Source: an uncultured virus (IMG/VR IMGVR_UViG_2630968395_000002)
Lineage: Duplodnaviria; Heunggongvirae; Uroviricota; Caudoviricetes
IMG/VR virus record: IMGVR_UViG_2630968395_000002
Reading direction: 5' to 3' (one strand)
Length of the DNA stretch: 64,000 nucleotides
Part shown: positions 1 through 64,000 of the stretch, one piece after another
How positions within the stretch are numbered: position 1 is the stretch's first letter
Layout: each line of letters opens with the position of its first letter
Made by a program: the position numbers and the translations under genes
Notes under the pieces: generated by a model
Told to the model about the DNA's origin: nothing
Database searches by the model: none
Seen by the model: the letters and a program-made list of their open reading frames with translations, nothing else

Positions 1-1139
1 TTCAAACCGTTAATCCAGCGGATAGAGACTTCTGTCCCATTACCGTGATCCACTTTCTCTTCGTTATAGCCAAAGAAACCACCGCCATCACCGGTACCGT
101 AAGCGTTAGCCAGTGCCTGACCACCCAGCAGCATAGCGCGGTCAATGGTGGTGCCAGTGGTGATTAGCTTGGTTGAAGCCACCAAGTCATTATTTGATAC
201 CAACACTTTAGAGCCAGTATTAAAACGAACTGGCGTACCACCATATTTCCGCACCAGCACGTTACGCCACATCGCACATTCGCCTTTGAACAGCGGATGA
301 TCGAAGCCCTTAGAACGTTGCACTGCACGGGTCATCATCGCTTGCCAGTCTTTACCTGAAGTAGATGTGTACCAGTCATTCCACTGCCGCGGCGTCACGT
401 ATAGAACAAAATACGGATCCTCATTAGCCAACTCATCTTTAGACATCCGGATCGGCTGTAAAGGATGGGCCATTTCATCAAGGAACAAGGCAATGTTATC
501 GACAGTGGCTAGCGTGAACAGATCCGCTGCATCCAATGTTTCCATAGATGTCGCATCACCAGAATAGAAATGGCGGTCATAGGTGGGTGGCAATACATCA
601 TTGATCATGATTTTGCCAAATTCACCGTGTTCAGCCAGTGGCACGATGGTGTCATCGGCCATGTAATCGCCACGCGCCCCCGCCAGATGGAAGGTGGCAG
701 ACTGGTCCTGCACATCGTTGAAGTAAGTTCCCAGCAACGTGCGGGCGGTCTTATTCAGGTTGTGCTTGAAACGCTGCTCAGACATCTTGCCGCCCGCATC
801 AACTAAATGGCGGCCTTGGTTAATCTTCAAAGCAAAGTCTGCAAACGCCAGATTTTCACCGCGACCGGCCAACTTCTCATCGCCCATCGTCGGGCGCTTC
901 GACAGTTTGTGAACGATTTGCATATCCACTTCATCGCCTTTCTGCTTTTGCAGATCAGTGATACGCACCACGGGCGCGTTGTGGCTTGTCTGGGTAGTCC
1001 CTTTTTTATCAGGATTGACTGACTTCGGCGCTTCCTGTTGTTCGGTTAGTACGTTAACAAATGAGCGGTTACGGTTTGCAGCCGTGAACAGCGCGACCTG
1101 CATTAGCTTATTCGCCTGGGCAGAGGTGATAGTCGTCAT
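1..1139 (-). CDS. Major capsid protein, N4-gp56/DUF4043 (933W-like) family; 3' end outside window
   Basis: Manual translation from ATG at 1139: MTTITSAQANKLMQVALFTAANRNRSFVNVLTEQQEAP..., resembling the 933W capsid N-terminus as I recall it; SD GGAG upstream. Confidence 0.88.
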   Translation of the reverse strand, partial: MTTITSAQANKLMQVALFTAANRNRSFVNVLTEQQEAPKSVNPDKKGTTQTSHNAPVVRITDLQKQKGDEVDMQIVHKLSKRPTMGDEKLAGRGENLAFADFALKINQGRHLVDAGGKMSEQRFKHNLNKTARTLLGTYFNDVQDQSATFHLAGARGDYMADDTIVPLAEHGEFGKIMINDVLPPTYDRHFYSGDATSMETLDAADLFTLATVDNIALFLDEMAHPLQPIRMSKDELANEDPYFVLYVTPRQWNDWYTSTSGKDWQAMMTRAVQRSKGFDHPLFKGECAMWRNVLVRKYGGTPVRFNTGSKVLVSNNDLVASTKLITTGTTIDRAMLLGGQALANAYGTGDGGGFFGYNEEKVDHGNGTEVSIRWINGL

Positions 1140-1150
1140 AGATACTCCAT

Positions 1151-1176
1151 AAATGAAAAACCCGCCGTAGCGGGTT
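1151..1176 (-). terminator. Rho-independent terminator between scaffold and capsid genes
   Basis: AACCCGC-TACG-GCGGGTT followed by TTTCATTT on minus strand. Confidence 0.7.
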
Positions 1177-1198
1177 GAGATTTAAATCAGTAGGGTTA

Positions 1199-2248
1199 TT
1201 AGATTGCCTGGTCTAACAGCGCCTCAATTTGGGCATCCGTCATACCGGCAAACATGGCCTGTAGCTGATCAGGCGAAGCATTAGCAGCTTGCTCCAAAGG
1301 TGAGGCCGTATGAATTGTTGTTACCCCAAGATCTGACGGTGAGCTAGGTACTTGCGTCGCCGCAGTTGCAGCAGCCAATTTCTCAGCGGCAATCCGTTGA
1401 ACATCTGAGTTGGTCGTCGTGGCGGTGGTTGTCGTAACCTGCTCTTGTTGAGCCGATTCACCGTAGGCGGCCTTGGTGCGTTTCGCGACTTCCACAAAGC
1501 GCTCAGTTAAAGACTTATCTTTCCATGCAGGGTCATTTTGCAGATTAGTATCAATGTGTACTGCCAGTGTGAAACGGTCAGGATCTTGGTCCTGCCATGA
1601 CTTCAGGTCAGGTACAGCATTCATGGCATCCATTACTGGGTTGCCGTTCGTGACCGGTGCTGGCTGACTCTGCTGCAGGTAATCGATTTTCTGCACCATC
1701 GTGTCCAGCACTGCCGCCATCTCGGGGAAACTATCGCGTATGGCATCGATTTGTTCAGGTGTAACCTGAGCCTTCTCAGGTAATGGAGCAGGTTGCATAC
1801 CAGCGAAGTTGATTTGTCGGGTCAACGCCTCAAGCTGGCGCTTTGTATCAGCTAACTCAGTTGCAGCTTGCTGATTGGACCCTGCCAAACGCTGTTTTTC
1901 TGCCCGCTCGGCCACCAGCACGTCGTAAGGAATAACGTGCTGACCATCTTTGCTGAGAATGCCTTTCGGTTTCTCAGAACCTTCAGTGGTTGCCGCTTGC
2001 GTGGTGGCTGTCGTTTTAGTGATCGGCACTTCAGTGACTTGTGCTGTAGTCGTCGCGCCCGGCGTCAGCTCGTCTTTCTTATCGCCCGTATTTACTACTG
2101 CTGCACTTGCATCGTTAGTAACAACAGTAACGGGCGTAGTCGTAACCGCTGCTGTCTGTGTTACATCAGAAATATCCACATCACCAAATCCATCGATTAG
2201 CGCTTCCAACTCTTCTGGCGTTTCATTACCTGTTAATTCAATGTCCAC
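1199..2248 (-). CDS. Probable capsid scaffolding protein
   Basis: 349 aa acidic, Thr-rich, coiled-coil protein between portal and capsid genes. Confidence 0.7.
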   Translation of the reverse strand: MDIELTGNETPEELEALIDGFGDVDISDVTQTAAVTTTPVTVVTNDASAAVVNTGDKKDELTPGATTTAQVTEVPITKTTATTQAATTEGSEKPKGILSKDGQHVIPYDVLVAERAEKQRLAGSNQQAATELADTKRQLEALTRQINFAGMQPAPLPEKAQVTPEQIDAIRDSFPEMAAVLDTMVQKIDYLQQSQPAPVTNGNPVMDAMNAVPDLKSWQDQDPDRFTLAVHIDTNLQNDPAWKDKSLTERFVEVAKRTKAAYGESAQQEQVTTTTATTTNSDVQRIAAEKLAAATAATQVPSSPSDLGVTTIHTASPLEQAANASPDQLQAMFAGMTDAQIEALLDQAI

Positions 2249-2365
2249 GTTATAACTCCTGCATGACTATTTACCGGATAGATCCGAATGAGGAAGGCGT
2301 ATCGCTGCCCATGCGAATAAACACTCTTGGGTAAGAGCGCTTAGCGGCATAAACCGAATTGGTAG

Positions 2366-2392
2366 AAAAAGAAAAGCCCACGCGTTGTGGGC
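2366..2392 (-). terminator. Intrinsic terminator 2 of internal late leader
   Basis: GCCCAC-AACGC-GTGGGC + TTTTCTTTTT on minus strand. Confidence 0.7.
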
Positions 2393-2428
2393 AAGTTATT
2401 CAGATGAAAATCAGAGACGCCAGAAAGC

Positions 2429-2455
2429 AAAAAGCCCCGCGTTTAGGCGAGGCTT
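2429..2455 (-). terminator. Intrinsic terminator 1 of internal late leader
   Basis: AAGCCTCGC-CTAAAC-GCGGGGCTT + TTT on minus strand. Confidence 0.7.
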
Positions 2456-2475
2456 AATTCGGTGCAATGTAGTGC

Positions 2476-2514
2476 ATCTTTCGGAAATTTAGCGCTTATT
2501 CTGCATGCTTGCAA
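2476..2514 (-). promoter_or_regulatory. Second PR'-like late promoter with a pause-element-like hexamer
   Basis: TTGCAA-17-TAAATT-4-AAAGAT, same architecture as 11359-11397. Confidence 0.65.
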
Positions 2515-2517
2515 TAG

Positions 2518-4638
2518 CTAGAGTGGCAATTGATTAATTTGTCCCTGAATAGTACTCATCATTTCATCACGTAAAGCGCCTATCTCCTCGGTTACATTCT
2601 GCATGTCTTGCAGCACTTGGCCCGTTTTAGCCTGAGTATAAGCATCATTGAAGCGCTGACCATTGGCCAATGTGGCCTCATGTTCCGCTTGGGCATTAAT
2701 GCGTTGTGCTTCGGCTTCCAATTTTGCAACCTTACCAGCAATTTCGCGCATGGCGAGTTCTTGTTGTTGCTGCTGTAGCTGTTGCTCCTGCTGTGCGGCT
2801 TGCTGTTCTTCGGGTGTCATTTCATCCGGAGATTTCGGTGTCCCCAGCGCCCCACGGATCCGCTCAATAAACTGCTGTTTGTTCGGCAGGTCTAGCAGTT
2901 CTACCCACATATCAAGCACGCTGACTTGAATCTGCGGCGGTAACCCGACAATAACTTCAGACAATCGTTGCGCCAGTTGTGATTTATAGGCCGGTGTCTG
3001 TTGAATCGGTGCCAGTGCGATATGCGCTCGCAGGCGTGATATGTCATTATTCATACCACCCACTTCTTCTTCGGCATTCAACACCACCTCTTTGCGCTTA
3101 CGAGGGTCATCACGATTGATTACCACTGGATAATTCCTGCGCTTTGTTAATTCCTCCAGCAAATAGCACAGTAATAACTGGCCGACCTGCTGGCAAGCGA
3201 ACTGATAGTTATCGTTGATCTCCGCCAGAGTGGTCGCCCCCTGCTCGACCAGATTGCTGATGGCTACTCCACTGGCCGCGTTGGAATCTTGCCCGAGGAA
3301 TGCAGAGTAAACCCCAAGCCCATCTTGGATCAGCTTCATTGACTCCTGCATCACCTGAAACTGCTGCTGGGCGACTTGGAAGTCCTGCTGGATATTTAAT
3401 GCGTCTGCGGCGGTGGTTTTATTGGCGCGGTTGGGGTTGAGATTAATGACCCCATCTGGGCGTTCGATCTCTTCGGCCAACTGTTTATCGGTCATGTTTG
3501 TCGCATCCGCATCCTTAATCACTCGCTTGGCCTGCAATAGCCAAGTCAGTTTGATGCGACGGAAATTGACTTCATCCTGTGCCGGAATAGCACGGCAGGC
3601 CAAACCATAGGGCGCTCCGGTCTTATCTTTGCGATAGCCCCAGAATGGGATCAGCGGAAACATGCCTTGCGGCGCGGTACAGGGGCGGTCAATGATAAAG
3701 TGAGGGCCAACAAACCACGATTCGCGGATCCGGCTGACTCGCGCCATGGTTATCTGCACCCGACCAGTGGCCACTGCTACTGCATGCATCACGTTATTCT
3801 TGTCGTATTCCACCACTCGACCATTACTCAGTTGCAGGATGGGCAGGCGCTGAAATGTTCGATAATAGATAACCTGCAATAATACGCGTTTACGGTTTGA
3901 TGTGACCCACTCGGTACTCTCACGGCTCCATGATTGATACTCTTCGTACGCACTGATCAAATCAGACTCTTGTCCCTCCGCTAAGCTAGTATCAACAAAG
4001 CCCTTCCACTCGTTGAGTGAATAATCGATTATTTGTGCTTTATCCGGGAAAGTCCCTTTAACCTCGTCCACATCCAGCCAGCGCTTACGCATCAGCCAAC
4101 GGCAATCACTTAGATCCGCCTCGCGGCTGAACCAATCCCAATAAACTTCATTACGATGAACGGTAGAGACTTTGAATTTATTGGCAAACGGATCATCATT
4201 ACGACGCACCTCCACCCACGATAACCCGGCTTTGATTTGCTCGGCATAAGCATCACTGCGGGCCTTATTCAAGCCACTTAACCGGCAAGCATCAGCAAAC
4301 TCAGCATTAACGGCCTCGGCCATGACTTCCATTTCTTCATTGGGATCATCAGCAATCACCATTAAATCAGTACGTGTCTTGGCTTCCATGCCCAACACGC
4401 CGTCAATCGTTGGTGCGATAAGGTTATGTTGCGTCAAGGGTTGTCCGCGTTCTCGCAGCTTTGCTACCACTTCTGGTGCAAGCTGATCCCCGTCATAATA
4501 AGCACAAGCAGTATTAGCACTGGTGCGCCAGTCTGGCTGATGGTCAATATCTGAAGAAATATCCATCAAGCGCTCAAGTGTGAAACGGTCACGGTTTACT
4601 GGCTGAGCAGACTCAGTTTGATTAGTAGCGGTATTCAT
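2518..4638 (-). CDS. Portal protein (933W/P22-like podovirus type)
   Basis: 706 aa following terL; YYDGDQL and NLIAPTIDGVLG motifs; Q-rich C-terminal coiled coil. Confidence 0.85.
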   Translation of the reverse strand: MNTATNQTESAQPVNRDRFTLERLMDISSDIDHQPDWRTSANTACAYYDGDQLAPEVVAKLRERGQPLTQHNLIAPTIDGVLGMEAKTRTDLMVIADDPNEEMEVMAEAVNAEFADACRLSGLNKARSDAYAEQIKAGLSWVEVRRNDDPFANKFKVSTVHRNEVYWDWFSREADLSDCRWLMRKRWLDVDEVKGTFPDKAQIIDYSLNEWKGFVDTSLAEGQESDLISAYEEYQSWSRESTEWVTSNRKRVLLQVIYYRTFQRLPILQLSNGRVVEYDKNNVMHAVAVATGRVQITMARVSRIRESWFVGPHFIIDRPCTAPQGMFPLIPFWGYRKDKTGAPYGLACRAIPAQDEVNFRRIKLTWLLQAKRVIKDADATNMTDKQLAEEIERPDGVINLNPNRANKTTAADALNIQQDFQVAQQQFQVMQESMKLIQDGLGVYSAFLGQDSNAASGVAISNLVEQGATTLAEINDNYQFACQQVGQLLLCYLLEELTKRRNYPVVINRDDPRKRKEVVLNAEEEVGGMNNDISRLRAHIALAPIQQTPAYKSQLAQRLSEVIVGLPPQIQVSVLDMWVELLDLPNKQQFIERIRGALGTPKSPDEMTPEEQQAAQQEQQLQQQQQELAMREIAGKVAKLEAEAQRINAQAEHEATLANGQRFNDAYTQAKTGQVLQDMQNVTEEIGALRDEMMSTIQGQINQLPL

Positions 4639-6340
4639 CAGATAGCCATCCAGTGTTTAGGTTTCGAGCGGTCAATAGGTGTGTGTTTTGGACGTGCTGG
4701 CATACGTGCTCTCATTTCTTGTGCAATTGCATAGCTCATCACCTGGTCATCGAAGCAACCCGTTTGGGCATTCATACGGCCCCGCGTGTCATAAACGTAG
4801 GTGTTCAATTCGTTGATGGTGCCAATCCAGCGAACACCGGAGGCGTTCTCTCGAAGCAATGTTTTAAGCCCCTCAATAATGACCGGCTTGCTTTGTGCGG
4901 TAGTTAACCAGCCCAGTTTTGGCGTTTCATCATCGTGGTCACGGTCGAGATATTGCTCTGAATAGATAGATCGGTGTGGGTAAACTTCGCGTAATTTTTG
5001 TATGACTGCGTGGCCGTGGTTGTTCCGTTCAGGACCAATGAAGGCCGTGTTGTACCAACGGCCAACATGGGCCATCAGTTGAGCGAATAGCTCAGCATCA
5101 AGATAGCCGAACCAGTGAGCGACCTGTTCACCGCTAGACTTTTTCACCACATCAAATGATGATCGGTCACGGTTTTCCAGCCCTTCAGCCACATCACCGC
5201 CAATGGCGTAATCTTCATCAGGGTCCGGCAGTTCCCACACTAATAAGTGATTCAGTAAAGTGCGTTGAAGTTCTTCTGCATTGCCAGCACGTAATGCCTG
5301 AACTTTGGTTCGTTTACCGGTGACTGGCTCAATGTCATATACCAGCAACGGGGACTTACACTGACCTTCGGCCTTCATAACATTAATGGCGGCGAATACA
5401 CGGCGGCCAGATGTTAGAAATGCCTCAGACGGCGTGCTGGGGAATTCCTGTTTCATTTCCTCCTGCTGCTCAATTTCTTTGCGGATATACCACTGCTTTT
5501 GTTCATCAAGCAAAGTGATACCCATCGCTTGCTCAACAGCAGCAAAATACTCCTGATGGTATTTACTTAAACGCAGGCCGCCAGCGGGTACAGGAGCCTG
5601 ATACTTAGGATCCTGCCACCAGGCAAAGAAATGGAATTTATAATCTTGTGATGTGAGCGGTAGATTTAATTGGCCTAAATCCATTGCTCGCGTGCTCATG
5701 GTATGGAAATCGCCACCAACACCTTCAGCGGTGCTTTCAATAAAAACAATACAGCCGTCTTTAATGGCGTTTAGCGTACCCGTTCTAACCTCTTTCGCTT
5801 TAGCTGGATACGTAGCGCAAATCTTTCCATGCTCTGAAATATGTAACCGTTGAACTGTCCCCGAACGAAATGAGGTTGATACACGTATCTTGGAACCGTG
5901 GGCAAACTCAATATGCCCACCATTTGCTCCTTCACGTCGAGTGCTCACAGGAAAGGTGGCGCGTAACCAAACAGGCAAGTTATCAAAAGGAATAGATATT
6001 TTGGTGCTAAATATTTCCCCTGCCGCTGGTAAGTCCTGGGCGATGATCCCGCAAGAGAGATTGTTGTTAAACAGCGCTTGATCCAGAAGGTAAATATCTA
6101 TGCCCGTTGAGAAGCCTAATTGACGGGCTTTTAGAATGATATTTCGATAGTGCATATTTTTGAACAATTCCCGCTGCGCGGGACGCATACGGAAGGTTAC
6201 CAGCTCACCATCTTCATTGACGATCTTGTACAAGTTATTCAACCGCCACCAAACATCAGATAAGTGTGCTTTGATATAGGCGATCTGTTCTGCCTCCCCC
6301 ATTGCTACAATGTCTGTATCGTTAAGCCTATTATCTTGTG

Positions 6341-6344
<4 letters not shown>
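4638..6344 (-). CDS. terL: Terminase large subunit
   Basis: LKARQLGFST Walker A, LHISE Walker B, ESTAEG motif III, GGDVAEG and FDDQVMS nuclease motifs. Confidence 0.95.
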
Positions 6345-9664
<3,320 letters not shown>

Positions 9665-9689
9665 AGTAATTTCCTGTTGAAGTGATTTG

Positions 9690-9878
9690 TTAACCTAATT
9701 TGGCGCGCACAAGACAATCCTTGGCCTCTAATAACTTACGCAGGCCAGCCGCTTTCTCTGCGCTATCGGGCAACTGCTCATCCATTGCAATAGCTAAATC
9801 ACCAATTGGCTTACTGACTTCCTGAAGCACTGGTGGTAAATGGGTATATGCAAAATATTTGATAATTGGTGAATGCAT
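9690..9878 (-). CDS. Small helical-hairpin phage protein, Acb2/Tad1-hairpin-like (putative)
   Basis: LPDSAEKAAGLRKLLEAKDCLVRA resembles the PxSREKSLALTKLEEA helix pattern; adjacent to DUF2829. Confidence 0.55.
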   Translation of the reverse strand: MHSPIIKYFAYTHLPPVLQEVSKPIGDLAIAMDEQLPDSAEKAAGLRKLLEAKDCLVRAKLG

Positions 9879-9881
9879 GAC

Positions 9882-10400
9882 TCACTCCTGTTTGCTTTGT
9901 TGTTGTGATGGCAGACTGCGGATCGATTCTCTATCGTTATTAGCTTGGTCTAACAGGGTCAGCAACGGGTCAATCCACAACACGGCTTGGCGGTATGTCA
10001 TTCTGCGGGGGGAAGTGGTACCAGCAGCGGTTCCGTCAGGCTGGCCGGAATTGCGCATTGCCCTGGCACGTAAACGGTTCGTATAGTCGTACATCCGCTG
10101 AGCAGTAGAATCAGGGATGTACTGATTAGCGCATTCCTCAACTTTGAGGTCTTTGCGGTTTTCAATTTGCCTTTCCTCGCTTTTGCCAGAAATGGTGACA
10201 TTATAACTACCGGCTTGCGCCGCTATCTCATTTGAGCGCTGGAACTGGAAAGCCTGTAATGCCAGAGTGGCTTTCGATTCATCCAGATCAGATTGCAGTT
10301 GCAATAATTGCCTGCCTTTCTCCGCAGCAGATTGATGAAAATAGAGTGCGGTACCGCCGAGGCACAGGACCACAATTGCGATAATGAATTTTGTGGACAT
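9882..10400 (-). CDS. Rz: i-spanin (Rz), apparently frameshift-fused to the o-spanin C-terminus
   Basis: N-terminal TM helix plus coiled coil downstream of endolysin; tail MTYRQAVLWIDPLL looks like o-spanin sequence. Confidence 0.75.
   Translation of the reverse strand: MSTKFIIAIVVLCLGGTALYFHQSAAEKGRQLLQLQSDLDESKATLALQAFQFQRSNEIAAQAGSYNVTISGKSEERQIENRKDLKVEECANQYIPDSTAQRMYDYTNRLRARAMRNSGQPDGTAAGTTSPRRMTYRQAVLWIDPLLTLLDQANNDRESIRSLPSQQQSKQE
9998..10141 (-). pseudogene. Rz1: o-spanin (Rz1) lipoprotein, truncated by a 1-nt frameshift
   Basis: TTG start, lipobox LLSGC, Pro-rich linker, stop after LPPAE; continuation lies in the Rz frame. Confidence 0.65.
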
Positions 10401-10531
10401 ATCAGGATCCGGGCTTAAAGCCGTTTACTATGAAAAAAGTAGGGGTAATGGCAGACACCAGCAATTCAGATTTCACGTAGCGTTACCAAAGCAGCTTAAA
10501 AATGGGTATTACTGGCTAATTTATAAGGGGT

Positions 10532-11020
10532 TTATGGCATCAGGCATAATTCGCGCTCGACTTCACGGCGATTCACTAACCCCTTCCAGACCTTGCCACC
10601 TGCCTTAATCCATCTGCGGAGCTCATCGCACGCGCCAGAAGTGTCGCCACGGTTGAGCTTTTTCACCATGGTTGAATGGGTCATTGCAGTAATACCAACG
10701 TTGTAGCCAAATGATGCCAATGCGGCTTTGCGGAAATCAGGCATTGGAACGTTAACGATGCGGTCAATGGTGGCAAATACGGGGATCAGATCTTGGTGTA
10801 GCAAAGCATCACATTCAGCATCGCTATAACGTTTGCTGGGAATAATATCTTTGCCGGTATGACCATCGCATACCGTTAGCACGCCAACCACATCACGATA
10901 AGGGGTATATTCGCGCCCTTCCAGACCATCGCTGCCGCCCACCATGGCGATTGCTATTGCCATTGCACCGCCGATTGCCGCACCCATGACTTTCTTGCGC
11001 AACGCGGGGGACATTGCCAT
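10532..11020 (-). CDS. R: SAR endolysin (GH24 lysozyme, phage 21 R-like)
   Basis: Ala/Gly-rich SAR N-terminus; E-8-D-5-T triad EGREYTPYRDVVGVLT. Confidence 0.93.
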   Translation of the reverse strand: MAMSPALRKKVMGAAIGGAMAIAIAMVGGSDGLEGREYTPYRDVVGVLTVCDGHTGKDIIPSKRYSDAECDALLHQDLIPVFATIDRIVNVPMPDFRKAALASFGYNVGITAMTHSTMVKKLNRGDTSGACDELRRWIKAGGKVWKGLVNRREVERELCLMP

Positions 11021-11232
11021 TATTCCCCCTTCGCCGCTTTCCGCTTATCTTCGCGCACCTTGAAATATAGGTTGGTTAGGAATGTTAGGAAAGCAAACAT
11101 CAAGCTACCCAGCACACCAATAGCCGCCCATTGCTCAGGGGCAAATCCATTCAGTAATTGTTTAAACCAAAACAGTGCGCCGCCACCGCTCGCGGTATAA
11201 GAGATACCGGTTGTGAGCCTCTCCATTTTCAT
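11020..11232 (-). CDS. S: Pinholin (phage 21 S family) with Met-Lys-Met dual start
   Basis: [12 protein letters not shown]...[13 protein letters not shown]...LTNLYFK. Confidence 0.92.
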
Positions 11233-11258
11233 GCTCCACCTCCCCGGCTTGGGGAAAT

Positions 11259-11291
11259 AAAAAAGCCTGCTGGGCGAACCATGCAGGCTTT
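11259..11291 (-). terminator. tR'2 terminator
   Basis: AAAGCCTGC...GCAGGCTTT + TTT on minus strand. Confidence 0.75.
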
Positions 11292-11324
11292 GGGTGTAGT
11301 CAGGACTGACCGGAACTGACCAAT

Positions 11325-11358
11325 AAAAAACCGGAGCAGCTTTTAAGCATACTCCGGC
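11325..11358 (-). terminator. tR'1 terminator
   Basis: GCCGGAG...CTCCGGT + TTTTT on minus strand. Confidence 0.75.
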
Positions 11359-11397
11359 ATCTTTGTGTAATTTAGCGCGTTAATGATGTAGGGTCAA
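11359..11397 (-). promoter_or_regulatory. Late promoter PR' with a sigma-dependent pause-like element
   Basis: TTGACC-17-TAAATT then AAAGAT, directly after the Q stop; compare lambda PR' TTGACT-17-TAAATT...AACGAT. Confidence 0.8.
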
Positions 11398-11404
11398 TCA
11401 TTGG

Positions 11405-12214
11405 TCAAAAGTCTTTTTCTAGCTGAATTCTTTCAATTAAAACCTCACCAGCACTCGATTCTTCAACATATAGCCAATGCATACATTCTTTAACCAGAGG
11501 CACATATTGCGCCGCCCAATCCCCACCGGATATCTCAGCCCCTATGATACCCATAGATTTGCGCAGGTGTTCCATTGTAGGCGGTATACGGCCACTGCCG
11601 CCGCACTCGTTGCATATTTCGGGATGAGGCCGCAGGGTTTTACCGGCACCGTGACAACGGGGGCAGACTTGCTTTATCGCCGCCTGATGATTAGCCCACG
11701 CCCGCAGTGCACCACGTTCTGTTTTGATTTTAGACTGAAGGGTTTTTATTTCGTCTGCCAGTAATGCGATAGTGCCATCATCAAGTGCCTGCGCTTTATC
11801 TCTTTCCAGTAATTTGATTTGCTGCTGGAGTCCATCAACGACTTTTCTGGTGATACCTGTACGGGAGCCGTAACGACGCAGTAAAGTGGCAATTTGCTCT
11901 ACCTGCGCCGGAAGGTTTCTATCCAATACCATATTAAGTGCCAACTGGCAGGCAGCAATAGCTCGCGCTGGATGTGGTCGCTTATGCAACCACCCACCTA
12001 TAACCGCCCGTAAGCGCTGCTCGGCTTGGCAGTCATTACGGTATTTGGTCATCAAGATATCGAAGCCAATGGGATGTTGGTGCTGGCAGGTGGCGAAAGT
12101 CCCTAATATCTGGTCTTTGGTCAGAACGGCACGACCCCGGCCAATATTCAGCGATTCAATGCTGACGCAGCGCGGATCGTGCATTTTAATAAGTTGTTCA
12201 ATTGCAGTGGTCAT
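11405..12214 (-). CDS. Q: Late antitermination protein Q (zinc-finger type)
   Basis: CPRCHGAG...CNECGGSG zinc finger; directly upstream of PR' and lysis genes. Confidence 0.8.
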   Translation of the reverse strand: MTTAIEQLIKMHDPRCVSIESLNIGRGRAVLTKDQILGTFATCQHQHPIGFDILMTKYRNDCQAEQRLRAVIGGWLHKRPHPARAIAACQLALNMVLDRNLPAQVEQIATLLRRYGSRTGITRKVVDGLQQQIKLLERDKAQALDDGTIALLADEIKTLQSKIKTERGALRAWANHQAAIKQVCPRCHGAGKTLRPHPEICNECGGSGRIPPTMEHLRKSMGIIGAEISGGDWAAQYVPLVKECMHWLYVEESSAGEVLIERIQLEKDF

Positions 12215-12219
12215 ATTGG

Positions 12220-12254
12220 TCAGTCCTGTGTTTTAAATTCACAGGACTGATTTT
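12220..12254 (+). terminator. 11-bp hairpin covering the Q RBS; plus-strand terminator of a putative anti-Q RNA
   Basis: TCAGTCCTGTG-TTTTAAATT-CACAGGACTGA + TTTT. Confidence 0.6.
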
Positions 12255-12306
12255 ATAGTTCATTTCACAAATCGCAATAATAATTAAATTATTGCAAAAA
12301 ATGAAA

Positions 12307-12525
12307 TCACTTTGTATTCCCATCATGTACGAAATCATCACTACCAACACGATGAGAACCATAAGCAACTTTATAATCAGAGTCATACTCGGCTCTTTTT
12401 TCTAAAGCTTCTTGCTCAGTATTAAATGTTTCAACAAAGTGCCACGGTGAATTGCGGAAAACTCCGTATCCGAGCACCCATCCTTTGTTATCTGGATCTA
12501 TTAAGAAACTACTATAGTTTTTCAT
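12307..12525 (-). CDS. Hypothetical protein (AT-rich)
   Basis: 72 aa ORF with SD GGGG, abutting the VRR-NUC stop. Confidence 0.6.
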   Translation of the reverse strand: MKNYSSFLIDPDNKGWVLGYGVFRNSPWHFVETFNTEQEALEKRAEYDSDYKVAYGSHRVGSDDFVHDGNTK

Positions 12526-12984
12526 TTAACCCCCAAGGTATTTGCCATTTACTAAGTAAGAAATAATAGCACCTTTAGCACTTAAGAAACTGTAGGAGAC
12601 ATCTACTTTGTAACCTATGTCGCCAAGTTTCGATAACCAACAATTCTGATTATTATTTACATGTCCCTTGCTACTCTTCATCTCTATCCACAACCCCGCA
12701 TACCCACCGCGCGGCAGCGCCAGAAACAAATCTGGTACGCCTTTCCTCAAACCTAGCCGCTTGGCATCCCTCGCCGCCTTTGGTCCACGTTTCCCTTCAT
12801 TGGGTATATGGATCAGATAATCCCCGATACAAATACCATCGATAACGGTTTTATCTGCCCACTCAATCAGCGCTGCCTGTTCTTCGGTTTCTGCCTGGTG
12901 GTTAACCTTGTGAACCGTTCCATTTCGTACTTCCAGCTTGGCTTTTGTTCGAACAAGGTCAATGGCATCAATTTTATTTATCAA
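12526..12984 (-). CDS. VRR-NUC domain nuclease/resolvase
   Basis: HIPNEG...GVPDLFL...LWIEMK PD-(D/E)xK pattern. Confidence 0.88.
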   Translation of the reverse strand: MINKIDAIDLVRTKAKLEVRNGTVHKVNHQAETEEQAALIEWADKTVIDGICIGDYLIHIPNEGKRGPKAARDAKRLGLRKGVPDLFLALPRGGYAGLWIEMKSSKGHVNNNQNCWLSKLGDIGYKVDVSYSFLSAKGAIISYLVNGKYLGG

Positions 12985-13916
12985 ATTTTCGTCAGTTTAT
13001 CGTCTAATAGATAGTTATATTTTTCTGGAAGGAGAGCAAATTCGCCCCAACCCAAACCTGCCAAACACAAACCAGTCCCACTCTTTTCAACTATCCCATA
13101 CATAATAATGTAGCGTCCCTGGCTATCAGTTCGGATCCCTTTATCTTGAGCATCTTTATTTTCTTGCTTAAAATAAAAATCAGAGTAATTGTCATTTCTT
13201 GGCCAATTCAATCGAGTCATCCGTATTGAGTGATCCAAAGGTTTTTTACTCCAACTACTTAATATTTTTCCAAAATATAGCCTTGGTGAATCAGTAATAT
13301 CTTTAATCACTTTTATATCAACCAACAATCTGTCAAGACGTTCCGCATTTTTTTCACCAGGTAAAACAAAGAACTTATAGTAATTATTGTCAAAATTCCG
13401 ACAAAAACCTGCGACTGTAGTTATTACATTTGGCAAAGAAAAAGACTCACCTGTATGCCTGCCAATAGCAACTTCCGACAAACCACCATCGATATCTTCT
13501 AAATAGTTTTGATCGTAAATTCCGATTTCAGACTTTTTTATTTCAGGGCGATCTGTCATAAATGCTTTCACAATTGTCAATTGATCATCTGAAATCGCTT
13601 TTTTAGCTTCTTCTTCGTTTAAATATCTTTTCCCTTCAGCTGGTTTAGAACGCAAAAAACAAGGTACATCACGAAAAGAACGTAGATGAGCAAAACTGGC
13701 GTTTCGACCATTTGTTGTCGTATCCTTATGTTTCGGCCTTCTAGTCAGTGGTGTAAAGCATTCTGGGCAGAAAATAGCTTGATCCATCTCTAGGGTAAAT
13801 TCACTAGGTAGAACTCTTCGCCCCTGAGACTTTAAAACTGGAATTGAGTGTATCGTCCTTTTCCATGTTGAATGAAAATAGGCAAACTTGATTCTAAAGG
13901 TGCTTTGATCTTCCAT
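12981..13916 (-). CDS. AT-rich accessory protein with an N-terminal CxxC...H...C zinc finger
   Basis: ~311 aa; IFCPECFTPL...ASFAH...PC; composition differs from flanking nin genes. Confidence 0.75.
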   Translation of the reverse strand: MEDQSTFRIKFAYFHSTWKRTIHSIPVLKSQGRRVLPSEFTLEMDQAIFCPECFTPLTRRPKHKDTTTNGRNASFAHLRSFRDVPCFLRSKPAEGKRYLNEEEAKKAISDDQLTIVKAFMTDRPEIKKSEIGIYDQNYLEDIDGGLSEVAIGRHTGESFSLPNVITTVAGFCRNFDNNYYKFFVLPGEKNAERLDRLLVDIKVIKDITDSPRLYFGKILSSWSKKPLDHSIRMTRLNWPRNDNYSDFYFKQENKDAQDKGIRTDSQGRYIIMYGIVEKSGTGLCLAGLGWGEFALLPEKYNYLLDDKLTKI

Positions 13917-13987
13917 GCATTCCACCAAATTGGTTTAAATATAAAGTAACTCTTATCAATTATTTTAAGTTCGTTCAATGACACACA

Positions 13988-14308
13988 TCATTTTTCAATC
14001 AGTTGGATGAGGCCACAACAGAAAAAATATTTAAAAGTTAAATGTAATGCCAATAATATCGTTTCCTCAAGCTCTCCGGGCTGCCAGTTATAAGGCACCC
14101 GGCCATCAATAACATCATGGCAGCAGTTACACCCAAATACGGCCCAGTAGTCATCTGACTTATACCCCATGCCGTGGGTTGAACTGGGTAAATGGCACAA
14201 TACCGTTGTTTCTGGATTGCTGTTACAGATGCCGGGTATCTGGAGCGTGCAGCATTGGCCCCGCGCAGAATCGCGCAGGGCTTTGCTTCTAAATGCCGAA
14301 GATTTCAT
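13988..14308 (-). CDS. DUF1364 (YbcO-like) nuclease-domain protein
   Basis: ARGQCCTLQIPGICN...TTVLCH...GMGYKSDD...CNCCHDVIDGR. Confidence 0.85.
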   Translation of the reverse strand: MKSSAFRSKALRDSARGQCCTLQIPGICNSNPETTVLCHLPSSTHGMGYKSDDYWAVFGCNCCHDVIDGRVPYNWQPGELEETILLALHLTFKYFFCCGLIQLIEK

Positions 14309-14309
14309 A

Positions 14310-14957
14310 TCAATACTCCAGCAACCGGTTAACTGCCTGTTCCATCTCATACTCGTCATCAAAGTGCTGGCCTAATGTCTCATTCCAGATAACACCGGCC
14401 ACCCCTTTATAAATTCGGTCAAAAACGCCCTGATCCATATTCACGAACGCAATACTCCAGCGCTGCTTCAATGTGCCGCCCTCTGGGTTGGGCATCAGGT
14501 CATAGAATCCGGCTTTGATCATGACGTGGTTGAAATAAGCGGAGTCCGTCTTTACCGCCTCTCCATCAAACCTTTTCTGGCGCTGCCTGATTACTCTGTC
14601 TAGCACCGCCTGAGCGATAGACTTTGTCACCTTCTCATAGAGTTCCGGATCTCCTGCAGCGCTGCCCACAGCTTTAGCTACCTCGTGAGCTATCCACTCT
14701 TCAGGTGCGCTAACAAAGGTCCAATCCGGTACCCAATAAGAGAACCCCAGCTCGAGCAGTTTCCAGAACTTACGGTGATGCTTCAGGTTGCGCCGGTCAC
14801 CAATTGGGCTCATTGAAATTGGAGTGCCCGCAGGCACCCCCTTCATAGTTTCCCGATCATGGTCAGTGGCGTACTTGATTCCACCCCCAGGTAACAGCAC
14901 GCCCAATACTTCAGTCTTTTTCTTTCTCGGGGACTTAGTTCGCGGTGCTGTTGTCAT
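14310..14957 (-). CDS. DUF1367 family nin-region protein
   Basis: RNLKHHRKFWKLL...SIAFVNMDQ motifs. Confidence 0.8.
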   Translation of the reverse strand: MTTAPRTKSPRKKKTEVLGVLLPGGGIKYATDHDRETMKGVPAGTPISMSPIGDRRNLKHHRKFWKLLELGFSYWVPDWTFVSAPEEWIAHEVAKAVGSAAGDPELYEKVTKSIAQAVLDRVIRQRQKRFDGEAVKTDSAYFNHVMIKAGFYDLMPNPEGGTLKQRWSIAFVNMDQGVFDRIYKGVAGVIWNETLGQHFDDEYEMEQAVNRLLEY

Positions 14958-16699
14958 GCCGCCACCTCATCGCGATCTACACACATTTCTGGCAGATTGG
15001 CCCGAACCAGCGCTTCCGCAAATGGCGGTGGCACCGCATTACCACAGCGGGCTACCTGCTTATCTTTGGCGTATTTAGTACCGGTGTAATCGCGGTCGAT
15101 GATGTACCAGTTCGGGAAACCCTGCGCGGCGTAAAGCTCATGCGGCTGCAACATACGCATACCGATATCCACAATCTGATAATCAATGCCCTCGACCGTC
15201 ACCAGACCGAACCGGTCATTGGTGGTCACTGTGTGCAGGGGGCCATTCAGGCTAACACCCTCTTTCTCATTGCCGTAATACTTGAGTAAGAAAGCACGAA
15301 CCTCACCGATATGCAGACCACCGGCAGTGATTGTTGGCATTGGCTGGGTAACCTGCTGACCGTCTTTGCAAGTGCCGCGCAGCTTTATCAGGTTAGAAGT
15401 CACCAACGCATGATGATCAACCGTTGTCACTGTGTGGGCTGGCTGATTCAGATCAGCGCCTGAGCCGGTATAGTTGCCGCCGAAGTGTTTAGCCAGGAAT
15501 GCAGAAACAAGCCGAGACTTGCCACCTCCACCCGCTGTAATAGTACCGCTTGGATCATCAACCACATGCCCCACACTATTACCAAACTCACGAGCAATGA
15601 TCGGGGCGACAAGAAGGTGTTCAGCCTTACTAGTGATTGTCGTTAGTGGTTTACCCACTTCATACGCCATACGATCGCCACCAAAACCGGTTTGACCGAT
15701 ACGGGCTATGATTGGAGTGACCAATGAGAAGCCAGGCGTTTTGGTAATGGCCTGCAACGGATCAATTAATGGCTGCCCCCGGAAACAGTCATATGTAGTT
15801 TTACTGCTGGTGTGGTTACACTTCACGATAAACGGCGTGGGGTTATCCATAACGAAACGTTGAATGCCCCGCGCAATGCGTTTGAGGGTGTTCTCCGCTA
15901 GCGGTTTCTTGCGATCGAAAATACTCGGGCAAGGAATTGACCAATCAATACACTCGGCGGCGGTGCGCCACGGTTTACGGTGTCCGCTCTGAACTTCCAA
16001 TAATTTTGGATCGCCGTGAGTCGGCTCCGGCCACACTACTGGCAAACCATCACAACGCATTACCATAAAGAAGCGCTTTCTGATGGTTGGCGCACCATAA
16101 TCACTGGCCCGAAGTTCTTTGTGATCAACGACGTATCCCAAACCAGCCTGCAGTCGTTTAGCATCTATACTATTGATATCAATCCCTAAAACCTCGCAGC
16201 ACTCCTGTAACGCTGGATGTTCGGCATCAATACCCGTAGTCAGCATCGCTACAAATGCGGCGAATGTCTCACCCGCGCGGGCGGGATCGGGGTGTTCTGT
16301 GCCATCTTCGGCAGTCAGTAGCGGTCCCCACGTTTTAAACTCTTCCACATTTTCCAGCATCACTACTCGAGGCTTTTTCGCTAACCCCCAACGAATCAGT
16401 ATCCACGCTAAACCACGGATCTCTTTTTTAACTGGCTTACTGCCCTTCGCCTTACTGAAATGGCGGCAATCAGGGCTGAACCATGCAAGTCCGACAGGTC
16501 TGCCGGCGGTCGCGGCCACGGGGTCAATATCGAATACTGACTCACAATAATGCAGGGTGTCGGGGTGATTGGTGGTGTGCATGGCGATAGCATTCGGATC
16601 ATGATTGATGGCGATATCAACACTGCGCCCGGTTGCCATTTCGATCCCGGTAGAAGCCCCACCGCCACCAGCAAAATTATCTACGATGATCTCTTTCAT
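14954..16699 (-). CDS. DNA cytosine-C5 methyltransferase
   Basis: FAGGGG motif I, SPDC motif IV, ENV motif VI, RKRFF motif VIII, GNAV motif X. Confidence 0.95.
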   Translation of the reverse strand: MKEIIVDNFAGGGGASTGIEMATGRSVDIAINHDPNAIAMHTTNHPDTLHYCESVFDIDPVAATAGRPVGLAWFSPDCRHFSKAKGSKPVKKEIRGLAWILIRWGLAKKPRVVMLENVEEFKTWGPLLTAEDGTEHPDPARAGETFAAFVAMLTTGIDAEHPALQECCEVLGIDINSIDAKRLQAGLGYVVDHKELRASDYGAPTIRKRFFMVMRCDGLPVVWPEPTHGDPKLLEVQSGHRKPWRTAAECIDWSIPCPSIFDRKKPLAENTLKRIARGIQRFVMDNPTPFIVKCNHTSSKTTYDCFRGQPLIDPLQAITKTPGFSLVTPIIARIGQTGFGGDRMAYEVGKPLTTITSKAEHLLVAPIIAREFGNSVGHVVDDPSGTITAGGGGKSRLVSAFLAKHFGGNYTGSGADLNQPAHTVTTVDHHALVTSNLIKLRGTCKDGQQVTQPMPTITAGGLHIGEVRAFLLKYYGNEKEGVSLNGPLHTVTTNDRFGLVTVEGIDYQIVDIGMRMLQPHELYAAQGFPNWYIIDRDYTGTKYAKDKQVARCGNAVPPPFAEALVRANLPEMCVDRDEVAA

Positions 16700-17571
16700 G
16701 ATGTTGCTCCCATAGCGGCGGTGAGTGTTGTGGCGGCGGCAATGATGGCATCAGACGGAATACCGTCTAATTTCATACGGTTGATATTGCCTAAGATTTT
16801 ATGTTGCAGGTCGGCGGGTAATTCAGCGGCACCCGATATTTTGCTGAAATACAGATTTACTTCGACCGGCCAGACGGTGTTGCCAGTTTCCGGTACTGGA
16901 ATATTTTTCGGCTGGTTTTGTGGTATCAGGCGCTCAGCCTCTCTGCGGATCTGCGCTAAAAATGCCTCACCAGTGGCAAGTAATTGCTCACGGGTGATAT
17001 AGCTAATCGCAGGGCCACGCCATTCCTTATCGAAAATGGCAATAGCCGCACCAAAACCCGCATTGCAGGCAACTTGAGTGTTATCTTCGGGACGGAACCA
17101 AGCCGGTACTTCAAAGCCAATTCTGCCGCGAATGAATGCAATATGGTCTGCTTCTTCAGGCCACCACACCTCTGACGTTGCCGCTTTGGTCAAATAGACA
17201 TAGCGACCGCCGCGCTGCCGCATTTCGGAGGTATAAGCCATGATGTGCCGCATGCCAGTGATATATTGCCCTTCATGCTTTTTCGCCGTGCTGTAGGGAG
17301 GGTTAGCAAATGCAGCGCCATTCAACTCGGTCAGTTTCGTAGCCCAGTCTTGAGTGAGCGAGTTATCTTCCGCAGTGTAATAAGCGGGTGTTTTCGCATT
17401 CTCGCAATCACTGAACAGATCCAGAACTAACGGGCCAAACATCGCATTGATACCCCAAAACAAAGCATCTGGCGTGCGCCACTGGTCGCCAATTAATTTC
17501 AACTTATGTGTTGGGGCGGACTTGAGAGCGGCCAGATCATGAACATATTGGGTATTGGAGAAATCAATCAT
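16696..17571 (-). CDS. Phage N6-adenine DNA methyltransferase (phage Dam family)
   Basis: DQWRTP, LDLF, NPPYS, FIRGRIGF. Confidence 0.9.
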   Translation of the reverse strand: MIDFSNTQYVHDLAALKSAPTHKLKLIGDQWRTPDALFWGINAMFGPLVLDLFSDCENAKTPAYYTAEDNSLTQDWATKLTELNGAAFANPPYSTAKKHEGQYITGMRHIMAYTSEMRQRGGRYVYLTKAATSEVWWPEEADHIAFIRGRIGFEVPAWFRPEDNTQVACNAGFGAAIAIFDKEWRGPAISYITREQLLATGEAFLAQIRREAERLIPQNQPKNIPVPETGNTVWPVEVNLYFSKISGAAELPADLQHKILGNINRMKLDGIPSDAIIAAATTLTAAMGATS

Positions 17572-18494
17572 GCTGCACACCCCTTATTAATTGGATACGC
17601 AGATAAAATACTTTCGATACGAGCTGGAACCAGTTCAGCGTATGCTGGGTTCAATTCGCAAAGAATAGCTTTACGACCACTGCCGATAGCGACGCCAGCA
17701 GTCGTGCCACTACCACCGAATGGGTCCAAAATCACGCCACCAGTCGGACAACCAGCCAAAACACAAGGTTCAATTAGTGCTGGCGGGAAAGTAGCGAAAT
17801 GAGCTTCTTTGTAACCACGAGTGGCCACAGTCCAAACGTTGCGCTTTGCCCGCATACCATCAGAGACAGTATCTTTACGATCAGCACGATGGGTACCCAC
17901 ATTTTGCCCAGGTATAACTACCGCTCGCTTACTGTCTTCCCGCTTGAAGTTATCGCGGGCAGATATCCTGCCGCGATTTCTGTCACTCTTATCCATGCCA
18001 TGCCCAAAGCCGACGCCGGTATTTTTACCGCTGTAGACAGATGGTTCTCTAATTGCCTCATGATCGAAGTAATAGCTTTTCGACTTACTCAGCAAAAATA
18101 TATATTCGTGGGCTTTGGTACAGCGGTCACGCACGCTTTCTGGCATAGGATTGGATTTGTGCCAGATAATGTCTTGGCGAAGGATCCAACCGTCATTTTG
18201 TAACGCAAAGGCAAAACGCCATGGCATACCATTCAATTGCTTCCCTTTGTCCCAACTATCCCCCATGTTTACCCATAAAGTGCCATCATCACGAAGAACG
18301 CGGCGAACCTCACGAAACACCGCGACAAGCCGTTGAATAAACGCCGCAGGGCTTTCCTCTAAACCAATCTGCCCTTCAACACCATAATCACGTAGCCCAT
18401 AATATGGCGGGCTGGTAATGCAGCTATGAACGGACTGATCTGGCATTTTGCGCATTGAGTCTATGCAATCACCGATAAAAATCTGGTAACTCAT
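17568..18494 (-). CDS. N4-cytosine/N6-adenine DNA methyltransferase (beta class)
   Basis: TSPPY, HFATFP, LDPFGGSGTT. Confidence 0.93.
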   Translation of the reverse strand: MSYQIFIGDCIDSMRKMPDQSVHSCITSPPYYGLRDYGVEGQIGLEESPAAFIQRLVAVFREVRRVLRDDGTLWVNMGDSWDKGKQLNGMPWRFAFALQNDGWILRQDIIWHKSNPMPESVRDRCTKAHEYIFLLSKSKSYYFDHEAIREPSVYSGKNTGVGFGHGMDKSDRNRGRISARDNFKREDSKRAVVIPGQNVGTHRADRKDTVSDGMRAKRNVWTVATRGYKEAHFATFPPALIEPCVLAGCPTGGVILDPFGGSGTTAGVAIGSGRKAILCELNPAYAELVPARIESILSAYPINKGCAA

Positions 18495-18838
18495 TGCATG
18501 CCTCCTTGCGTGGTAGGAACCAGACGATAAAACCAAACCCGCTTGCCGCTATCATCGTTACGGACAATTTTGACCTGTTTAACCAACCCATGGCGGACAG
18601 GATTAATTTCACGCAGACGAGCACTTATAGCGGCCTGGGTATCACCTTCACCGGGGAACATCTGAGACATCAACTTTTCGAGTTCGCGCAGTGTCCGCCA
18701 ATCAGCACCACTTGCGGCGGTGATCACGCGGTTTAACTGGCTGTTTGCATCACTTATACGGCCAGCTAATTGCATGGATCTTACTGCGTTATTGATACCA
18801 ACCCTTTCGGCATTGGGTACGTGTGGTTTGATCACCAT
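18491..18838 (-). CDS. Hypothetical winged-HTH-like phage protein
   Basis: WRTLREL...AISARLRE...WFYRL; coupled to neighbours. Confidence 0.65.
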   Translation of the reverse strand: MVIKPHVPNAERVGINNAVRSMQLAGRISDANSQLNRVITAASGADWRTLRELEKLMSQMFPGEGDTQAAISARLREINPVRHGLVKQVKIVRNDDSGKRVWFYRLVPTTQGGMQ

Positions 18839-19974
18839 TACGCGCCCTCCCCAGCAAGCACTTCGCGGGTCCCGTCTGGTGCGGGTTGGGACACAATGCC
18901 TTCAGCCTGCATTCTTTCAATCAGCCATGCGGCACGGTTATAGCCAATACGGAGTTCACGCTGTAGCCCCGAAATTGAGGCTTTTCCTTTCGCCTTGGTG
19001 AAGTTCACTGCTTCTGGATAGCGATCATCATCGTCCCGTTCTACTCCATCCAAATCTACCCATGAACTGCTGGTTGCCTCGCCGCCCAGCGCATCCACTA
19101 GATGGGCAATCAGTGCGGCCAGTTCACCCGCCATCAAAATAAAATCGGCATCAAAACGCTGCGCGTAATCCTCGCGGTCGATATCGTCGTTCCGCTCCAG
19201 CAGCGTGGTGCTGTATTTCACTCTCTTCAGGCTGCCATCGTCGGACAGCATAAAGCTAATGCGCCCCTGCCACTCCAATGCCAACTTGGTCACCAGCTTA
19301 CCGGCGGCGATATGCCCACGGATCTCGTCACTGACTAAATCCTGATGTTTACTGCGCAGAATGCCGCCCTGCTCCAAAACGGCTTTAAGCTCGGCTTCTT
19401 CCTGTAAGATGAATCCCGCAGGCGCAGCGCCAGAGCGCAACCACTCGGTTAACGTCAGTTCAATCGGGGTCTCCAGTGTCAAAGGGACCACAGGCAGAGA
19501 ACCCATGGTTTTGCGCAGCAATGCCAACGCATTTTCAGCTTTCCGCGCGCTGGCAGCATCAATGATAATTAACCCGGCCCCTGCGTTAATCCAGATGGAT
19601 GTTGTAGAGTATTTGCTAAAGGCCCGAGGCAATAGAGTCTGGATAACTTCATCTTTCAGCGAGTCTTTTTCTGTTTTTTTCAGTTTACGATGTTGCTCTT
19701 GCTCCAAACGCTCAACTTTACTCGCCAACTCACGAGCGATAACCGGGGCGGGTAAATCCTTTTTTTCACACTGCAATGTGATAAGGATTTGCTTGTTAGC
19801 CACATGCGCAAGCGTTGCGCTTTCGTTACCCATTGGCGATATCCAACCGGTTTTCGCCATATCCTGACTGCCGCACGGTGTGAATGCGAACTGCGCCATT
19901 TGCTCTTCCAAATCAGCGAAAGAAACATCGCGAGATAATTTGTAAATCAATACATTCTTGAAATTAATGCTCAT
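18838..19974 (-). CDS. rdgC: Recombination-associated RdgC with a C-terminal FtsK-gamma domain
   Basis: FKNVLIY...FTPCGSQD...GW RdgC N-terminus; [24 protein letters not shown]tsK-gamma. Confidence 0.9.
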
Positions 19975-19977
19975 TGG

Positions 19978-20754
19978 TCAGTCCTCGGTAATTTTATTAT
20001 TTTGCAAACCGTGGTCGGCGGTCTGCTGCAATGACTCTTGGTATTTGTGTTCCAGAGACGCTTGTAGCCTAATACTTTCATCACGCCATGTGCTTTCTCG
20101 CGCCTCCTGATCCTGCTTAATTCTCCCCTTCAGTTCGTCTAAAAATTGTCGTATTTTTGTGGGTACTTCATTCCCAGCCTTCCCCTTTTCTGGCAACAAC
20201 AACTGATACTTTTCGGCTTTAGGTCTGGGAAGCAATCCTGTTGTTACGGCCTGCTCAACGGTACGTTTTACTGTCTCTTTGTCCCATCCTTCAGACACTG
20301 ACCATGACGGTGATCGGCCTGTCCCTTGCGCTGCCTTAGCCAATCGTTCATAAGCAGCGATAAAAGCCATACGTGCGCCAATTTTGTCGCCCTCCTGCAT
20401 GATTGGCTGGGCAATACTCCATGCCTGGGCAATTTCATTCGTCCAAACCACGGTGTTAGCTTCATCTTGCGCGGGTAATGCCAATGCCCACGCCTCATTC
20501 GCTGAGAGCCAATCTGGTTTACCGTCAATATTTTGGATATTGCGGATAATATCGGCGGGCTTAGGTGAAAACCGGCCTTGTTCTGGATCTATCACCCAGT
20601 TGCTGAACGCTTGACGCACAGTTTCAATGTCGTATGGCAGTAAAGCATTCCAATAAATTTTTAGTACAGCCTTGGATCCGTCTTTGCCGTAGATCGCCAA
20701 AATAGCTTTCATGATCTCAGCAAATTCTCGTTTTTCAGTCTCTGCTTCCCGCAT
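19978..20754 (-). CDS. Replication protein P-like (helicase loader position)
   Basis: Follows O; GRFSPKPADII motif. Confidence 0.6.
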   Translation of the reverse strand: MREAETEKREFAEIMKAILAIYGKDGSKAVLKIYWNALLPYDIETVRQAFSNWVIDPEQGRFSPKPADIIRNIQNIDGKPDWLSANEAWALALPAQDEANTVVWTNEIAQAWSIAQPIMQEGDKIGARMAFIAAYERLAKAAQGTGRSPSWSVSEGWDKETVKRTVEQAVTTGLLPRPKAEKYQLLLPEKGKAGNEVPTKIRQFLDELKGRIKQDQEARESTWRDESIRLQASLEHKYQESLQQTADHGLQNNKITED

Positions 20755-20757
20755 GGA

Positions 20758-21603
20758 TCACCCCCCACACCTGACAAAATCGTCAGCAACCTGTGCATTG
20801 CGGGCCTCCAGTGCTTCCTGACGACTCAGGCCGGTGTTACCCGCGTACTGACTCTGTGGCCGACTCCGATTTTGTAACCATTCAAATTTGAACCCCTGCC
20901 AACCGGCAGCCATAGCTTCCGCTAACGAATCATCCACCGACCACCCAGCCCCAGCCGCTTTGTTCAACTCCTTACCCAGCATGTTCACCACGGTCTGCGT
21001 CATCGGCGCTCGTTTTGCTTTTCGGTGTATTAGGTAGTCATCCCAAATCTCAGGACTCACCGCCATTGGGAAAGACGAAAAATCAAATAACGAACTTTTA
21101 ACCGCCTTACGCTTGCGCTTCTCTGAAGTAGTCTCTGTTGTACTCTCTGTAATCTCTGTATGAACATCAGGGCAATTTGCCCCCTTCTGATGGGGGCAAT
21201 CTGCACTAATGGATGGGGGCAAGTTGCTATCTCCATCAGGGCAATCTGCCCCCTTGGACTGTGGCAATTTGCTGTCACTGTTTAGTGCGTCACACTCATA
21301 GTGAATCGTGTAATAATTCGTCATGTCACGTTGCGCTTTTGCTAACTGCTCAACACGGACGCATCCCGATTTTTCCAATGACAAAAGTGTGCGTTTTACT
21401 GTATCAATGGACCAAAACGGGAACTGCTTTACCCACTCTTTATGTGTGTTGTAAACCCACTGAAGGCCTTCCTGTTCAATGCCTGAGTTAGTTTCTGTTA
21501 GCCAATAATTGATCTGCTGCAAAATAATGGCTTCATTCAGACCGATACGGGCCGCTAACTCTGGATTGATCACCAGTGGCCGATATTTAAATAACAAGCT
21601 CAT
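20758..21603 (-). CDS. Replication initiator (O-like)
   Basis: RPLVINPELA..IGLNEAIILQQINYW N-terminus, GWQGFK C-terminus, internal iterons. Confidence 0.85.
   Translation of the reverse strand: MSLLFKYRPLVINPELAARIGLNEAIILQQINYWLTETNSGIEQEGLQWVYNTHKEWVKQFPFWSIDTVKRTLLSLEKSGCVRVEQLAKAQRDMTNYYTIHYECDALNSDSKLPQSKGADCPDGDSNLPPSISADCPHQKGANCPDVHTEITESTTETTSEKRKRKAVKSSLFDFSSFPMAVSPEIWDDYLIHRKAKRAPMTQTVVNMLGKELNKAAGAGWSVDDSLAEAMAAGWQGFKFEWLQNRSRPQSQYAGNTGLSRQEALEARNAQVADDFVRCGG
21170..21272. repeat. Replication origin iterons (5 copies of GGCAANNTGC)
   Basis: Copies near 21170, 21194, 21217, 21239 and 21262, spaced ~23 bp, inside the initiator gene. Confidence 0.8.
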
Positions 21604-21611
21604 AGATCCCC

Positions 21612-21791
21612 CTACGGCTGCTTAGTATCAGAGGGACTATGTTGACGGGAATAAAACGCCTGAGTCACCCCAGACAAAGCCCCTGTGATAGCCATACGGC
21701 GGGCCTCCTGCCCGTCAATAGCCAGTTTTTTACCCACAATATTGGCAATGAGTTCTACCGATTGTGTGGTTGTAGGCGTGATGTTAGTCAT
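21612..21791 (-). CDS. Small hypothetical protein (59 aa)
   Basis: MTNITPTTTQSVELIANIVGKK...; ATGA-coupled to upstream gene; below ORF-track cutoff. Confidence 0.6.
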   Translation of the reverse strand: MTNITPTTTQSVELIANIVGKKLAIDGQEARRMAITGALSGVTQAFYSRQHSPSDTKQP

Positions 21792-22150
21792 TGGGATTTC
21801 TCCTGTCTGATGGGAAGCTCAGGCAGCCACTCAGGTACCGGCAGTCCGGCGAGTTTTAATTCGGCATGAACATGAACCAGCATGTCGGGAGCTTCGGCAA
21901 ACATCGCCAAAAATCCACGAATGGCGGCTACATTGGTTTCTACTGCGGGGTTGGATTCCAGCGCGTTGGCGGTACTTTTTATGGCCACTGCCTCGCTTTC
22001 TGTCCATCGGGTCTTAATCTGATCTTCACGCACGGTATGGAACGGTAAACCGTTCTTTCCCACCTTTTTGCGGGATAGCAACTCCCGCCGAACGTCAGAT
22101 GCTATCGCAGCCCCTGCCGTTATAGCGGCAGGTTGATAAATTGTGGTCAT
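21788..22150 (-). CDS. Hypothetical regulator in the cII position
   Basis: First gene after cro; preceded by the GAGGACTGACCAATG motif. Confidence 0.6.
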   Translation of the reverse strand: MTTIYQPAAITAGAAIASDVRRELLSRKKVGKNGLPFHTVREDQIKTRWTESEAVAIKSTANALESNPAVETNVAAIRGFLAMFAEAPDMLVHVHAELKLAGLPVPEWLPELPIRQEKSQ

Positions 22151-22167
22151 TGGTCAGTCCTCTATCT

Positions 22168-22413
22168 TTACTGATGAGCTGGTTTGGTCAGAACCAGGCT
22201 AAGATTTTCCGGGTTGCGGCCATAGTCGGCCGGGTTGTAGATGTATGGGATGTTAGAAGATAAATGACACAACAGAGCAATATCTTCGGGCACTCCTTGA
22301 GATCGCCACTTACCCACTGCCTGCCCGGTTCGTGACTTACCTTTTGCAGGAAATCGGCGGCCAATTTCCGCATTGCTTCCAATTTCAGTTTTCAAAATAT
22401 CATACAATTTCAT
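22168..22413 (-). CDS. cro: Cro-like HTH repressor
   Basis: GSNAEIGRRF...TGQAVGKW...GVP; divergent from cI; SD GAGGAGG. Confidence 0.8.
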   Translation of the reverse strand: MKLYDILKTEIGSNAEIGRRFPAKGKSRTGQAVGKWRSQGVPEDIALLCHLSSNIPYIYNPADYGRNPENLSLVLTKPAHQ

Positions 22414-22429
22414 GGATACCTCCTCACTA

Positions 22430-22525
22430 ATCGTAACCAAAGTATCAGATTCAGGCAAGAGCATAACGAAAACAAAGTTTCCAAAGATAGTGTTACTTTG
22501 GTGTCAATTTTTAGCTGGATATAAT
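22430..22525. promoter_or_regulatory. OR region: PR, PRM and three 14-bp operators
   Basis: PR TTGCCT-17-TACGAT (minus, 22458-22430); PRM -10 TATAAT 22520-22525; operators GTAACCAAAGTATC 22433, GAAAACAAAGTTTC 22468, GTTACTTTGGTGTC 22492. Confidence 0.75.
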
Positions 22526-22537
22526 TCAGAGGAATCA

Positions 22538-23224
22538 ATGGCAAGTACTTTAGCTGAAAGGGTCAGCGAAAGAAGGTCAGCGTTGAATCTTAGTCAGGAA
22601 GAATTGGCAAGGAAATCAGGCGTGTCTAGAGTAGCTATAAGTAAAGCTGAGTTAGGGCTGACAAAAAACTTTAATGGCAATACGCTCTTTAATATTGCCC
22701 GTGCTCTTTTATGCAATCCAGAATGGCTTCAGACGGGAAAGGGAAATCCTGAATTACAATCCACATCCAGCGCTAATTGGGATGCGAATGTAAAAGAAAA
22801 TAAAGACTCGCACCCATTACAATCCTATGAGTATCCCAAAATCAGTTGGGTTAGCGCGGGAAATTGGTCAGAAGCCATTGAGCCTTATAGTCTTGATGAA
22901 ATAGACGAGTGGGTAACCACCACTAAGTATGCTGGACATAATGCCTTTTGGCTTGATGTTAAAGGGGATTCAATGACCTCTCCTGTGGGCTTAACCATTC
23001 CTGAAGGTATGTCTATATTAGTCAACCCAGATGTTGAACCCACCTCAGGTAAATTAGTTATCGCCAAACTAACCGATGGTAATGAGGCGACATTCAAACG
23101 CTACATTGAAGATGCTGGCAATAAATATCTCAAGCCTCTGAACCCCCAGTACCCAATGATAGAAATCAATGGTAACTGCCGAATTATCGGTGTTGTTGTT
23201 GAGGCTAAATGGGAAAATTTATAA
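22538..23224 (+). CDS. cI: CI repressor (HTH + S24 peptidase)
   Basis: LSQEELA HTH; VSAG cleavage site; VKGDSM and ATFKRY catalytic Ser/Lys. Confidence 0.95.
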   Translation: MASTLAERVSERRSALNLSQEELARKSGVSRVAISKAELGLTKNFNGNTLFNIARALLCNPEWLQTGKGNPELQSTSSANWDANVKENKDSHPLQSYEYPKISWVSAGNWSEAIEPYSLDEIDEWVTTTKYAGHNAFWLDVKGDSMTSPVGLTIPEGMSILVNPDVEPTSGKLVIAKLTDGNEATFKRYIEDAGNKYLKPLNPQYPMIEINGNCRIIGVVVEAKWENL

Positions 23225-23234
23225 GGAAAAAACA

Positions 23235-23852
23235 ATGTATTGTATGAAATGCAGCGCATCAATTGAGCCACATAGCAAATTTTGTTCATCTTGTGGAACT
23301 CAAGTAAATCAGTTAAATCAGGCAAAGCCATCAGACCCTTGGGTCAGTGATTCACCTAAAAGACAACAAACCATTATTGATGCAAAACCTATCGCGACAA
23401 CAGAAAATGGCGTTATGGCTTTTATCAAAAAATGGGGCACGAGAGCTATTATTCTCATTGTTGCCACTATTTTTGCTGTTCTTGGCAAAGATCTAGGTCG
23501 CGCGCTAACAGATAAATCAGATAATGCCTCAATCTGGGAAAAAGCCGTACCCGCATTTGCTGAAGAAAAAATTAAACTTGGCATCCCTAGACGTTTGGAT
23601 GACAACACCCTTTTAACTGATATGTTTGTCAAAGACAAAAGCATTAATTACATATATAAAATCAATGATATGAGTCCTGATTACGAAACAATTGTACATG
23701 TTAAAGCCATTGCTAAAGAAAGTTTTACCCATGCACTATGCGACAATATTCTTATCGATAAATATCAAGGCGCTGCTAACTATATTTACCAATTCCCATC
23801 AAAAACATTAACCGCCACCTTTAACAAATCAGACTGCCCAGCCGTCCGCTAA
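23235..23852 (+). CDS. Zinc-ribbon, single-TM membrane protein co-transcribed with cI
   Basis: CMKC...CSSCG zinc ribbon; TM AIILIVATIFAVL; C-terminal domain with two Cys. Confidence 0.75.
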   Translation: MYCMKCSASIEPHSKFCSSCGTQVNQLNQAKPSDPWVSDSPKRQQTIIDAKPIATTENGVMAFIKKWGTRAIILIVATIFAVLGKDLGRALTDKSDNASIWEKAVPAFAEEKIKLGIPRRLDDNTLLTDMFVKDKSINYIYKINDMSPDYETIVHVKAIAKESFTHALCDNILIDKYQGAANYIYQFPSKTLTATFNKSDCPAVR

Positions 23853-23907
23853 TATCCCCTCACTCCTCCAGAAAAACCACATGTAATGGTTTTTCACAAC
23901 CATATCC

Positions 23908-23999
23908 GAAACTAAAGTATCAGATCCTGCTTGACGCAATCCGAAACTATAGTTACATTTAAATCCAAGAACAGGACTATCACCCGAAACAATGGGTAC
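23908..23999 (+). promoter_or_regulatory. OL region: PL and operators
   Basis: TTGACG-17-TACATT (23931-23959); GAAACTAAAGTATC 23908, GAAACTATAGTTAC 23943, GAAACAATGGGTAC 23986 match the OR operators. Confidence 0.8.
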
Positions 24000-24011
24000 G
24001 CTCTTTAACAA
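23999..24011 (+). promoter_or_regulatory. nutL boxA
   Basis: Consensus CGCTCTTTAACAA downstream of PL. Confidence 0.85.
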
Positions 24012-24129
24012 ACAGGTTAAGTGACACAAAACGGTCCGCGTGTACCGGTCACGGCTCAGCTAAACCACGAATTACCAGTGTGCCTTCCATGAGGGTATAG
24101 CGGTGATAGACACAACTGAGGACTGACCA

Positions 24130-24375
24130 ATGGCCACCACATCTCGTCAAAAACGTATGGCAAAAAAACGTAATGCCCATATCCAGGCACTGGCAAATCG
24201 GGGAACTAACCGTGTTGAAAGAGCAGTATTAGTGATGGTGCGGAGTAAACTGATACCGGATATGCCAGCCATCACCAACAAGTCCCGCACTTCAGCAGAT
24301 CCAGAGAAACGCATTGCAGCAGTTGCCCGCCAGAAGATGCGTGGTTGCAGTCAGTTACCTCGCGGCGTGCGTTAG
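24130..24375 (+). CDS. N: Early antiterminator N
   Basis: Arg/Lys-rich N-terminus; RVERA and ARQKMRG resemble lambda N RVESA and GRQKIKG; first PL gene. Confidence 0.8.
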   Translation: MATTSRQKRMAKKRNAHIQALANRGTNRVERAVLVMVRSKLIPDMPAITNKSRTSADPEKRIAAVARQKMRGCSQLPRGVR

Positions 24376-24409
24376 GCGTTAACTATCAAGAAAGCAAAGT
24401 CAAACCATC

Positions 24410-24442
24410 GGAGCTACAGCTTAGGCTGTGGCTCTTTTTTTT
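24410..24442 (+). terminator. tL1
   Basis: GGAGCTACAGC-TTAG-GCTGTGGCTCT + T7. Confidence 0.85.
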
Positions 24443-24459
24443 ACCTTTAAGGAACCAAA

Positions 24460-24729
24460 ATGAGCAAATTATCAGCAATTAACATGCAGCAGATTGAATC
24501 TTCCCAGATCCATAGCATCGGCCATGACTCGGTAAGTAACACTCTGGCGATTCGCTTTAAGTCGAAAGGTGAACCTGCTGCGCTCTATCACTACAAAAAT
24601 GTATCCGCTGATGAATACGCAGCGTTCTCTGGTGCCGAATCAATTGGCTCCCACTTCTACCGCAATATTAAAGCGGATACCGATCGTTATCCGTTCCAAC
24701 GCATTAACGAAAAGAAAGACGACGAATAA
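24460..24729 (+). CDS. KTSC domain protein
   Basis: ESSQIHSIGHD...LAIRF...YHYKNV...AESIGSHFYRNIK. Confidence 0.88.
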   Translation: MSKLSAINMQQIESSQIHSIGHDSVSNTLAIRFKSKGEPAALYHYKNVSADEYAAFSGAESIGSHFYRNIKADTDRYPFQRINEKKDDE

Positions 24730-24776
24730 GTGGTTTTACCGCTGCCCCTGTACGCGGGGGCTTCGGCAAAACCACT
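24729..24776 (+). repeat. Structured intergenic element, copy 1
   Basis: 48-nt long hairpin; homologous copy at 25261-25308. Confidence 0.7.
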
Positions 24777-24790
24777 CACTGAGAACTACT

Positions 24791-25006
24791 ATGAAAACTT
24801 TAATCTCAATCAACGCCGCAGACCGCCACGAAGCTCAGATGAAAGCAGAGCAAGCCGCCGAAGCACTCGACAAAGCGCACGCACTGGCTAACCTGATGAA
24901 CGCGCATACCGGCCAGATGCCGATTGCCCAAATCACCGCTATCTTTGCGTGCAACCCACCACTAGCGGCACATATCCTCTGCAAAAAGGTTAGCTCTCAT
25001 AATTGA
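24791..25006 (+). CDS. Hypothetical protein
   Basis: ATG after the structured element; 71 aa helical. Confidence 0.6.
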   Translation: MKTLISINAADRHEAQMKAEQAAEALDKAHALANLMNAHTGQMPIAQITAIFACNPPLAAHILCKKVSSHN

Positions 25007-25260
25007 ATGAGAACACGTTCCGTCATCTGACCTTAAAAACTAACCGCGCCACGGATGACGACCTTCTGGGACTACCGATATGAAAAAGATTTATTTAGGA
25101 AAAGTGTTTGTTCCCGGCGCTTCTACAGTTGGTTACGGTCGTGTTCGCATTCTTTCTCGCAAGGAAGTTGGGCATTTATCGTTTCGCCCTATCGCTGTTG
25201 CGGTTCACTGGTGTTTGAGCGGTTACATTACTAACGAATGCGTAACTGAATCCTTCAGTA

Positions 25261-25308
25261 AGTGATTTTACTGCTGCCCTTGCGCGCGAGGGCTTCGGCA
25301 AGTTCACT
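25261..25308 (+). repeat. Structured intergenic element, copy 2
   Basis: Same fold as 24729-24776 with compensatory changes. Confidence 0.7.
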
Positions 25309-25327
25309 ACCGATAAGGAATAAGACT

Positions 25328-25606
25328 ATGAGCACCAGTAAGTATCGATGCGAAAAGTGCAATAAATTTAAGCAATTTGATCGGTCGATGCTGAAAGTTG
25401 GCGACAAGGTTGAATTCACCAAAATATCAAGTAATGGTCGGTCAGTTCGCATGTCGTCCGTAACCGGTAAGATTATCTTTATTGATGGTGACAAAGTGTC
25501 AATTAACTATAGAGGCACTTTATGCCGGAAAAGCCTAAATGAAGTAAATCCGCTAGATGCTCCATCTGGATTGTCGTACGCAATGATAGGGATTTGTATC
25601 TGTTAA
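25328..25606 (+). CDS. Hypothetical Cys-containing phage protein
   Basis: SD TAAGGA; CEKC...LKVGDKV...CIC. Confidence 0.65.
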   Translation: MSTSKYRCEKCNKFKQFDRSMLKVGDKVEFTKISSNGRSVRMSSVTGKIIFIDGDKVSINYRGTLCRKSLNEVNPLDAPSGLSYAMIGICIC

Positions 25607-25632
25607 TAGAGATATTCCCCGTAACGGAAAAG

Positions 25633-26100
25633 ATGAAGACCATTGAGGAAAGTATATTGGACACATTAAAAGTTAAGACTCCAACCAACCCAAGTAGAAC
25701 CGCAACTGCCCGAGTGAAAAACCCCCTTCCTGCTCCTACTAATTGCCTTTTTTGTTCAGGTAACGTTCACGTCGCCACGCACCAGCAAGTCTATGGCCGC
25801 GACTACAGCGACTGGCCTTACGTCTATTTATGCCAAGGCTGTGGTGCGTATGTGGGCCTACATCCATTCACTGCTATTCCTTTAGGGACTCTGGCAGATA
25901 AGGCAACCCGACAAGCCAGAAAATCATGTAAAACCCCGTTTGAAAATATCTGGCGCTCAGGGCATATGTCCCGCTCTCAAGCATACGGTTGGTTAGCGGC
26001 GAAAATGGAGATCCCCACAGAGCAGTGTCACTTTGGTTGGTTTGATATTAAGCAGTGCCAGCAAGCGAAGCAGATATGTGAAGGCCACTCCCCAACCTGA
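25633..26100 (+). CDS. DUF3268-like zinc-finger protein
   Basis: CLFC...YLCQGCGAYVGLHP...PLGTLAD...CHFGWFD. Confidence 0.85.
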   Translation: MKTIEESILDTLKVKTPTNPSRTATARVKNPLPAPTNCLFCSGNVHVATHQQVYGRDYSDWPYVYLCQGCGAYVGLHPFTAIPLGTLADKATRQARKSCKTPFENIWRSGHMSRSQAYGWLAAKMEIPTEQCHFGWFDIKQCQQAKQICEGHSPT

Positions 26101-26115
26101 TCTATGAGGTGCATC

Positions 26116-26442
26116 GTGAATGAATACAACTATCAGCGAATGGCTGAGCAATCGCTGGAACAGTATGACCGCATATTACTGTCGGATCCCAACGAGCAAG
26201 AGGAATTAGACAAGCGGATTGAGTTTCTACGCCGCAATTCAAAAATGCTCAACGCCTTTAAATCCGCTGTCCAAAATAGCTGTTTTGTTGCTGGAGCGAG
26301 TACCGGCCACCTTGAGTTACTTACCGAAACTGCCGCTATGGAACTTTATCTGGATGAGGTACAGGAGGAAATATTTCTCCGGGTTGCCAAGGCCGAGCGA
26401 GCAATGGAATTAGACGCTGAGAAAGACCACCTACTCCAATAA
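26116..26442 (+). CDS. Hypothetical protein
   Basis: SD GAGG before GTG; acidic helical ORF. Confidence 0.65.
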   Translation: MNEYNYQRMAEQSLEQYDRILLSDPNEQEELDKRIEFLRRNSKMLNAFKSAVQNSCFVAGASTGHLELLTETAAMELYLDEVQEEIFLRVAKAERAMELDAEKDHLLQ

Positions 26443-26473
26443 AGAGAAAAGCCCCAGCGATTAAGCCGGGGCT
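26441..26473 (-). terminator. Minus-strand terminator inside the plus-strand PL operon
   Basis: AGCCCCGG-CTTAATCG-CTGGGGCT + TTTCTCTTT. Confidence 0.7.
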
Positions 26474-26582
26474 ATCCCAGGAGTGCGGGACCAACCGCAA
26501 ACCTACTGAGGACTGAACAATAACCACGAGGATTATTATCAGCGTGGTTGAGTGACCAAACCCAACCATGGGAAAGCATACC

Positions 26583-26732
26583 ATGACTATTGAATTCATC
26601 AAGACACTCCAGTATCGCCATCGTGTGACTGGTGACGACATTAACCAGTATCCCCGCCAGTCTGGCCTGAAATTCTTCTTCGCATGCGTTTTAGGCGCGT
26701 TCATGTTTCTTGCTATCGCTGTCAAAATTTGA
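26583..26732 (+). CDS. Small membrane protein (49 aa)
   Basis: MTIEFIKTLQYRHRVTGDDINQYPRQSGLKFFFACVLGAFMFLAIAVKI; C-terminal TM; alternative in-frame ATG at 26568. Confidence 0.65.
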   Translation: MTIEFIKTLQYRHRVTGDDINQYPRQSGLKFFFACVLGAFMFLAIAVKI

Positions 26733-26742
26733 GGACTGACCA

Positions 26743-27585
26743 ATGACCACTCAAGCAGTAACAACCAATCTTCCACCCGCAGTGGTGGGGTTGAATATTG
26801 ATGAACCCACCTGGAACGCACTGAAAAATAGTATTTACCCTGGCGCTAAAGATGATTCAGTCATCATGGCGGTGAGTTATTGCCGCGCCCGCCAGTTAGA
26901 TCCGCTGATGAAACCCGTGCATTTAGTGCCAATGAGCGTGAAAGATGCACTAACCGGTAAATATGAAATGCGCGATGTGGTGATGCCCGGCGTTGGCTTA
27001 TATCGCATACAGGCTGACCGTTCCGGTAACTATGCCGGAGCGCAAGAGCCAGAATTTGGCCCAGATCTGACGCAAGCCTTTAATGGAGTAGAAATCACTT
27101 TCCCTCAGTGGTGCAAATACACACTGAGCAAACTCATGCCTAACGGCACTATCGTGGAATTCAGCGCAAAAGAGTACTGGCTGGAAAACTATGCCACCGC
27201 GGGTCGTGATACCCAGGCACCCAATGCTATGTGGAAAAAGCGGCCTTATGGGCAATTAGCCAAATGTGCCGAAGCGCAGGCATTGCGTAAAGGGTGGCCA
27301 GAAATTGGTCAGCAGCCAACAGCGGAAGAGATGGAGGGTAAAAGTCTTGATGTGACTGAAACTAAAGAACACAGCCAGGGCAGCCAACAACCTACCCAAC
27401 CGCAAGCACTACCAGAATATAGCGCGGAACAATTTCAACGCGCTCTGGCTGATTGGACAACGCTGATCAATAAGGGCAAGAAAACCGCTACGCAAATCAT
27501 CAACACCATCGAAAGTAAATACACCCTCACCCCGGCACAAATTAAAACAATCGAACATCTGGAGGCAGAAGATGCAAATCATTAA
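26743..27585 (+). CDS. bet: Phage single-strand annealing recombinase Bet
   Basis: LDPLMKPVHLV...YRIQA...MWKKRPYGQLAKCAEAQALRK. Confidence 0.9.
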   Translation: MTTQAVTTNLPPAVVGLNIDEPTWNALKNSIYPGAKDDSVIMAVSYCRARQLDPLMKPVHLVPMSVKDALTGKYEMRDVVMPGVGLYRIQADRSGNYAGAQEPEFGPDLTQAFNGVEITFPQWCKYTLSKLMPNGTIVEFSAKEYWLENYATAGRDTQAPNAMWKKRPYGQLAKCAEAQALRKGWPEIGQQPTAEEMEGKSLDVTETKEHSQGSQQPTQPQALPEYSAEQFQRALADWTTLINKGKKTATQIINTIESKYTLTPAQIKTIEHLEAEDANH

Positions 27586-29176
27586 TGTTCAACAAGGTAC
27601 GCAAGAATGGCACACATTACGTAGCCGCCACTTTACCGCCAGCGAAGCCCCAGTAATGATGGCAACTTCCAGCAAAATGCGCCGGGATGAATTGCTGAAC
27701 ATGAAGGCCACAGGATCGGAACGAGAAATCAGCGATTGGGTACAAACAAACTTGTTTGATAAGGGCCACGCGCAGGAAGCCACTGCGCGGGTAATCGTAG
27801 AATCCATTATCGGTACCGAATTATTCCCAGCCACGGCCATCGATGATGATGGCTATTTGTTAGCTTCCTTTGATGGTATGACCATGATGGAAGATGTGCT
27901 GTTCGAACACAAAATGTGGAATGCCACTCTGGCGCAAGCAGTAGCAGATAAAGATTTGCCGCCAGAATATTACTGGCAGTTGGAGCAACAACTTGCCGTA
28001 AGTGATGCTGAAAAAATCATTTTTGTAGTATCGGATGGCACCAAAGAAAACTTTGTCTGGATGGAATATTTACCAGTACGCGGGCGGCGCAAGGAATTGA
28101 TGGCAGGTTGGCAGCAATTTGAGCAGGATTTAAACGGTTACACAGCCCCTGAGATCAAAGATATCCCGCAAGGCAAAGCCTTGATGCGCCTCCCCGCTTT
28201 ATTGGTAGAAATCGAAGGCGCAGTAAAAGAGTCAAACTTGGCGGTCTACCAGAATCAGGCACTGGCCTTTATTCAATCTATCAATACTAATCTGGTGACC
28301 GATCAGGACTTCGCTGACGCAGAAGAAACGGTTAAGTTTTGTGAAAAGGCCGAGAAAGAACTGGATCTGATTAAGCAGCAGGCGCTGTCTAAAACTGAGC
28401 AGATTGATCTGCTGTTCCGCACCATTGATACCTTGCGTGATGAAATGCGTAACAAGCGGCTGGACCTGTCGAAACTGGTTAAGTTGCGCAAAGAGGCTAT
28501 TCGCCTTGAGATACTGAACAAGGCAAAAACCGCTCTTGCCGAGCACATTTCCAGTATCAATAAACAGTTGGCGATTGTCACTCTACCCACTATCCCGGCT
28601 GACTTTGCCACGGCCATCAAAGGCAAGAAAACCCTCACGTCTTTGCAAAGTGCCGCCAACGATGAACTGGCCCGAGCCAAGATAGCCGCTAATCAAGTGA
28701 GTGAAAAATATCAGGCCAATTTAACGCTATTTACTGATATTGAACCGGCTTATAAAAACCTGTTTGCTGACATCAACCAAATAATCGGCCTTGAGCATGA
28801 ACATTTAGCGCTGATGATTGAGCAACGCATTACCAGGCAAAAACAGATAGAGGAACAGCAGAGACAGCAAGCAGAGCAACAACAGGAAGAATTGAAAAAA
28901 CGGCAACTGGCCGCCGCAGCGGTCACAACTGAAATCGTCGCTGTAAGCACTGCTACAACTGCCCATCAGCCGTTGCACCCCGCGGGAGCAGTGAGTTTCC
29001 CTGAACAACTGGGTAAAACGACAAATGAAACAAAAATAGCAACGCCAGTTGACCTGATTGCACAGATTAATGCTGATTTGGTTACGGCAGGCATTGATCT
29101 TACTACTGAAACAGTTTACCGCCTGTACCAGGCGGTAAAAGCTGGTCGGATCCGCTATTTCTCTATCACGCAGTAA
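27572..29176 (+). CDS. YqaJ-like exonuclease with coiled-coil extension
   Basis: QGTQEWHTLR...TASEA...LASFDG...FEHK...YYWQLEQQL. Confidence 0.9.
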   Translation: MQIINVQQGTQEWHTLRSRHFTASEAPVMMATSSKMRRDELLNMKATGSEREISDWVQTNLFDKGHAQEATARVIVESIIGTELFPATAIDDDGYLLASFDGMTMMEDVLFEHKMWNATLAQAVADKDLPPEYYWQLEQQLAVSDAEKIIFVVSDGTKENFVWMEYLPVRGRRKELMAGWQQFEQDLNGYTAPEIKDIPQGKALMRLPALLVEIEGAVKESNLAVYQNQALAFIQSINTNLVTDQDFADAEETVKFCEKAEKELDLIKQQALSKTEQIDLLFRTIDTLRDEMRNKRLDLSKLVKLRKEAIRLEILNKAKTALAEHISSINKQLAIVTLPTIPADFATAIKGKKTLTSLQSAANDELARAKIAANQVSEKYQANLTLFTDIEPAYKNLFADINQIIGLEHEHLALMIEQRITRQKQIEEQQRQQAEQQQEELKKRQLAAAAVTTEIVAVSTATTAHQPLHPAGAVSFPEQLGKTTNETKIATPVDLIAQINADLVTAGIDLTTETVYRLYQAVKAGRIRYFSITQ

Positions 29177-29220
29177 CCTTTCATCACCTGCCTCGACAGG
29201 CAATTCACAGGTAATTAATC

Positions 29221-30360
29221 ATGACCACACAGGCCACCACTGCCAGTGTGCTGGAGTCATCCCTGCGTCCAGTTCGGGCGCAGTTAGACCTTGCCATTGA
29301 GCAGACTACCGGCACCGCACAGCGCTCTATCGAGAGCGCTACTGTTTTACTCAACCAAACACAGTCCCTATGTATTGAACAACTCAATATCGAGACTGAC
29401 GAATACAACCTTTTATTCGACCGTTTAGAGAAAGCTGAGAACGACCTAACCACGAAATCCTTGGCATTAACGCATGTACAGGAACGCATAGAAAGCGCTG
29501 ACCTGGTAGCCGCTGAAGCGAATGCCCAGAGAGACAGTATTTCAGCCAAATACAACCTTTCAATTTCTGATCAACGCGTGTTGGCCACTGAAGTGAATCG
29601 GTTGAAATCACTTAACCCTGAAAAAATGAAAATCCAAATCGTGCGGCTGAAAGATGAACTGGACAACAAGCGCACGCTGTTAAACCAGCAATTGACGGAA
29701 ATCCGGCGGTATAAAAAAGAGGCGGCAGAAAGAACCAGCAAACTGGCGGCCATGGTCAATGTTAACAACCAACTGGCTAATACTGTTTCAGACCTTACCG
29801 CACGGATCCAGCGCATGGATGGGGACGTCGAGCCCACTTATTACCGTGGTAATGATGGCACTGAGTTTTACTTTTACACCTTTCAGTGGGGGTTGAAGCT
29901 CCGCTCTGGTGATTATGATATGCAGCTTATTAACGATATTGACTGGCATATTGAAATCCGTTCCACCACGGGTATTGGCCTGATCGTCTCTGTTAATGAG
30001 TGGGCATTGCCGGTCTACCCCATGGTTGATGACTTCAAACGGAACTGGCCGGATGGCCTAACGCCTGCTGTTACACAGCGCATTCGTGACCTGCTTGAAC
30101 CAACTCACCCGCACCTGGTTAAGCGGGCGGAATGGGCAGAGTCTGTGCTTACCGAAACTCTCCCCTTGAAAGAGCAGTATTTAGAACTGCTGGCCCGCTC
30201 TGGGCTCCATTCATTGTTTGATGTTGTTCGCCGAACGCCTGACATGTTGGCTAATGCAGTCAAAGGTTTCGGGATCGCAAGCGCTCGCCAAGTGCATGCT
30301 CAATGCACCCGAATCGTAAAAGAGTGGGAATCAGAGCAGAAACAGAAGGAAGCCGCATGA
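29221..30360 (+). CDS. Coiled-coil protein with a C-terminal RNAP alpha-CTD/HhH-like domain
   Basis: ~200 aa coiled coil; LARSGLHSLFDVVRRTPDMLANAVKGFGIASARQV. Confidence 0.7.
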   Translation: MTTQATTASVLESSLRPVRAQLDLAIEQTTGTAQRSIESATVLLNQTQSLCIEQLNIETDEYNLLFDRLEKAENDLTTKSLALTHVQERIESADLVAAEANAQRDSISAKYNLSISDQRVLATEVNRLKSLNPEKMKIQIVRLKDELDNKRTLLNQQLTEIRRYKKEAAERTSKLAAMVNVNNQLANTVSDLTARIQRMDGDVEPTYYRGNDGTEFYFYTFQWGLKLRSGDYDMQLINDIDWHIEIRSTTGIGLIVSVNEWALPVYPMVDDFKRNWPDGLTPAVTQRIRDLLEPTHPHLVKRAEWAESVLTETLPLKEQYLELLARSGLHSLFDVVRRTPDMLANAVKGFGIASARQVHAQCTRIVKEWESEQKQKEAA

Positions 30361-30785
30361 TGGATGAGGAACTAAACCTGAGCACCGGCTGTTATTTTAA
30401 GGAAGATGACAGAGGAGACCACACCGCTTGCATAATCTGGTTAATGCGCAGCCGCGCAGAGATCCGCAGCGGGAATCCCTACCTGCCAATGCCAAAACCG
30501 ATTTATCACAGTGATGAACGATGGCGCGGCTTACCCCAGGTGGATACGGTCGATATCGGTATTCGTAAGCGCTACTCATTGGAAATTTTGTTGGCTATTT
30601 ATCAGTTTCACCGCGCTGGCCACAATGAAAACTTGATTGCCAGCGATACCGGTATTCCGGTGACCACTATCCGCAAAATGCTGGAGCACAAAACCCAAAA
30701 CCAGCGCAAAGCATGGCAACTGGCGCACCAGCTTCGCATCCCCTCCAAACGAGACATTATCAACCGATTAATACGGGAGGTTTAG
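30357..30785 (+). CDS. Hypothetical HTH protein
   Basis: IASDTGIPVTTIRKML HTH; ATGA-coupled. Confidence 0.65.
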   Translation: MMDEELNLSTGCYFKEDDRGDHTACIIWLMRSRAEIRSGNPYLPMPKPIYHSDERWRGLPQVDTVDIGIRKRYSLEILLAIYQFHRAGHNENLIASDTGIPVTTIRKMLEHKTQNQRKAWQLAHQLRIPSKRDIINRLIREV

Positions 30786-30787
30786 TT

Positions 30788-31012
30788 ATGACCGGTCAAT
30801 GCAAAGAAAGGCCGATTTTATTTAATAGTGACATGGTTAAGGCCATTTTAGATGGTCGCAAGACGCAGACGCGGCGGATCATGAAGATTCAGCCATCAAA
30901 TGATTTTTATCCGCTTAGCTGTACAGGTGAAATCGATTTTGATGCTCGTTGGTATTGTCCGGGAGTGGTGGATACTCCAAAAAGCAATAGAAGAGCATGG
31001 TGGCGATATTGA
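30788..31012 (+). pseudogene. Truncated ASCH/morphogenetic-like phage protein
   Basis: KERPILFNSDMVKAILDGRKTQTRR N-terminus but only 74 aa. Confidence 0.55.
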
Positions 31013-31021
31013 GCCAATACC

Positions 31022-31258
31022 ATGAAAATCGCAAAAGGCCGGGCGACGGTATGGGAACACGCTGCCGAGGCCAATATGCAGGAAACCATCAGGAAGATTG
31101 CAGCATTATTTGATATTGATGATATTGCCATTTTCACCCCCGGTAAGCTGACCTACCTCAAAAATAAACCCCGTAAATATATCCGTATCAGGCCATTAGA
31201 AAGTGATGTGGTTATCAATCCAATAACTGGCGCTCATAGAGCTAAGAAGGGAACGTGA
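31022..31258 (+). CDS. Hypothetical protein
   Basis: 78 aa ORF in operon direction. Confidence 0.55.
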   Translation: MKIAKGRATVWEHAAEANMQETIRKIAALFDIDDIAIFTPGKLTYLKNKPRKYIRIRPLESDVVINPITGAHRAKKGT

Positions 31259-31412
31259 ATAAAGGTTCTAAGTTAAAGCACCCAAATGTCATTACTGTTA
31301 AAAAGCAGGTTAATAAAGTAAATACTTGGTTTAATCGATTTAAATAATTCCACCCTCTCAACTCCCAGTCATTACTCATTATATATCACCCCACAGTCTG
31401 GGATTTATTTAT

Positions 31413-31432
31413 TCAATCAATCAATCAATCAA
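31413..31432 (+). repeat. (TCAA)5 microsatellite abutting an SD
   Basis: TCAA x5 followed by GGAG. Confidence 0.85.
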
Positions 31433-31443
31433 GGAGTAATCCC

Positions 31444-31620
31444 ATGTTTGGATTGTTTCTATACGTCTGTTTTACATTTCAGCCCTGCAAATATGAATCA
31501 CAGGGATATATATATCCTGACCAAAGTAATTGCCTTGCTGACATCCAGCAAGAAGGTTTGCCGCCTGAATATGTTTGTTTGCCAGTTGAAGGCGTTTTAA
31601 TGGCGAGGATAAAGCAATGA
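31444..31620 (+). CDS. DUF1482/YebW-like small protein (58 aa)
   Basis: MFGLFLYVCFTFQPC...IYPDQSNC...CLPVEGV; SD AAGGAG. Confidence 0.75.
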   Translation: MFGLFLYVCFTFQPCKYESQGYIYPDQSNCLADIQQEGLPPEYVCLPVEGVLMARIKQ

Positions 31621-32480
31621 GCAAAATAATATCGGTAAAAATGGCAAGGCCCAGTGAAGATGAAGTGAAATCTCTGTGGCAACTCTTTCACGCCACTGAA
31701 GCAGCAGAAGACCGCTGGCACAGAGAATCATCCGCGCAATTTTTAGAACGCTTTGACGATCAAGAAATCAGTGACGAGGAGCGCACATTTATTGCCGTTG
31801 CGTGGGATTCCCTGGTACAAGGCCACGGCGGCTTTGGACGCTTCATGGGGGCTTATGACACCCTGATATATAATTTCCAAGATCCAGATGCTGACCACGT
31901 TGCAACACATCCTAAATTTAATGCTCTTCTGACGGAATCAGAGCTATTACCAGTGGTATTTGAGGGTTATCACGAGGCTAAAAATACTATTGCAGATCTG
32001 GAAAAAAAGAATCAAATGTTGGCTATTGAAAACATGGTGTTGCAAGAAAAAGCAGCGCGGGAATTATCCGGAGCGTGGATCATGAACCGGCTAGTTGTTG
32101 GTTCAATCGCAGCAATTTCACTTATTCACGCCGGGCAATTTACCAGCGCAAAGGATTGGTTGCTGGAAAATATGGAGGGTATAGATATTGATATTCCTAC
32201 CTATCAATCAGACACACAATTAAATGAATGGGCCAAAAGTCAGCAAGAGGGGTATTTAACCCACACTCAAGCACTGGAAATTATTAAGCAACAAATACCA
32301 GAAACGGCGCGGGTAATTAATGAATATCAGGCGCAGGGAGTTGAACTGGCAGCGGATGGATTCCACAAGTCGGTATTCTCTGCAATTGAAGAGGATGGAG
32401 TGATCAAGTCTCTTTTATATATCAAAGCTGACTTAATACAGTTCGCCGCCAACCTGCGAGGTGAGCATAATGTCAGATAA
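31617..32480 (+). CDS. Ead/Ea22-like accessory protein
   Basis: Coiled coil with IPETARVINEYQAQGVE...FAANLR C-terminal motif. Confidence 0.65.
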   Translation: MSKIISVKMARPSEDEVKSLWQLFHATEAAEDRWHRESSAQFLERFDDQEISDEERTFIAVAWDSLVQGHGGFGRFMGAYDTLIYNFQDPDADHVATHPKFNALLTESELLPVVFEGYHEAKNTIADLEKKNQMLAIENMVLQEKAARELSGAWIMNRLVVGSIAAISLIHAGQFTSAKDWLLENMEGIDIDIPTYQSDTQLNEWAKSQQEGYLTHTQALEIIKQQIPETARVINEYQAQGVELAADGFHKSVFSAIEEDGVIKSLLYIKADLIQFAANLRGEHNVR

Positions 32481-32950
32481 GGAATACTGCTATCGCTATG
32501 TAGATAGTAATGACTCGAAAGGCCGACCAATCGTAATGCTGTGGCAAATGGTAATTCTACGGGAGACAGAAAAGACATTTTGGTACTGCCCTGACTACCC
32601 GAACATGAGTCTTGAGCAAATTATTAAATATCAAGGATCAAGGTAGACCGGGGAACCGTCAAGTTAAACGCAGTCTTAAAAATGCTGCCCGTTCCCGCTA
32701 TCACTACACAAAAGAAGAAGCATTAAAGGCTTTTATTTACCGCAAACAATATCAGTTAGAACGAATCCGGCTAACAAGCGAAACCGTGTCGCTTTGCCTT
32801 AAAGGGATAGGTGAGGCTGGTTTTGTTGAAATCAGTAAAGACGGTGAATTCAACAGTTTTAGCAACATTCTATCTGTTCCCGAAAAAGACTTTCGCGCGG
32901 CAGAAGAAGCTGGAGAAGTAGCCTCGACGTATCGCTGGGGAGAATATTGA
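32470..32950 (+). pseudogene. Hypothetical gene frameshifted by a 7-bp tandem duplication
   Basis: ATCAAGG x2 at 32630-32643; removing one copy joins ORFs 32470-32646 and 32612-32950. Confidence 0.75.
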
Positions 32951-33043
32951 TGAATAACATCGACGAAGAGACAGAACCATTTTTCATCTATGGAGATGAC
33001 TTAACGGACATGGTTCTGACCGTACAACAGGCCGGAGAGGGGA

Positions 33044-33547
33044 ATGCAGATGCTGAGTAAAGAGCCGGTACGAATTCGGCACAATTGGGATTCAGCAGTA
33101 GTAGCCGAATGTGATTTTTGCAGTCACACAAAAATGACTGTTCCACGCGCCGACAGTGGGCGTATTTGTGCTTCATGTTGTGATTCTGAGTTTTTATCAA
33201 GTTGGCAGGGTTACGCGAAAAGTCTGGAGACTGAGATTCTATCACTGCGTGAGCAATACAAATCACAGAGCAATGAACTTACTGCAATGACAGCAGCAGC
33301 TCAAGCGTTGCGTGATGAAATGTATAAATGTGATGCGAAATTAGAGGCCCTGGCAGCGTTACCGCCGGTTGGCGGGGTCATCAGTAAAAAGCTGATTGGC
33401 TGGAGAACGGAGGATTATACGCACGAAACAAATAACATTGAATTAGCCCGAAACTGGGCACCAAATGTTGGTGTTCTTCCGATATTTGAGGGCGATATTA
33501 ATACCAGTATTTCCACTACCACGATTGACACCACGCCGCTGTATTAA
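33044..33547 (+). CDS. Hypothetical zinc-finger/coiled-coil protein
   Basis: CDFC...ICASC then coiled coil. Confidence 0.65.
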   Translation: MQMLSKEPVRIRHNWDSAVVAECDFCSHTKMTVPRADSGRICASCCDSEFLSSWQGYAKSLETEILSLREQYKSQSNELTAMTAAAQALRDEMYKCDAKLEALAALPPVGGVISKKLIGWRTEDYTHETNNIELARNWAPNVGVLPIFEGDINTSISTTTIDTTPLY

Positions 33548-33651
33548 TATTCAATAGATGTATCACTAAAACATAGCCCCTTACCACCACAGACCAAACG
33601 ACCATAATAGGGCGCAGCATCGTTGCGTCCTTTCCTACTGAGGAAAGACCA

Positions 33652-33867
33652 ATGACCAAAATACTGACTCGCACTGAATTAGAAGAGATCACTGGTTTTG
33701 TACAACCCAAGAAACAGTGTGAATGCTTACGTGAAAGTGGCATTTTTTTCATCGAGCGTAAAGATGGTAGACCTAGCACAACATGGGCGCATGTTGAGCA
33801 CCCTATCTCTTCCCGCAATATCATTCATAGCATGCCTGAAGACCAACCTAATTATGGGGCTATTTAA
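33652..33867 (+). CDS. xis: Excisionase-like DUF4224 protein
   Basis: LTRTELEEITG...KQCECLRESGIFF...DGRP; directly upstream of int. Confidence 0.85.
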   Translation: MTKILTRTELEEITGFVQPKKQCECLRESGIFFIERKDGRPSTTWAHVEHPISSRNIIHSMPEDQPNYGAI

Positions 33868-34889
33868 TGTCACGTCCACGCAAGAACCCTGCAGATAACT
33901 GGATGCCTCCACGGGTTCGTAAAGGCAAGTCTGCATATGAATTCAGGGCAATAGACGGGAGAACAATCCGTCTATGTAATTTTGAATGCAGTCAGGCTGA
34001 TGTCTGGGTTGCTTTTGAGAAATTAATGATCAACCAAAAAGAGGATTCGACATTTACTGGTTTGATTAATGAGTTTCTATTGTCAGGTGATTTCTGCGAA
34101 CTGGCCTCCGAAACGCAAAAGGATTACCACAAATACTCATCAAAAATAATTGCAGTGTTTGGGAAAATGTCTCCCGACAATATAAGACCAGAGCATATTC
34201 GAAAGTATATGGATAAGCGTGGAGCAAAAAGCAGGGTTCAAGCAAACAGGGAAAAATCCTTCATGTCGAGGGTTTTTCGCTGGGGATATGAGCGCGGGAA
34301 AGTAAAGTTAAATCCTTGCCAGGGGGTCAAGCAATTTAAAGAAAAAGTTAGAACTCGTTATATAACCGATGAAGAATACACCGCCCTTTACGATACCGCC
34401 CCATCGGTCGTAAAAGTGGCCATGGAGTTGGCTTACTTATGCTGTACCAGGCAAGCGGATATTTTGGACATGAAGAAAGGGCAGTTACTGGAGAGCGGCA
34501 TACTTATACAACAAAGCAAAACTGGCGTTGCCCAAATTAAAGCTTGGATACCTCGGTTGCATGAGGTTATACGACTAGCAAGCACCCTCCCCTTAAACAG
34601 GGGCGTTGTGAGCATCTACTTGTTACACCAGCAATCAGGGTCACGTTTCACCCGTGATAGTTTTAATGCCCACTGGATGAAAGCAAAAAAGGCAGCAACT
34701 ATGAAGTATCCCGAACTGGAATTTAATTTTACGTTCCACGATCTAAAAGCAAAAGGCATCTCAGACCTAACTGGTTCGCTATATGACAAGCAGGCAATCT
34801 CAGGACACAAAAACGCATCACAGACAGCGCGATATGATAGAAAGATTAATGTAGTTCCGGTGGTGGGAGGTCAAGATATGGCGAAGTGA
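33867..34889 (+). CDS. int: Tyrosine integrase of the lambdoid prophage
   Basis: R(QAD), FHDLKAK, SGH, Y catalytic motifs. Confidence 0.93.
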   Translation: MSRPRKNPADNWMPPRVRKGKSAYEFRAIDGRTIRLCNFECSQADVWVAFEKLMINQKEDSTFTGLINEFLLSGDFCELASETQKDYHKYSSKIIAVFGKMSPDNIRPEHIRKYMDKRGAKSRVQANREKSFMSRVFRWGYERGKVKLNPCQGVKQFKEKVRTRYITDEEYTALYDTAPSVVKVAMELAYLCCTRQADILDMKKGQLLESGILIQQSKTGVAQIKAWIPRLHEVIRLASTLPLNRGVVSIYLLHQQSGSRFTRDSFNAHWMKAKKAATMKYPELEFNFTFHDLKAKGISDLTGSLYDKQAISGHKNASQTARYDRKINVVPVVGGQDMAK

Positions 34890-34910
34890 TATGGCGAAAC
34901 AATGGTGAAG
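34875..34910 (+). repeat. Putative integrase arm-type sites
   Basis: GATATGGCGAA x2 plus ATGGTGAAG at ~13-bp period next to att. Confidence 0.6.
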
Positions 34911-34925
34911 TGGGATTTTAATCAC

Positions 34926-34949
34926 AAAAAAACCGCCTCTCGGCGGTTA
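34926..34949 (-). terminator. Terminator downstream of the tRNA-Leu 3' end
   Basis: AACCGCC-GAGA-GGCGGTT + T5. Confidence 0.75.
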
Positions 34950-34992
34950 ACGACATACTCGTACTACTTTGTTTTACTTAGAATATTTTCCA

Positions 34993-35046
34993 TGGTGCCC
35001 GGGGCGGGACTTGAACCCGCACAGCCATAAGCCGAGGGATTTTAAA
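34993..35046 (-). tRNA. leuZ: 3' half of tRNA-Leu(UAA), att junction remnant
   Basis: TTTAAAATCCCTCGGC...GGGTTCAAGTCCCGCCCCGGGCACCA: anticodon loop, long variable arm, T arm and CCA; 5' half absent. Confidence 0.9.
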
Positions 35047-35066
35047 AACTATTAGGACAATCTGCA

Positions 35067-35079
35067 AATCAATCACTTA
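35067..35079 (+). promoter_or_regulatory. IHF site at att
   Basis: AATCAATCACTTA fits WATCAANNNNTTR. Confidence 0.6.
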
Positions 35080-35223
35080 CGTAAAATCAGTAAGTTACCA
35101 AACACGATGGAGGGTTAGTTTGGGTTGTTGCGGGGGTGGTAGTCACCTTGATTTAAAATTCTCCTCACTTCATTGCTTCATTTTCTGAATGTTGTTATTA
35201 GCAATTATTCTAGCCTTAAATAA

Positions 35224-36270
35224 TCATATTAACGGGTCAACTTCTGACGGTATAGCTCTAAGACGATTCATGACACTATCGCCATAAGCTGTCAAACTCC
35301 AATAAGTTCCTATATCTTTAACTGACCTGACTTTATCACTTTTCTTAATTAATCCTAAAGCTCTTAGTTGAACCTTTATAGTTTGAAAATCTTCCTCATC
35401 CAAATAAAAACTACTAAATGTATGACCTCTGAAATCCTTATCTTTTTCGAGTTCAACCAAACCTAATTTTCTAGTATAGATATTCAATGACTCTTTCAGT
35501 TGCCTATCATTAGACTCATGAATCATCAATGGAGAAAGTTGATAAAAAATATCATCCCATGTTACGTGTAGCTCTCCATTCCAGCTATGTGAGGTATAAC
35601 TTTTGCTAGTCGTGCTCGAAAATTTATAGTTTAGAACAAAATTATCCGTACCCTGAGCCAGTTTTTCAGTACCAACTGGGGCTTTTGTTCGTTCATCATC
35701 TAACTGAGTTTTGAGACGTTCAATCTCTTTTTTAAGCTCTAATATCTCTAAAGTCAGATCGTGACTTGGAACTAAATCAGCCCGAACCCAACCGACTCCT
35801 GGATTTCGTTTCTGTAATGAAACTAAGCTCCTACTAACCACAGACCCCAGTTCCTGAGCAGACTCCCAATATTTGCACATCTTGTTTTGAACTAACTCCC
35901 TAAATACTTGAAATTTTTCTGTACCTTCGGGAGTGTTTTCAGTGTTCATTTTCGGCAAAGAATTCGGAGTCTTATGCAAAAAAGCAATTATTGGTTTTTC
36001 TGTTTTTAATGCATACTGGTACTCCATTTCTGTATAACCCATACCCTTAGGGCTTAATGAACCATACCTTCCACCTAATATTAAAATATAATAATCACAT
36101 TCATCAATTATATCTTTTATTAAACTCCATTGGTCATCATCTGCCGCAGGAAATAGCTCCATACCGGAGGGAATACAATCAAGTTCAAGTAACGCGTGAA
36201 TAACCTCTTGCCTTTCAACTCGCAGGTCGTCATATGTCGAACTGACAAAAACTTGATATTTTTTGTTCAT
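35224..36270 (-). CDS. DUF4062 (TIR-like) domain protein, candidate defence
   Basis: YQVFVSSTYDDLRVER...CDYYILILGGRYGS...YTEMEYQYA; AT-rich; ATGA-coupled to int. Confidence 0.85.
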   Translation of the reverse strand: MNKKYQVFVSSTYDDLRVERQEVIHALLELDCIPSGMELFPAADDDQWSLIKDIIDECDYYILILGGRYGSLSPKGMGYTEMEYQYALKTEKPIIAFLHKTPNSLPKMNTENTPEGTEKFQVFRELVQNKMCKYWESAQELGSVVSRSLVSLQKRNPGVGWVRADLVPSHDLTLEILELKKEIERLKTQLDDERTKAPVGTEKLAQGTDNFVLNYKFSSTTSKSYTSHSWNGELHVTWDDIFYQLSPLMIHESNDRQLKESLNIYTRKLGLVELEKDKDFRGHTFSSFYLDEEDFQTIKVQLRALGLIKKSDKVRSVKDIGTYWSLTAYGDSVMNRLRAIPSEVDPLI

Positions 36271-37322
36271 ATATAATTTCTTCCTATCTTTTTAAAGTCT
36301 TGTATTCGGTCATATGGATTCAAACTCACTGCCGCTTCTAAATGATCCGGTGCAAAGTGGCTATAGCGCATGGTCATTTGGATAGTGGAGTGCCCGAGGA
36401 TTTGTTGTAGTACTAATATGTTGCCGCCGTTCATCATAAAATGACTGGCGAAAGTATGCCGTAGAACGTGGGTTAACTGGCCGGTAGGTAACACCAGTTT
36501 AGCCCGGTCAATGGCTTGCCCAAATGCGTCATAGGCATTGGCGAATAAGCGCCCTTTCATCTTTGGAATAAGTTTATGCAATTCCGCAGAAATAGGGACT
36601 GTTCGGTTCTTTTTACTCTTGGTGTTGATATAAGTAATTTTATTTGGCATCACCTGAGCTTGTCTTAGTTGCTCCGCTTCACTCCAGCGCGCGCCGGTAG
36701 CCAGACAGATACGAACGATTATGCCGAGATCTTTGTTGCTGGAACTGTCACACTCATGCAGCAGACGCTTAATATCGTCCTCATAAAGGAAAGTTAATTC
36801 GTTTTCACTTTCACGAAATAACCTGACGCCATCCAGCGGATTCGCATGATTCCAATGCCCTAGCCTTTTCAACTCATTAAAGACAGCTCGCAGATAAGCA
36901 TGTTCGCGGTTGACCGTTGCCTCTTTTGGCGGTTTAACGATTCCGTGTTTTGGCTTACGACTAAACTCACCGGCTAAACGCTGCTTGCGGTATTTGGCGA
37001 ACACTTCCCGGTCAAAATCAGCAACAGCAGGATCGCCCAAGTTATCACACAGGATATTAAGTTTATCTAATCTTGCTTTGCCGTCACTCAAAGAGCGCCC
37101 GTGGAGTTCATACCACTGACCGACCAATGTTTTTAACCTCTGCGCGGCAGTCTCTGCCGGTGTGTAGTCAATATCCAGATCACCACGTTGCGCTAATTGT
37201 TCACGTTCAAAGCGCATCGCCTCGCCGCGAGTAACAAAGGTTTTCCTAACCCGCTTACTGTCACGGCCATCTGAGTAAAAATCACAGACCCACTTCCCGT
37301 TGGGTAACTTCCGTACTGCCAT
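36267..37322 (-). CDS. int: P2/186-family tyrosine integrase
   Basis: TGARWSEA, HVLRHTFASHF, LGHS, RY. Confidence 0.95.
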   Translation of the reverse strand: MAVRKLPNGKWVCDFYSDGRDSKRVRKTFVTRGEAMRFEREQLAQRGDLDIDYTPAETAAQRLKTLVGQWYELHGRSLSDGKARLDKLNILCDNLGDPAVADFDREVFAKYRKQRLAGEFSRKPKHGIVKPPKEATVNREHAYLRAVFNELKRLGHWNHANPLDGVRLFRESENELTFLYEDDIKRLLHECDSSSNKDLGIIVRICLATGARWSEAEQLRQAQVMPNKITYINTKSKKNRTVPISAELHKLIPKMKGRLFANAYDAFGQAIDRAKLVLPTGQLTHVLRHTFASHFMMNGGNILVLQQILGHSTIQMTMRYSHFAPDHLEAAVSLNPYDRIQDFKKIGRNYI

Positions 37323-37357
37323 AAATAAGTCCTCAAGAATAATCCCTTGGGCCTATT

Positions 37358-37377
37358 TACTGTATATAAAAACAGTA
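37358..37377. promoter_or_regulatory. LexA (SOS) box overlapping a promoter upstream of int
   Basis: TACTGTATATAAAAACAGTA within TTGACT-17-TAAATA on minus strand. Confidence 0.8.
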
Positions 37378-37441
37378 GTCAATGTTTGATTTTACTTTCA
37401 TCAAACAAAATCGTGTAACTTGTAAATTAAATTACAAGTGA

Positions 37442-38320
37442 CTACACATCGACTCCGTATGAGGTAAATATTTCTTTCATGTTATTATATAGGTCAGTAT
37501 TATAAAATATTTCTTTGGGATACCCCATTCTCAAATGAGACTCAACTCTGTCTTGGTTCATATTTCTGTCTTTAGACAACTCTTGTTTATATACTAAAGC
37601 AAGGATGTTAGAAAAATCATGCCCATTACAAATATGGAGTTTCTCAGCATTTCTTCCTTCGTATTCACGATATTTTACTTTAATTTCCTCAATGCTTAAT
37701 GCACTTGTGAAACTTTTACTTCTACCTATAACTGAGTGAAGTAGATTATTAAAGTTGAATGAAATACTGAAATCCTCAACCTCTATAAAATCCGCATATC
37801 TCATACTTTTAAAATTAAGTAACAACCCAAAATCATAGTTGATCCACTTTAATAGTCCAATTTTATAAGCAGCATCAAAAATATTATTTTTCACATCATC
37901 ACTACTAATCTCATTGTGCTTACAAACTTCAAGTTTAGTAAATTCATGATAGAATTTATCAAATGAATTTGAGTTAACCAACATCATTTCAACATCATGA
38001 TAATCAGTGAAAATTAAACCTTTATTTTCGTATTCTTTTATTTTTCCACTGATAAAGTCAAAATCCGAATCACAAATGCCATATACATTTTCATGATTAT
38101 ATCCCCTTAACTTATATACAGCCTTTATCACTTCAGGCTTTCCACAGCACGGAGAATCAAAATGCAATTCCTTATCTGAGAATATACCTTTGAAAAAACC
38201 AACATCACTATCGCCTTCGACTATAAAGAATGCTTTATTATTATACTTTGGATGCTGAAATAACAAAATAGTTGTATCGATCCAATCCTCTGTAGATAAA
38301 GTATTTTGCAATGAGTTCAT
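37442..38320 (-). CDS. ariB: PARIS effector AriB (DUF4435/TOPRIM)
   Basis: IVEGDSD, CGKPEV, ICDSDFD, HDVEMM, NGHD; follows an ABC ATPase. Confidence 0.85.
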   Translation of the reverse strand: MNSLQNTLSTEDWIDTTILLFQHPKYNNKAFFIVEGDSDVGFFKGIFSDKELHFDSPCCGKPEVIKAVYKLRGYNHENVYGICDSDFDFISGKIKEYENKGLIFTDYHDVEMMLVNSNSFDKFYHEFTKLEVCKHNEISSDDVKNNIFDAAYKIGLLKWINYDFGLLLNFKSMRYADFIEVEDFSISFNFNNLLHSVIGRSKSFTSALSIEEIKVKYREYEGRNAEKLHICNGHDFSNILALVYKQELSKDRNMNQDRVESHLRMGYPKEIFYNTDLYNNMKEIFTSYGVDV

Positions 38321-39591
38321 TATCGTTCACCGTTGATTTCTTTAAATAAATCAATGGTTAGAGTCCATTTACCATTAATGACTTGTGGTGAATGTGTGGC
38401 GATTATTACTTTATCTATATGATTAACTTTTAATATTTTACCCAAACTATCAAGAAACTCTTTTTGCCAAGCAACATGTAATGATATTTCTGGTTCATCA
38501 ATAAGAACTATGGAGTTTTCTTTAGTGTTGAAAATTAGATCATAAAATAGCACAATTTGATTTTGTTCACCTGAAGATAAATTTTCAAGTTCTATTTCTT
38601 CACCACCATCGCTAATGAAGTAAAAACCTCTATCATGACTAATTTTTACACTTTTAAATGCCAACATTTTTTCATTTAACAATGAAACAAATAAATCAAC
38701 TTTATTATATAACTCATTGTATGGTTTTAGTTTCTCTAATGCATCTTCAATATAGAGGCTTAATACACTCATATAGGCTTTATCTAAACCACTATGACTA
38801 GGAATATGAGAGTCATTTTCTTTATCAGATTCAAGTAACCCATAACTTATAAAATTGTTTCGTGTACGCTGTAAGCCTAACAAGCGATCTTCAATTGAAT
38901 CTGGTGTTCTATATTCTTGAGAAAATTCAAAAAGGCGTCTAGGAAAGGTAGAATCTAATTTTTGAGCAATATTAGAAGATATCATTGAGGCTCTTCTTAT
39001 TTTTCTTGCTAAGGCTTTAGAAAAACTCTTTATAGTTAGTTCCGTTCTTTTCCCCATGTCGCGACTATTACTTGATGTTTCCAATCGTTGAGCTTTTATA
39101 AAAGTAGTTTCAGTGTCTTCAATGATTTTATCTAGCCATTTAAGATCGTCAATATGCTCTAATCCAAGATCATAGTTTAATTCTTCAAGATAGGTACTAT
39201 TTTTAACACTTCTTTTTATAAACCTCTTTTTTACTAAATTTCCATTTTGAGCTTCAAATGCTTCAACGAAATCACGTTCATTTATAATATCATTAATAAA
39301 TTTATAAATATTAACTTCATTTGTTGTTAAATCTATCTTTTCCACATTTAATATATTATTTACAATAGTTAATCTAATATTAAAATCAGAGAATCCAAGT
39401 TCAATGAAATCGAATTTAATTTCAAAAAAAAACTTTAGATTCTTCGTCATGAAATTGTTTATTATTTTTAACAGTATAGTTTTTCCATAACCATTAGGCC
39501 CTGTTATTATAGTTATAATATCATTTTCAAATGACAGGCGATAATCTAGACGATTAAATAATTTGCTAACAGTAAGATTATGTAACTTCAT
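38320..39591 (-). CDS. ariA: PARIS sensor AriA (ABC/AAA_15-21 ATPase)
   Basis: GPNGYGKT, LSSGEQ signature, LIDEPEISLH, ATHSP. Confidence 0.87.
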   Translation of the reverse strand: MKLHNLTVSKLFNRLDYRLSFENDIITIITGPNGYGKTILLKIINNFMTKNLKFFFEIKFDFIELGFSDFNIRLTIVNNILNVEKIDLTTNEVNIYKFINDIINERDFVEAFEAQNGNLVKKRFIKRSVKNSTYLEELNYDLGLEHIDDLKWLDKIIEDTETTFIKAQRLETSSNSRDMGKRTELTIKSFSKALARKIRRASMISSNIAQKLDSTFPRRLFEFSQEYRTPDSIEDRLLGLQRTRNNFISYGLLESDKENDSHIPSHSGLDKAYMSVLSLYIEDALEKLKPYNELYNKVDLFVSLLNEKMLAFKSVKISHDRGFYFISDGGEEIELENLSSGEQNQIVLFYDLIFNTKENSIVLIDEPEISLHVAWQKEFLDSLGKILKVNHIDKVIIATHSPQVINGKWTLTIDLFKEINGER

Positions 39592-39618
39592 TTCACTTCC
39601 TTAATAACTGTTCTAGAA

Positions 39619-40194
39619 CTAATAGCCCGTAATTTCACCGACAACTTTCGCCAGTATATTAACCTCACTAACCGGCCAATTGACATCATTGATTCGCCAT
39701 ACATCACCTGGTAAACGAGCAATATTGCTAATCGAGGTCACACCTGCTTTTTCAATCAACCAAAGGCCGTCAGCAACATTTTTAAATTGGCGTTCGACCA
39801 GAAAATAGCGTTTCTCATTAGGGAACGAAATTAATTCAGGTTCAACAATCTGAACAGGCAATAATTCTGAATCAAGCAATACAGGGGATGCATCTATCAG
39901 CAAGCCATCTTCAAGGCTTTTATGAGCAATAGATTTTGCGGTTTCATGTGCGGCAGGTTTAACCGGTTCCTGAGGTTCCCCCTCACCAGTTGCGAGCCAA
40001 TGTAATGAAACACCAGTTTCTAAAGCACAGAGCACAATCTCTTTGCCCGGAAAGTAATCACGTTTGATCCAAGTGCTGATTGTTCCCGTTCCTGCACCTA
40101 GATAAGTCGCTAATTCTCTTTGTACTTTAAAACCATAGGCTTGCATCATTCTTTCTACTGCTGCAATCCCGCCGCTAAGTTTTTTATCATCCAC
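39619..40194 (-). CDS. cI: 186-type CI repressor (start uncertain, ORF extends to 40230)
   Basis: AVERMMQAYG...TISTWIKRDYFP...ETGVSLHWLATGEG; DGLWLI. Confidence 0.88.
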   Translation of the reverse strand: MDDKKLSGGIAAVERMMQAYGFKVQRELATYLGAGTGTISTWIKRDYFPGKEIVLCALETGVSLHWLATGEGEPQEPVKPAAHETAKSIAHKSLEDGLLIDASPVLLDSELLPVQIVEPELISFPNEKRYFLVERQFKNVADGLWLIEKAGVTSISNIARLPGDVWRINDVNWPVSEVNILAKVVGEITGY

Positions 40195-40300
40195 GCTCGC
40201 AAAAACCCCTTTACATACTCGCATATGCATAGTTTAATTCGTGAATTGATGGCAAATACCCACCAATACCTATATTAACCACCATCAAACAGGATGCCCT

Positions 40301-40498
40301 ATGAATCAGAACCTTGCAATAACAGTTATGTCTCCCTATCTGTCCCTAACTGAGTTCTCAAAATTGAGCGGAATCCCTTATGAAACCTGCCGTGGCATGG
40401 TGAAAGATGGCCGTCTACCTATCCGCCAGAAAGTTCGCAAAATGGAAAAGGTTCTCGTAAATATGATCGCTCTCACTAAAGAAGCGGCAAACCAGTAA
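40301..40498 (+). CDS. apl: Apl/Cox excisionase-repressor
   Basis: PYLSLTEFSKLSGIP...GRLPI...VLVNMIAL. Confidence 0.85.
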   Translation: MNQNLAITVMSPYLSLTEFSKLSGIPYETCRGMVKDGRLPIRQKVRKMEKVLVNMIALTKEAANQ

Positions 40499-40552
40499 TG
40501 TTCGATGTTCAAATTTGCCAACTAATTGTCGGCATATGTGAGGAAGTAAGCC

Positions 40553-41062
40553 ATGTTTGATTTTTCAGTGTCCAAACATCCGCACTTTGATAACGCCTGC
40601 CGCCAGTTTGCGTTAAAGCACAACTTAGTCGAGCTGGCAGCAAACGCAGGGATTGCGGCGCAGGTTCTACGGAATAAATTGAACCCCGATCAGCCGCACC
40701 GTTTGACCGTTGACGAGCTATTACGCATTACCGACCAGACCGAAGACCCAACGTTATTAGACGGTCTGCTGTCACAAATCAATTGCATGCCATCTGTGCC
40801 AGTCAATGAAGCCTGCCCCGGCAATATCCCGACTTATGCGCTACATGCTACTGCCGCCGTGGGTTCTATTGCTGCCGCTGCGGTGCAAGGCAATCACAAA
40901 ACAGCATTCAGCAAATCTGCACTGTTGGATAGCGTCAATACTGCGATTCGTCATCTGTCATTGATTGGCCTGACGGTGCAGGCGCGCATTCAATCAACCC
41001 CCGCGCTTGCTTCAACCGTTGATGTTATTAGCGGCTTGAGTGCTGTCGCTGGTTTGAGTTGA
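40553..41062 (+). CDS. cII: 186-type CII activator
   Basis: MFDFSVSKHPHFDNACRQFA...LRNKLNPDQPHRLT. Confidence 0.9.
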   Translation: MFDFSVSKHPHFDNACRQFALKHNLVELAANAGIAAQVLRNKLNPDQPHRLTVDELLRITDQTEDPTLLDGLLSQINCMPSVPVNEACPGNIPTYALHATAAVGSIAAAAVQGNHKTAFSKSALLDSVNTAIRHLSLIGLTVQARIQSTPALASTVDVISGLSAVAGLS

Positions 41063-41071
41063 GGTGTCTTT

Positions 41072-41257
41072 ATGATTATTTCTATTGCCCCATTGTTAAA
41101 ACAGCAAAGCCCGGTAAACCTGCGCCATTTCGGTAATGGTGTGCTGGAGTTGAAGAACGGCCAGCGCTGGAAGCCGGGAAGTAATCAAAAGGCGCTTTTA
41201 CAAGAATTGTCCTCTGCAAAGAAGACGCCAATATTACGTCGTCTGCTCGGGCGTTGA
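41072..41257 (+). CDS. Fil/DUF2724-like protein
   Basis: SIAPLLKQQSP...FGNG...GQRWKP. Confidence 0.7.
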   Translation: MIISIAPLLKQQSPVNLRHFGNGVLELKNGQRWKPGSNQKALLQELSSAKKTPILRRLLGR

Positions 41258-41268
41258 TTGGGGGTTAT

Positions 41269-41580
41269 ATGCTGCAATTAACGGAAGCTGAACAATTGAG
41301 AATGACGGGCATTGCTCGTATTGCTGAATTAAAAGAAACGCATTTCCGTAATAGAAAGAATGTTGCTCAGGAGGCTTTTGATAAATCACCGGCACATTTG
41401 CGTAAAACAATCTGTTTTCATGCTGGGTTAAAAAGCCGTCATGTGAATATGCAGTTTTCAGAATTAACGCCAGCAGAAAGAGAATCTGTTGTTGAAGCGT
41501 TGAATTACTTAATTGAGTTTACTCGTTCGTTGCCGTCATTTGTCAGTAATGATGACTGCACTCTGAATATTATTAATTAG
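41269..41580 (+). CDS. DUF5347-like early protein
   Basis: ICFHAGLK...FSELTPAERESVV. Confidence 0.65.
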   Translation: MLQLTEAEQLRMTGIARIAELKETHFRNRKNVAQEAFDKSPAHLRKTICFHAGLKSRHVNMQFSELTPAERESVVEALNYLIEFTRSLPSFVSNDDCTLNIIN

Positions 41581-41645
41581 CTAAAACCGCAATATATAGC
41601 GTTTCACTCGCCGGGTTTCGTATTGCCTAAAAACAGGAATTATCT

Positions 41646-41918
41646 ATGCAGAATACAACACAAAATATATGGATGGGCGTAGACCCCGGCAAGCCGGGCA
41701 GTGACCGCTCAGTAACAATGACGTCAGTTGAATCAATGGAGCTAATGCTCAATGAAGCGCGCATGGATGAAAGAACGAATCAGGCTGCACTGGTTTCATC
41801 TCGTTTGGAAGAAATCGCTAATCAAATCTTGAATCGTGAACTAAATGGCGTAGAAGCTGCTGAACTACTTAATCAAATCGCTGAGCACATAATCACTCAG
41901 TCTTATGACCAGCATTAA
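41646..41918 (+). CDS. DUF2732 family protein
   Basis: LNEARMDER...SSRLE...LNGVEAAELL. Confidence 0.75.
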   Translation: MQNTTQNIWMGVDPGKPGSDRSVTMTSVESMELMLNEARMDERTNQAALVSSRLEEIANQILNRELNGVEAAELLNQIAEHIITQSYDQH

Positions 41919-44187
41919 TAATATGCGTGGTCGTATTACCCCAACTCCGCCGTTGCCTTATCCGGGCAGCGGTGCTGCTGTTCCTGCCTACGCCTACCCC
42001 GGCAGCAAACCACGCCAAACCCTCGCACCAGCAAGACCGCTTACCCGTGAACAACTGATTCAGGGGCAAGCTGTTTTAGCCAATATCAATAATCTGCCTC
42101 ACTTCCTGCGTAGCCAGTTCATTTCTCGCTATGAATACCTGTTAGCCAACAAAGGGCTAAACGACGCTAATAAATGGCTGGTATTTGTCTTTGACCAGCG
42201 TATCTGGCCGCGTATTCAGGTGGTCAATAGTAAAAATGTTATGCGCCTCAGTGCATCAATGAGCTTTTCCACTGATGCCCCAACCTATGCCAGCTTAGCG
42301 GGTATGCATGATAAAGAGCTGCGCCGCTTTGCCCGCAAAATCGGTGATGAGCTAATGGTGGCGTACAACCATCACTGTGATGAATGCATTAAGGCTAATC
42401 AGGGGGACAGGGCCGTTTTATTGCAGGCCGATACGCAGGTACGGATATTCGGCGATCTTGCCAGAATGGCGCGCGCTTTTAATATCACCCCAATGCACTG
42501 GCGCAAATATCTGAAAGGCCGGTTAGATATCACGTCTGCTATCGCCAGTCTGTCACGGCTGGTTAACCCTGAGTGGTGGGAGCGCAAACTCAAAGCGCAG
42601 AGAACACGCTGGCGGGAGGCGTTATTGATTGCTGTCGGTAATGTCAGCCGTGATAAGTCAGCGTCTTCTTATGCCAGTAAGCAGGCTATCCGTGAGGTGT
42701 TTGCGCGTCGCCAGTCTAATCTGGAATATCTCAAAAGCTGCCAGTTAGAAAACATTGAAACCGGTGAGCGCATCGACCTGATTGATAAGGTGATGGCGAG
42801 TATTTCTAATCCAGAAATTCGCCGCATGGAGTTAATGAACACCATCGCGTTCACGGAAAAATATGCTGCCGGGCAAAAGCACGTCGGTATGTTCCTGACC
42901 ATCACCACCCCGTCAAAATATCACCCGACTCGCGTTGTGGGGAAAGGCGACAACGAGAAAGTACAGCTTAATCATAAGTGGAATGATGAAGCCTATTCAC
43001 CCAAAGACGGCCAGCGCTATCTCTGCAAGATTTGGAGCAAAATGCGCACCGCCTTTAAAGACAACGAATTAAGCGTCTACGGAATGCGCGTGGTTGAGCC
43101 ACATCATGACGGTACGCCGCACTGGCACATGATGCTGTTTTGCCAACGCCGCCAGCGCCAGCAGGTAATCGACATCATGAGCCGCTATGCGTTGAAAGAA
43201 GATGGTGACGAGCGCGGGGCTGCTAAATACCGCTTTGAGTGTAAGCACATGAACAAAGGCGGGGCCGCTGGCTACATCGCTAAATACATTGCCAAGAATA
43301 TCGACGGCTATGCGCTTGAGGGTGAACGTGATCATGAAACCGGTGAGCTGCTGACTGACTCCGCTGCGGCGGTAACAGCGTGGGCGGCAACGTGGCGCAT
43401 CCCTCAATTTCGCCCGATTGGGCTTCCCTCCATGGGAGTCTATCGCGAGTGTCGCCGTATCCGCTCTATTAGTCTGGCTGAGACTTTCGACGAAACCGTG
43501 GAAGCTGTGCGCCATGCGGCTGACGAGGGTGATTTTGCTGCCTACATCGCCGCGCAAGGTGGCACCAATTGCGGCAACCAGACTGTTCGTTTAGCCAAGC
43601 GCGTCGCCGATGAACTCAACGCCTACGATGAAGAAGTACAGAAAGTCGTCGGTATCTACGCGCCGCATTTAGGCGCTGACCATATTCATGAAACCCGCAC
43701 AACCCAATGGCGCATCGTTGCTGGTGCCGTTGACGTTGAGCTTTTGACTTTGAAAAGCGCATCTGGCGCGCCTCGGAGTCCTGTCAATAACTGTGGGTTA
43801 GGTGGAAACACCCAAGCGCCAAATGACCCCAACGGGCAGGCTAAAACGCCTGTGATGGCGATGGAATACTCACCGGATGTCGTTATTGACTGGTCGGACA
43901 CTGCCGCCGTGAGGGCGATTGTGGCCCGTGTTAAAGAGAAACAGCCGACGATTAGCAAGATACAACGAAGCTATGACCCCACCAAAGGCCGCCTTATTGC
44001 CCCATCAGCCCGTTTAACCCGTGAAGAACGCCAGCGCATTCCCCAAATCCGCAATGATTTACTGCTGAAAGATATCAGCGCCCAACGCTGGGAACTGGAA
44101 TCGTTAGCCCGTGGGGCAAAAATGACGTTTAACGACACCGTTATTCAATATCCGGCCTTGTCCGACTGGCCGGAATTCGATGATTAA
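41905..44187 (+). CDS. A: Rolling-circle replication initiator A
   Basis: TITTPSKYH, EPHHDGTPHWH HUH motif, GYIAKYIAKNIDG. Confidence 0.96.
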   Translation: MTSINNMRGRITPTPPLPYPGSGAAVPAYAYPGSKPRQTLAPARPLTREQLIQGQAVLANINNLPHFLRSQFISRYEYLLANKGLNDANKWLVFVFDQRIWPRIQVVNSKNVMRLSASMSFSTDAPTYASLAGMHDKELRRFARKIGDELMVAYNHHCDECIKANQGDRAVLLQADTQVRIFGDLARMARAFNITPMHWRKYLKGRLDITSAIASLSRLVNPEWWERKLKAQRTRWREALLIAVGNVSRDKSASSYASKQAIREVFARRQSNLEYLKSCQLENIETGERIDLIDKVMASISNPEIRRMELMNTIAFTEKYAAGQKHVGMFLTITTPSKYHPTRVVGKGDNEKVQLNHKWNDEAYSPKDGQRYLCKIWSKMRTAFKDNELSVYGMRVVEPHHDGTPHWHMMLFCQRRQRQQVIDIMSRYALKEDGDERGAAKYRFECKHMNKGGAAGYIAKYIAKNIDGYALEGERDHETGELLTDSAAAVTAWAATWRIPQFRPIGLPSMGVYRECRRIRSISLAETFDETVEAVRHAADEGDFAAYIAAQGGTNCGNQTVRLAKRVADELNAYDEEVQKVVGIYAPHLGADHIHETRTTQWRIVAGAVDVELLTLKSASGAPRSPVNNCGLGGNTQAPNDPNGQAKTPVMAMEYSPDVVIDWSDTAAVRAIVARVKEKQPTISKIQRSYDPTKGRLIAPSARLTREERQRIPQIRNDLLLKDISAQRWELESLARGAKMTFNDTVIQYPALSDWPEFDD

Positions 44188-44209
44188 TCTATCTACCTGA
44201 GAGAAAACC

Positions 44210-44569
44210 ATGACTAAAACCGCTGCAACGACTCGCAAACAGGCACAGCGCCAGCGTGATAAATCTGCTGGTATCAATGAGATCCGCGCCCGACTGGAGC
44301 CAGAAGAATACGCCATGTTGACCGAGGGCATGGTCGCCCGGCGTCTCTTTCGACCTGCCTATGATTTACCGGAATATATTGCGCTGCTTATTCGCCAAGA
44401 TAACCGGCGACTAAAAGAGCAGTTGGCCGAACTGGATAAACAACGCTGTGGCAAATGTGGCGACACATTACCAGGCGATCCAAATGGGTGTTGTTTACGG
44501 GGTGAGACGGCGTGCTGGCAGACCAAAGGCATCAACAGCCTATTACTTAGCGCAGTTAAACCATTGTGA
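44210..44569 (+). CDS. Hypothetical protein with C-terminal Cys cluster
   Basis: RKQAQRQRD...YDLPEYIALLIRQD...CGKCGDTLP. Confidence 0.7.
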   Translation: MTKTAATTRKQAQRQRDKSAGINEIRARLEPEEYAMLTEGMVARRLFRPAYDLPEYIALLIRQDNRRLKEQLAELDKQRCGKCGDTLPGDPNGCCLRGETACWQTKGINSLLLSAVKPL

Positions 44570-44670
44570 CGCGTCACAATGGTTTATTTTTACAACATAT
44601 AGCGTGTTACAAACATCTGATTTATCTAAATAGCCGTATCCGGTATTGACCTTAATATTCTTTTACTGAA

Positions 44671-44690
44671 TACTGTATATAAATACAGTA
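44671..44690. promoter_or_regulatory. LexA box of the tum promoter
   Basis: TACTGTATATAAATACAGTA overlapping TATAAT (44689-44694). Confidence 0.88.
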
Positions 44691-44705
44691 TAATAAGGAG
44701 CCTGC

Positions 44706-44900
44706 ATGGAACACGTTGAAAAAATAGAACTAATGCTAACAAGAATTAAATTTATTGCTGAAGTTTCGCAAGTTGCACAGTGCAGTAATAGTGAGTTTCT
44801 TGTCGCCATGTCGTTGATATCAGACCTGACCAGCCAGATAGTGACGAGCCAAAATTATGATGAGATTTTCTATAACGCCGACGGCAAAAAATCACACTAA
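44706..44900 (+). CDS. tum: Tum-like SOS antirepressor
   Basis: LTRIKFIAEV...VAMSLISDL resembles the 186 Tum N-domain; LexA box upstream. Confidence 0.7.
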   Translation: MEHVEKIELMLTRIKFIAEVSQVAQCSNSEFLVAMSLISDLTSQIVTSQNYDEIFYNADGKKSH

Positions 44901-45076
44901 TAAATTCTCCATAAAACGATGCATGTGTGGCCCGCCATCGTGATTTGGGTCATGCATGCATATAGTGCATGATTCCGCATGTTGATCCTCCCCTCTATTT
45001 TCCTTGGTTGCCCCAGTCCCGGCGCGGTTTTCGATGCCTCATGCAGGTGCATGAAAAGCGACCTGCAAAGCGCGCA

Positions 45077-45095
45077 GGCGTGGCGGGGATAGCAT
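45077..45095 (+). other. cos site (19-nt cohesive end)
   Basis: GGCGTGGCGGGGATAGCAT, one mismatch to the 186 cos GGCGTGGCGGGGAAAGCAT as I recall it. Confidence 0.88.
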
Positions 45096-45320
45096 TGCGC
45101 GCAAAGGGTTTTGATCCCCCTATTCGTAGTACTTGGGTGGTCCGTGGTGTTGCGTGCGGTTGGGTGGGGAGTCAATGCGTGTTCGTGGGGTGTGAGGGCG
45201 TGACGGGCGTCTGGTGGCTTGTGGTGCGAGGTGTTGGAATTGCTACTTTTCAGGCGTGAAAAAGCCGCCTGTAAACCGTCCAACTTTATGGGTCAGGTCA
45301 GGTTCGGCGGCCTATGGTTA

Positions 45321-46358
45321 TTATTCCTCGCTTATCAGTTCATAAGGCTTGAACCGGATCACCTCTTCCCCTATCCAGTCATTCACCTCCTTCAATCGTT
45401 CTTGCAACGGCGTTAACTCGTTACGAACAAACACTTGTGAGGCTTTTCCGACGTCACCGAAACCACCGGTATTGTTGGGAATAATCCCCATCATCTGTGG
45501 CGGCACCCGGTGCACACTGAGCAGGTCGTCACGGGTGGCGTTCTTGATATTAAAAAAATCATCCTTGGTGGCGACTTCGCTCAACGGTAAAATCTGGATA
45601 CCGTCTTTCTTGCCATTGGGCGCGTACATAAACAGGTTGCGAAAATTGCCTAACCCTTTAGTGTCACGCATGGCTTTACGCATCGCCTCAATATCGCTGC
45701 TGCTTTGCGCCGCATCAGTCATATACAGGATGTAGCCCGCGTGAGCACCGTTCTGGTAATACTTGCGGCGGAATAGCGTGGCCGCTTCATTGAGCCAGGC
45801 AGAATTTAAGCCGCTGAGGTATTCCGGCAGGCCGTAAAGCTCCTGATTAATATCCGGTTCTATCAGATGGAAAACGCTACCGGTTTCAAACAGGTGTTCA
45901 TTTTTCCAGTTTTGAACAAACCAATAACAATCTTTCTCTAACCCACGGCGGGTGTACTTGGCCGGGCTGGGGTCGAGGCGCAGTGGCGCGCCCAACTGGT
46001 TACGACGTACTTCTAAAAACGCATTACCGAACACCAGATAATCCAGTGCATAGCGGCTAAAAGCCTGCTGACTGAGCATTGGGTGAGGGGTAAATGTGCT
46101 TGCCAGTATGTTGCGTTTCACATACAGCGGTGAGCTGTGATGTACCGCCGCACGGAAGCTGCGCGCCAGCCCGTCAAAGCTGATCGGCGGGTCATACCAC
46201 TTGCCGTTACCGGTGCATTCGATGTAATCCAGAATTTCCCGCTTATCGAGCACGGCGGAGGGTTCGCCAAAAGTGAACGCCTCCACCGGTTGCTGTTGAC
46301 TGGCGGTGTGATTGGTTGCTGGTCGGCTTAATGCCTTGCGGCCTTTGCGTTTACTCAT
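45321..46358 (-). CDS. Q: Portal protein gpQ
   Basis: EAFTFGEP...HHSSPLYVKRN...YYQNGAHAG. Confidence 0.95.
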   Translation of the reverse strand: MSKRKGRKALSRPATNHTASQQQPVEAFTFGEPSAVLDKREILDYIECTGNGKWYDPPISFDGLARSFRAAVHHSSPLYVKRNILASTFTPHPMLSQQAFSRYALDYLVFGNAFLEVRRNQLGAPLRLDPSPAKYTRRGLEKDCYWFVQNWKNEHLFETGSVFHLIEPDINQELYGLPEYLSGLNSAWLNEAATLFRRKYYQNGAHAGYILYMTDAAQSSSDIEAMRKAMRDTKGLGNFRNLFMYAPNGKKDGIQILPLSEVATKDDFFNIKNATRDDLLSVHRVPPQMMGIIPNNTGGFGDVGKASQVFVRNELTPLQERLKEVNDWIGEEVIRFKPYELISEE

Positions 46359-47119
46359 TTTACTTCCCCTGCATTGCTTGCCGCTTGTGACCAGTCACAT
46401 AAATATAAGAGATTGAAATCATCTATTGTCATGTGCTTTTTCAGCCAATCTTTACCCCAGTTCTTTTCCCATAACGTACAGCCTTGCTGAATGGCAGCAT
46501 CAGCCGTGACCGATTGACGGAATACGCCATCAGCGCAAAAAACGCCGTTATCCGTGTGTATCACCGGTGCTACTTTTCGTGGGCGGCGCAGTGAGCCGTT
46601 CCAAATCTTGAACGCGGTATTTGAGTGGGAGGGCGTGGTGTAGAGTGTTAAACGATGATTTTTGTGCATTGCCATCCCCTTAGCCATGTGCAGTATTGAA
46701 CGTGGGTTTTTAGCCCATGCATATTCACCCAGGTACACATTCCCAGCATGAGCGGCGGCGTGACTGTTTTCCCCGTGAAAGGCGATGAGCGCGCCATTAC
46801 CTAGCAACATGTTACTTGGCGAGAATGAACTCACGTTTACCCCAACTACCCGACAAAACTCTGCAAGATAAGCGCGGGTATTCAGGGCGCTACTTCTGGA
46901 GCAGGTTAAAAAATGCTGATTGCGGCCGGTGGTGATGGCATCCAGTAACGCTTCAAAAGCGAAAAGCCAGTCGGCCCCAATCTGGCGCGATTTGGTGAGA
47001 CTGCGGTCTGTGCTGGTCTGCCCCACGTGATACCACGTTTTCTGATAATCAAAGGCCGAGTTTTCGAAATGTTCGCGCAGGCCGTCAAGCTGACCAGCAG
47101 TAAAAGTCATTGGCTTCAT
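46355..47119 (-). CDS. Terminase ATPase-domain paralogue with degenerate Walker B
   Basis: KSRQIGAD and EALLDAITTGRNQ match gpP; VYLGEY versus LYLDEY; no HTH or nuclease domain. Confidence 0.85.
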   Translation of the reverse strand: MKPMTFTAGQLDGLREHFENSAFDYQKTWYHVGQTSTDRSLTKSRQIGADWLFAFEALLDAITTGRNQHFLTCSRSSALNTRAYLAEFCRVVGVNVSSFSPSNMLLGNGALIAFHGENSHAAAHAGNVYLGEYAWAKNPRSILHMAKGMAMHKNHRLTLYTTPSHSNTAFKIWNGSLRRPRKVAPVIHTDNGVFCADGVFRQSVTADAAIQQGCTLWEKNWGKDWLKKHMTIDDFNLLYLCDWSQAASNAGEVK

Positions 47120-48888
47120 TGGTAAAACTCCAAGAAATTAGGGCTGTGACCGCCATATGTCGCGGTAAGGGGTTCATTTAACAGGGCATGCATAATCGCC
47201 CACGCCACATCGGCGTGGCTGGCTTCTTCGCTGCGGCTGGCAACATAAGTCGAGCTTTTGCCGCTGGCGGTCATGGTTTTGCGAATGGCCATAAAGGACT
47301 GGGTGATGTCGGTGTGGCCGGTGTCATATTCCAGGCGGCCGTTATTGATGGTGTGCTTGGCTTTCAGCACCATGGCGGTCTTGATTTCAGGGGTGTATTT
47401 GATTTCCCTTGCTGCCGGGAAGAACTGGCGCACCAACTGGAAAACGCCTTGGCCGACGGTAGTGGCATCGATACCGATATACTCCACGCAATATTTCTGC
47501 GTCAGCTCTTCGATATGTTTGGCCTGCGCCTCAAAGTCCATCCCTTTCCACTGGTGGCGTTCCAGTACGCGGAACTTGCCGCCCGGCACCATCGGCGGTG
47601 CAATCACCGCACACCCGGCGCTGTCGCCGCCGTTGGCCTCGGACGGGTCGTAACCAATCCACACCGGGCGATGCCCAAATGGCCGCAACGAATACGGGTT
47701 GTAGTCCTCCCACTCTTCCAGACTGTCCACCATGCAAGCCTGCAACTCGGCGAACGGGAAGACGGACGCTTGATCGTCAACAAATTCGCACATCAACAGG
47801 TTTTGATATTCTGACGGGCCGTATTCCAGTGAGAGCTGGTTGAGGTCAAACAGGTTACAGCCGCCCGCCAGTGCATCCTCAACCGTGACAATCTGCCGCC
47901 ACTGACCATCATCACACAGCGCGCCACGGGCTAAATGGCTGTGGCTGAGATCCAGTTGGATATGGTCGGATTTATTGCGGCGGCCTTTATTGAACAGCTC
48001 ACCAGACCAGAACGGATAGGCACTGTGCGCCAGACTCGACGGGGTGGAGAAATAGGTGGTACGCCATTTCTTGTGTAATGACATGCCGCTGGCGACTTTG
48101 CGCAGTTCCTGAAACTTGGGGATCCAGAAATATTCGTCAAGATAGAGATTGCCGGTGTAGCTCTGCGCCGTACGGACGTTAGTACCGAGAAAGAACAGGC
48201 GCGCCCCGTTCGGTAACACCATCGGGTCGCCTTTCAGGTCAACGTCAACCATCCGGGCGAAGTCGATAATGTAACTTTTGAACACGTGCGCCTGTGCTTT
48301 GCTGGCGGACAGAAAAATCTGATTACGGCCTGTTGTGATGGCATCCAGTAACGCTTCACGGGCAAAGAAGAACGTTGCGCCAATCTGCCGTGATTTCAGG
48401 ATATTGCGGATACGGTGAGTTAACCCGGCCTCAAACCAATTACGCTGATAATCAAAGATATTTTCATGAAATATCGACTCCAGCTTCTCAATCGCCGACT
48501 CACTAAACAGGTTTTTGTCCGGCGTCTTGCGCTCCCCTTTGTTGCGGTTCGCCACTGCCGGGTTTAAGTCGGCCTCACTGCCGGTCTGGTTATAACGGTT
48601 CACCCGCGCCAGCCGTTCAATCTGGCGGCCTAACAGGTCAATCTCTTTAAAATCCCGCCCCTCTTTGGCGTCTTTCATGATGAGCTGAATTAACCGCGCT
48701 TCCATGCTGGTTTCCACCCGAGAAATGGGCGCAATGGCATCCCACCCGTCGCGCTTCTTCCAGCTCTGCACAGTCGGCGATTTCAGGGCCAGCGTGTCCG
48801 CAATCTGGCGCACAGAAAAGCCTTGCCAGTAAAGCAAGGCCGCCTGTCGCCGTGGGTCGCTGATAATGGTGCTCGGTGTCGTATTCAT
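47116..48888 (-). CDS. P: Terminase ATPase subunit gpP
   Basis: 590 aa; KSRQIGAT, LYLDEY, YFSTP, GYDP, HADVAWA. Confidence 0.96.
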   Translation of the reverse strand: MNTTPSTIISDPRRQAALLYWQGFSVRQIADTLALKSPTVQSWKKRDGWDAIAPISRVETSMEARLIQLIMKDAKEGRDFKEIDLLGRQIERLARVNRYNQTGSEADLNPAVANRNKGERKTPDKNLFSESAIEKLESIFHENIFDYQRNWFEAGLTHRIRNILKSRQIGATFFFAREALLDAITTGRNQIFLSASKAQAHVFKSYIIDFARMVDVDLKGDPMVLPNGARLFFLGTNVRTAQSYTGNLYLDEYFWIPKFQELRKVASGMSLHKKWRTTYFSTPSSLAHSAYPFWSGELFNKGRRNKSDHIQLDLSHSHLARGALCDDGQWRQIVTVEDALAGGCNLFDLNQLSLEYGPSEYQNLLMCEFVDDQASVFPFAELQACMVDSLEEWEDYNPYSLRPFGHRPVWIGYDPSEANGGDSAGCAVIAPPMVPGGKFRVLERHQWKGMDFEAQAKHIEELTQKYCVEYIGIDATTVGQGVFQLVRQFFPAAREIKYTPEIKTAMVLKAKHTINNGRLEYDTGHTDITQSFMAIRKTMTASGKSSTYVASRSEEASHADVAWAIMHALLNEPLTATYGGHSPNFLEFYQ

Positions 48889-48935
48889 GCCATTAGGCTA
48901 CGCGACCAGCCCGACCCTCTGCGCGCCCTGCCAGT

Positions 48936-48953
48936 TGTGCCAGCCCCGTCACA
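48936..48953. promoter_or_regulatory. Ogr/B late activator site (PP/PO)
   Basis: TGT-N12-ACA between divergent P and O. Confidence 0.75.
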
Positions 48954-49036
48954 ACTGGCTTTCGTTGTTGCTGCCGCCATACATCAGGAGACTAAGCCCC
49001 GAACGAACAACCCTAATCACATGAATGGAGCCACAC

Positions 49037-49891
49037 ATGGCTAAGAAAGTGTCTAAGTATTTCCGTATCGGCGTTGAGGGTGACACCTGTGACGGGCGGA
49101 AGATTGAAGCCGACGATATCAACCAAATGGCCGAGTCATTTGACCCGCGCGTGTACGGTTGCCGCATCAATCTGGAGCATTTGACCAGCTACTTCCCGGA
49201 CAGCACCTTCCGCCGGTACGGTGACGTGATCGGACTGAAAGCGGAAACCATTGAAGACGACTCTATCCTGAACGGCAAGCGTGCACTGTTCGCGCAAATT
49301 AGCCCCACCGATGATTTGGTGTTGATGAATAAAGACCGTCAGAAAATCTACACCTCTATGGAGATCCGCCCAAACTTTGCCAATACCGGTAAAGCTTATC
49401 TGGTCGGTCTGGCGGTGACCGATGACCCCGCCAGCCTTGGGACTGAAATTCTGGAATTCAGCGCCAAGGCCAAACACAACCCACTGGCCTCCCGTAAATC
49501 TCACCCGGATAACCTGTTTTCTGCAGCGGTTGAAGTGCAACTGGAATTTGAAGACGTGGCCGAGCCGGGTGTCAGCTTACTTGGCATTGTGAAATCGGTA
49601 TTCAGTCGTAAACAGGCAACCGACGACGCCCGTTTTAATGATGTGCATGAGGCGGTGAATGCCGTGGCAGTGCATGTGCAGGAACAGGGAGAAACCATTG
49701 AAGCCCGCTTTGCCATCATTGAGAAACAACTTACTGACCACGTTGTGGAGCTGAAGCAGAGCATCAAACAGGGCAAACAAGGGGTAACTGACCTCGAAAA
49801 TAAACTTTCTTCCACTGAGAACTTTGGTCAGTCAAAGCGCCCGGAAGCCACCGGCGGCAACAACCAGAACGATGTATTGACCGACTGCTAG
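49037..49891 (+). CDS. O: Capsid scaffolding/protease gpO
   Basis: FRIGVEGDTCDGR...GLAVTDDPASLGTE. Confidence 0.95.
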   Translation: MAKKVSKYFRIGVEGDTCDGRKIEADDINQMAESFDPRVYGCRINLEHLTSYFPDSTFRRYGDVIGLKAETIEDDSILNGKRALFAQISPTDDLVLMNKDRQKIYTSMEIRPNFANTGKAYLVGLAVTDDPASLGTEILEFSAKAKHNPLASRKSHPDNLFSAAVEVQLEFEDVAEPGVSLLGIVKSVFSRKQATDDARFNDVHEAVNAVAVHVQEQGETIEARFAIIEKQLTDHVVELKQSIKQGKQGVTDLENKLSSTENFGQSKRPEATGGNNQNDVLTDC

Positions 49892-49967
49892 TTGGGATTA
49901 ATGGCCGCCTGCAGTGCGGTCCGCTTGTTATTTCATTAACACGTTATTTAACTGAATCAGGATTATT

Positions 49968-51206
49968 ATGCGCCCAGCAACCCGTTTTAAATTTAATGCC
50001 TATCTGACCCGTCAAGCCGAGCTGAACGGGGTAGAAACCGGCGACCTGAATAAAAAATTCAGCGTTGAACCCTCTGTCACACAAACCATCATGACCCGCG
50101 TCCAAGAATCCTCAGAATTTCTGAGCCGTATCAATATTGTGCCGGTATCAGAACTGACCGCCGAGAAAGTGGGGTTGAGTGTTACCGGGTCAATTGCCAG
50201 CAATACGGATACCGATAGCGGCGACGAGCGCGAAACCGCCGAGTTTGCCGGGCTGGACAGTGAGAAGTATTTCTGTGAGCAGGTGAATTACGACTTCCAC
50301 ATTCGCTATAACACCCTTGACCTGTGGGCGCGTTATCAGGACTTCCAGACCCGCTTACGCGACGCGATTATCAAGCGACAGGCACTTGACCGCATCATGG
50401 CGGGCTTCAACGGCATCAGCCGCGCCAAGACATCCAACCGTGTACAAAATCCATTGTTGCAGGATATCGCAGTGGGCTGGTTGCAGAAATACCGCAACAA
50501 CGCACCAACCCGCGTGATGAGTAAAGTTATCGATGAAGATGGCGCGGTAGTGTCAGAAAAAATTCGTGTTGGCCATGGTGGCGATTATGCCAATCTGGAC
50601 GCGTTGGTCATGGATGCCACAAACCAGATGATTGCTGACTGGCATCAGGAAGACCCGGAACTGGTGGTCATCACTGGCCGTCAGTTGATGCAGGATAAAT
50701 ATTTCCCTATCGTCAACAAAGAGCAGGAAAACAGCGAAACCCTCGCTGCTGACCTGATTATCAGCCAAAAACGCATCGGTAATTTACCGGCTATCCGTGT
50801 GCCGTTCTTCCCGTCTAACGCGTTCTTTATTACCCGCCTCGATAACCTGTCTATTTACTGGCTGGAAGACTCGCACCGCCGTCATATCGATGAGAACGCC
50901 AAACGTGACCGCATCGAAAACTACGAATCCATTAAGCAGGATTATGTGGTGGAAGATTACGCCTGCGGCTGTCTGGTGGAGAACATCGAGATTTTGCCAC
51001 CACCACAGAAAAAAGATGAACCGGAATCTGGAGCGGATAAAAAAGCTGCGTCTGACGCACCTAACTACGATGGTCTAGCAGCCGCGATTATTGCTGCAGT
51101 AAAAGTGGCTGCTAACCCGGATGAAACTAAGCCGGAAGCCACAGCCAACGCGGAAAACGCACCGGAAACCACAGGCGAAGCACCAGCCGCGAAGGGGAGT
51201 AAATAA
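49968..51206 (+). CDS. N: Major capsid protein gpN with C-terminal extension
   Basis: TRFKFNAYL...FSVEPSVTQ...LQDIAVGWLQKYR. Confidence 0.95.
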   Translation: MRPATRFKFNAYLTRQAELNGVETGDLNKKFSVEPSVTQTIMTRVQESSEFLSRINIVPVSELTAEKVGLSVTGSIASNTDTDSGDERETAEFAGLDSEKYFCEQVNYDFHIRYNTLDLWARYQDFQTRLRDAIIKRQALDRIMAGFNGISRAKTSNRVQNPLLQDIAVGWLQKYRNNAPTRVMSKVIDEDGAVVSEKIRVGHGGDYANLDALVMDATNQMIADWHQEDPELVVITGRQLMQDKYFPIVNKEQENSETLAADLIISQKRIGNLPAIRVPFFPSNAFFITRLDNLSIYWLEDSHRRHIDENAKRDRIENYESIKQDYVVEDYACGCLVENIEILPPPQKKDEPESGADKKAASDAPNYDGLAAAIIAAVKVAANPDETKPEATANAENAPETTGEAPAAKGSK

Positions 51207-51209
51207 GCC

Positions 51210-51869
51210 ATGTCCAGTCCTGCGCGTCGCCACTTTATCCAACAGTCGGCTATTGCCGCTTCACAACAGCGGGATAACCCGCTGCGCCACGCCACAGGCT
51301 ACGAGCTGATGTTGCTCAAGCTCAATGAAGATAAGCGCAAGCTGAAACAGGTGCGTTCAAACGAGCGCAAAGCCGAGCTAAAGCGGCAGTTATTGCCGGA
51401 GTACATGCCGTGGATCTCTGGCGTGTTGAGTGAGGGGAAAGGCGCGCAGGACGCCATTGTAATGACCATCATGATTTGGCGGCTGGATGCAGGGGATATC
51501 CCCGGCGCACTGGATATCGCCCGTTATGCCCTGCGTTATCAATTAGTACCAACAGACCGCTTTACCCGTTCGACGGCTTACCTAATTGCCGAGGAAGTCG
51601 CGGACGCTGCGGCGCGCGCCTATGCCACCGGTAAACCGGTTGATGTTGACCCGTTGTTGCAAACCATTGAACTGATGGAAGACGAAGACATGCCCGATCA
51701 GGTGCGGGCCAAGCTGCACAAAATGACCGGCTATGTGCTGCGTGACAGTGGCCAGGGCGAACTGGCCCTGTCCCATCTTCACCGCGCACTCCAACTGCAT
51801 ACCGGTTGTGGCGTCAAGAAAGACATTGAGCGACTGGCCGTGAAGTTAAAGAACGCCGCCAGCCGCTAA
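51210..51869 (+). CDS. M: Terminase endonuclease subunit gpM
   Basis: SPARRH...WRLDAGD...DMPDQVRAKLHK...GVKKDIE. Confidence 0.93.
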   Translation: MSSPARRHFIQQSAIAASQQRDNPLRHATGYELMLLKLNEDKRKLKQVRSNERKAELKRQLLPEYMPWISGVLSEGKGAQDAIVMTIMIWRLDAGDIPGALDIARYALRYQLVPTDRFTRSTAYLIAEEVADAAARAYATGKPVDVDPLLQTIELMEDEDMPDQVRAKLHKMTGYVLRDSGQGELALSHLHRALQLHTGCGVKKDIERLAVKLKNAASR

Positions 51870-51968
51870 CCCGAGCGCTCCCCGAGCCGGGCGGCACGAT
51901 GGCCGCAACCGATTTTATCGTGTTAACGCCGTCGTCCACCGCCCACCCATTCTGATATTGAGGTTGCC

Positions 51969-52442
51969 ATGACCACTGTTGTTATCCCCGCGCCACGGCC
52001 CGACAAAACGGCCGAACCGGTGATTGAAAATACCTTTTTCTGGCCTGCGGTTGACCCGATAAAACTGCGTGAGCTGCTGCGCCTTGAGGGAACCATTACC
52101 GCTGAGCGCCTGCGTTTTACCATCAAGGGCGCAATCGCCGAGGTTAACGCCGAGCTGTTCGAGTACCGCCGTGACCAGATGGCCGCTGGCTTTAAAACAC
52201 TGGCTGAGGTGCAGGCCGAGCAACTGGACGGCGAAAGTATCCTGTTGGCCGAATACCAGCGCGCGGTCTGTGCCATTACTGCTGCGCTGCTGGCCGAACG
52301 TTATCGCGGCTATGACGCCAGCGCCCGTGGTGATAAACGCGCGGAGGCCATTGAAAGCACGGTTGATGAGTTATGGCGTGATGCGCGGATTAGCATTCGC
52401 AACATTGCCGGAAAATCTCACAGCATTATTGGCCTTATCTGA
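51969..52442 (+). CDS. L: Head completion protein gpL
   Basis: NTFFWP...YQRAV...LWRDAR. Confidence 0.9.
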   Translation: MTTVVIPAPRPDKTAEPVIENTFFWPAVDPIKLRELLRLEGTITAERLRFTIKGAIAEVNAELFEYRRDQMAAGFKTLAEVQAEQLDGESILLAEYQRAVCAITAALLAERYRGYDASARGDKRAEAIESTVDELWRDARISIRNIAGKSHSIIGLI

Positions 52443-52645
52443 TGCAGGTCAACGCGTTGCAAGGCGACACGCTCGATGCCCTGTGTTGGCGCTATTACGG
52501 CCGCACTCAAGATGTGCTGGAGCAAGTCTATGACGCAAATCCGGGCTTGTCGGAACTGGGGGCCATTCTGCCTCACGGCTATCCGGTGGAGTTGCCCGAT
52601 ATGGCCCCGGCGGCCCAACGTGAAACCGTTCAATTATGGGATTGA
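52442..52645 (+). CDS. X: Tail protein gpX
   Basis: QGDTLDALCWRYYG...NPGL...VQLWD. Confidence 0.92.
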   Translation: MQVNALQGDTLDALCWRYYGRTQDVLEQVYDANPGLSELGAILPHGYPVELPDMAPAAQRETVQLWD

Positions 52646-52647
52646 AA

Positions 52648-52857
52648 ATGGAGAAAATCAGCTCTGCGGTAGCTTATGTCTTTGCGCTGCTGTTGGCGTT
52701 TATTGGCGCACTGAGTCCGCAAGATATCGCGTTTTATGTGGCTGCGGTGGCCGCTGCGGCTACCTGTCTTATCAACTGGTACTACCGGCGCAAGAGTTAT
52801 TTCTTGCTGAAAGAATTGGGTGTCAGGCGGGAGGTGTTCGATGAACTCAATCGTTAA
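52648..52857 (+). CDS. Holin (HP1 family)
   Basis: MEKISS...LSPQD...INWYYRRK. Confidence 0.85.
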   Translation: MEKISSAVAYVFALLLAFIGALSPQDIAFYVAAVAAAATCLINWYYRRKSYFLLKELGVRREVFDELNR

Positions 52858-53347
52858 GCGTTGTCTGGTCGGCGTCATTCTGGCGCTGGCCGCCACCTTA
52901 CCGAACTACCAGACCTTAAAAGCATCGCCCGCCGGGCTAAAACTGATTGCGGATTATGAGGGGTGTCAGCTCAACGCCTACCAGTGCAGCGCCAACGTTT
53001 GGACAAATGGCATCGGCCACACGGTCGGGGTTAAGCCGGGCAGCGTGATCAGTGAACGACAGGTGGCGGTCAATCTGGTTGCTGACGTGCAGCGGGTCGA
53101 ACGGGCTATCGCTGTCTGTATGCCGGTGACCATGCCGCAACCGGTGTATGACGCGGTAGTGTCGTTTGCCTTTAACGTCGGCCCCGGCGCTGCTTGCCGC
53201 TCGACGCTGGCATTTTTTGTCAACAAGAGTGACTGGCACAGCGCCTGTAATCAGTTGCCGCGCTGGGTCTATGTCAATGGCGTGAAAACCAAAGGGTTAG
53301 AGCGCCGTCGTGTTACAGAGCAAAAACACTGCTTGAGCGGGGCCTGA
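52841..53347 (+). CDS. Endolysin (GH24, SAR-type)
   Basis: EGCQLNAYQCSANVWTNGIGHT; FNVG; GLERRR. Confidence 0.9.
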   Translation: MNSIVKRCLVGVILALAATLPNYQTLKASPAGLKLIADYEGCQLNAYQCSANVWTNGIGHTVGVKPGSVISERQVAVNLVADVQRVERAIAVCMPVTMPQPVYDAVVSFAFNVGPGAACRSTLAFFVNKSDWHSACNQLPRWVYVNGVKTKGLERRRVTEQKHCLSGA

Positions 53348-53348
53348 T

Positions 53349-53765
53349 ATGCGCACAGCAATAATGTTGATCGTGACGTTACTGGCCGCGCTGGGGTGGT
53401 ATGCCAGTCGCCTGAGTGACGATATCGACAACGCTAACCGGATTATTGGCACCCTGTCGGCAGGCATTGAAAGCCGGGACAACGCGATCACCCGCTTGCA
53501 AGCTGAGGCCCGGCAACAGGCAGAAAATGAGCGGGCATTACGCCAGTCACTGAGCGACGCCAGTACGTTGTCATTGTCCCGTGAACAGAAAATACAAAGG
53601 TTACTTAATGAAAATAAAGTCTTGCGTGATTGGTTCGCTACTGCTTTGCCTGCTGATGTTATCCGGCTGCACCAGCGCCCCGCGTTCGCCAGCCCCAACG
53701 GTTATTTACGTTGGTTGTCCGACGGTGAACAGTTGCCCGCTACCGGGCAGCAGCCCGGCGGTTAA
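53349..53765 (+). CDS. lysB: i-spanin LysB
   Basis: N-terminal TM, coiled coil, LPADVIRL. Confidence 0.88.
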   Translation: MRTAIMLIVTLLAALGWYASRLSDDIDNANRIIGTLSAGIESRDNAITRLQAEARQQAENERALRQSLSDASTLSLSREQKIQRLLNENKVLRDWFATALPADVIRLHQRPAFASPNGYLRWLSDGEQLPATGQQPGG

Positions 53766-53922
53766 CGGTGATTTAAGTGCCGATATCCGCCAGTTAGAAA
53801 CCGCACTGGTGGCTTGTGGGCTGCAAGTGGAAGCCATTAAACAGTGTCAGGAGCAACACTATGCTAAAACCCAAACTGCTACGCCAAGCCTTAACCGACA
53901 GTCTGCCACTGTTGCAGACTAA
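53608..53922 (+). CDS. lysC: o-spanin LysC lipoprotein
   Basis: Lipobox LSGC; NGDL...LETALVACGLQV. Confidence 0.85.
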   Translation: MKIKSCVIGSLLLCLLMLSGCTSAPRSPAPTVIYVGCPTVNSCPLPGSSPAVNGDLSADIRQLETALVACGLQVEAIKQCQEQHYAKTQTATPSLNRQSATVAD

Positions 53923-54316
53923 CCCGGAGCGGCTGAAAATGTTTGTTGACGGTGGGCGGATTGTCTCGACGCTGGCCCCGTCGCTGTCTTTCGAGAATCA
54001 ATATACGCTGACACTGTTTATTGAGGATTTTCCCAGTGATGTGGATTATCTCTTTGTGCCGATTTTGGCATGGCTGCGGGAGCATCAACCGGACATCATG
54101 GCGACAGAAGAAAAGCGCCGCACCGGCTTTATTCATAAGGTCGATGTGATGAGTGATGTGTTGAGTGATATCCGTATCGACTTGCAACTGACAGAGCGGG
54201 TGATAGTGAAAGAGCAGGACGGCGCACTGCATGTTAACCATGCGCCTGAACCGGCTTGGTCGGGCGCGCTCCCTCGTCCAACGGCAATGTATTTCCACGG
54301 TGAACAGATTAAATGA
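53861..54316 (+). CDS. R: Tail completion protein gpR
   Basis: MLKPKLLRQAL...SLSFE...WLREHQPD...LTERV. Confidence 0.9.
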   Translation: MLKPKLLRQALTDSLPLLQTNPERLKMFVDGGRIVSTLAPSLSFENQYTLTLFIEDFPSDVDYLFVPILAWLREHQPDIMATEEKRRTGFIHKVDVMSDVLSDIRIDLQLTERVIVKEQDGALHVNHAPEPAWSGALPRPTAMYFHGEQIK

Positions 54317-54762
54317 ATGAGTTGAAACCCTTTGATGATGCACTGGCCGGACTGATTGCCAACCTGTCACCTAAAGCGCGCAAGGCACTGGCGGTCACGG
54401 TTGCTAAGCGACTGCGCGCCAGCCAACAACAGCGCATTAAACGCCAGCAAGCGCCCGACGGCACCCCGTATGCTGCCCGTAAATCGCAACCCGTCCGTAA
54501 ACCCAAAGGGCGCATTAAGCGTGAAATGTTTGTCAAGTTACGAGCCGCGCGTTACATGAAAGCGAACAGCAGCCCTAATGATGCGGTGGTCGAATTTGCC
54601 GGACGTGTAAAGCGGATGGCGGCAGTACATCATTTTGGTCTGCGTGACCGTCCGAACGTGCACAGCAAAGATGTGCAATATGATGAACGGCCATTGCTGG
54701 GGTTTAGTCAGCAAGATATTGCCATGGTCGAAAGTGCTGTTATGGAAAGCCTGTCAAAATAA
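54313..54762 (+). CDS. S: Tail completion protein gpS
   Basis: QQQRIKRQQAPDGTPYAARK...VHHFGL...RPLLG. Confidence 0.9.
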   Translation: MNELKPFDDALAGLIANLSPKARKALAVTVAKRLRASQQQRIKRQQAPDGTPYAARKSQPVRKPKGRIKREMFVKLRAARYMKANSSPNDAVVEFAGRVKRMAAVHHFGLRDRPNVHSKDVQYDERPLLGFSQQDIAMVESAVMESLSK

Positions 54763-54835
54763 TGTTCCTGTTGTCCTGTCGATGAACAAACCCGCACGAA
54801 TTGCCGCCTGACCTGTTGGGCGGCATCCTTTCTGC

Positions 54836-55477
54836 ATGAACACTCAAACCCAACTTACTGAAATTCTGCGCCTGCTGCGCAACCTTATCCGTATTGGTAC
54901 GGTGGCCGAGGTCGATCTCGACCAAGCCCTGTGCCGCGTGGCGACGGGCGACAATACCACCGGCTGGCTGAACTGGCTGACGTTGCGCGCTGGTCAATCG
55001 CGATCATGGTGGGCACCGTCCAAGGGTGAGCAGGTGTTGATATTGTCCCTCGGTGGTGAACTGGATACCGCCTTTGTGCTGCCAGGCATTTTCTCTGATG
55101 ACTTCCCGCCGCCGTCGGCCTCGGCGAATGGCCTGTATATCGCCTTTCCTGACGGTGCAACTTTGCACTATGAACCTGACAGCGGCGAGTTGCGCGCTGA
55201 TGGCGTCAAAACAGCGGTTATCAATGCCAGTGAATCGGTGAGTGTTACCGCCCCCAATATCGCCTGTACTGCCTCGGTGAAAATCTTGCTGGATACGCCA
55301 GTAGTGGAATGCACTAACAACCTGACTACCGCCACGCTGAATGTAACCCAAGGCGGCAAGTTGAGCGGAAACATTGAACATTCCAGCGGTTCGTTCTCAT
55401 CCAATGGCGTGGTAGTCGATAAACATGACCACGGCGGAGTTCAGCGCGGCGGCAGTTATACGGAGGGGATCCGATGA
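54836..55477 (+). CDS. V: Baseplate spike gpV
   Basis: NLIRIGTV...WWAPSKGEQV...HDHGGV. Confidence 0.93.
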   Translation: MNTQTQLTEILRLLRNLIRIGTVAEVDLDQALCRVATGDNTTGWLNWLTLRAGQSRSWWAPSKGEQVLILSLGGELDTAFVLPGIFSDDFPPPSASANGLYIAFPDGATLHYEPDSGELRADGVKTAVINASESVSVTAPNIACTASVKILLDTPVVECTNNLTTATLNVTQGGKLSGNIEHSSGSFSSNGVVVDKHDHGGVQRGGSYTEGIR

Positions 55478-55824
55478 CCACAGCCAAATATCTCGGCATG
55501 AGCCGGAGCGCCGGACAGACCATTACCGACGCTGATCATATCAGCCAGTCAATCGCCGACATTCTGATTACGCCGGTGGGTTCGCGGGTGATGCGCCGCG
55601 CTTATGGTTCGTTGTTATCGGAGCTGATTGACCAGCCGCAAAATCCGGCGCTGCGCTTGCAAATTATGGCCGCCAGTTACAGTGCCATTCTGCGCTGGGA
55701 GCCAAGGGTTAAGCTGACCAGCATCACTTTTGAAACCACCTTTGACGGAAAAATGGTGGTTGATATCACTGGCACCCGCAGCGATAGCGCGGCCCCTTTT
55801 TCTTTAACTATTCCTGTGAGCTGA
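55474..55824 (+). CDS. W: Baseplate protein gpW
   Basis: ILITPVGSRVMRRAYGS...WEPR. Confidence 0.93.
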   Translation: MTTAKYLGMSRSAGQTITDADHISQSIADILITPVGSRVMRRAYGSLLSELIDQPQNPALRLQIMAASYSAILRWEPRVKLTSITFETTFDGKMVVDITGTRSDSAAPFSLTIPVS

Positions 55825-55828
55825 CCCT

Positions 55829-56737
55829 ATGGCAACCATTGACCTGAGCCTGTTACCGCCGCCGTTTGTGGTGGAAGAACTGGATTATGAAACCTTGCTG
55901 GCCGAGCGCAAAGCGACGCTGATGTCTCTTTACCCGGAGGAACAGCGCGCCGCCGTGGCCCGTACCCTGTCGCTGGAATCTGAGCCACTGGTCAAGCTGT
56001 TGCAGGAAAACGCCTACCGTGAAGTGATCTTGCGCCAACGCGTCAATGATGCCGCCCGCGCGGTGATGGTGGCCTATGCCGTCGGCAGTGACTTAGACCA
56101 GCTCGGCGCAAATAACAATGTTGAGCGATTGGTGATCACCCCGGCAGACCCCACCGCGATTCCACCAATTGAGGCAGTGATGGAATCGGACAGTGATTTC
56201 CGCGTGCGTATCCCGCAAGCCTTTGAGGGCTTGAGCGTCGCCGGGCCAACCGGGGCTTATGAATATCACGCCAAAAGCGCTGACGGCCGGGTGGCCGATG
56301 CCTCGGCAATCAGTCCGACCCCGGCCTGTGTCACCGTCACGGTGTTGTCGCGGGAGGGTAACGGCGCAGCATCAAGCGAACTGTTGGCGGTGGTGGAAGC
56401 CGCGCTCAATGATGAGAACACACGACCAGTGGCTGACCGGGTGACAGTGCAATCCGCCCGTATTGAAGATTATGAGATTGACGCGGTGCTCTATCTGCAT
56501 CCGGGGCCAGAGGCGGAGCCAATCCGCGCGGCAGCCGAAAAGAAACTGAACGCCTTTGTTACCGCACAGCGCCGCCTTGGCCGCGACATTCGCCTGTCGG
56601 CACTGTATGCCGCGCTGCATATCGAGGGTGTCCAGCGGGCGGTGATTAATGCCCCGATAGCTGATGTGGTGCTGGATAAAACCCAAGCCGCATTCTGCAC
56701 CGGCAGCGCCATCACGGTTGGGGGTACAGATGACTGA
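55829..56737 (+). CDS. J: Baseplate protein gpJ
   Basis: MATIDLSLLP...SVAGPTGAYEYHA. Confidence 0.94.
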   Translation: MATIDLSLLPPPFVVEELDYETLLAERKATLMSLYPEEQRAAVARTLSLESEPLVKLLQENAYREVILRQRVNDAARAVMVAYAVGSDLDQLGANNNVERLVITPADPTAIPPIEAVMESDSDFRVRIPQAFEGLSVAGPTGAYEYHAKSADGRVADASAISPTPACVTVTVLSREGNGAASSELLAVVEAALNDENTRPVADRVTVQSARIEDYEIDAVLYLHPGPEAEPIRAAAEKKLNAFVTAQRRLGRDIRLSALYAALHIEGVQRAVINAPIADVVLDKTQAAFCTGSAITVGGTDD

Positions 56738-57338
56738 CCGTTTATTGCCAGTCGGTTCCTCGGTACTGGAAGTGGCCGCCGCCCGCGCCTGTGCCGAACT
56801 GGAAAATACCCCGGTTCCGATTCGCCAGCTCTGGAACGCCGACACCTGCCCGCTGGAATTATTGCCTTATTTGGCGTGGGCGTGGTCAGTGGATCGCTGG
56901 GATGAGAAGTGGCCGGAAGCCACCAAGCGTGCGGTGGTGAAGTCCTCGCAGTATGTCCATAAACACAAAGGCACCATTGGTGCTATTCGTCGGGTGGTTG
57001 AGCCGCTCGGCTATCTCATCAAGGTGATCGAGTGGTGGAAGACTAACGAAACGCCCGGCACTTTTCGCCTGGACGTTGGCGTATTGGAAACCGGCATTAC
57101 CGAAGAAATGTATCAAGAGCTGGAACGGCTGATAGATGACGCCAAGCCATGCAGCCGTCACTTAGTTGGTCTGTCTATCAACCTCGACAGTAGCGGCCCG
57201 TTATATGTGGCCGCCGCCAGTTACAGCGGCGATGAACTGACCATCTACCCCTATTTGCCTGAAACCATAATCGTGACCGGCGAGGATTACGCCAGTGCCG
57301 CAGTCCATATTATTGATGACATGAGAGTGAACCCATGA
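56730..57338 (+). CDS. I: Tail protein gpI
   Basis: LLPYLAWAWSVDRWD...HKHKGT. Confidence 0.94.
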   Translation: MTDRLLPVGSSVLEVAAARACAELENTPVPIRQLWNADTCPLELLPYLAWAWSVDRWDEKWPEATKRAVVKSSQYVHKHKGTIGAIRRVVEPLGYLIKVIEWWKTNETPGTFRLDVGVLETGITEEMYQELERLIDDAKPCSRHLVGLSINLDSSGPLYVAAASYSGDELTIYPYLPETIIVTGEDYASAAVHIIDDMRVNP

Positions 57339-58774
57339 CCGTGAAATTCTTTGCTTTACTGACCAACATCGGCGCGGCCAAGCTGGCGAACGCTACCGCG
57401 CTCGGCACCCGTTTAGAGATCACCCAAATGGCGGTTGGGGATGGCGGCGGAACTCTGCCAACCCCTAACCCGGCACAAACCCAGCTGGTGAATGAACAGC
57501 GCCGCGCTGCCCTTAATATGCTGACCATTGACCCGGTTAATACCAGTCAGATTATTGCTGAACAGGTTATTCCTGAGACTGAGGGCGGATGGTGGATCCG
57601 GGAAATTGGCTTGCTGGATAAAGACGGTGATTTGATTGCCATTGCCAACTGCGCGGAAACCTATAAACCGCAACTGCAAGAGGGCAGCGGGCGCACCCAA
57701 ACCATTCGGGTCATTTTGATTGTCAGCAGCACCGCCGCTGTCACGCTAAAAATCGACCCATCCGTAGTATTGGCAACGCGGAAATATGCAGACGACAAAG
57801 CAATTGAGGTTAGGCAGTATGCAGATAAGTTACTGTCTGAGCACGTCGCTGCGACAGATCCTCACGACCAATATTTACGTGCCGCCGACAATCTTGCGGG
57901 CGTGAACGATAAGTCTCAAGGTCGAAAAAATATGGGGTTGGGCAAACTTGCACAACTGGACGAACTGGCATTCTCTGATGTGGGTGCCGCGTCAGCCAAT
58001 GATGTCGTATCACGTACACGGGGAGGCACATTTGATAAATCATTGCACGTTCGTGACACATTGAGCGCAGGTAATATCAAATCAGAAACTAATATTGACG
58101 CGTCCGGGATTATTACTTCTCGTAATAAAATTGAATGTCGTTCGCCGGGTTCTGATGCCTATTCCGCCGGGTTCCGCTGTTATATTCGTGACTCGGTCAC
58201 ATCAATCACTACAGATTATGTCAATACGCATCCCGAAGGTGGGGAGCAGTGGGTGTTCGCGACAAATTACAACTTTGTTACTGGGGGTGTTGATTTCACT
58301 ACCCGAGGTCATTTTATTTCTAATGGGATAGTGCGTGCGGGAGGGCTTGACGGTGGGTTTATGGATGGCAGTGGAAATATCACCGGGGCGGTGTGGGGGG
58401 AAGGGGGTGGGGATCTTTGGGGATTTATTAACAATAAAATCGCGGGTGTGCTGGCACAGTTTGGTAAACGTCACTTTGCTGGTTCGGATTATATCCGTAT
58501 TCCAGACGTGCCGGGCGGGCTGATTGTGCAATGGATGACTGGCCCTGTTTCTGCCGGCGAAAATATCGCTTACCCTGAACTGGCTTTCCCCACCGCCTTT
58601 CCTGTTGCGTGTCTAATGGCATTCACGGCCACTCAGGGGAATGACACAATACAAGCCGATGTGATGTTTCAAACATCGCGTTGGAATAACAGCACGGTAA
58701 AGGTGTTCCCGCAATGGTTTGGCACTGCACAGCAAAACCTGTGCTATCCACTTATTTTCGCCATTGGCTATTAA
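57335..58774 (+). CDS. H: Tail fibre protein gpH
   Basis: P2 H N-terminus (MAVGDGGG, GGWWIREIGL); C-terminal GLIVQW...FPTAFP domain. Confidence 0.92.
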   Translation: MTVKFFALLTNIGAAKLANATALGTRLEITQMAVGDGGGTLPTPNPAQTQLVNEQRRAALNMLTIDPVNTSQIIAEQVIPETEGGWWIREIGLLDKDGDLIAIANCAETYKPQLQEGSGRTQTIRVILIVSSTAAVTLKIDPSVVLATRKYADDKAIEVRQYADKLLSEHVAATDPHDQYLRAADNLAGVNDKSQGRKNMGLGKLAQLDELAFSDVGAASANDVVSRTRGGTFDKSLHVRDTLSAGNIKSETNIDASGIITSRNKIECRSPGSDAYSAGFRCYIRDSVTSITTDYVNTHPEGGEQWVFATNYNFVTGGVDFTTRGHFISNGIVRAGGLDGGFMDGSGNITGAVWGEGGGDLWGFINNKIAGVLAQFGKRHFAGSDYIRIPDVPGGLIVQWMTGPVSAGENIAYPELAFPTAFPVACLMAFTATQGNDTIQADVMFQTSRWNNSTVKVFPQWFGTAQQNLCYPLIFAIGY

Positions 58775-58785
58775 GGATAAAAAAC

Positions 58786-59268
58786 ATGATCTATTTTTCT
58801 GCTACAACGGGCGGTTTTTATCCGCAGGAATGGAAAGAAGAATATCTGGCAACAGGTAGCTGGCCTGATGATGCACTATTGCTCACGAAAAAAGAACAAA
58901 CGAAATATTGGAAACACGTTCCAGCCACGGGGAAAATGTTAGGGGTTATGAAAGGCCGTCCGGTCTGGCTGGATATTCCGCCGTTACCTGCGCCTCACGG
59001 CGATACCCTCGCCGCACTTGCCCGCCGTCATCGCGATGCTTTTATCAAAACCACGGATTCAATTACTGTAATTGATTATTCAATTGATGATAGCCCGCTA
59101 ACTGATACTCAACGTGCCGAGCTAACCGCTACCCGCGCCGCCTATCGCGCATGGCCCACGGTTGAAAACTGGCCACAGGTTGAATTGCCGGAACTGCCGC
59201 AATGGCTTTTGATCGAGGCAGTAAATCAGGGGTATTGCATTCCCAACTGGCCTCCGCTGTCAGCCTGA
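58786..59268 (+). CDS. Tail fibre assembly chaperone
   Basis: YFSATTGGFY...GRPVWLD; follows H. Confidence 0.8.
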   Translation: MIYFSATTGGFYPQEWKEEYLATGSWPDDALLLTKKEQTKYWKHVPATGKMLGVMKGRPVWLDIPPLPAPHGDTLAALARRHRDAFIKTTDSITVIDYSIDDSPLTDTQRAELTATRAAYRAWPTVENWPQVELPELPQWLLIEAVNQGYCIPNWPPLSA

Positions 59269-59279
59269 TATTTCAACTT

Positions 59280-59301
59280 AGCCCCGATTGCGGGGCTTTT
59301 T
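59280..59301 (+). terminator. Terminator of the V operon
   Basis: AGCCCCG-ATTG-CGGGGCT + TTTT. Confidence 0.85.
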
Positions 59302-59304
59302 CGT

Positions 59305-59322
59305 TGTACCAACCACCACACA
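59305..59322 (+). promoter_or_regulatory. Ogr/B activator site of PF
   Basis: TGT-N12-ACA upstream of FI. Confidence 0.7.
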
Positions 59323-59395
59323 TCCCCTATCAGATGCCCTTCGCACGGTAAGTCGTCACCATACTCTCTACCCTCAACCAACAGAGAGTTAATCC

Positions 59396-60565
59396 ATGAG
59401 TGATTATCATCACGGCGCGCGCGTCATCGAAATCAACGACGGTACTCGCGTTATTTCCACTGTTTCCACCGCCATTATCGGCATGGTCTGTACCAGCGAT
59501 GATGCCGACGCGGCAACATTTCCCCTTAACACCCCGGTACTGATTACCAACGTACTGGCCGCCGCCGGTAAAGCCGGTAAAAAAGGTACCCTGACCGCGT
59601 CATTGCTGGCGATTGCGGAGCAGGCCCGCCCGGTCACCATTGTCGTTCGCGTGGCTACAGGTAAAGATGAGGCTGAAACTACCACCAATATTATTGGTGG
59701 TGCTGACGAGAACGGCCGCTATACAGGCATGAAAGCGTTGTTAGATGCGCAGTCTGTTACTGGTGTCCGCCCGCGCATTCTCGGCGTACCGGGGCTGGAT
59801 AATCTGGAGGTCTCAACCGCACTGGCGGGTATCTGTCAGCAATTACGGGCCTTTGGTTATATCAGCGCCTATGGTTGCAAAACCATTTCAGAAGCGATGT
59901 TGTACCGTGACAATTTCAGTCAACGCGAGTTGATGCTGATTTGGCCGGACTTCCTGAGCTGGAACACCACGGCCAACAGCACCGACATTGCTTATGCCAC
60001 TGCCCGTGCCCTTGGCCTGCGCGCCAAGATTGACCAAGAGACGGGATGGCATAAAACCCTGTCTAACGTCGGCGTGAATGGCGTGACCGGTATCTCTGCC
60101 AGCGTCTACTGGGATTTACAGACCGTTGGCACTGACGCCGACCTGCTCAACCAAGCCTGTGTAACCACCCTTGTGCGCAAAGACGGTTTCAAGTTTTGGG
60201 GTTCGCGTACCTGCTCCGATGATCCACTGTTCGCTTTTGAGAACTACACCCGCACCGCACAAATTCTGGCTGACACCATGGCCGAGGCACAATTGTGGGC
60301 GATTGACCGCCCGATGCACCCGACACTGGTTAAAGACATGATTGGCAGCATCAACGCCAAGTTCCGCGAAATGAAATCCGCCGGGCTGATTATTGACGGT
60401 ACTTGCTGGTATGACGACAGCGCCAACGATAAAGACACGCTAAAAGCGGGCAAACTGTTTATTGATTACGACTACACCCCAGTGCCACCACTGGAAGATT
60501 TAACTCTTCGCCAGCGTATCACCGATAAATATCTGGTGAACTTTGCCGCTGCCGTCAACAGCTAA
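59396..60565 (+). CDS. FI: Tail sheath protein FI
   Basis: MSDYHHG...PRILGVPG...GWHKTLSN. Confidence 0.95.
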   Translation: MSDYHHGARVIEINDGTRVISTVSTAIIGMVCTSDDADAATFPLNTPVLITNVLAAAGKAGKKGTLTASLLAIAEQARPVTIVVRVATGKDEAETTTNIIGGADENGRYTGMKALLDAQSVTGVRPRILGVPGLDNLEVSTALAGICQQLRAFGYISAYGCKTISEAMLYRDNFSQRELMLIWPDFLSWNTTANSTDIAYATARALGLRAKIDQETGWHKTLSNVGVNGVTGISASVYWDLQTVGTDADLLNQACVTTLVRKDGFKFWGSRTCSDDPLFAFENYTRTAQILADTMAEAQLWAIDRPMHPTLVKDMIGSINAKFREMKSAGLIIDGTCWYDDSANDKDTLKAGKLFIDYDYTPVPPLEDLTLRQRITDKYLVNFAAAVNS

Positions 60566-60578
60566 GGAAACCTGAACT

Positions 60579-61094
60579 ATGGCACTGCCACGTAAGCTGA
60601 AACTGATGAACCTGTTTAACGATGGCCGGGATTACATGGGGATCGTCTCCTCCATCACCCTGCCCAAACTAACCCGCAAACTGGAGAACTACCGGGGCGG
60701 CGGGATGAATGGCGCAGCGCCGATTGATTTGGGGCTGGATGATGACGCGCTGGCGATGGAGTGGGCAATGGGCGGTCTTGACGAGTTCGTGTTGCAGCAA
60801 TGGGGCGCACCCAAAGTTGACGCGGTTCCGTTGCGTTTTTCTGGCGCTTACCAGCGTGATGATACTGGCGAAGTCACAGCGGTAGAGGTCGAGATCCGTG
60901 GCCGCCATAAAGAGATTGATGGCGGTGAGTCCAAGCAAGGGGAAGACACTGAAACCAAGGTGTCCACACAATGCACTTATTACAAGCTGACCATTGATGG
61001 CAAAGTCGTGATGGAGATTGACGTGGTTAACCTGATCGAAATCGTTAACGGCGTAGACCTGCTCGAAGCCCAACGCAAGGCCATTGGCCGCTAA
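60579..61094 (+). CDS. FII: Tail tube protein FII
   Basis: MALPRKLK...YRGGGM. Confidence 0.95.
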   Translation: MALPRKLKLMNLFNDGRDYMGIVSSITLPKLTRKLENYRGGGMNGAAPIDLGLDDDALAMEWAMGGLDEFVLQQWGAPKVDAVPLRFSGAYQRDDTGEVTAVEVEIRGRHKEIDGGESKQGEDTETKVSTQCTYYKLTIDGKVVMEIDVVNLIEIVNGVDLLEAQRKAIGR

Positions 61095-61144
61095 CCCGAC
61101 GGCCAGCACTCCGCTGGTCCTCCCTGACTGAACTGGAAAAAAAC

Positions 61145-61456
61145 ATGAAAAAAATCACGGATACACCCGCACAGACCATTGAGATTAACGAGAACATTGT
61201 GGTACTGGAAGCGCCGATTAAACGGGGTGAAACCCTGATAACTGAAATCGAAGTCATTCGCCCCAATGCCGGTACCCTGCGCGGGGTGCGTCTTGCTGAC
61301 GTGGCCAACTCTGATGTGGATGCGCTGATGGTTGTCTTGCCGCGCATCACTTACCCCTCACTGACCACGGCAGAATGTGGCCGTTTAGAACTGCCGGATT
61401 TAGTGGCGCTGGCCGGTAGGGTGATCGGTTTTTTGTCGCCGAAACAGGCGGAGTAA
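61145..61456 (+). CDS. E: Tail assembly chaperone gpE
   Basis: PIKRGE...GTLRGV...LPRIT; slippery TTTTTTG at 61429-61435. Confidence 0.9.
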   Translation: MKKITDTPAQTIEINENIVVLEAPIKRGETLITEIEVIRPNAGTLRGVRLADVANSDVDALMVVLPRITYPSLTTAECGRLELPDLVALAGRVIGFLSPKQAE

Positions 61457-61611
61457 CCTTCGATCCGGAACTGGAAGTTGACGACCTGATGGCGGATATT
61501 GCTGCCATCTTTCACTGGCCGCCCTCGGAGTGTTGGGGGATGTACCTCACCGAGCTGGTGCGCTGGCGTCATAAAGCCCTGTTACGCAGTGGAGCCGTAA
61601 ACAATGAGTAG
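61429..61611 (+). CDS. gpE' extension via programmed -1 frameshift
   Basis: T6G slip site then MADIAAIFHWPPSE...ELVRWR in the shifted frame. Confidence 0.85.
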   Translation, partial: FFVAETGGVTFDPELEVDDLMADIAAIFHWPPSECWGMYLTELVRWRHKALLRSGAVNNE

Positions 61612-64000
61612 GAGCTTACAGTTACAGGTATTGCTCAGGGCGGTTGATCAGGCCACCCGTCCGTTTAAAGCGGTACAGGCGGCCAGCAAAGCGCTGTCCG
61701 GGGATATTCGTACCACTCAAGGCAGCATTAAAGCGCTGGAAGCTCAATCCGCTAAAATTGATGGCTTTCGTAAGGCCAGTGCTCAACTGGCCGTGACCGG
61801 GCAGGCGCTGAAAAAAGCCAAAGAAAATGCGGCGGCGCTGGCGATCCAGTTGAGAAACACCGCAAACCCTACCGCCCAGCAAACACGGTTAATGGAGGGG
61901 GCCAAGCGCGCGGCCTCTGACCTGCAAACCAAATACAACGGCTTGCGTCAGTCGGTGCAACGCCAGCGTGACACCCTCAATGCCAGCGGTATTTCAACCC
62001 GAAACCTGAGCAGTGAACAGCGCCGGTTACGCAGTAGTGCAGCCGAAGCCACCGCCGCCCTGAGCCGTCAGCGGCAGGAGCTGCAACGTCTGAGCCAGCG
62101 ACAGGAACGGCTTAACCGTATCAGCGCGCGTTACCAGCGCGGCCGGGCTGCTGCCGGGGCGGTACGCAATGCCAGCGCGGTCAGTGTGGGGGTTGCCACT
62201 GCCGGGTTGTACGGAGCCGCTAGACTGATCGCGCCCGGCGTTGAGTTCGACAGCCAGATGTCTGGTACTCAGGCTATTTTAGGTCTGGATAAAAAAGACG
62301 CAAAACTGGCGGCCATTCGCCAGCAAGCGCGAGATATCGGCGGGTCAACCGCGTTTTCCCCAACTGACGTGGCACGAACCCAAGACACGCTGGCCCGTTC
62401 CGGTTATGACGCTGACGCCATTCTGGCCGCCACTGCGCCAACAGTGAATCTGTCGCTGGCCTCCGGTCTTGATATTGCCGAAGCGGCCGACATTGTGACT
62501 AATATGCAATCGGCCTTTAACCTGCCCCTCGACCAGATACAGCGCGTGTCTGACGTGATGGCGAAAGGCTTTACCAGTTCGAACACCAACCTGTCAGAAC
62601 TGGGTGAGGCCATGAAATATGTGGCACCAATTGCCGAGGCGGCCGGGGCCAGTATTGAAGATACTACCGCGCTGCTTGGGGTGCTGGCCGATAATGGCAT
62701 TAAAGGCAGTATGGCCGGGACCAGTACCAGTGCGGTATTTAGCCGATTACAGGCCCCGCGCGGCGTGGCACCGGTGGCACTGCGTGAATTGGGTATCACC
62801 ACTCGCGACAGCAAAGGCAACATGTTGCCGGTAGAGAAAATACTCAAAGATATCAGTCAGTCATTTAAAAAGAACAAGTTAGGCACTGCGCAGCAAGCCG
62901 AATACCTGAAAGTTATTTTTGGTGAGGAGGCGATGAAAGGCGCAGTGAAACTGGTGGCTGCTGCCGGTAATGGCAAGCTGGCCGAGAAGAAAGGCAAGCT
63001 GGTACAGGCCGAGGGGACAGCCGAAGCAATTGCTGCTGTCAAAATGGATAACCTTGATGGTGACTTGAAAAACCTGACGTCGGCATGGGAAGACTTGCGT
63101 ATTGAAGTCTTTGAAACGCAAGATTCCGCTCTGCGTAAACTGACCGTCACCGCAACCGGCTGGCTGATTAAGGCCGCTGACTGGGCAAAGAAAAACCCGG
63201 AGCTGGTCGCGACTCTCACCAAAGTGACCGGTGCGGCGCTGGCATTGATCGGCGGGCTGGGTGCGTTGGGGCTGATTGCATGGCCGGTCATGACCGGGTT
63301 TAACCTGCTGCTGGCCGGGGCCGGGTTGTTGAGTACCGGCTTTTCTCTGATGGCCGGAACTATTGCCGCCGCGCTCACGGCGCTAACATGGCCGATAGTG
63401 GCGGTGGTCGCGGCCATTGTTGCTGGCGCGCTGCTTATCCGTAAATACTGGGAGCCTATCAGCGCCTTTATTGCTGGTGTGGCTGAGGGGTTTATGGCCG
63501 CAATGGGGCCGGTCAGTGCTGCTTTTGAACCGCTTAAACCGGTATTCGCGTGGTTTAGTGACAAGGTGAAGCAACTGGCGAACTGGTTCGCTGACCTGAT
63601 CCGGCCAGTAAAAGCCACACAGGAAACATTAGACCGGGCGACCAACGCAGGTAAAGTCTTTGGTGAGGGGCTGGCGGCGGCGCTCTGTCTGCCGATGAAT
63701 GCGCTAAATACCTTGCGCGCTGGCATTGACTGGGTGCTGGAAAAACTTGGCATTATCGATACTAAGTCGAACGATCTGGCCGACAAAATCCCAGATGAGC
63801 CGCGCTACGGTTACGGCTATGGGACGAGTGGTTGGTCTGGCGGCTACCAACCCGTCACCGCCAATACGGGTACCACCATTGTCGATAGCAGTGTGACCAC
63901 CAATGACATCAACATCAACATTCCACCGGGCATGAGCCGACAGGATGCTGAAAAAATGATGACGGATGCCCTTGCCAAAAATGAACGCGACAAACGCGCC
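61604..64000 (+). CDS. T: Tape measure protein gpT (3' end outside window)
   Basis: MSRSLQLQVLLRAVDQATRP...; LADNGIKGSMAGT; open to the window edge. Confidence 0.93.
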   Translation, partial: MSRSLQLQVLLRAVDQATRPFKAVQAASKALSGDIRTTQGSIKALEAQSAKIDGFRKASAQLAVTGQALKKAKENAAALAIQLRNTANPTAQQTRLMEGAKRAASDLQTKYNGLRQSVQRQRDTLNASGISTRNLSSEQRRLRSSAAEATAALSRQRQELQRLSQRQERLNRISARYQRGRAAAGAVRNASAVSVGVATAGLYGAARLIAPGVEFDSQMSGTQAILGLDKKDAKLAAIRQQARDIGGSTAFSPTDVARTQDTLARSGYDADAILAATAPTVNLSLASGLDIAEAADIVTNMQSAFNLPLDQIQRVSDVMAKGFTSSNTNLSELGEAMKYVAPIAEAAGASIEDTTALLGVLADNGIKGSMAGTSTSAVFSRLQAPRGVAPVALRELGITTRDSKGNMLPVEKILKDISQSFKKNKLGTAQQAEYLKVIFGEEAMKGAVKLVAAAGNGKLAEKKGKLVQAEGTAEAIAAVKMDNLDGDLKNLTSAWEDLRIEVFETQDSALRKLTVTATGWLIKAADWAKKNPELVATLTKVTGAALALIGGLGALGLIAWPVMTGFNLLLAGAGLLSTGFSLMAGTIAAALTALTWPIVAVVAAIVAGALLIRKYWEPISAFIAGVAEGFMAAMGPVSAAFEPLKPVFAWFSDKVKQLANWFADLIRPVKATQETLDRATNAGKVFGEGLAAALCLPMNALNTLRAGIDWVLEKLGIIDTKSNDLADKIPDEPRYGYGYGTSGWSGGYQPVTANTGTTIVDSSVTTNDININIPPGMSRQDAEKMMTDALAKNERDKRA

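Follow-up and report, generated by a model that had tools for sequence, protein, structure and literature searches.

The window, meaning the whole 64,000-nucleotide stretch of viral DNA that was analyzed (IMG/VR record IMGVR_UViG_2630968395_000002), comes from a Yersinia prophage. On its minus strand, a late leader lies between a Q-like gene of the TIGR02642 family and a holin gene. A 12-nucleotide motif, here called the tag, stands at the starts of several early genes in the window, and two copies of its complement, here called the anti-tag, stand in the leader. The features of the late region are as follows.

11405..12214, minus strand: Q-like late regulator gene, 269 aa, TIGR02642 family, with a tag at its own start
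11369..11397, minus strand: sigma-70-type late promoter in the PR' position (TTGACC, 17 nt, TAAATT), scoring 9/12 in a promoter scan
11325..11358, minus strand: terminator hairpin 1 (tR'1) with a U6 run, predicted fold
11313..11324, minus strand: anti-tag copy 1, AUUGGUCAGUUC, in the 5' arm of the middle hairpin
11301..11311, minus strand: anti-tag copy 2, GGUCAGUCCUG, mostly within the 12-nt loop of the middle hairpin
11297..11322, minus strand: middle hairpin of 7 bp (UGGUCAG/CUGACUA) with loop UUCCGGUCAGUC, predicted fold
11259..11291, minus strand: terminator hairpin 2 (tR'2) with a U6 run, predicted fold
11020..11232, minus strand: holin gene, first of the late lysis operon (Pfam Phage_holin_2_1, E = 2.5e-29)

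The Q-like protein scored 435.8 bits against NCBIfam TIGR02642 (cut-off, 101.4). The function of this family is unproven, and "antitermination protein" is the name it has in some sources. Moreover, residues 179 to 263 gave a partial match to PHROG 127, "anti-termination protein Q-like" (E = 2.9e-12), and the protein did not match the Q families of Pfam.

Anatomy of the late leader

An earlier note on this DNA had described the leader as a promoter followed by two terminators with antisense sequence in between, and both the sequence and the predicted fold bear out that layout. Folded alone, hairpin 1 (11358-11330; U-run, 11330-11325) has a predicted energy of -17.4 kcal/mol and hairpin 2 (11291-11262; U-run, 11264-11259) one of -16.7 kcal/mol. 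Counted from +1, the predicted terminators span approximately +5 to +38 and +72 to +104. Between them lies the 24-nt anti-tag segment AUUGGUCAGUUCC-GGUCAGUCCUG (11324-11301), in which one C separates the two copies. The 111-nt leader RNA is predicted to fold into these hairpins with an energy of -42.7 kcal/mol (z = -5.08), and none of 200 shuffled sequences was as stable.

The -10 element of the promoter and a transcribed AAAGAT.CCG element are kept in relatives and recur two to three times per phage. The phage's other late promoter modules have the same promoter and transcribed element, other linkers or one terminator, and no anti-tag. The second terminator is found in this leader only, the phage's two other late modules having one terminator each. 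In relatives, the stem of hairpin 1 is kept by paired changes, such as CCGGAG/CTCCGG versus CCGAGG/CCTCGG. Among the assembled contigs of four public runs, one of 210 nt (run X1, the kind of which was guessed as RNA) corresponded to 11329-11538 and ended inside the hairpin 1 U-run, and positions 10400-11328 were covered by no contig from any of the four; these data come from a single study of low depth and weigh neither way on an anti-tag RNA.

A shared tag at early gene starts

The tag GGACTGACCAAT occurs in five exact copies in the window, all in the sense orientation and each abutting the ATG of an early gene. When up to two mismatches were allowed, 15 matches were found in the window, compared to a mean of 4.32 in shuffled sequence, and none of 100 shuffles reached 15. 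The tags at early genes are as follows.

12215..12226, minus strand: exact 12-mer at the Q-like gene, with the ATG immediately next to it
19973..19984, minus strand: exact tag at rdgC (RdgC fused to an FtsK-gamma domain)
22149..22160, minus strand: exact tag at the gene in the cII position (120 aa, without a family match)
24120..24131, plus strand: exact tag at the gene in the N position (81 aa, arginine-rich N terminus, without a family match)
26733..26744, plus strand: exact tag at recT
33642..33653, plus strand: degenerate tag with two mismatches at a 71-aa open reading frame (ORF) in the xis position (33652-33867)

The 71-aa ORF sits just upstream of the integrase gene, and its predicted duplex with the leader has an energy of -20.6 kcal/mol. 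The tag forms part of a cassette, A-GGACUGACCAAUG-ACCA, in which a spacer of fixed length separates the Shine-Dalgarno GGA from the start codon and UGACCA is present as a direct repeat (UGACCA..UGACCA). We note that tags usually abut an upstream stop codon.

Predicted pairing between the leader and tagged starts

Anti-tag copy 1 can pair with the tag over 12 nt with one G:U pair. Copy 2 is complementary at every position to CAGGACTGACC, the site at Q, and can pair over 10 nt with the GAGGACTGACC sites. By arithmetic, a 12-mer within one mismatch is expected approximately 0.3 times per whole window on both strands, and thus the presence of the anti-tag in this leader is not due to chance. When the leader was searched for duplexes against the phage's own starts, the five tagged starts were the best 5 of 331 ORF-start regions for each copy separately. 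Copy 1 duplexes had a predicted energy of -17.5 kcal/mol at each of the five, with the next best at -14.8 and the median of the 331 starts at -6.8 kcal/mol. Copy 2 duplexes ranged from -20.4 to -22.3 kcal/mol at the five, and the next best of the 331 reached -15.4 kcal/mol. The tandem could also form a two-part duplex of 10 to 11 bp plus 6 bp that extends from the Shine-Dalgarno sequence to codon 3, with predicted energies of -26.8 to -30.2 kcal/mol for Q, recT, and the cII-position and N-position genes and -27.6 kcal/mol for rdgC. Short seeds were used in the search because the 38-nt linker, which includes the U-run, was uninformative and gave long imperfect duplexes with spurious ORFs. A count of the longest helices with G:U pairs was likewise insensitive, as shuffled linkers gave 13.5 start regions with helices of at least 10.

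The interpretation in the earlier note is partly supported. It had proposed N, the cII-position gene, Q, bet (recT here), rdgC, and perhaps xis as targets, and exact tags are present at all but the last, which has the two-mismatch version. It had given 12 nt with one G:U pair for copy 1 and 10 to 11 nt for copy 2, as the sequence confirms. That the tandem mirrors a repeat inside the tag, and that a single copy is the rule among relatives, had escaped the note. It had also held that sequestration of the segment in structure would refute its reading. In the window leader the anti-tag is predicted to be partly paired, with 8 nt in the loop, and opening would cost 3.65 kcal/mol for copy 1, 6.45 kcal/mol for copy 2, and 7.87 kcal/mol for both, yet the predicted net binding is still favorable. 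In single-copy relatives the anti-tag is predicted to be unpaired, with an opening cost of 0.73 to 1.54 kcal/mol.

Conservation of the anti-tag and its hairpin

With a strict pattern, the leader was found in 53 of 58 loci selected by Q, and the anti-tag was present within one mismatch in 51 of the 53; a looser pattern added the leader in two more loci (L055 and L059). Yersinia, Serratia, Brenneria, Pectobacterium, and Symbiopectobacterium are among the hosts. In most relatives the anti-tag is present once and is unpaired. Across 15 unique leaders of this single-copy type, 1 of 11 anti-tag columns varied, compared to 14 of 30 in hairpin 1 and 9 of 24 in hairpin 2, and the one variable anti-tag column is a C-to-U change (L051) that retains pairing as G:U. 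By itself, conservation of the anti-tag argues only weakly for a function in pairing, as high conservation extends over the entire leader module and even to the loop of hairpin 2. Moreover, three loci (L027, L030, and L055) have a degraded anti-tag while tags are retained in their phages.

In this Yersinia lineage, the anti-tag is duplicated, and its two copies are in register with the UGACCA repeat inside the tag. All 13 unique tandem leaders are predicted to form the middle hairpin. The changes found in it are a double compensatory change of U-A to G-C in L027, L030, and L055 and a change of G-C to G-U in three others, and none is disruptive. The most diverged tandem leaders still display UUGGUCA in the predicted loop. 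Leaders were folded singly because MAFFT alignment shifted the 3' arm of the middle hairpin by one column in leaders of the L027 type.

At the Q gene of relatives, the block GGACTGACCAA does not change, although its spacing from the ATG differs by 0 to 3 nt and the 4 nt upstream of it vary freely, which points to selection on the block itself. Within the family, both the tag and the anti-tag are almost without variation and hence do not covary. More distant relatives were sought by a metagenome scan with a Q alignment, which gave 7 loci at 58 to 90% identity, and by a profile search, which gave 92 proteins at 37 to 92% identity, all but one at 48% or higher; the family is thus compact, and its tag is the same throughout.

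Distribution of the tag in relatives and host

The 53 related loci with the leader contain 140 sense and 21 opposite-strand matches to the tag in the 551,164 bp upstream of the leader. In the 473,980 bp downstream of the leader, where the late genes lie, there was no match within one mismatch. A cis target in the late operon was rejected, as 474 kb of late regions lack the tag within one mismatch, and a small plus-strand ORF read from the inverted tag was rejected because it is not followed by a start codon. The nearest host genome (G001, 4.9 Mb) has four exact 13-mers, all of them inside the prophage, and no candidate host target in the form of an exact 13-mer was found outside it. An order-wide pattern search found the exact 13-mer in 25 of 401 genomes, with more than one copy in only three (four copies in G001, three in G351, and two in G048); the single matches resemble those of a reversed-pattern control, and the sample is too sparse for co-occurrence. 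The 14-mer tag and anti-tag matches in viral contigs were, among the matches listed, mostly derived from metagenomes and outside Q-related loci, and they were set aside as mainly due to chance.

When loci were selected by rdgC instead, an anti-tag leader was found in all 33 that had a tag and at least 9 kb of downstream sequence. This co-occurrence is confounded by common descent, as the rdgC loci without a tag are other phage types. Phages that differ in their immunity regions have an identical tag. Among tag variants, three substitutions are compatible with wobble pairing and two are disruptive, which gives no signal in either direction.

Comparison with known systems

A search of the literature outside subscription journals returned nothing on this tag or on a late-leader RNA directed against ribosome-binding sites in prophages of Yersinia, Serratia, or Pectobacterium, and the two 12-letter words of the tag and anti-tag appeared only in five papers, all unrelated by title. 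The earlier note had invoked StxS as a precedent, and PMC7547250 agrees: StxS is made from the PR' leader of Stx phages, is bound by Hfq, and represses a phage transcript by pairing. The leader studied here resembles that of StxS in its place downstream of a late promoter and between Q and the lysis genes, with a predicted intrinsic terminator close by. Whereas StxS targets stx1 and host rpoS, its predicted targets are the phage's own early genes, which would be reached through a shared tag, and its seed lies behind a first terminator. The leader gave no blastn match in 50,697 GenBank phage records at E values of up to 0.01. The leader likewise resembles the short transcript from PR' to tR' in lambdoid phages, which in lambda is the 6S RNA.

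Shut-off of many early mRNAs at their ribosome-binding sites is familiar from phage T4, where RegA and RegB act at late or middle times. Unlike the leader RNA, RegA and RegB are proteins, a translational repressor and an endoribonuclease, respectively. No Rfam family, including that of C4, reached its gathering score in the window, and the matches on 11200-11450 at the level of E values scored 13 to 17 bits against cut-offs of 45 to 108 and were not meaningful. The c4 RNA of P1 and P7, as described in the review PMC12197685, acts in trans and pairs around a ribosome-binding site, and its complementary stretches are thought to be displayed in loops. The tandem form in the window is likewise predicted to display its seed in a loop. 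In contrast to c4, which controls one operon, that of the antirepressor, and defines immunity, the leader element has at least five predicted targets on both early operons and sits in a late leader.

The start-associated sequences (SAS) of cluster K mycobacteriophages also resemble the tag. In the passages of PMC3203893 that describe them, SAS are 13-bp asymmetric repeats a few nucleotides from start codons, found at nonstructural genes only, nearly absent from host genomes, and kept across gene families; their function is given as unknown, and whether RNA or protein binds them is left open. The tag shares with SAS, as those passages portray it, a short asymmetric form at starts, the restriction to nonstructural genes, the absence from the host, and a lone inverted copy. 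The two differ in sequence and hosts and are of the same kind rather than the same family. Moreover, the passages of PMC3203893 propose no antisense partner for SAS, whereas here the inverted copy has a defined place between the terminators of a late leader.

A proposed RNA switch and its alternatives

Judging from sequence and predicted structure, leader RNA probably switches tagged early genes off by base pairing. The best reading, and one that we hold with moderate confidence, is that RNA running past terminator 1 blocks the translation of tagged early genes; that transcription passes terminator 1, that pairing occurs in vivo, and that translation is affected are steps we infer. The tag would serve as a private translation initiation cassette common to a subset of early genes. 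The anti-tag would be part of every RNA that passes terminator 1, that is, all Q-modified late transcripts and a minority of read-through transcripts that would end at terminator 2 in the lysogen, at approximately 105 nt here. In the free tandem RNA, the 7-bp hairpin would present GGUCAGUC in its loop, and the anti-tag would pair with tagged mRNAs from the Shine-Dalgarno sequence to the AUG and block ribosome binding. Chiefly, early genes would be shut off in a Q-dependent manner, with Q itself subject to negative feedback; secondarily, leaky early expression would be damped at a low level in the lysogen. With -17.4 kcal/mol and a U6 run, terminator 1 looks strong, and thus little anti-tag RNA may form without Q. 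The element would then be a tag/anti-tag RNA switch in the lambdoid prophage family that has a TIGR02642 (Q-like) late regulator, and the comparative data add weight to this reading, in that the anti-tag is conserved among several genera, the tag is restricted to early genes, and the two are found together.

Alternatively, the leader RNA could act mainly in the lysogen. Constitutive read-through from PR' that ends at terminator 2 would give an Hfq-type small RNA of approximately 105 nt here and 85 nt in single-copy relatives, which would silence leaky early mRNAs as a second layer of immunity and could silence incoming heteroimmune relatives that carry the tag. The architecture is that of a small RNA, with a 5' hairpin, a U-rich stretch, an unpaired seed, and a terminator hairpin with a U tail. 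Moreover, a second terminator is found in this leader only, StxS provides a precedent (PMC7547250), and an RNA directed at a tag that is identical across immunity types would act across them. The anti-tag lies behind a strong terminator, however, such that very little of it may be made without Q, and constitutive repression of N and Q translation would hinder induction. We consider a primarily lysogenic role unlikely.

Somewhat less likely still is that the tag is a junction cassette of stop codon, Shine-Dalgarno sequence, spacer, and start codon that serves translational coupling or efficiency, or that provides short homology by which the phage's RecT/YqaJ recombination system exchanges modules, with the inverted copy in the leader a relic of such exchange that does not pair functionally as RNA. 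Such a role also fits the tag, as tags are enriched at homology breakpoints (3.3 times expectation, compared to 1.7 times for other ORF starts) and abut upstream stop codons. In 135 unique contexts, positions -3 to -1 usually spell a stop codon, either TGA or TAA (64% have T at -3, and 97% have A at -1), and at rdgC the upstream gene terminates at a TGA within the tag. In the same contexts, the ACCA after the AUG is conserved at 82 to 92%; these 4 nt are out of reach of a single-copy anti-tag, and single-copy leaders do not account for them. Tagged genes lie at recombination, at N, at the cII position, after the replication genes, and at Q, which are classic borders of lambdoid modules. The breakpoint enrichment, however, may merely reflect a conserved island in diverged flanks, and an inverted copy could not take part in productive exchange. 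Nor would a relic vary less than any other leader segment in five genera, undergo a duplication that matches the register of the repeat inside the tag, or gain a hairpin that is kept by compensatory change.

The pairing could also occur in cis, such that early PR transcripts, N-antiterminated through Q and terminator 1 and carrying both the Q tag and the anti-tag approximately 900 nt downstream, fold back and limit Q translation. No site matches copy 2 better than the one at Q does (11 exact nt and -22.3 kcal/mol), and the Q gene is tagged in 54 of 59 sources examined. Fold-back leaves unexplained the same tag on the other operon, at recT and the N-position gene, and far upstream, at rdgC and the cII-position gene, and we think it very improbable as the whole account; it is compatible with the tag/anti-tag switch rather than exclusive of it. 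Finally, the tag and anti-tag might be double-stranded DNA sites for a phage or host protein that reads TGACCA half-sites without regard to orientation, as there are two half-sites in the tag and two inverted ones in the tandem leader (TGGTCA and CGGTCA), but this is highly improbable because the spacing between half-sites is not constant (tags have 7, 8, or 9 nt and the leader has 10 nt), the leader of most relatives has only one half-site, the gene-associated copies all read in the sense direction at a set position relative to the ATG, which points to RNA or translation rather than DNA, and no candidate binding protein was identified.

Implications

In lambdoid phages, early-gene shut-off is usually ascribed to repression by Cro. 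If RNA that runs past terminator 1 does silence tagged genes, the late leader would add a posttranscriptional layer to that shut-off and a feedback loop on Q. It would also give the short PR' leader RNA a function beyond the single case of StxS, and it would offer a mechanism for conserved start-associated tags such as those that PMC3203893 describes. The defined place of the inverted copy here provides a mechanism that is directly testable. More tentatively, and with less confidence than in the switch itself, we speculate that temperate phages may use a temporal switch made only of RNA, in which a tag defines an early regulon and an anti-tag behind a Q-sensitive terminator automatically silences N, Q, and the recombination and replication-linked genes, and feeds back on Q, once late transcription is on. 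If true, this would also account for the SAS of mycobacteriophages and their lone inverted copies. Lysogens would then be cross-immune to tagged heteroimmune relatives, and because such relatives share the tag, competition among prophages may be affected.

Leader and gene layout

A lambdoid prophage occupies roughly positions 1 to 35000 of the window and adjoins host DNA. Its closest relatives are Yersinia proviruses, and a contig of Yersinia similis encodes a Q-like protein 99% identical to its own. Rightward and late genes lie on the minus strand, where the segment separating the Q-like gene from the holin gene bears out the earlier note, which had placed an antisense to an early-gene motif between two terminators, behind a late promoter. 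The features are as follows.

11397-11369, minus: late promoter (TTGACC, 17 nt, TAAATT)
11358-11325, minus: hairpin 1 (terminator 1) and U6 run
11324-11301, minus: tandem anti-tag, AUUGGUCAGUUC, one C, GGUCAGUCCUG
11291-11259, minus: hairpin 2 (terminator 2) and U6 run
11405-12214, minus: Q-like gene, 269 aa
minus, after the Q-like gene: holin and lysozyme genes
minus, between the methyltransferase-like ORFs and the Q-like gene: nin-region genes
14954-18536, minus, between rdgC and the nin-region genes: three consecutive ORFs of 581, 294 and 322 aa
18838-19974, minus: rdgC fused to an FtsK-gamma domain
minus: O-like and loader-like replication genes
minus: cII-position gene, 120 aa
22168-22413, minus: cro-position gene
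plus: S24-type repressor
plus: N-position gene, 81 aa, arginine-rich
plus: recT and YqaJ exonuclease
plus, end of the plus-strand gene set: xis-position ORF, 71 aa, then integrase gene

The RNA from the late promoter, or leader, folds at -42.7 kcal/mol (z = -5.08), far better than its shuffles. Its two anti-tag copies also have the complementarity previously claimed: copy 1 is complementary to the tag GGACTGACCAAT with one G:U pair, and copy 2 is the exact complement of CAGGACTGACC, the site at Q. In NCBIfam, the Q-like protein belongs to TIGR02642 over its full length (435.8 bits; cut-off, 101.4). PHROG 127, "anti-termination protein Q-like", matches its C-terminal portion, and no Pfam Q family matches.

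Several neighboring features were observed in passing. RdgC carries the FtsK-gamma DNA-binding domain at its C terminus; in untagged phages, those homologues with at most 70% identity and a match that ends near residue 300 appear to lack this extension. The ORFs at 14954-18536 (minus) look like DNA methyltransferases by motifs in their translations. A 315-aa ORF of the nin region (12981-13928, minus) had no Pfam or PHROG match and may be an inserted accessory gene. Finally, a G+C-rich palindromic element of 50 nt is present twice in the leftward early operon (24727-24776 and 25259-25308, plus; repeat family D3); the copies are 82% alike and look like terminators or processing hairpins.

The tag at early-gene starts

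The tag GGACTGACCAAT occurs exactly five times in the window. Each copy is in the sense orientation and directly precedes the ATG start codon of one gene: Q, rdgC, the cII-position gene, the N-position gene and recT. These copies confirm five of the genes to which the motif had been assigned, with recT as the recombination gene. The window and related loci supplied 164 unique tag contexts, 135 of them with the usual spacing. The conserved block is A-GGACTGACCAATG-ACCA, within which TGACCA is directly repeated after 1-3 nt. In most cases, the upstream gene has its stop codon in the three bases preceding the block, and the 4 nt past the ATG, which were not a criterion of the search, are 82-92% conserved. 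At the Q gene, the block is fixed, the distance to the ATG varies by 0 to 3 nt, and the upstream bases vary freely.

Tagged genes belong to a few families. Of the 59 sources examined, 54 have a tagged Q, 41 a tagged rdgC and 32 a tagged cII-position gene, and the tag also marks a 144-aa protein in 15 sources and an 83-aa protein in 9. Counts for the N-position gene (5) and recT (4) include only those sources with the left operon in range. In the 53 loci with a leader, the 551 kb upstream of it held 140 sense and 21 opposite-strand matches, and the 474 kb of late genes held none. Moreover, all four exact 13-mers in the nearest host genome (4.9 Mb) are inside the prophage. As judged from sequence, the tag is one that belongs to the phage and its early genes.

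Two one-mismatch tags were also seen in the window. The one at 26510-26521 (plus) is followed by ATA rather than ATG and has no ORF; the matching site in the related loci L027 and L030 has the ATG and a 30-aa ORF, and the window site looks like a dead gene start with its tag retained. The other, at 15714-15725 (plus), is on the strand opposite to the 581-aa gene (14954-16699); in the early mRNA of that gene, it amounts to an anti-tag mismatched at the center. The closest relatives (L006, L007, L009 and L053) share it, but it may be a chance match, because about 0.3 such matches are expected per window.

The leader in related phages

A search with the Q protein gave 58 loci, of which 47 were viral, at 54-100% identity, and 11 lay in genomes of Yersinia, Serratia, Brenneria, Pectobacterium and Symbiopectobacterium. 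The leader was present by a strict pattern in 53 of the 58 loci and by a looser pattern in two more (L055 and L059); no leader was found in the DNA examined of L044, L062 and L063, the last two of which have a partial Q. Neither GenBank phage records nor Rfam families matched the leader. Among relatives L006-L063, many have different genes inserted after the Q-like gene, ahead of the late promoter, and at least four different first genes follow the leader, while the leader itself is nearly unchanged.

Unique leaders number 28, of which 13 are tandem, as in the window, and 15 carry a single anti-tag, AUUGGUCAGUCC, with UC, U or A after it. Leaders of the Pectobacterium group have the exact complement of 16 nt, UUGAGGACUGACCAAU, as their single copy. 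In single-copy relatives, the anti-tag is predicted to be unpaired between the two terminators, with an opening cost of 0.73-1.54 kcal/mol, and a single unpaired complement is also found in Serratia locus L056. In single-copy leaders, the anti-tag is the least variable part (variable columns: 1 of 11, versus 14 of 30 for hairpin 1 and 9 of 24 for hairpin 2), and its sole change, C to U, keeps a G:U pair. We conclude that the leader feature is real, non-random and conserved.

Predicted folding and pairing of the tandem form

In all 13 unique tandem leaders, the anti-tag is predicted to fold as a middle hairpin, with a 7-bp stem (UGGUCAG/CUGACUA) and a 12-nt loop, UUCCGGUCAGUC. Its first pair changes from U-A to G-C on both sides in three diverged leaders, a G-C becomes G-U in three others, and no change breaks the stem. 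About six anti-tag positions differ in the diverged leaders, and UUGGUCA is still in the loop when the folded leaders are read.

In the predicted duplex, the two tandem copies fit the two TGACCA repeats within the tag. The start codon and codon 2 are bound by UGGUCA, the Shine-Dalgarno sequence and spacer by GGUCAGUCC(UG), and a small internal loop separates the two helices. The duplex energy is -27.6 kcal/mol for rdgC and ranges from -26.8 to -30.2 kcal/mol for the other four tagged genes. Opening the free hairpin costs at most 7.87 kcal/mol, such that net binding should still be strongly favorable. With each copy alone, the five tagged starts are the top 5 of 331 ORF-start regions.

Other late promoter modules

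Each phage has two or three copies of the promoter and its transcribed element (GCTAAATT, 3-4 nt, AAAGAT.CCG), as at L003:1505-1700, at L005:1501-1700 (provirus record closest to the window) and in L064-L182. Each copy has its own terminator hairpin directly 3', and linkers differ among the modules (e.g., ATGCACGAAATCTAGCC, ATACCACAAAATCAG and ATTCCCTCAATTTG); these phages therefore seem to run several Q-dependent late operons. Two further modules of the provirus closest to the window, located past the window's end, have one terminator each and no anti-tag; thus, the linker and second terminator are found only in the leader of the lysis operon.

Proposed role of the leader

The most likely reading, to which we give somewhat better than even chances, is that the late leader carries a trans-acting anti-RBS seed that would pair with tagged early-gene starts. 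Because the anti-tag lies behind terminator 1, its synthesis should depend on Q, basal read-through aside, and we therefore favor, from the arrangement of the sequence, a main role in shutting off early genes in a Q-dependent manner, with feedback on Q itself. The same pairing might instead serve mainly in the lysogen, as an sRNA; pairing is common to both, and we place the lysogen role second, as unlikely. Doubtful to a slightly greater degree is the main non-RNA rival, in which the tag is a junction cassette for coupling or module exchange and the leader holds a relic copy: tags do directly adjoin stop codons and are enriched 3.3-fold at mosaic joints (1.7-fold for other ORF starts), but an inverted, conserved and structured leader copy is left unaccounted for.

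Some observations weigh against the anti-RBS reading itself. The family is compact, with a tag and an anti-tag that are nearly invariant across it. Among the 76 of 79 rdgC loci examined, an anti-tag leader accompanied the tagged loci with enough flank in 33 of 33 cases and the untagged ones in 0 of 42, only 5 of which had enough flank; this co-occurrence is as much a matter of shared descent as of function. Moreover, three leaders have a weakened anti-tag in phages that keep their tags, and the conserved ACCA after the ATG is not accounted for in phages with single-copy leaders.

Three known systems are close to that proposed here. By position, the closest is the PR'-tR' leader RNA, which in Stx phages is described as the Hfq-bound sRNA StxS (PMC7547250), but the window leader has no sequence likeness to StxS and the targets differ. 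By mechanism, the closest is the c4 RNA of P1 and P7, reported to pair around a ribosome-binding site from loops (PMC12197685). The nearest counterparts of the tag are start-associated sequences in cluster K mycobacteriophages, described as asymmetric repeats of 13 bp that are confined to the starts of non-structural genes and nearly absent from the host, with one inverted copy away from any gene start in each of four genomes; that account gives their function as unknown and leaves both an RNA and a protein partner possible (PMC3203893). We found no paper that describes this tag, or an anti-RBS in the late leader, for these prophages. The tag and anti-tag combine traits of a PR' leader sRNA, an anti-RBS antisense RNA and start-associated tags, and the system merits experimental testing.

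Follow-up and report, generated by a model that had tools for sequence, protein, structure and literature searches.

A short sequence spanning the Shine-Dalgarno (SD) element, spacer and start codon of several early genes was found to recur, specifically in phage DNA, throughout a family of lambda-like prophages, and its complement was found in the predicted leader RNA of the late promoter, between two predicted hairpins. The analysis was performed on a 64,000-nt stretch of viral DNA (the window) and on related prophages. A sequence-only reading of the window had proposed sequence-specific recognition of the repeated start motif, with an antisense RNA as one candidate, and the detection of a complementary partner in the late-promoter leader lends weight to this proposal. 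Judging by these sequences, it is reasonably probable that a small RNA derived from the pR′ leader blocks early-gene start sites by base pairing; our best reading, drawn by analogy, likens its origin to that of StxS and the lambda 6S RNA and its action to that of the c4 RNA of P1.

Four exact copies of the tag, GAGGACTGACCAATG, were located in the window at the same four start sites that had been reported previously, while none was obtained in 100 dinucleotide-preserving shuffles. Each of the four consists of an SD element, a spacer and ATG. Two copies on the minus strand, at 19972 to 19986 and 22148 to 22162, open an RdgC-like open reading frame (ORF) of 378 amino acids (aa) (18838 to 19974) and a 120-aa ORF (21788 to 22150) lying directly after a cro-like gene. 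Two on the plus strand, at 24118 to 24132 and 26731 to 26745, open an N-like gene of 81 aa (24130 to 24375) and recT, of 280 aa (26743 to 27585). Allowing up to three mismatches, eight matches were detected in the window versus an expectation of 1.41, a number that none of 100 shuffles reached. The variants that had been noted before were recovered at this threshold, namely CAGGACTGACCAATATG, which opens the Q-like antiterminator gene (12212 to 12228, minus strand; ORF 11405 to 12214, 269 aa), GAGGAAAGACCAATG at the start of the excisionase gene, xis (33640 to 33654, plus strand; ORF 33652 to 33867, 71 aa), and a decayed copy at 26508 to 26522 on the plus strand with ATA replacing ATG. The match at Q (12214 to 12228, minus strand) reads CAGGACTGACCAATA and is followed by TG, with the Q start at 12214. 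In the relative L208, the intact form of the decayed copy opens a 70-aa ORF, the C-terminal part of which matches ORF 26568 to 26732 of the window. Every ATG-bearing copy in the window opens an ORF.

Family searches backed the names rdgC (a Pfam RdgC match plus an FtsK-gamma domain), Q (phrog_127) and xis. The gene formerly called bet was assigned to the RecT-family annealing proteins and is termed recT here. Two other designations held in part: the gene named N occupies the N position and encodes an arginine-rich N terminus, but family searches gave no match for its 81-aa product, and the gene described as being in the cII position does follow the cro-like gene, but its 120-aa product was also without a match in these searches. 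Some minor features of the tag were observed. The TGA stop codon of the gene at 19978 to 20754 falls within the rdgC tag, and in the tag with its common flanks TGA recurs at 7-nt intervals, so that each of the three frames contains a stop. A tag-like match at 15712, inside a methyltransferase gene and on the opposite strand, is likely due to chance. On reading its letters, we know of no DNA methyltransferase target site in the tag.

The distribution of the tag was analyzed in relatives and whole genomes. In the nearest genome (4.9 Mb), which was used together with the relatives, all five matches with at most one mismatch fell in a single 11-kb prophage stretch, and in five further whole genomes 27 of 27 exact 13-mer matches were confined to one prophage apiece; no exact copies were found outside prophages in the six whole genomes examined. 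Tag-bearing prophages came from records titled Yersinia, Brenneria, Pectobacterium and Symbiopectobacterium, and a megablast search of 18000 to 30000 against named phage records gave no match. Among 245 sites with at most two mismatches, from 69 sources, 208 had ATG at positions 13 to 15. ORFs of 40 aa or more were opened by 120 of 142 unique tag contexts, and the ORFs behind the tag represented 17 unrelated protein families. The earlier reading had depended on conservation of the motif at orthologous starts, and the motif was kept at such starts in every relative examined. Several relatives had G-to-A variant tags (GGACTAACC) without matching changes in the seed, as the complementary part of the leader is termed here. 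The bases ACC AC after the ATG were also conserved, which, in our reading of the sequences, leader pairing would not explain.

Wider scans required filtering. Only multi-copy proviruses were used from a 15-mer scan of IMG/VR, as single matches in metagenome contigs were many and were estimated to be at chance level for the size of the collection. An 18-mer gave 27 matches in genome contigs; 17 of these, all single copies in unrelated taxa with mostly high-GC DNA, were set aside (chance estimate, ∼17). A 13-mer, TTTATTGGTCAGT, matched 106 of 301 genomes in an order-level scan and was rejected as a marker of breadth: all 20 sampled matches lay in unrelated DNA, where they fit a Phe-Ile-Gly-Gln reading frame, and four of five checked genomes with this 13-mer had no tag. 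As the pattern was non-specific, no estimate of breadth was drawn.

A late-promoter-like site resembling lambda pR′ is located directly 3′ of the Q stop codon, between Q and the lysis genes (11369 to 11397, minus strand), with a −35 element TTGACC at 11397 to 11392, a 17-nt spacer and a −10 element TAAATT at 11374 to 11369. All 26 unique relative contexts retained the −10 element, and 25 of the 26 had a TTG-type −35 element; the hexamers were thus conserved in an otherwise variable setting of spacer and upstream DNA. A leader RNA of about 106 nt (11259 to 11364, minus strand; the exact 5′ end is approximate) was predicted from sequence and folding, and a holin-like gene starts 27 nt past its end. 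The predicted fold contains two GC-rich hairpins, each followed by a U run, namely hairpin 1 (about 11357 to 11325, minus strand) and the terminator hairpin 2 (about 11291 to 11259, minus strand). Compensatory changes were observed at three pairs of hairpin 1, and this hairpin was recovered by RNAalifold; hairpin 2 was mis-drawn by this program because indels shift the alignment and was instead derived from single-sequence folds and visible paired deletions. No Rfam family reached the gathering score anywhere in the window, and nothing relevant was detected between 11000 and 12600 at E values of up to 10.

The complement of the tag lies between the two hairpins. In the window it consists of two 10-nt segments within 11324 to 11301 on the minus strand, the leader copy in this clade being split by an internal duplication: segment A, ATTGGTCAGT (11315 to 11324), is complementary to ACTGACCAAT of the tag and segment B, GGTCAGTCCTG (11301 to 11311), to (C)AGGACTGACC. 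In predicted folds, the seed of the unduplicated leader was mostly unpaired (mean unpaired probability, 0.73), and segment B of the window, with an unpaired score of 0.62, was in or beside a loop. Distant relatives have a contiguous 14-nt complement, which, on reading the letters, an A-U pair and a G-U wobble lengthen to 16 bp covering the SD element and AUG.

The antisense partner was conserved. A primary leader was present at 43 of 47 Q-homologue loci, and in 42 of these 43 leaders exact complementarity amounted to at least 10 bases (14 nt at 9 loci, 13 at 6, 12 at 2, 11 at 2 and 10 at 23), with Q identities ranging from 54 to 100% over the loci carrying the conserved partner. The sole exception, L232, differed by a single C-to-U substitution, which preserves a G-U pair. 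With up to three mismatches, 23 leader copies were detected (20 unduplicated and 3 duplicated forms; duplicated leaders of the window type mostly fell below this threshold), and in all 23 the complement of the ATG read TAT and there was no ORF; no reverse-strand gene accounts for the leader copy. In contrast to the primary leaders, 10 paralogous leader modules all had seven or fewer complementary bases even though at least nine of them share the promoter and hairpin 1, indicating that neither promoter nor Q function requires the seed. In one prophage, G015:C13, seed and tag were both absent: it had a homologous leader without the seed, and neither a tag nor a repeated start 14-mer was present in 40 kb. 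In L208 and L211, whose Q proteins are 70 to 71% identical, the seed had decayed to seven or eight complementary bases, yet three to six tags remained. The complete provirus G009 had five tag-like starts, but neither a homologue of the leader nor a complement of at least 10 nt was found in it, indicating that the tag can exist without a leader partner. Tabulation of seed and target over the 47 loci revealed no compensatory changes; both sides were almost invariant, and covariation was uninformative because seed and tag are both too conserved.

Predicted duplexes between the seed and the start sites had energies of −27.0 to −30.8 kcal/mol at five tagged starts and −20.8 kcal/mol at xis, as compared to −5.1 to −23.1 kcal/mol at eight starts of that prophage that lack the tag, values that are descriptive rather than an independent test since the motif had prompted the search for a complement. 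With an assumed 16S tail motif, predicted SD pairing of the tagged starts was −5.1 to −7.0 kcal/mol. An extension of this pairing by the tag spacer was considered and rejected, as it needs two bulges and the SD energies are ordinary.

From these predictions we infer that a seed-containing RNA accumulates and pairs with its targets in vivo, and we infer the direction and timing of repression as follows. The tag would serve as a common translation-initiation element on early and delayed-early genes of the prophage family, comprising here the N-like gene, the 120-aa gene after cro, rdgC, recT, Q and xis. Transcription from the late promoter downstream of Q would generate a short leader RNA, a putative counterpart of the lambda 6S RNA and StxS, exposing the tag complement between its two hairpin-plus-U-run elements. 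Pairing across the SD element and start codon would then block 30S binding on all of the tagged mRNAs together. In a lysogen, the leader could mop up leaky early transcripts and so set the induction threshold. After Q action and genome replication, the leader would become abundant and turn off early translation, including that of Q itself. Hairpin 1 with its U run is terminator-like in the predicted fold, and without Q most transcripts may end before the seed.

A literature search found no paper describing a start tag with an antisense leader. Short RNAs from the late promoters of lambda-like phages have been known for decades, and the leader resembles the StxS/6S class in its position after a late promoter and its predicted intrinsic terminator before the late genes. 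StxS, the short RNA transcribed from pR′ to tR′ in Stx phages, has been shown to bind Hfq and to act in trans as a small RNA, its targets include a ribosome-binding region in its own phage (stx1B), and pR′ leaders are proposed as a general source of small RNAs (PMC7547250). StxS as described there shares with lambda 6S and the predicted leader a Q-controlled late promoter, intrinsic terminators and a location between Q and late genes. StxS, demonstrated experimentally, acts in that account on one phage gene and host rpoS, whereas the leader studied here is predicted and its single conserved seed, with 10 to 14 nt of complementarity, matches four to eight start sites of the phage's own early genes, the N-like gene and Q among them. 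No sequence relationship with StxS was found, and the leader had no Rfam match.

The tag is also comparable to the start-associated sequences (SAS) of Cluster K mycobacteriophages, the function of which is left open in their description, with binding of host or phage RNA or protein being considered possible (PMC3203893). As reported there, SAS are short, asymmetric and repeated; they occupy the ribosome-binding position, separated by a few bases from starts that are mostly ATG, and they accompany only non-structural genes of varied families and are absent from the host genome, all features shared by the tag. Several SAS genomes also have one site in the opposite orientation, and stoperators are named in passing (PMC3203893). 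The SAS consensus 13-mer given there is unrelated to the tag, hence the tag is an analogue and not a member; the host phylum and phage group differ, the tag includes the ATG itself, and SAS are not known to have an antisense partner.

The ant operon is the sole target of c4, which is processed from the same transcript, whereas the leader would come from the late promoter and fit many targets in both early operons. According to one review, c4 of P1/P7 is a small phage RNA that blocks translation at the ribosome-binding site of a phage mRNA (PMC12197685); c4 also directs short, unpaired complementary segments against a ribosome-binding site, and the leader would work alike without being a member of that class.

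The sequence-only reading had offered module-boundary linkers as an alternative, in which the tag is a recombination linker for cassette swaps between relatives, used by a phage RecT/RecE-type or a host system, persisting because it spreads with cassettes and leaving the leader copy as a relic of exchange. Short conserved regulatory sequences at the boundaries of exchangeable cassettes are known from the lambdoid linker hypothesis and from T4-type promoter-stem-loop cassettes, but these are promoters, terminators or unspecified sequences as opposed to a ribosome-binding tag with an antisense partner. Cassette flanks and mosaic joints did agree with such exchange. An 83-aa gene was inserted exactly at the tag, with tags on both sides, in L148, L149, L152 and L154; upstream flanks of N (three unrelated classes) and of Q (at least five, with Q proteins at least 83% identical) break 0 to 3 nt from the tag; and two different alleles of xis have the tag and the initial ∼17 coding bases in common before diverging. 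The 17 families behind the tag, the three-frame stops, which suit a universal junction, and the G009 tags without a partner point the same way. As a replacement for antisense pairing, however, this explanation is unlikely, since a relic in non-coding DNA would drift, yet 42 of 43 leaders still have the copy over the full range of Q identities, always between the two hairpins while adjoining stems and loops change, and the detected copies read TAT and not CAT. Moreover, homologous exchange over 15 to 23 bp would be marginal, and lambdoid gene boundaries are mosaic joints with or without linkers. Exchange at the tag may well operate alongside antisense pairing, and it is kept as a possible second role.

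The register of the SD element and ATG in 208 of 245 sites would fit any recognition at the level of translation, and the tag could be recognized by a protein that acts on RNA or ribosomes, such as a phage translational repressor or nuclease of the T4 RegA/RegB kind, or could be no more than a favoured region for initiation; in either case, the leader complement would be irrelevant. The modest predicted SD pairing leaves room for a helper or repressor, and the conserved ATG ACC AC past the seed footprint suggests an extra constraint. We regard this as improbable, as it leaves the conserved, unpaired and exact leader complement unexplained; a decoy would carry the sense sequence rather than the antisense, and no candidate protein was found, the KTSC and 120-aa proteins being without RNA-binding annotation.

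Cluster A mycobacteriophage stoperators are asymmetric, repressor-bound DNA sites with no fixed register to start codons. A double-stranded DNA site of this type for a DNA-binding protein, with the leader copy blocking late transcription, would accommodate asymmetric sites that follow the direction of transcription in the two early operons, the presence of one copy ahead of the late genes and past the late promoter, and an inverted copy that needs no special explanation as either strand can be read, but it is very improbable because the fixed start-codon register of the tag has no rationale, the split into two 10-nt pieces destroys a contiguous DNA site and retains RNA pairing, and the L232 change and universal TAT keep G-U pairs that are neutral for RNA and not for DNA.

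Returning to antisense pairing by the leader, a broader version, in which the leader is a family-wide RNA switch providing RNA cross-immunity and a late shut-off timer and the tag is also a cassette junction, is put forward tentatively, as a possibility with the balance against it. If true, one seed of 14 to 16 nt would silence the starts of the resident N-like gene, Q, xis and the recombination genes and also those of superinfecting relatives with the same tag, including those with other repressor specificities, and newly acquired genes would arrive already wired into the circuit as the tag doubles as an exchange junction. Antisense pairing by the leader, if real, would in itself add a post-transcriptional layer to the lysis-lysogeny circuit, hint at a mechanism for start-site tags such as the still unexplained mycobacteriophage SAS and represent a compact natural design for co-repression of many genes by one small RNA. 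The leader function is directly testable, with one seed and many identical early-gene targets that include both antiterminators.

A further structure was predicted at the Q start, where a hairpin (12220 to 12250, minus strand) folds through an 11-bp pairing of an upstream anti-tag arm, 12250 to 12240, with 12230 to 12220, and may thereby sequester the SD part of the Q tag. By a crude measure, a fixed 8-nt stretch that is misaligned in some contexts, this stretch was mostly paired in the predicted folds of 23 of 41 unique relative contexts.

The translation-start motif GAGGACTGACCAATG, termed the tag, was present in four exact copies in the window but gave 0 matches in 100 dinucleotide-preserving shuffles. 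The exact copies were located at the starts of the RdgC gene (19972-19986, minus strand), a gene for a 120-aa protein (22148-22162, minus), an 81-aa N-like gene (24118-24132, plus) and a RecT-family gene (26731-26745, plus). With up to three mismatches allowed, eight matches were detected against 1.41 expected, including variants at Q (12214-12228, minus, then TG) and xis (33640-33654, plus), an ATG-less copy termed the orphan (26508-26522, plus) and a probable chance match at 15712. Every copy bearing an ATG opened an ORF. The four start sites and three variants of the sequence-only reading were all recovered.

PHROGs and Pfam searches identified RdgC with a C-terminal FtsK-gamma domain of the KOPS-binding type (18838-19974, minus), a RecT-family annealing protein (26743-27585, plus), a Q-like antiterminator (11405-12214, minus) and an excisionase (33652-33867, plus) adjoining an integrase (33867-34889). 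The earlier gene names thus held for RdgC, Q and xis, while "bet" was a RecT-family gene. N was such by its position and its arginine-rich N-terminus; the 81-aa protein (24130-24375, plus), encoded downstream of an HTH and S24-peptidase repressor (within 22373-23224), had no family match in PHROGs or Pfam. Nor was a match obtained in either database for the 120-aa protein, encoded after a cro-like gene (21788-22150, minus). The identities and positions of the tagged genes indicated an early region of the lambda type, organized in divergent operons that both carry the tag. Many tagged proteins begin with Met-Thr-Thr.

A survey of 69 sources (the window, 12 early-region loci, 9 genome loci and 47 Q loci, with some records present twice) yielded 245 tag sites at up to two mismatches, 208 with ATG at positions 13 to 15. 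Removal of duplicates left 142 unique contexts, and at 120 of these an ORF of at least 40 aa started. These ORFs formed 17 BLAST-linked protein families, the largest being the 120-aa protein (26 contexts), Q (21), RdgC (20), the N-like protein (13) and an acidic protein of 144 to 155 aa (12). The tag is portable between unrelated genes. The remaining 22 contexts were inverted copies in the late leader (n = 8), Q starts with a spacer 2 nt longer (n = 5), orphan-site copies or mini-ORF forms (n = 7) and truncated genes (n = 2). In one relative (L208), an intact orphan form with ATG starts a 70-aa ORF whose C-terminal part matches the window ORF at 26568-26732, and the window's orphan at 26508 resembles a start that has decayed. 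The tag was kept at orthologous starts; its absence there had been proposed as a refutation of the regulatory claim, and hence this check does not refute it.

All five matches at up to one mismatch in the nearest genome examined (4.9 Mb) lay inside 11 kb of one contig, while the reversed pattern, used as a control, gave one match. In five more genomes (4.1 to 4.7 Mb), 27 of 27 exact matches to the 13-mer tag core fell in one prophage per genome. Copy numbers at up to two mismatches ranged from 1 to 8 in ten IMG/VR records, eight of which had 4 to 8 copies. An 18-mer form of the tag gave 27 matches among 185,579 species genomes; 10 were in records titled Yersinia similis, Brenneria (two species), Pectobacterium (two), Symbiopectobacterium and an Aeromonadaceae MAG, and 17 were single copies in unrelated taxa, near the estimated chance number. 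The tag is a real, conserved, phage-specific feature.

A search of the opposite strand for sub-words of the tag detected two matches side by side in the interval separating Q from the holin-like gene. On the minus strand, along which Q and the late genes are read, the Q stop codon was followed by a late-promoter-like site (-35 TTGACC, 17 nt, -10 TAAATT), a first hairpin with six U and then ATTGGTCAGT-tcc-GGTCAGTCCTG, after which came a second GC-rich hairpin with six U and the Shine-Dalgarno (SD) sequence of the holin-like gene. The two segments of this predicted leader RNA (A, 11315-11324; B, 11301-11311), termed the seed, were exactly complementary to ACTGACCAAT and (C)AGGACTGACC of the tag. 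The proposal that an antisense RNA recognizes the motif thereby gained a concrete candidate partner. TAAATT is also present in lambda pR′. This hexamer was kept in 26/26 unique contexts and an appropriately spaced TTG-type -35 in 25/26, while the 17-nt spacer and all upstream DNA varied freely, which argues from conservation that the promoter is real. The leader had no family in Rfam.

Forty-seven related loci were collected via the Q protein (54 to 100% identity). The more distant relatives contained one unbroken copy, in the order hairpin 1, U run, TATTGGTCAGTCCTC and hairpin 2, with 14 exact bases complementary to the tag; as read from the letters, the duplex reaches 16 bp, from the SD through the AUG, when one further A-U pair and a G-U wobble are counted. 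A primary leader was present at 43/47 loci, and at least 10 exact complementary bases were found in 42 of these 43 (14 nt in 9, 13 in 6, 12 in 2, 11 in 2 and 10 in 23). The exception (L232) had a single C-to-U change that retained a G-U pair. Among the four loci with no primary leader, L208 and L211 had a diverged leader by BLAST, L215 had the two segments 278 nt after Q, and L225 had a truncated Q and no leader. In five whole genomes (4.1 to 4.7 Mb), one exact 13-mer match in each was the leader copy, at the place where BLAST locates the leader. In all 23 detected leader copies (unduplicated forms, n = 20; duplicated forms, n = 3), the complement of the ATG was TAT, not CAT, and none of them opened a reverse-strand ORF, indicating that the leader copy does not serve an opposite gene as its start site.

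In several relatives, the leader module had a second, paralogous copy ∼8 kb downstream of the first (L224:19184-19268, L226:12902-12985, L227:20196-20279, L231:19963-20048, L233:19038-19123, L199:13717-13804, L203:14077-14161 and also L239, L240, L246 and L247), suggestive of a second Q-dependent transcription unit; the window had a single module and no second one. At least 9 of 10 paralogous modules shared the -10, initial transcribed sequence and hairpin 1 and differed in the terminator, and all ten had at most 7 bases complementary to the tag. Hence, the seed is not needed for the promoter, Q loading or termination. The L246 spacer contained a 13-nt stretch one mismatch from the anti-tag. 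In a single case, a Pectobacterium prophage (G015:C13), the seed of a homologous primary leader was replaced by unrelated sequence, and this prophage lacked the tag at up to one mismatch as well as any repeated start 14-mer within 40 kb.

Single-sequence folding predicted the two hairpins with an open seed between them, and a mean unpaired probability of 0.73 for the seed of the unduplicated leader. For the duplicated form of the window, segment A was predicted to pair with a downstream CUGACUA (0.33 unpaired), presenting segment B largely in a loop (0.62 unpaired). Alignment of 24 unique leaders indicated an almost invariant U run and seed and variable stems and loops; RNAalifold detected three hairpin-1 pairs changed on both sides but mis-drew hairpin 2, which varies in the alignment by paired deletion of one base pair. 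Predicted duplexes with the seed, which describe complementarity and are no independent test of pairing, were -27.0 to -30.8 kcal/mol at five tagged starts and -20.8 kcal/mol at xis, as compared to -5.1 to -23.1 kcal/mol at eight untagged starts of the same prophage. When the 242 ORF starts of the window were ranked, the five tagged starts came within the top seven, a result that is descriptive in the same sense. The SD half of the Q tag pairs with an 11-nt arm that lies upstream of the Q start (12250-12240, minus). Relatives had related or alternative hairpins at Q, whose arms carried G-U changes, enclosed other loops or paired with ACCAATG, and the SD window was mostly paired in 23/41 unique Q contexts by a crude fixed-window criterion. 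From these predicted hairpins, a copy of the anti-tag, which the leader would supply in trans, seems to mask the Q start in cis.

Among lambda-like phages, the late promoter is constitutive, and lysogens make a short terminated RNA from it. In Stx phages, this late-promoter RNA is StxS, an Hfq-binding trans-acting regulator (PMC7547250). The analysis shows the sequences, their conservation and the predicted folds; by analogy with StxS, we propose that the leader accumulates and pairs with the tag, and the direction and timing of its effect are likewise inferred. Such pairing would occlude the SD and AUG on all tagged mRNAs. During lysogeny, it may buffer leaky expression of the N-like, Q, xis and recombination genes; after Q action and genome replication, leader sequences would be abundant and could shut off early translation. 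Efficient termination at hairpin 1, if it occurs, would largely confine seed expression to the Q-modified state, which would favor the shut-off role.

Several observations ran against this mechanism. No compensatory covariation of seed and tag was detected among the relatives' loci, G-to-A tag variants occurred without a matching seed change, and the seed footprint does not cover the ACC AC that is conserved after the ATG. In L208 and L211, the seed had decayed while tags persisted. A complete provirus, G009 (L155, L254 and L255), had an exact tag at two starts and near-copies at three more, and no leader homologue or tag complement of at least 10 nt was found in it, indicating that the tag exists, or once existed, independently of this partner. 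This provirus and two Aeromonadaceae MAG loci (L163 and L164) represent a more distant prophage lineage with other genes and no homologous leader or antisense copy.

The alternative raised by the sequence-only reading, that the motif is a module-boundary linker, is likely to hold as a second role, the tag serving as a junction for cassette exchange, but not as a replacement for antisense pairing. In four relatives (L148, at about 8650-9120, and also L149, L152 and L154), the tag of the 120-aa gene was the exact insertion point of a 455-bp cassette for an 83-aa protein, so that one copy preceded the cassette gene and another the displaced gene. The upstream flanks of N and Q switched class right at the tag, and two xis alleles diverged just past it. 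The tag and its usual flanks, read at 24115-24137 and other tagged starts, have TGA at 7-nt intervals (before GAGG, within the tag and overlapping the ATG if ACC follows), so that all three frames contain a stop; the internal TGA of the rdgC tag is the stop of the upstream gene. A linker relic, however, would not keep its exact sequence, unpaired state and position in 42/43 leaders. A double-stranded DNA site is disfavored, as the register to the ATG is fixed, the split seed of the window's clade breaks such a site while keeping RNA pairing, and the observed changes preserve G-U pairs.

The antisense reading resembles known systems in part. The leader is like StxS and lambda 6S RNA in origin and like the P1/P7 c4 RNA in action, c4 pairing around a ribosome-binding site (PMC12197685). 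The tag shares several traits with the start-associated sequences of Cluster K mycobacteriophages: restriction to non-structural genes, absence from the host, placement before unrelated genes and, in several genomes, a single reversed copy; the study describing those sequences assigns them no function (PMC3203893). By sequence, the tag and leader belonged to none of these, and no published account of a tag-leader circuit was found in the open-access full texts searched, including by the motif letters and their complement.

Other features were observed near the tagged genes. The hairpin TGCGG-GACCAA-CCGCA (26484-26499, plus) directly precedes the decayed tag and also the N-like start in L150; it resembles a boxB/nut-type stem-loop. 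A 227-aa zinc-ribbon protein (Pfam Zn_Ribbon_1; 23169-23852, plus) is encoded between the repressor and N-like genes. Three consecutive DNA methyltransferase genes of 581, 294 and 322 aa (phrog_116, phrog_111 and phrog_67; 14954-18536, minus) sit between rdgC and a NinB-like gene. GC content was low at 12001-14000 (0.39), just upstream of Q, where ORFs had no family matches, and at 36001-40000 (0.31 to 0.39), beyond the integrase, versus about 0.50 elsewhere.

Follow-up and report, generated by a model that had tools for sequence, protein, structure and literature searches.

The window, a stretch of 64,000 nucleotides from an uncultured virus (IMG/VR IMGVR_UViG_2630968395_000002), carries an intact reading frame resembling the ATPase domain of a large terminase, which is located between the genes for the full large terminase, gpP, and the portal protein, gpQ. 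The original prediction, which was made from the sequence, considered this gene a novel and dead terminase paralogue. The locus therefore raises the question to which family the gene belongs, whether its product is indeed a dead enzyme and what it may contribute to the phage.

A stand-alone terminase ATPase domain between gpP and gpQ

The element is a P2-like Yersinia prophage. The genes and motifs that are relevant for the following analysis are all located on the minus strand and are listed in the order of transcription:

47116..48888, minus strand: gpP homologue, full large terminase of 590 aa with HTH/Terminase_5, ATPase and nuclease domains (Pfam Terminase_5, Terminase_6N, Terminase_6C)
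47128..47131, minus strand: GGAG Shine-Dalgarno sequence within the last gpP codons, 8 nt 5' of the W ATG (sequence and junction alignment)
47116..47119, minus strand: ATGA in which the stop of gpP overlaps with the start of W, upstream cassette edge (sequence and junction alignment)
46355..47119, minus strand: W-type gene encoding a paralogue of the large-terminase ATPase domain that stands alone (254 aa; open reading frame)
47042..47053, minus strand: F23-D-Y-Q26 motif (conservation of Q26 across W and P)
46970..46993, minus strand: P-loop with deviant Walker A, K43-S-R-Q-I-G-A-D50 (reverse complement and alignments)
46721..46738, minus strand: Walker B region, V128-Y-L-G131-E132-Y (sequence and alignments)
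46363..46369, minus strand: GGGGAAG Shine-Dalgarno sequence of gpQ inside the C-terminal W codons (..A-G-E-V-K) (sequence and junction alignment)
46355..46358, minus strand: ATGA overlap of the W stop (TGA) and the gpQ start, downstream cassette edge (sequence and junction alignment)
45321..46358, minus strand: gpQ homologue, portal protein of 345 aa (Pfam Phage_portal; phrog_68 portal, E 2.1e-170)

The proposed homology to the gpP ATPase domain was confirmed by BLASTP, which aligned residues 6-220 of the product, referred to as W in the following, with residues 128-350 of the window's gpP (88/226 identities, 39%; E 1e-47). The match is far above chance level, and the FDYQ, KSRQIGA, EALLDAITTGRNQ, NGA and TPS motifs are all located inside this alignment. 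The sole Pfam domain identified in W was Terminase_6N (66.1 bits; cut-off 22), whereas gpP additionally contains Terminase_5/HTH (residues 11-68) and the Terminase_6C nuclease (residues 411-571). Both Pfam and the alignment agree with the predicted lack of the two other domains, as the N-terminal Terminase_5/HTH region and Terminase_6C are absent and the W protein stops at the linker. While the gpP motifs are canonical (KSRQIGAT and LYLDEY), the corresponding stretches of W read KSRQIGAD and VYLGEY, exactly as had been noticed before: D50 takes the position of the Mg-binding Thr of gpP and G131 that of the Walker B Asp, with the catalytic Glu (E132) being retained. The frame is intact and overlaps with both neighbours by ATGA, also as described. 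A single late mRNA serves gpP, W and gpQ, with W being translated via these overlapping junctions.

An AF2 model of W (pLDDT 86.2) had its best Foldseek match in the ATPase domain of T4 gp17 (E 3.3e-7), with further matches to the TerL ATPase domains of D6E, Sf6 and P74-26. The FDYQ motif presumably corresponds to the YQ motif by which T4 gp17 binds adenine and which is likewise positioned upstream of the P-loop. By sequence, the W profile gave no match in the PDB at E <= 0.01, and a model for W was not found in NCBIfam.

Two origins of W were considered and rejected. W is not a recent duplicate of the adjacent gpP, as it falls outside all sampled P lineages in the trees described below; its age cannot be read from these trees because W evolves faster. 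In addition, W is not part of a split or frameshifted gpP, since a complete gpP is encoded upstream, although such a reading does fit KC618326.

The gene belongs to the family of phage 186 gene W

The gene turned out not to be novel but to be homologous to gene W of phage 186 and to gp2 of PSP3. In tblastn searches, W was 46.7% identical to 186 W (E 1e-61) and 45-49% identical to PSP3 gp2, SW9, SI22, EtG (EtG_02), Midge and BIS20, whereas the gpP types are only 38-39% identical. GenBank annotates 186 W as 'W protein; similar to Orf12', and other entries carry the notes 'similar to 186 W' or 'similar to bacteriophage 186 W protein'. Like the window gene, coliphage 186 W (U32222, CDS 1215..1961, 248 aa) and these Eganvirus homologues occupy the slot between P and Q with overlapping junctions and encode the ATPase domain only. 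The order P-W-Q was found in 186, PSP3, SW9, EtG, 201.16 and 56.17, and at the IMG/VR W loci Q was located downstream in 21/21 and P upstream in 20/21 cases. Thus, the statement that P is directly followed by Q holds for P2 but not for 186, which carries W in between. With its 254 aa and an ATPase domain only, the window protein also lies within the family range of about 225-260 aa. Membership of the window gene in the phage 186 W family is therefore almost certain.

In a phylogeny comprising 22 W and 60 P sequences, a single branch divided W from P (SH-aLRT 100), and in a tree of 106 representatives, the W proteins formed a clade of 28 rows (support 96). According to these phylogenies, the W proteins represent one clade of single origin that is separate from all large terminases. 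Within the family, the window gene belongs to a diverged variant subclade from Yersinia and not to a lineage outside of it. While 186-type W has canonical KSRQIGAT and YLDEF motifs, the window clade has KSRQIGAD and YLGEY; the window protein is also 6 residues longer than 186 W and accompanies another gpP lineage. Direct orthologues are the second CDSs annotated as 'terminase, ATPase subunit GpP' in vB_YenM_201.16 (UNA05963.1) and vB_YenM_56.17 (UNA05908.1), which share 86-88% amino-acid identity, the junctions and the Walker changes with the window gene and display no substantive difference. A text search for 'terminase' in the accessible text of the corresponding study (PMC9224151) retrieved one unrelated passage and no discussion of W in these Yersinia phages.

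W by itself does not qualify as a terminase. Compared to TerLs of the P2 gpP type (Terminase_5, Terminase_6N and Terminase_6C), W has a homologous ATPase domain and shares the adenine-binding Gln, the P-loop Lys/Arg/Gly, the catalytic Glu and motif III, but lacks HTH/Terminase_5, the nuclease, the Walker B Asp and the SASKxQA and GTN..TAQS motifs, and has Asp instead of the Walker A Thr. Other metagenomic ATPase-only TerL paralogues (about 220-285 aa) stand alone like W but are positioned outside the 28-row W clade.

W is present or absent as an exact cassette

W is gained and lost as an exact one-gene cassette between P and Q. Within the window-type gpP clade, P runs directly into Q in 5/10 members, and W was present at 4/50 genome loci with full-length P. 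An alignment of the junctions of W-bearing 201.16 and W-less 31.17 placed the indel exactly at ATGA, and in W-less relatives the GGAG site at the end of gpP is used by gpQ. The gpP of 31.17 is 98.5-99.2% identical to that of W-bearing genomes. According to the host-range table in PMC9224151, the W-less phages 31.17 and 06.16-2 give plaques. With such natural W-less relatives having near-identical P and Q, W appears to be dispensable in the Yersinia clade.

For Yersinia-type genes, dN/dS on aligned codons was 0.24 for W, 0.03 for P and 0.026 for Q at similar dS (45 pairs, 10 genomes). The corresponding values for the 186 type were 0.15 for W versus 0.047 for P and 0.03 for Q, so that window-type W is somewhat above its 186-type counterpart. 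W was free of stops and frameshifts across the 23 genomes used, and no pseudogenised version was seen among the copies found, all of which were intact. The values strongly indicate that W is under purifying selection, as the original prediction had assumed; neither the pseudogenes nor the dN/dS near 1 that it had named as counterevidence were observed. At the same time, the amino-acid rate of W is about 8 times that of P, and its GC3 is 0.48-0.53 versus 0.64-0.68 for P.

These data bear on the possibility that W is a near-neutral passenger, a selfish or leftover duplicate that is kept since imprecise deletion would break the coupling to the portal gene. The natural dispensability of W is in line with this reading, and part of the C-terminal conservation can be accounted for by the embedded ribosome-binding site, as GEV is kept across W types because it contains the gpQ Shine-Dalgarno sequence. 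However, a whole-gene dN/dS of 0.15-0.24 over 23 genomes with uninterrupted frames is not what is expected for a passenger, and conservation peaks in the nucleotide pocket, which lies well away from both junctions. In addition, the existence of exact W-less junctions implies that clean loss is easy. A passenger is thus very unlikely.

The patchy presence of W at near-identical P and Q, its fast protein change and its deviating GC3 would also fit a gene involved in conflict and not in assisting packaging. One version of this, which had been put forward in the original prediction, is a terminase mimic that soaks up or blocks terminase-sensing immunity such as Avs1-3, with the activating contact being incomplete for lack of the nuclease domain and due to the altered Mg site. 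Recognition by Avs3 involves the active sites of both the ATPase and the nuclease domain. A mimic would be consistent with the TerL ATPase fold of W, and a chain of the Avs3-terminase complex (8dgc_E) occurred among the Foldseek matches, as expected for any TerL. Furthermore, the distribution over only 4 of the 50 loci, an evolution faster than that of P, the deviating composition and the exact cassette are typical of accessory conflict genes. However, nothing found here ties W to any defence system; in PADLOC-DB, no family matched W at E <= 0.01, a result that is uninformative with regard to anti-defence roles. Titration by the mimic would be weak because W is produced late, from the gpP mRNA and at comparable dose, and a look-alike could trigger the sensor instead of blocking it. 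Also, a pure surface decoy needs no strongly conserved nucleotide pocket. We therefore consider a mimic unlikely. A preprint (10.1101/2025.02.27.640495) describes TerI, a small terminase-targeting defence protein, which, as presented there, is not a TerL paralogue and provides only a loose analogy to W.

In a second version, W would join and poison the terminase rings, or the portal docking, of P2-like prophages residing in the same host or of satellites relying on helper-encoded packaging machinery, while its own gpP is tolerant. Several P2-like terminases often share a genome (up to 4 matches per genome), and P4 can use 186 as helper. W has lost motifs that are invariant in P, and such a subunit would be expected to stall the ring ATPase. 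However, W belongs to the late operon and is hence co-expressed with the gpP of its own phage; W-less relatives have a gpP that is 98-99% identical to it, and no sign of co-adapted resistance is visible in gpP. Interference of this kind appears distinctly unlikely.

The nucleotide pocket is conserved except for a paired Walker change

Among five W sequences, 62 sites were variable in total, with none in residues 121-140 and two in residues 41-60; the putative nucleotide pocket comprises the least variable 20-residue blocks of W. Q26, R39, K43, R45, G48, E132, W135, T158 and S164 were invariant in 26 W sequences. At the Q26 position, Gln was the commonest residue, with a share of 98% among 60 P and of 100% among the representatives of both GAD-type (16) and 186-type W (6). 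The Walker residues were canonical in all 60 full-length P representatives, and SASKxQA, GTN..TAQS and the Walker B Asp, which were invariant in 60/60 of these, are lost in W. In contrast to full-length P, 27/46 short representatives were non-canonical at the Walker residues, with the Asp swap being present in 16 and the remaining 11 being degenerate.

To describe the pairing of the two Walker positions, 79 different short sequences with a preserved Lys pattern of the P-loop were counted, degenerate sequences having been dropped beforehand by the regular expression. The Walker A and Walker B residues were Thr and Asp in 33 sequences, Asp and Ser in 21, Asp and Gly in 18, Asp and Pro in 2, and Asp and Ala in 1. 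A Walker A Asp was never combined with a Walker B Asp (0/42), nor a Walker A Thr with any other Walker B residue (0/33), and the catalytic Glu was retained in 42/42 Asp-type sequences. In the Asp-bearing clade, the Walker B position is taken by S, G, P or A wherever Walker A has Asp. The Asp was also found in 16/16 representatives of the Asp-bearing W clade, the terminal branches of which measure roughly 0.4-1.75 changes per site except for three near-identical Yersinia-type rows. Overall, the pocket is conserved save for a paired substitution of the Walker A Thr by Asp and of the Walker B Asp by Gly, Ser, Pro or Ala. Two related representatives, P0141 and P0152, have Ser at both positions. 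A change of the catalytic Glu to Asp occurs in PSP3 and in one 186-type copy from IMG/VR, an observation that counts against the binding model discussed below.

The designation of W as 'dead' is thus only partly appropriate. The Walker B Asp is gone, and loss of this residue abolishes ATPase activity, as known from mutagenesis of T4 gp17. On the other hand, the pocket is the least variable part of the protein, with conservation being highest at the P-loop, the catalytic Glu and motif III, the Walker A Asp is fixed in the 16 representatives and 186-type W is canonical.

This pattern raises the possibility that W is a rewired, working ATPase or nucleotide switch that is auxiliary to the packaging motor, in the manner of its 186-type sisters with their canonical motifs. 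The Mg-binding carboxylate would be shifted from Walker B to the +1 position of Walker A, turning Thr/Asp into Asp/Ser or Asp/Gly. The strict pairing in the 79 short sequences, the retained catalytic Glu and the persistence of Asp50 despite long terminal branches are consistent with such a shift. Also, Ser as the commonest partner would form the mirror image of the hydrogen-bonded Thr-Asp pair of the canonical Walker geometry. However, the Asp-type sequences fit one clade (one change, support 79), so that the pairing may reflect one historical event and subsequent retention, and degenerate sequences had been removed prior to counting. In addition, W of the window carries Gly and not Ser, and P0141 and P0152 do not follow the rule. 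A rewired ATPase thus remains improbable. It is decidedly improbable that the Asp-type clade combines such a 'swapped' P-loop, working as a re-tuned switch, with retention as a mobile cassette acting in conflict and not in regular packaging; in this version, W may shield the terminase from host sensors or jam rival packaging motors.

W as a potential binding subunit of the packaging machinery

Taken together, the data are best accounted for by W being a paralogue cassette of the 186 W family that acts by binding within the packaging machinery, a tentative explanation as a whole with a probability of roughly 0.45. For the binding or accessory mechanism itself, we would remain somewhat short of even odds. 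In this model, W retains the TerL ATPase-domain fold and, judging from the conservation of the pocket, probably still binds nucleotide. W itself would be unable to cut or translocate DNA, as SASKxQA, GTN..TAQS, the HTH and the nuclease are lost. It would rather work as a non-motor and probably hydrolysis-impaired subunit that docks on the gpP ring, the portal, or both via the surfaces of its ATPase domain, and may thereby tune packaging in a condition-dependent and non-essential fashion.

The letter name in phage 186 presumably indicates a conditional-lethal gene defined by amber mutants. If 186 W were truly essential, a dispensable tuner would not apply to every clade; any lethality of 186 W could be due to amber mutations that are polar on the portal gene coupled to it. 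Text searches of the accessible literature identified no paper discussing 186 gene W.

At present, W is an accessory gene within a known but uncharacterised family. Phage 186 gene W has been annotated since the 1990s, and the window adds a well-sampled sister clade which offers several experimental handles: natural phages with and without W that have about 99% identical terminase and portal proteins, a cleanly delimited cassette whose boundary can serve as a template for a non-polar deletion, and a pair of Walker A and Walker B substitutions that are easily reverted. If W binds to the packaging motor, this would be one of few examples in which a cut-down paralogue regulates a viral ring ATPase; if W acts as decoy or jammer, it would constitute a new class of terminase mimic.

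W belongs to the gene W family of phage 186

The 254-aa ORF, termed W hereafter, had been described in the original prediction as a dead, ATPase-only terminase paralogue serving as a decoy, packaging regulator or anti-satellite factor. All sequence features named there (ORF, junctions, motifs and domain content) are present in the window:

45321..46358, portal (gpQ), 345 aa, adjoining W
46355..47119, minus strand, W, 254 aa, between the gpP homologue and the portal
46363-46369, ribosome-binding site of the next gene, embedded in W
47116..48888, gpP homologue (large terminase), 590 aa, adjoining W
47128-47131, ribosome-binding site of the next gene, embedded in gpP

Homology of W to the window's own gpP was evident by BLASTP (88/226 identities, 39%, E 1e-47), pairing W residues 6-220 with gpP 128-350. 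Terminase_6N was the sole Pfam domain in W, while gpP carries Terminase_5/HTH and the Terminase_6C nuclease in addition to its ATPase domain; the Walker motifs read KSRQIGAD and VYLGEY in W and KSRQIGAT and LYLDEY in gpP. As W has neither nuclease nor HTH and an altered Walker B motif, it is not a large terminase. The AF2 model of W (pLDDT 86.2, pTM 0.86) best matched the ATPase domain of T4 gp17 (E 3.3e-7, TM 0.61-0.66), followed by other TerL ATPase domains. A search of the PDB by sequence gave no match to W, and neither PADLOC nor NCBIfam contained a matching model.

When W was searched by tblastn against 50,697 phage records, 512 matching places were found in 489 of them. Among the best 60 of the matched records, 17 had a second matching place, belonging to ten distinct phages: the Yersinia phages vB_YenM_201.16 and vB_YenM_56.17 (86-88% identity to W), 186, PSP3, SW9, SI22, EtG, Midge and BIS20 (45-49%), and vB_YpM_MLG42. 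For 201.16 and 56.17, the deposited orthologue is named a second GpP. In phage 186, the CDS at 1215..1961 is annotated "W protein; similar to Orf12" and is flanked by Orf12 (the P homologue) and Orf2 (the Q homologue). The label "similar to 186 W" is attached to PSP3 gp2, and EtG_02 is annotated likewise. The claim that P is directly followed by Q holds for P2 but not for 186, in which W intervenes. 186 W is the closest known gene, and the window's W shares all family features except the canonical Walker residues. In a quick IQ-TREE analysis of the ATPase core (22 W and 60 P), a branch with SH-aLRT 100 set all W apart from P. The feature is real and is a variant within the known, uncharacterised family of 186 W. 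For this family, the present analysis provides dN/dS values of two subtypes, the precise limits of the cassette, a census of W-less relatives, a strict Walker A/Walker B pairing and the embedded ribosome-binding sites.

A further record with two terminase features, KC618326 ('Escherichia phage P2', from an O157:H43 strain), was rejected as a W carrier: its gpP is split into two overlapping CDSs, likely by a frameshift. A gene for cytolethal distending toxin subunit A lies a few genes from its portal.

W is a coupled and selected cassette, dispensable in the window's clade

ATGA overlaps were read from the sequence at both the P/W and W/Q junctions. The Shine-Dalgarno sequence of each next gene is encoded by conserved C-terminal residues (..AGEV.. 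as GGGGAAG in W, ..LEF.. as GGAG in gpP), so that conservation at these ends partly reflects nucleotide-level constraint. In the junction alignment, a shared 7-mer, GGTCACA, precedes both ATGA overlaps by some 30 nt (47147-47153 ahead of P/W and 46386-46392 ahead of W/Q, minus strand); it could be homology left by a duplication or microhomology used in cassette gain and loss, or may be due to chance. A putative 31-codon ORF overlapping the gpP start is annotated in the records of 201.16 (L001, 5067-5162) and 56.17 (L064, 1140-1235); the 31.17 stretch examined carries no such annotation.

dN/dS (NG86 on aligned codons) of W and its neighbours
Yersinia type, 10 genomes (45 pairs): W 0.24, P 0.03, Q 0.026; median dS 0.25-0.37
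186 type, 13 genomes (76-78 pairs per gene): W 0.15, P 0.047, Q 0.03; median dS 0.25-0.30

As these values demonstrate, W is under purifying selection, with an amino-acid sequence that diverges roughly 8-fold faster than those of the neighbouring genes, bearing out the predicted selection on the gene; all W copies found were open reading frames. A rival reading takes W to be a near-neutral passenger. Among the 62 variable sites in five Yersinia-type W, none fell within residues 121-140 and two within 41-60. GC3 of W was 0.53 in the window and 0.48-0.53 in five genomes, compared to 0.64-0.68 for gpP and 0.58-0.64 for gpQ, which may point to a separate history or to another level of expression.

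Full-length P led straight into Q at 46 of 50 loci and was followed by W at four. The window-type gpP clade was evenly divided (five with W, five without), and the gpP of 31.17, a phage lacking W, shares 98.5-99.2% identity with that of W-bearing genomes. According to the junction alignment, the difference is exactly one gene, ATGA to ATGA, and in the W/P tree different gpP lineages were attached to different W subtypes. Patchy presence, near-identical gpP, exact junctions, lower GC3 and mixed gpP lineages are together consistent with a cassette exchanged among P2-like phages. In the window's clade, W is naturally dispensable; the W-less phages 31.17 and 06.16-2 are described as isolated plaque formers (PMC9224151).

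A third W subtype (241 aa, KxRxAGAD and YVSEY) was found behind other gpP lineages in two genus-level genomes (L046 and L054), in vB_YpM_MLG42 (L067) and in the IMG/VR loci L091, L110 and L140. It is absent from L047, L048 and L059 despite near-identical gpP, a second independent case of presence and absence. Two further IMG/VR loci may represent broken terminases or assembly errors: L087, with W and Q intact and no gpP frame of at least 150 aa found upstream, and L083, whose gpP frame ends at 527 aa.

The nucleotide-binding pocket is conserved and hydrolysis is probably impaired

The designation of W as dead was appropriate only in part. The Walker A Thr to Asp and Walker B Asp to Gly changes are present, but 186-type W is canonical (KSRQIGAT and YLDEF) and pocket residues are conserved: Q26, R39, K43, R45, G48, E132, W135, T158 and S164 are invariant in 26 aligned W. 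Compared to 60 full-length representatives, W is missing the P-invariant stretches SASKxQA and GTN..TAQS and the Walker B Asp.

Residue pairs (Walker A +1, Walker B) in 79 distinct short sequences matching the P-loop/Walker B pattern, degenerate ones having been dropped before counting
Thr, Asp: 33/79
Asp, Ser: 21/79
Asp, Gly: 18/79
Asp, Pro: 2/79
Asp, Ala: 1/79
Ser, Asp: 1/79
Asn, Asp: 1/79
Ser, Pro: 1/79
Ser, Ser: 1/79

The pairing is strict among these pattern-matching sequences, with the Walker B Asp in 0/42 Asp-type and 33/33 Thr-type sequences; the catalytic Glu is retained in 42/42 of the Asp type. A profile built from 26 W sequences (A3) and run as an HMM against 1.84 billion representatives gave 611 matches at E <= 1e-3. 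A tree was made from the 106 matches that spanned 200 or more profile positions, proteins of 300-539 aa and 11 near-duplicates being left out; in this tree, a 28-member clade (support 96) contained short proteins only and several separate clades of short ATPase-only proteins stood beside it. As the Asp-type sequences can be drawn as one clade with a single change (support 79), the pairing may go back to one event. Non-canonical Walker residues occurred in 27/46 short paralogues versus 0/60 full-length proteins, counts that are not phylogenetically independent.

Short ATPase-only paralogues outside the W clade are P0042, P0044, P0059, P0072, P0080, P0094, P0095, P0104, P0106, P0115, P0119, P0127, P0139, P0148, P0149 and P0154, many of them degenerate in the P-loop or at catalytic positions.

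In mutagenesis of T4 gp17, ATPase activity was reportedly abolished when the Walker B Asp was lost, and W is therefore read as a nucleotide-binding protein that is probably impaired in hydrolysis. A working ATPase with a swapped or rewired active site is a minority possibility. The new Walker A Asp has long been retained (16/16 representatives of the Asp-type clade), an argument for function. Two 186-type W, PSP3 gp2 and that of an IMG/VR contig (L090), have Asp at the catalytic Glu position (YLDDF), suggesting that even canonical 186-type W can do without hydrolysis.

Proposed role of W

As to mechanism, we infer a model in which W would be produced from the late P operon alongside gpP and gpQ and would fold as a TerL ATPase domain incapable of small-terminase binding, DNA cutting or translocation. 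It might then bind to the motor, at the gpP ring or the portal, and be useful under some conditions. Rival proposals are that W is a decoy for terminase sensors or a jammer of rival packaging motors. Were 186 W essential, as its letter name suggests, a core role in the 186 clade would be favoured. In the 186 record, however, the W label stands on both CDSs, and an amber allele of W should also be polar on the portal gene coupled to it.
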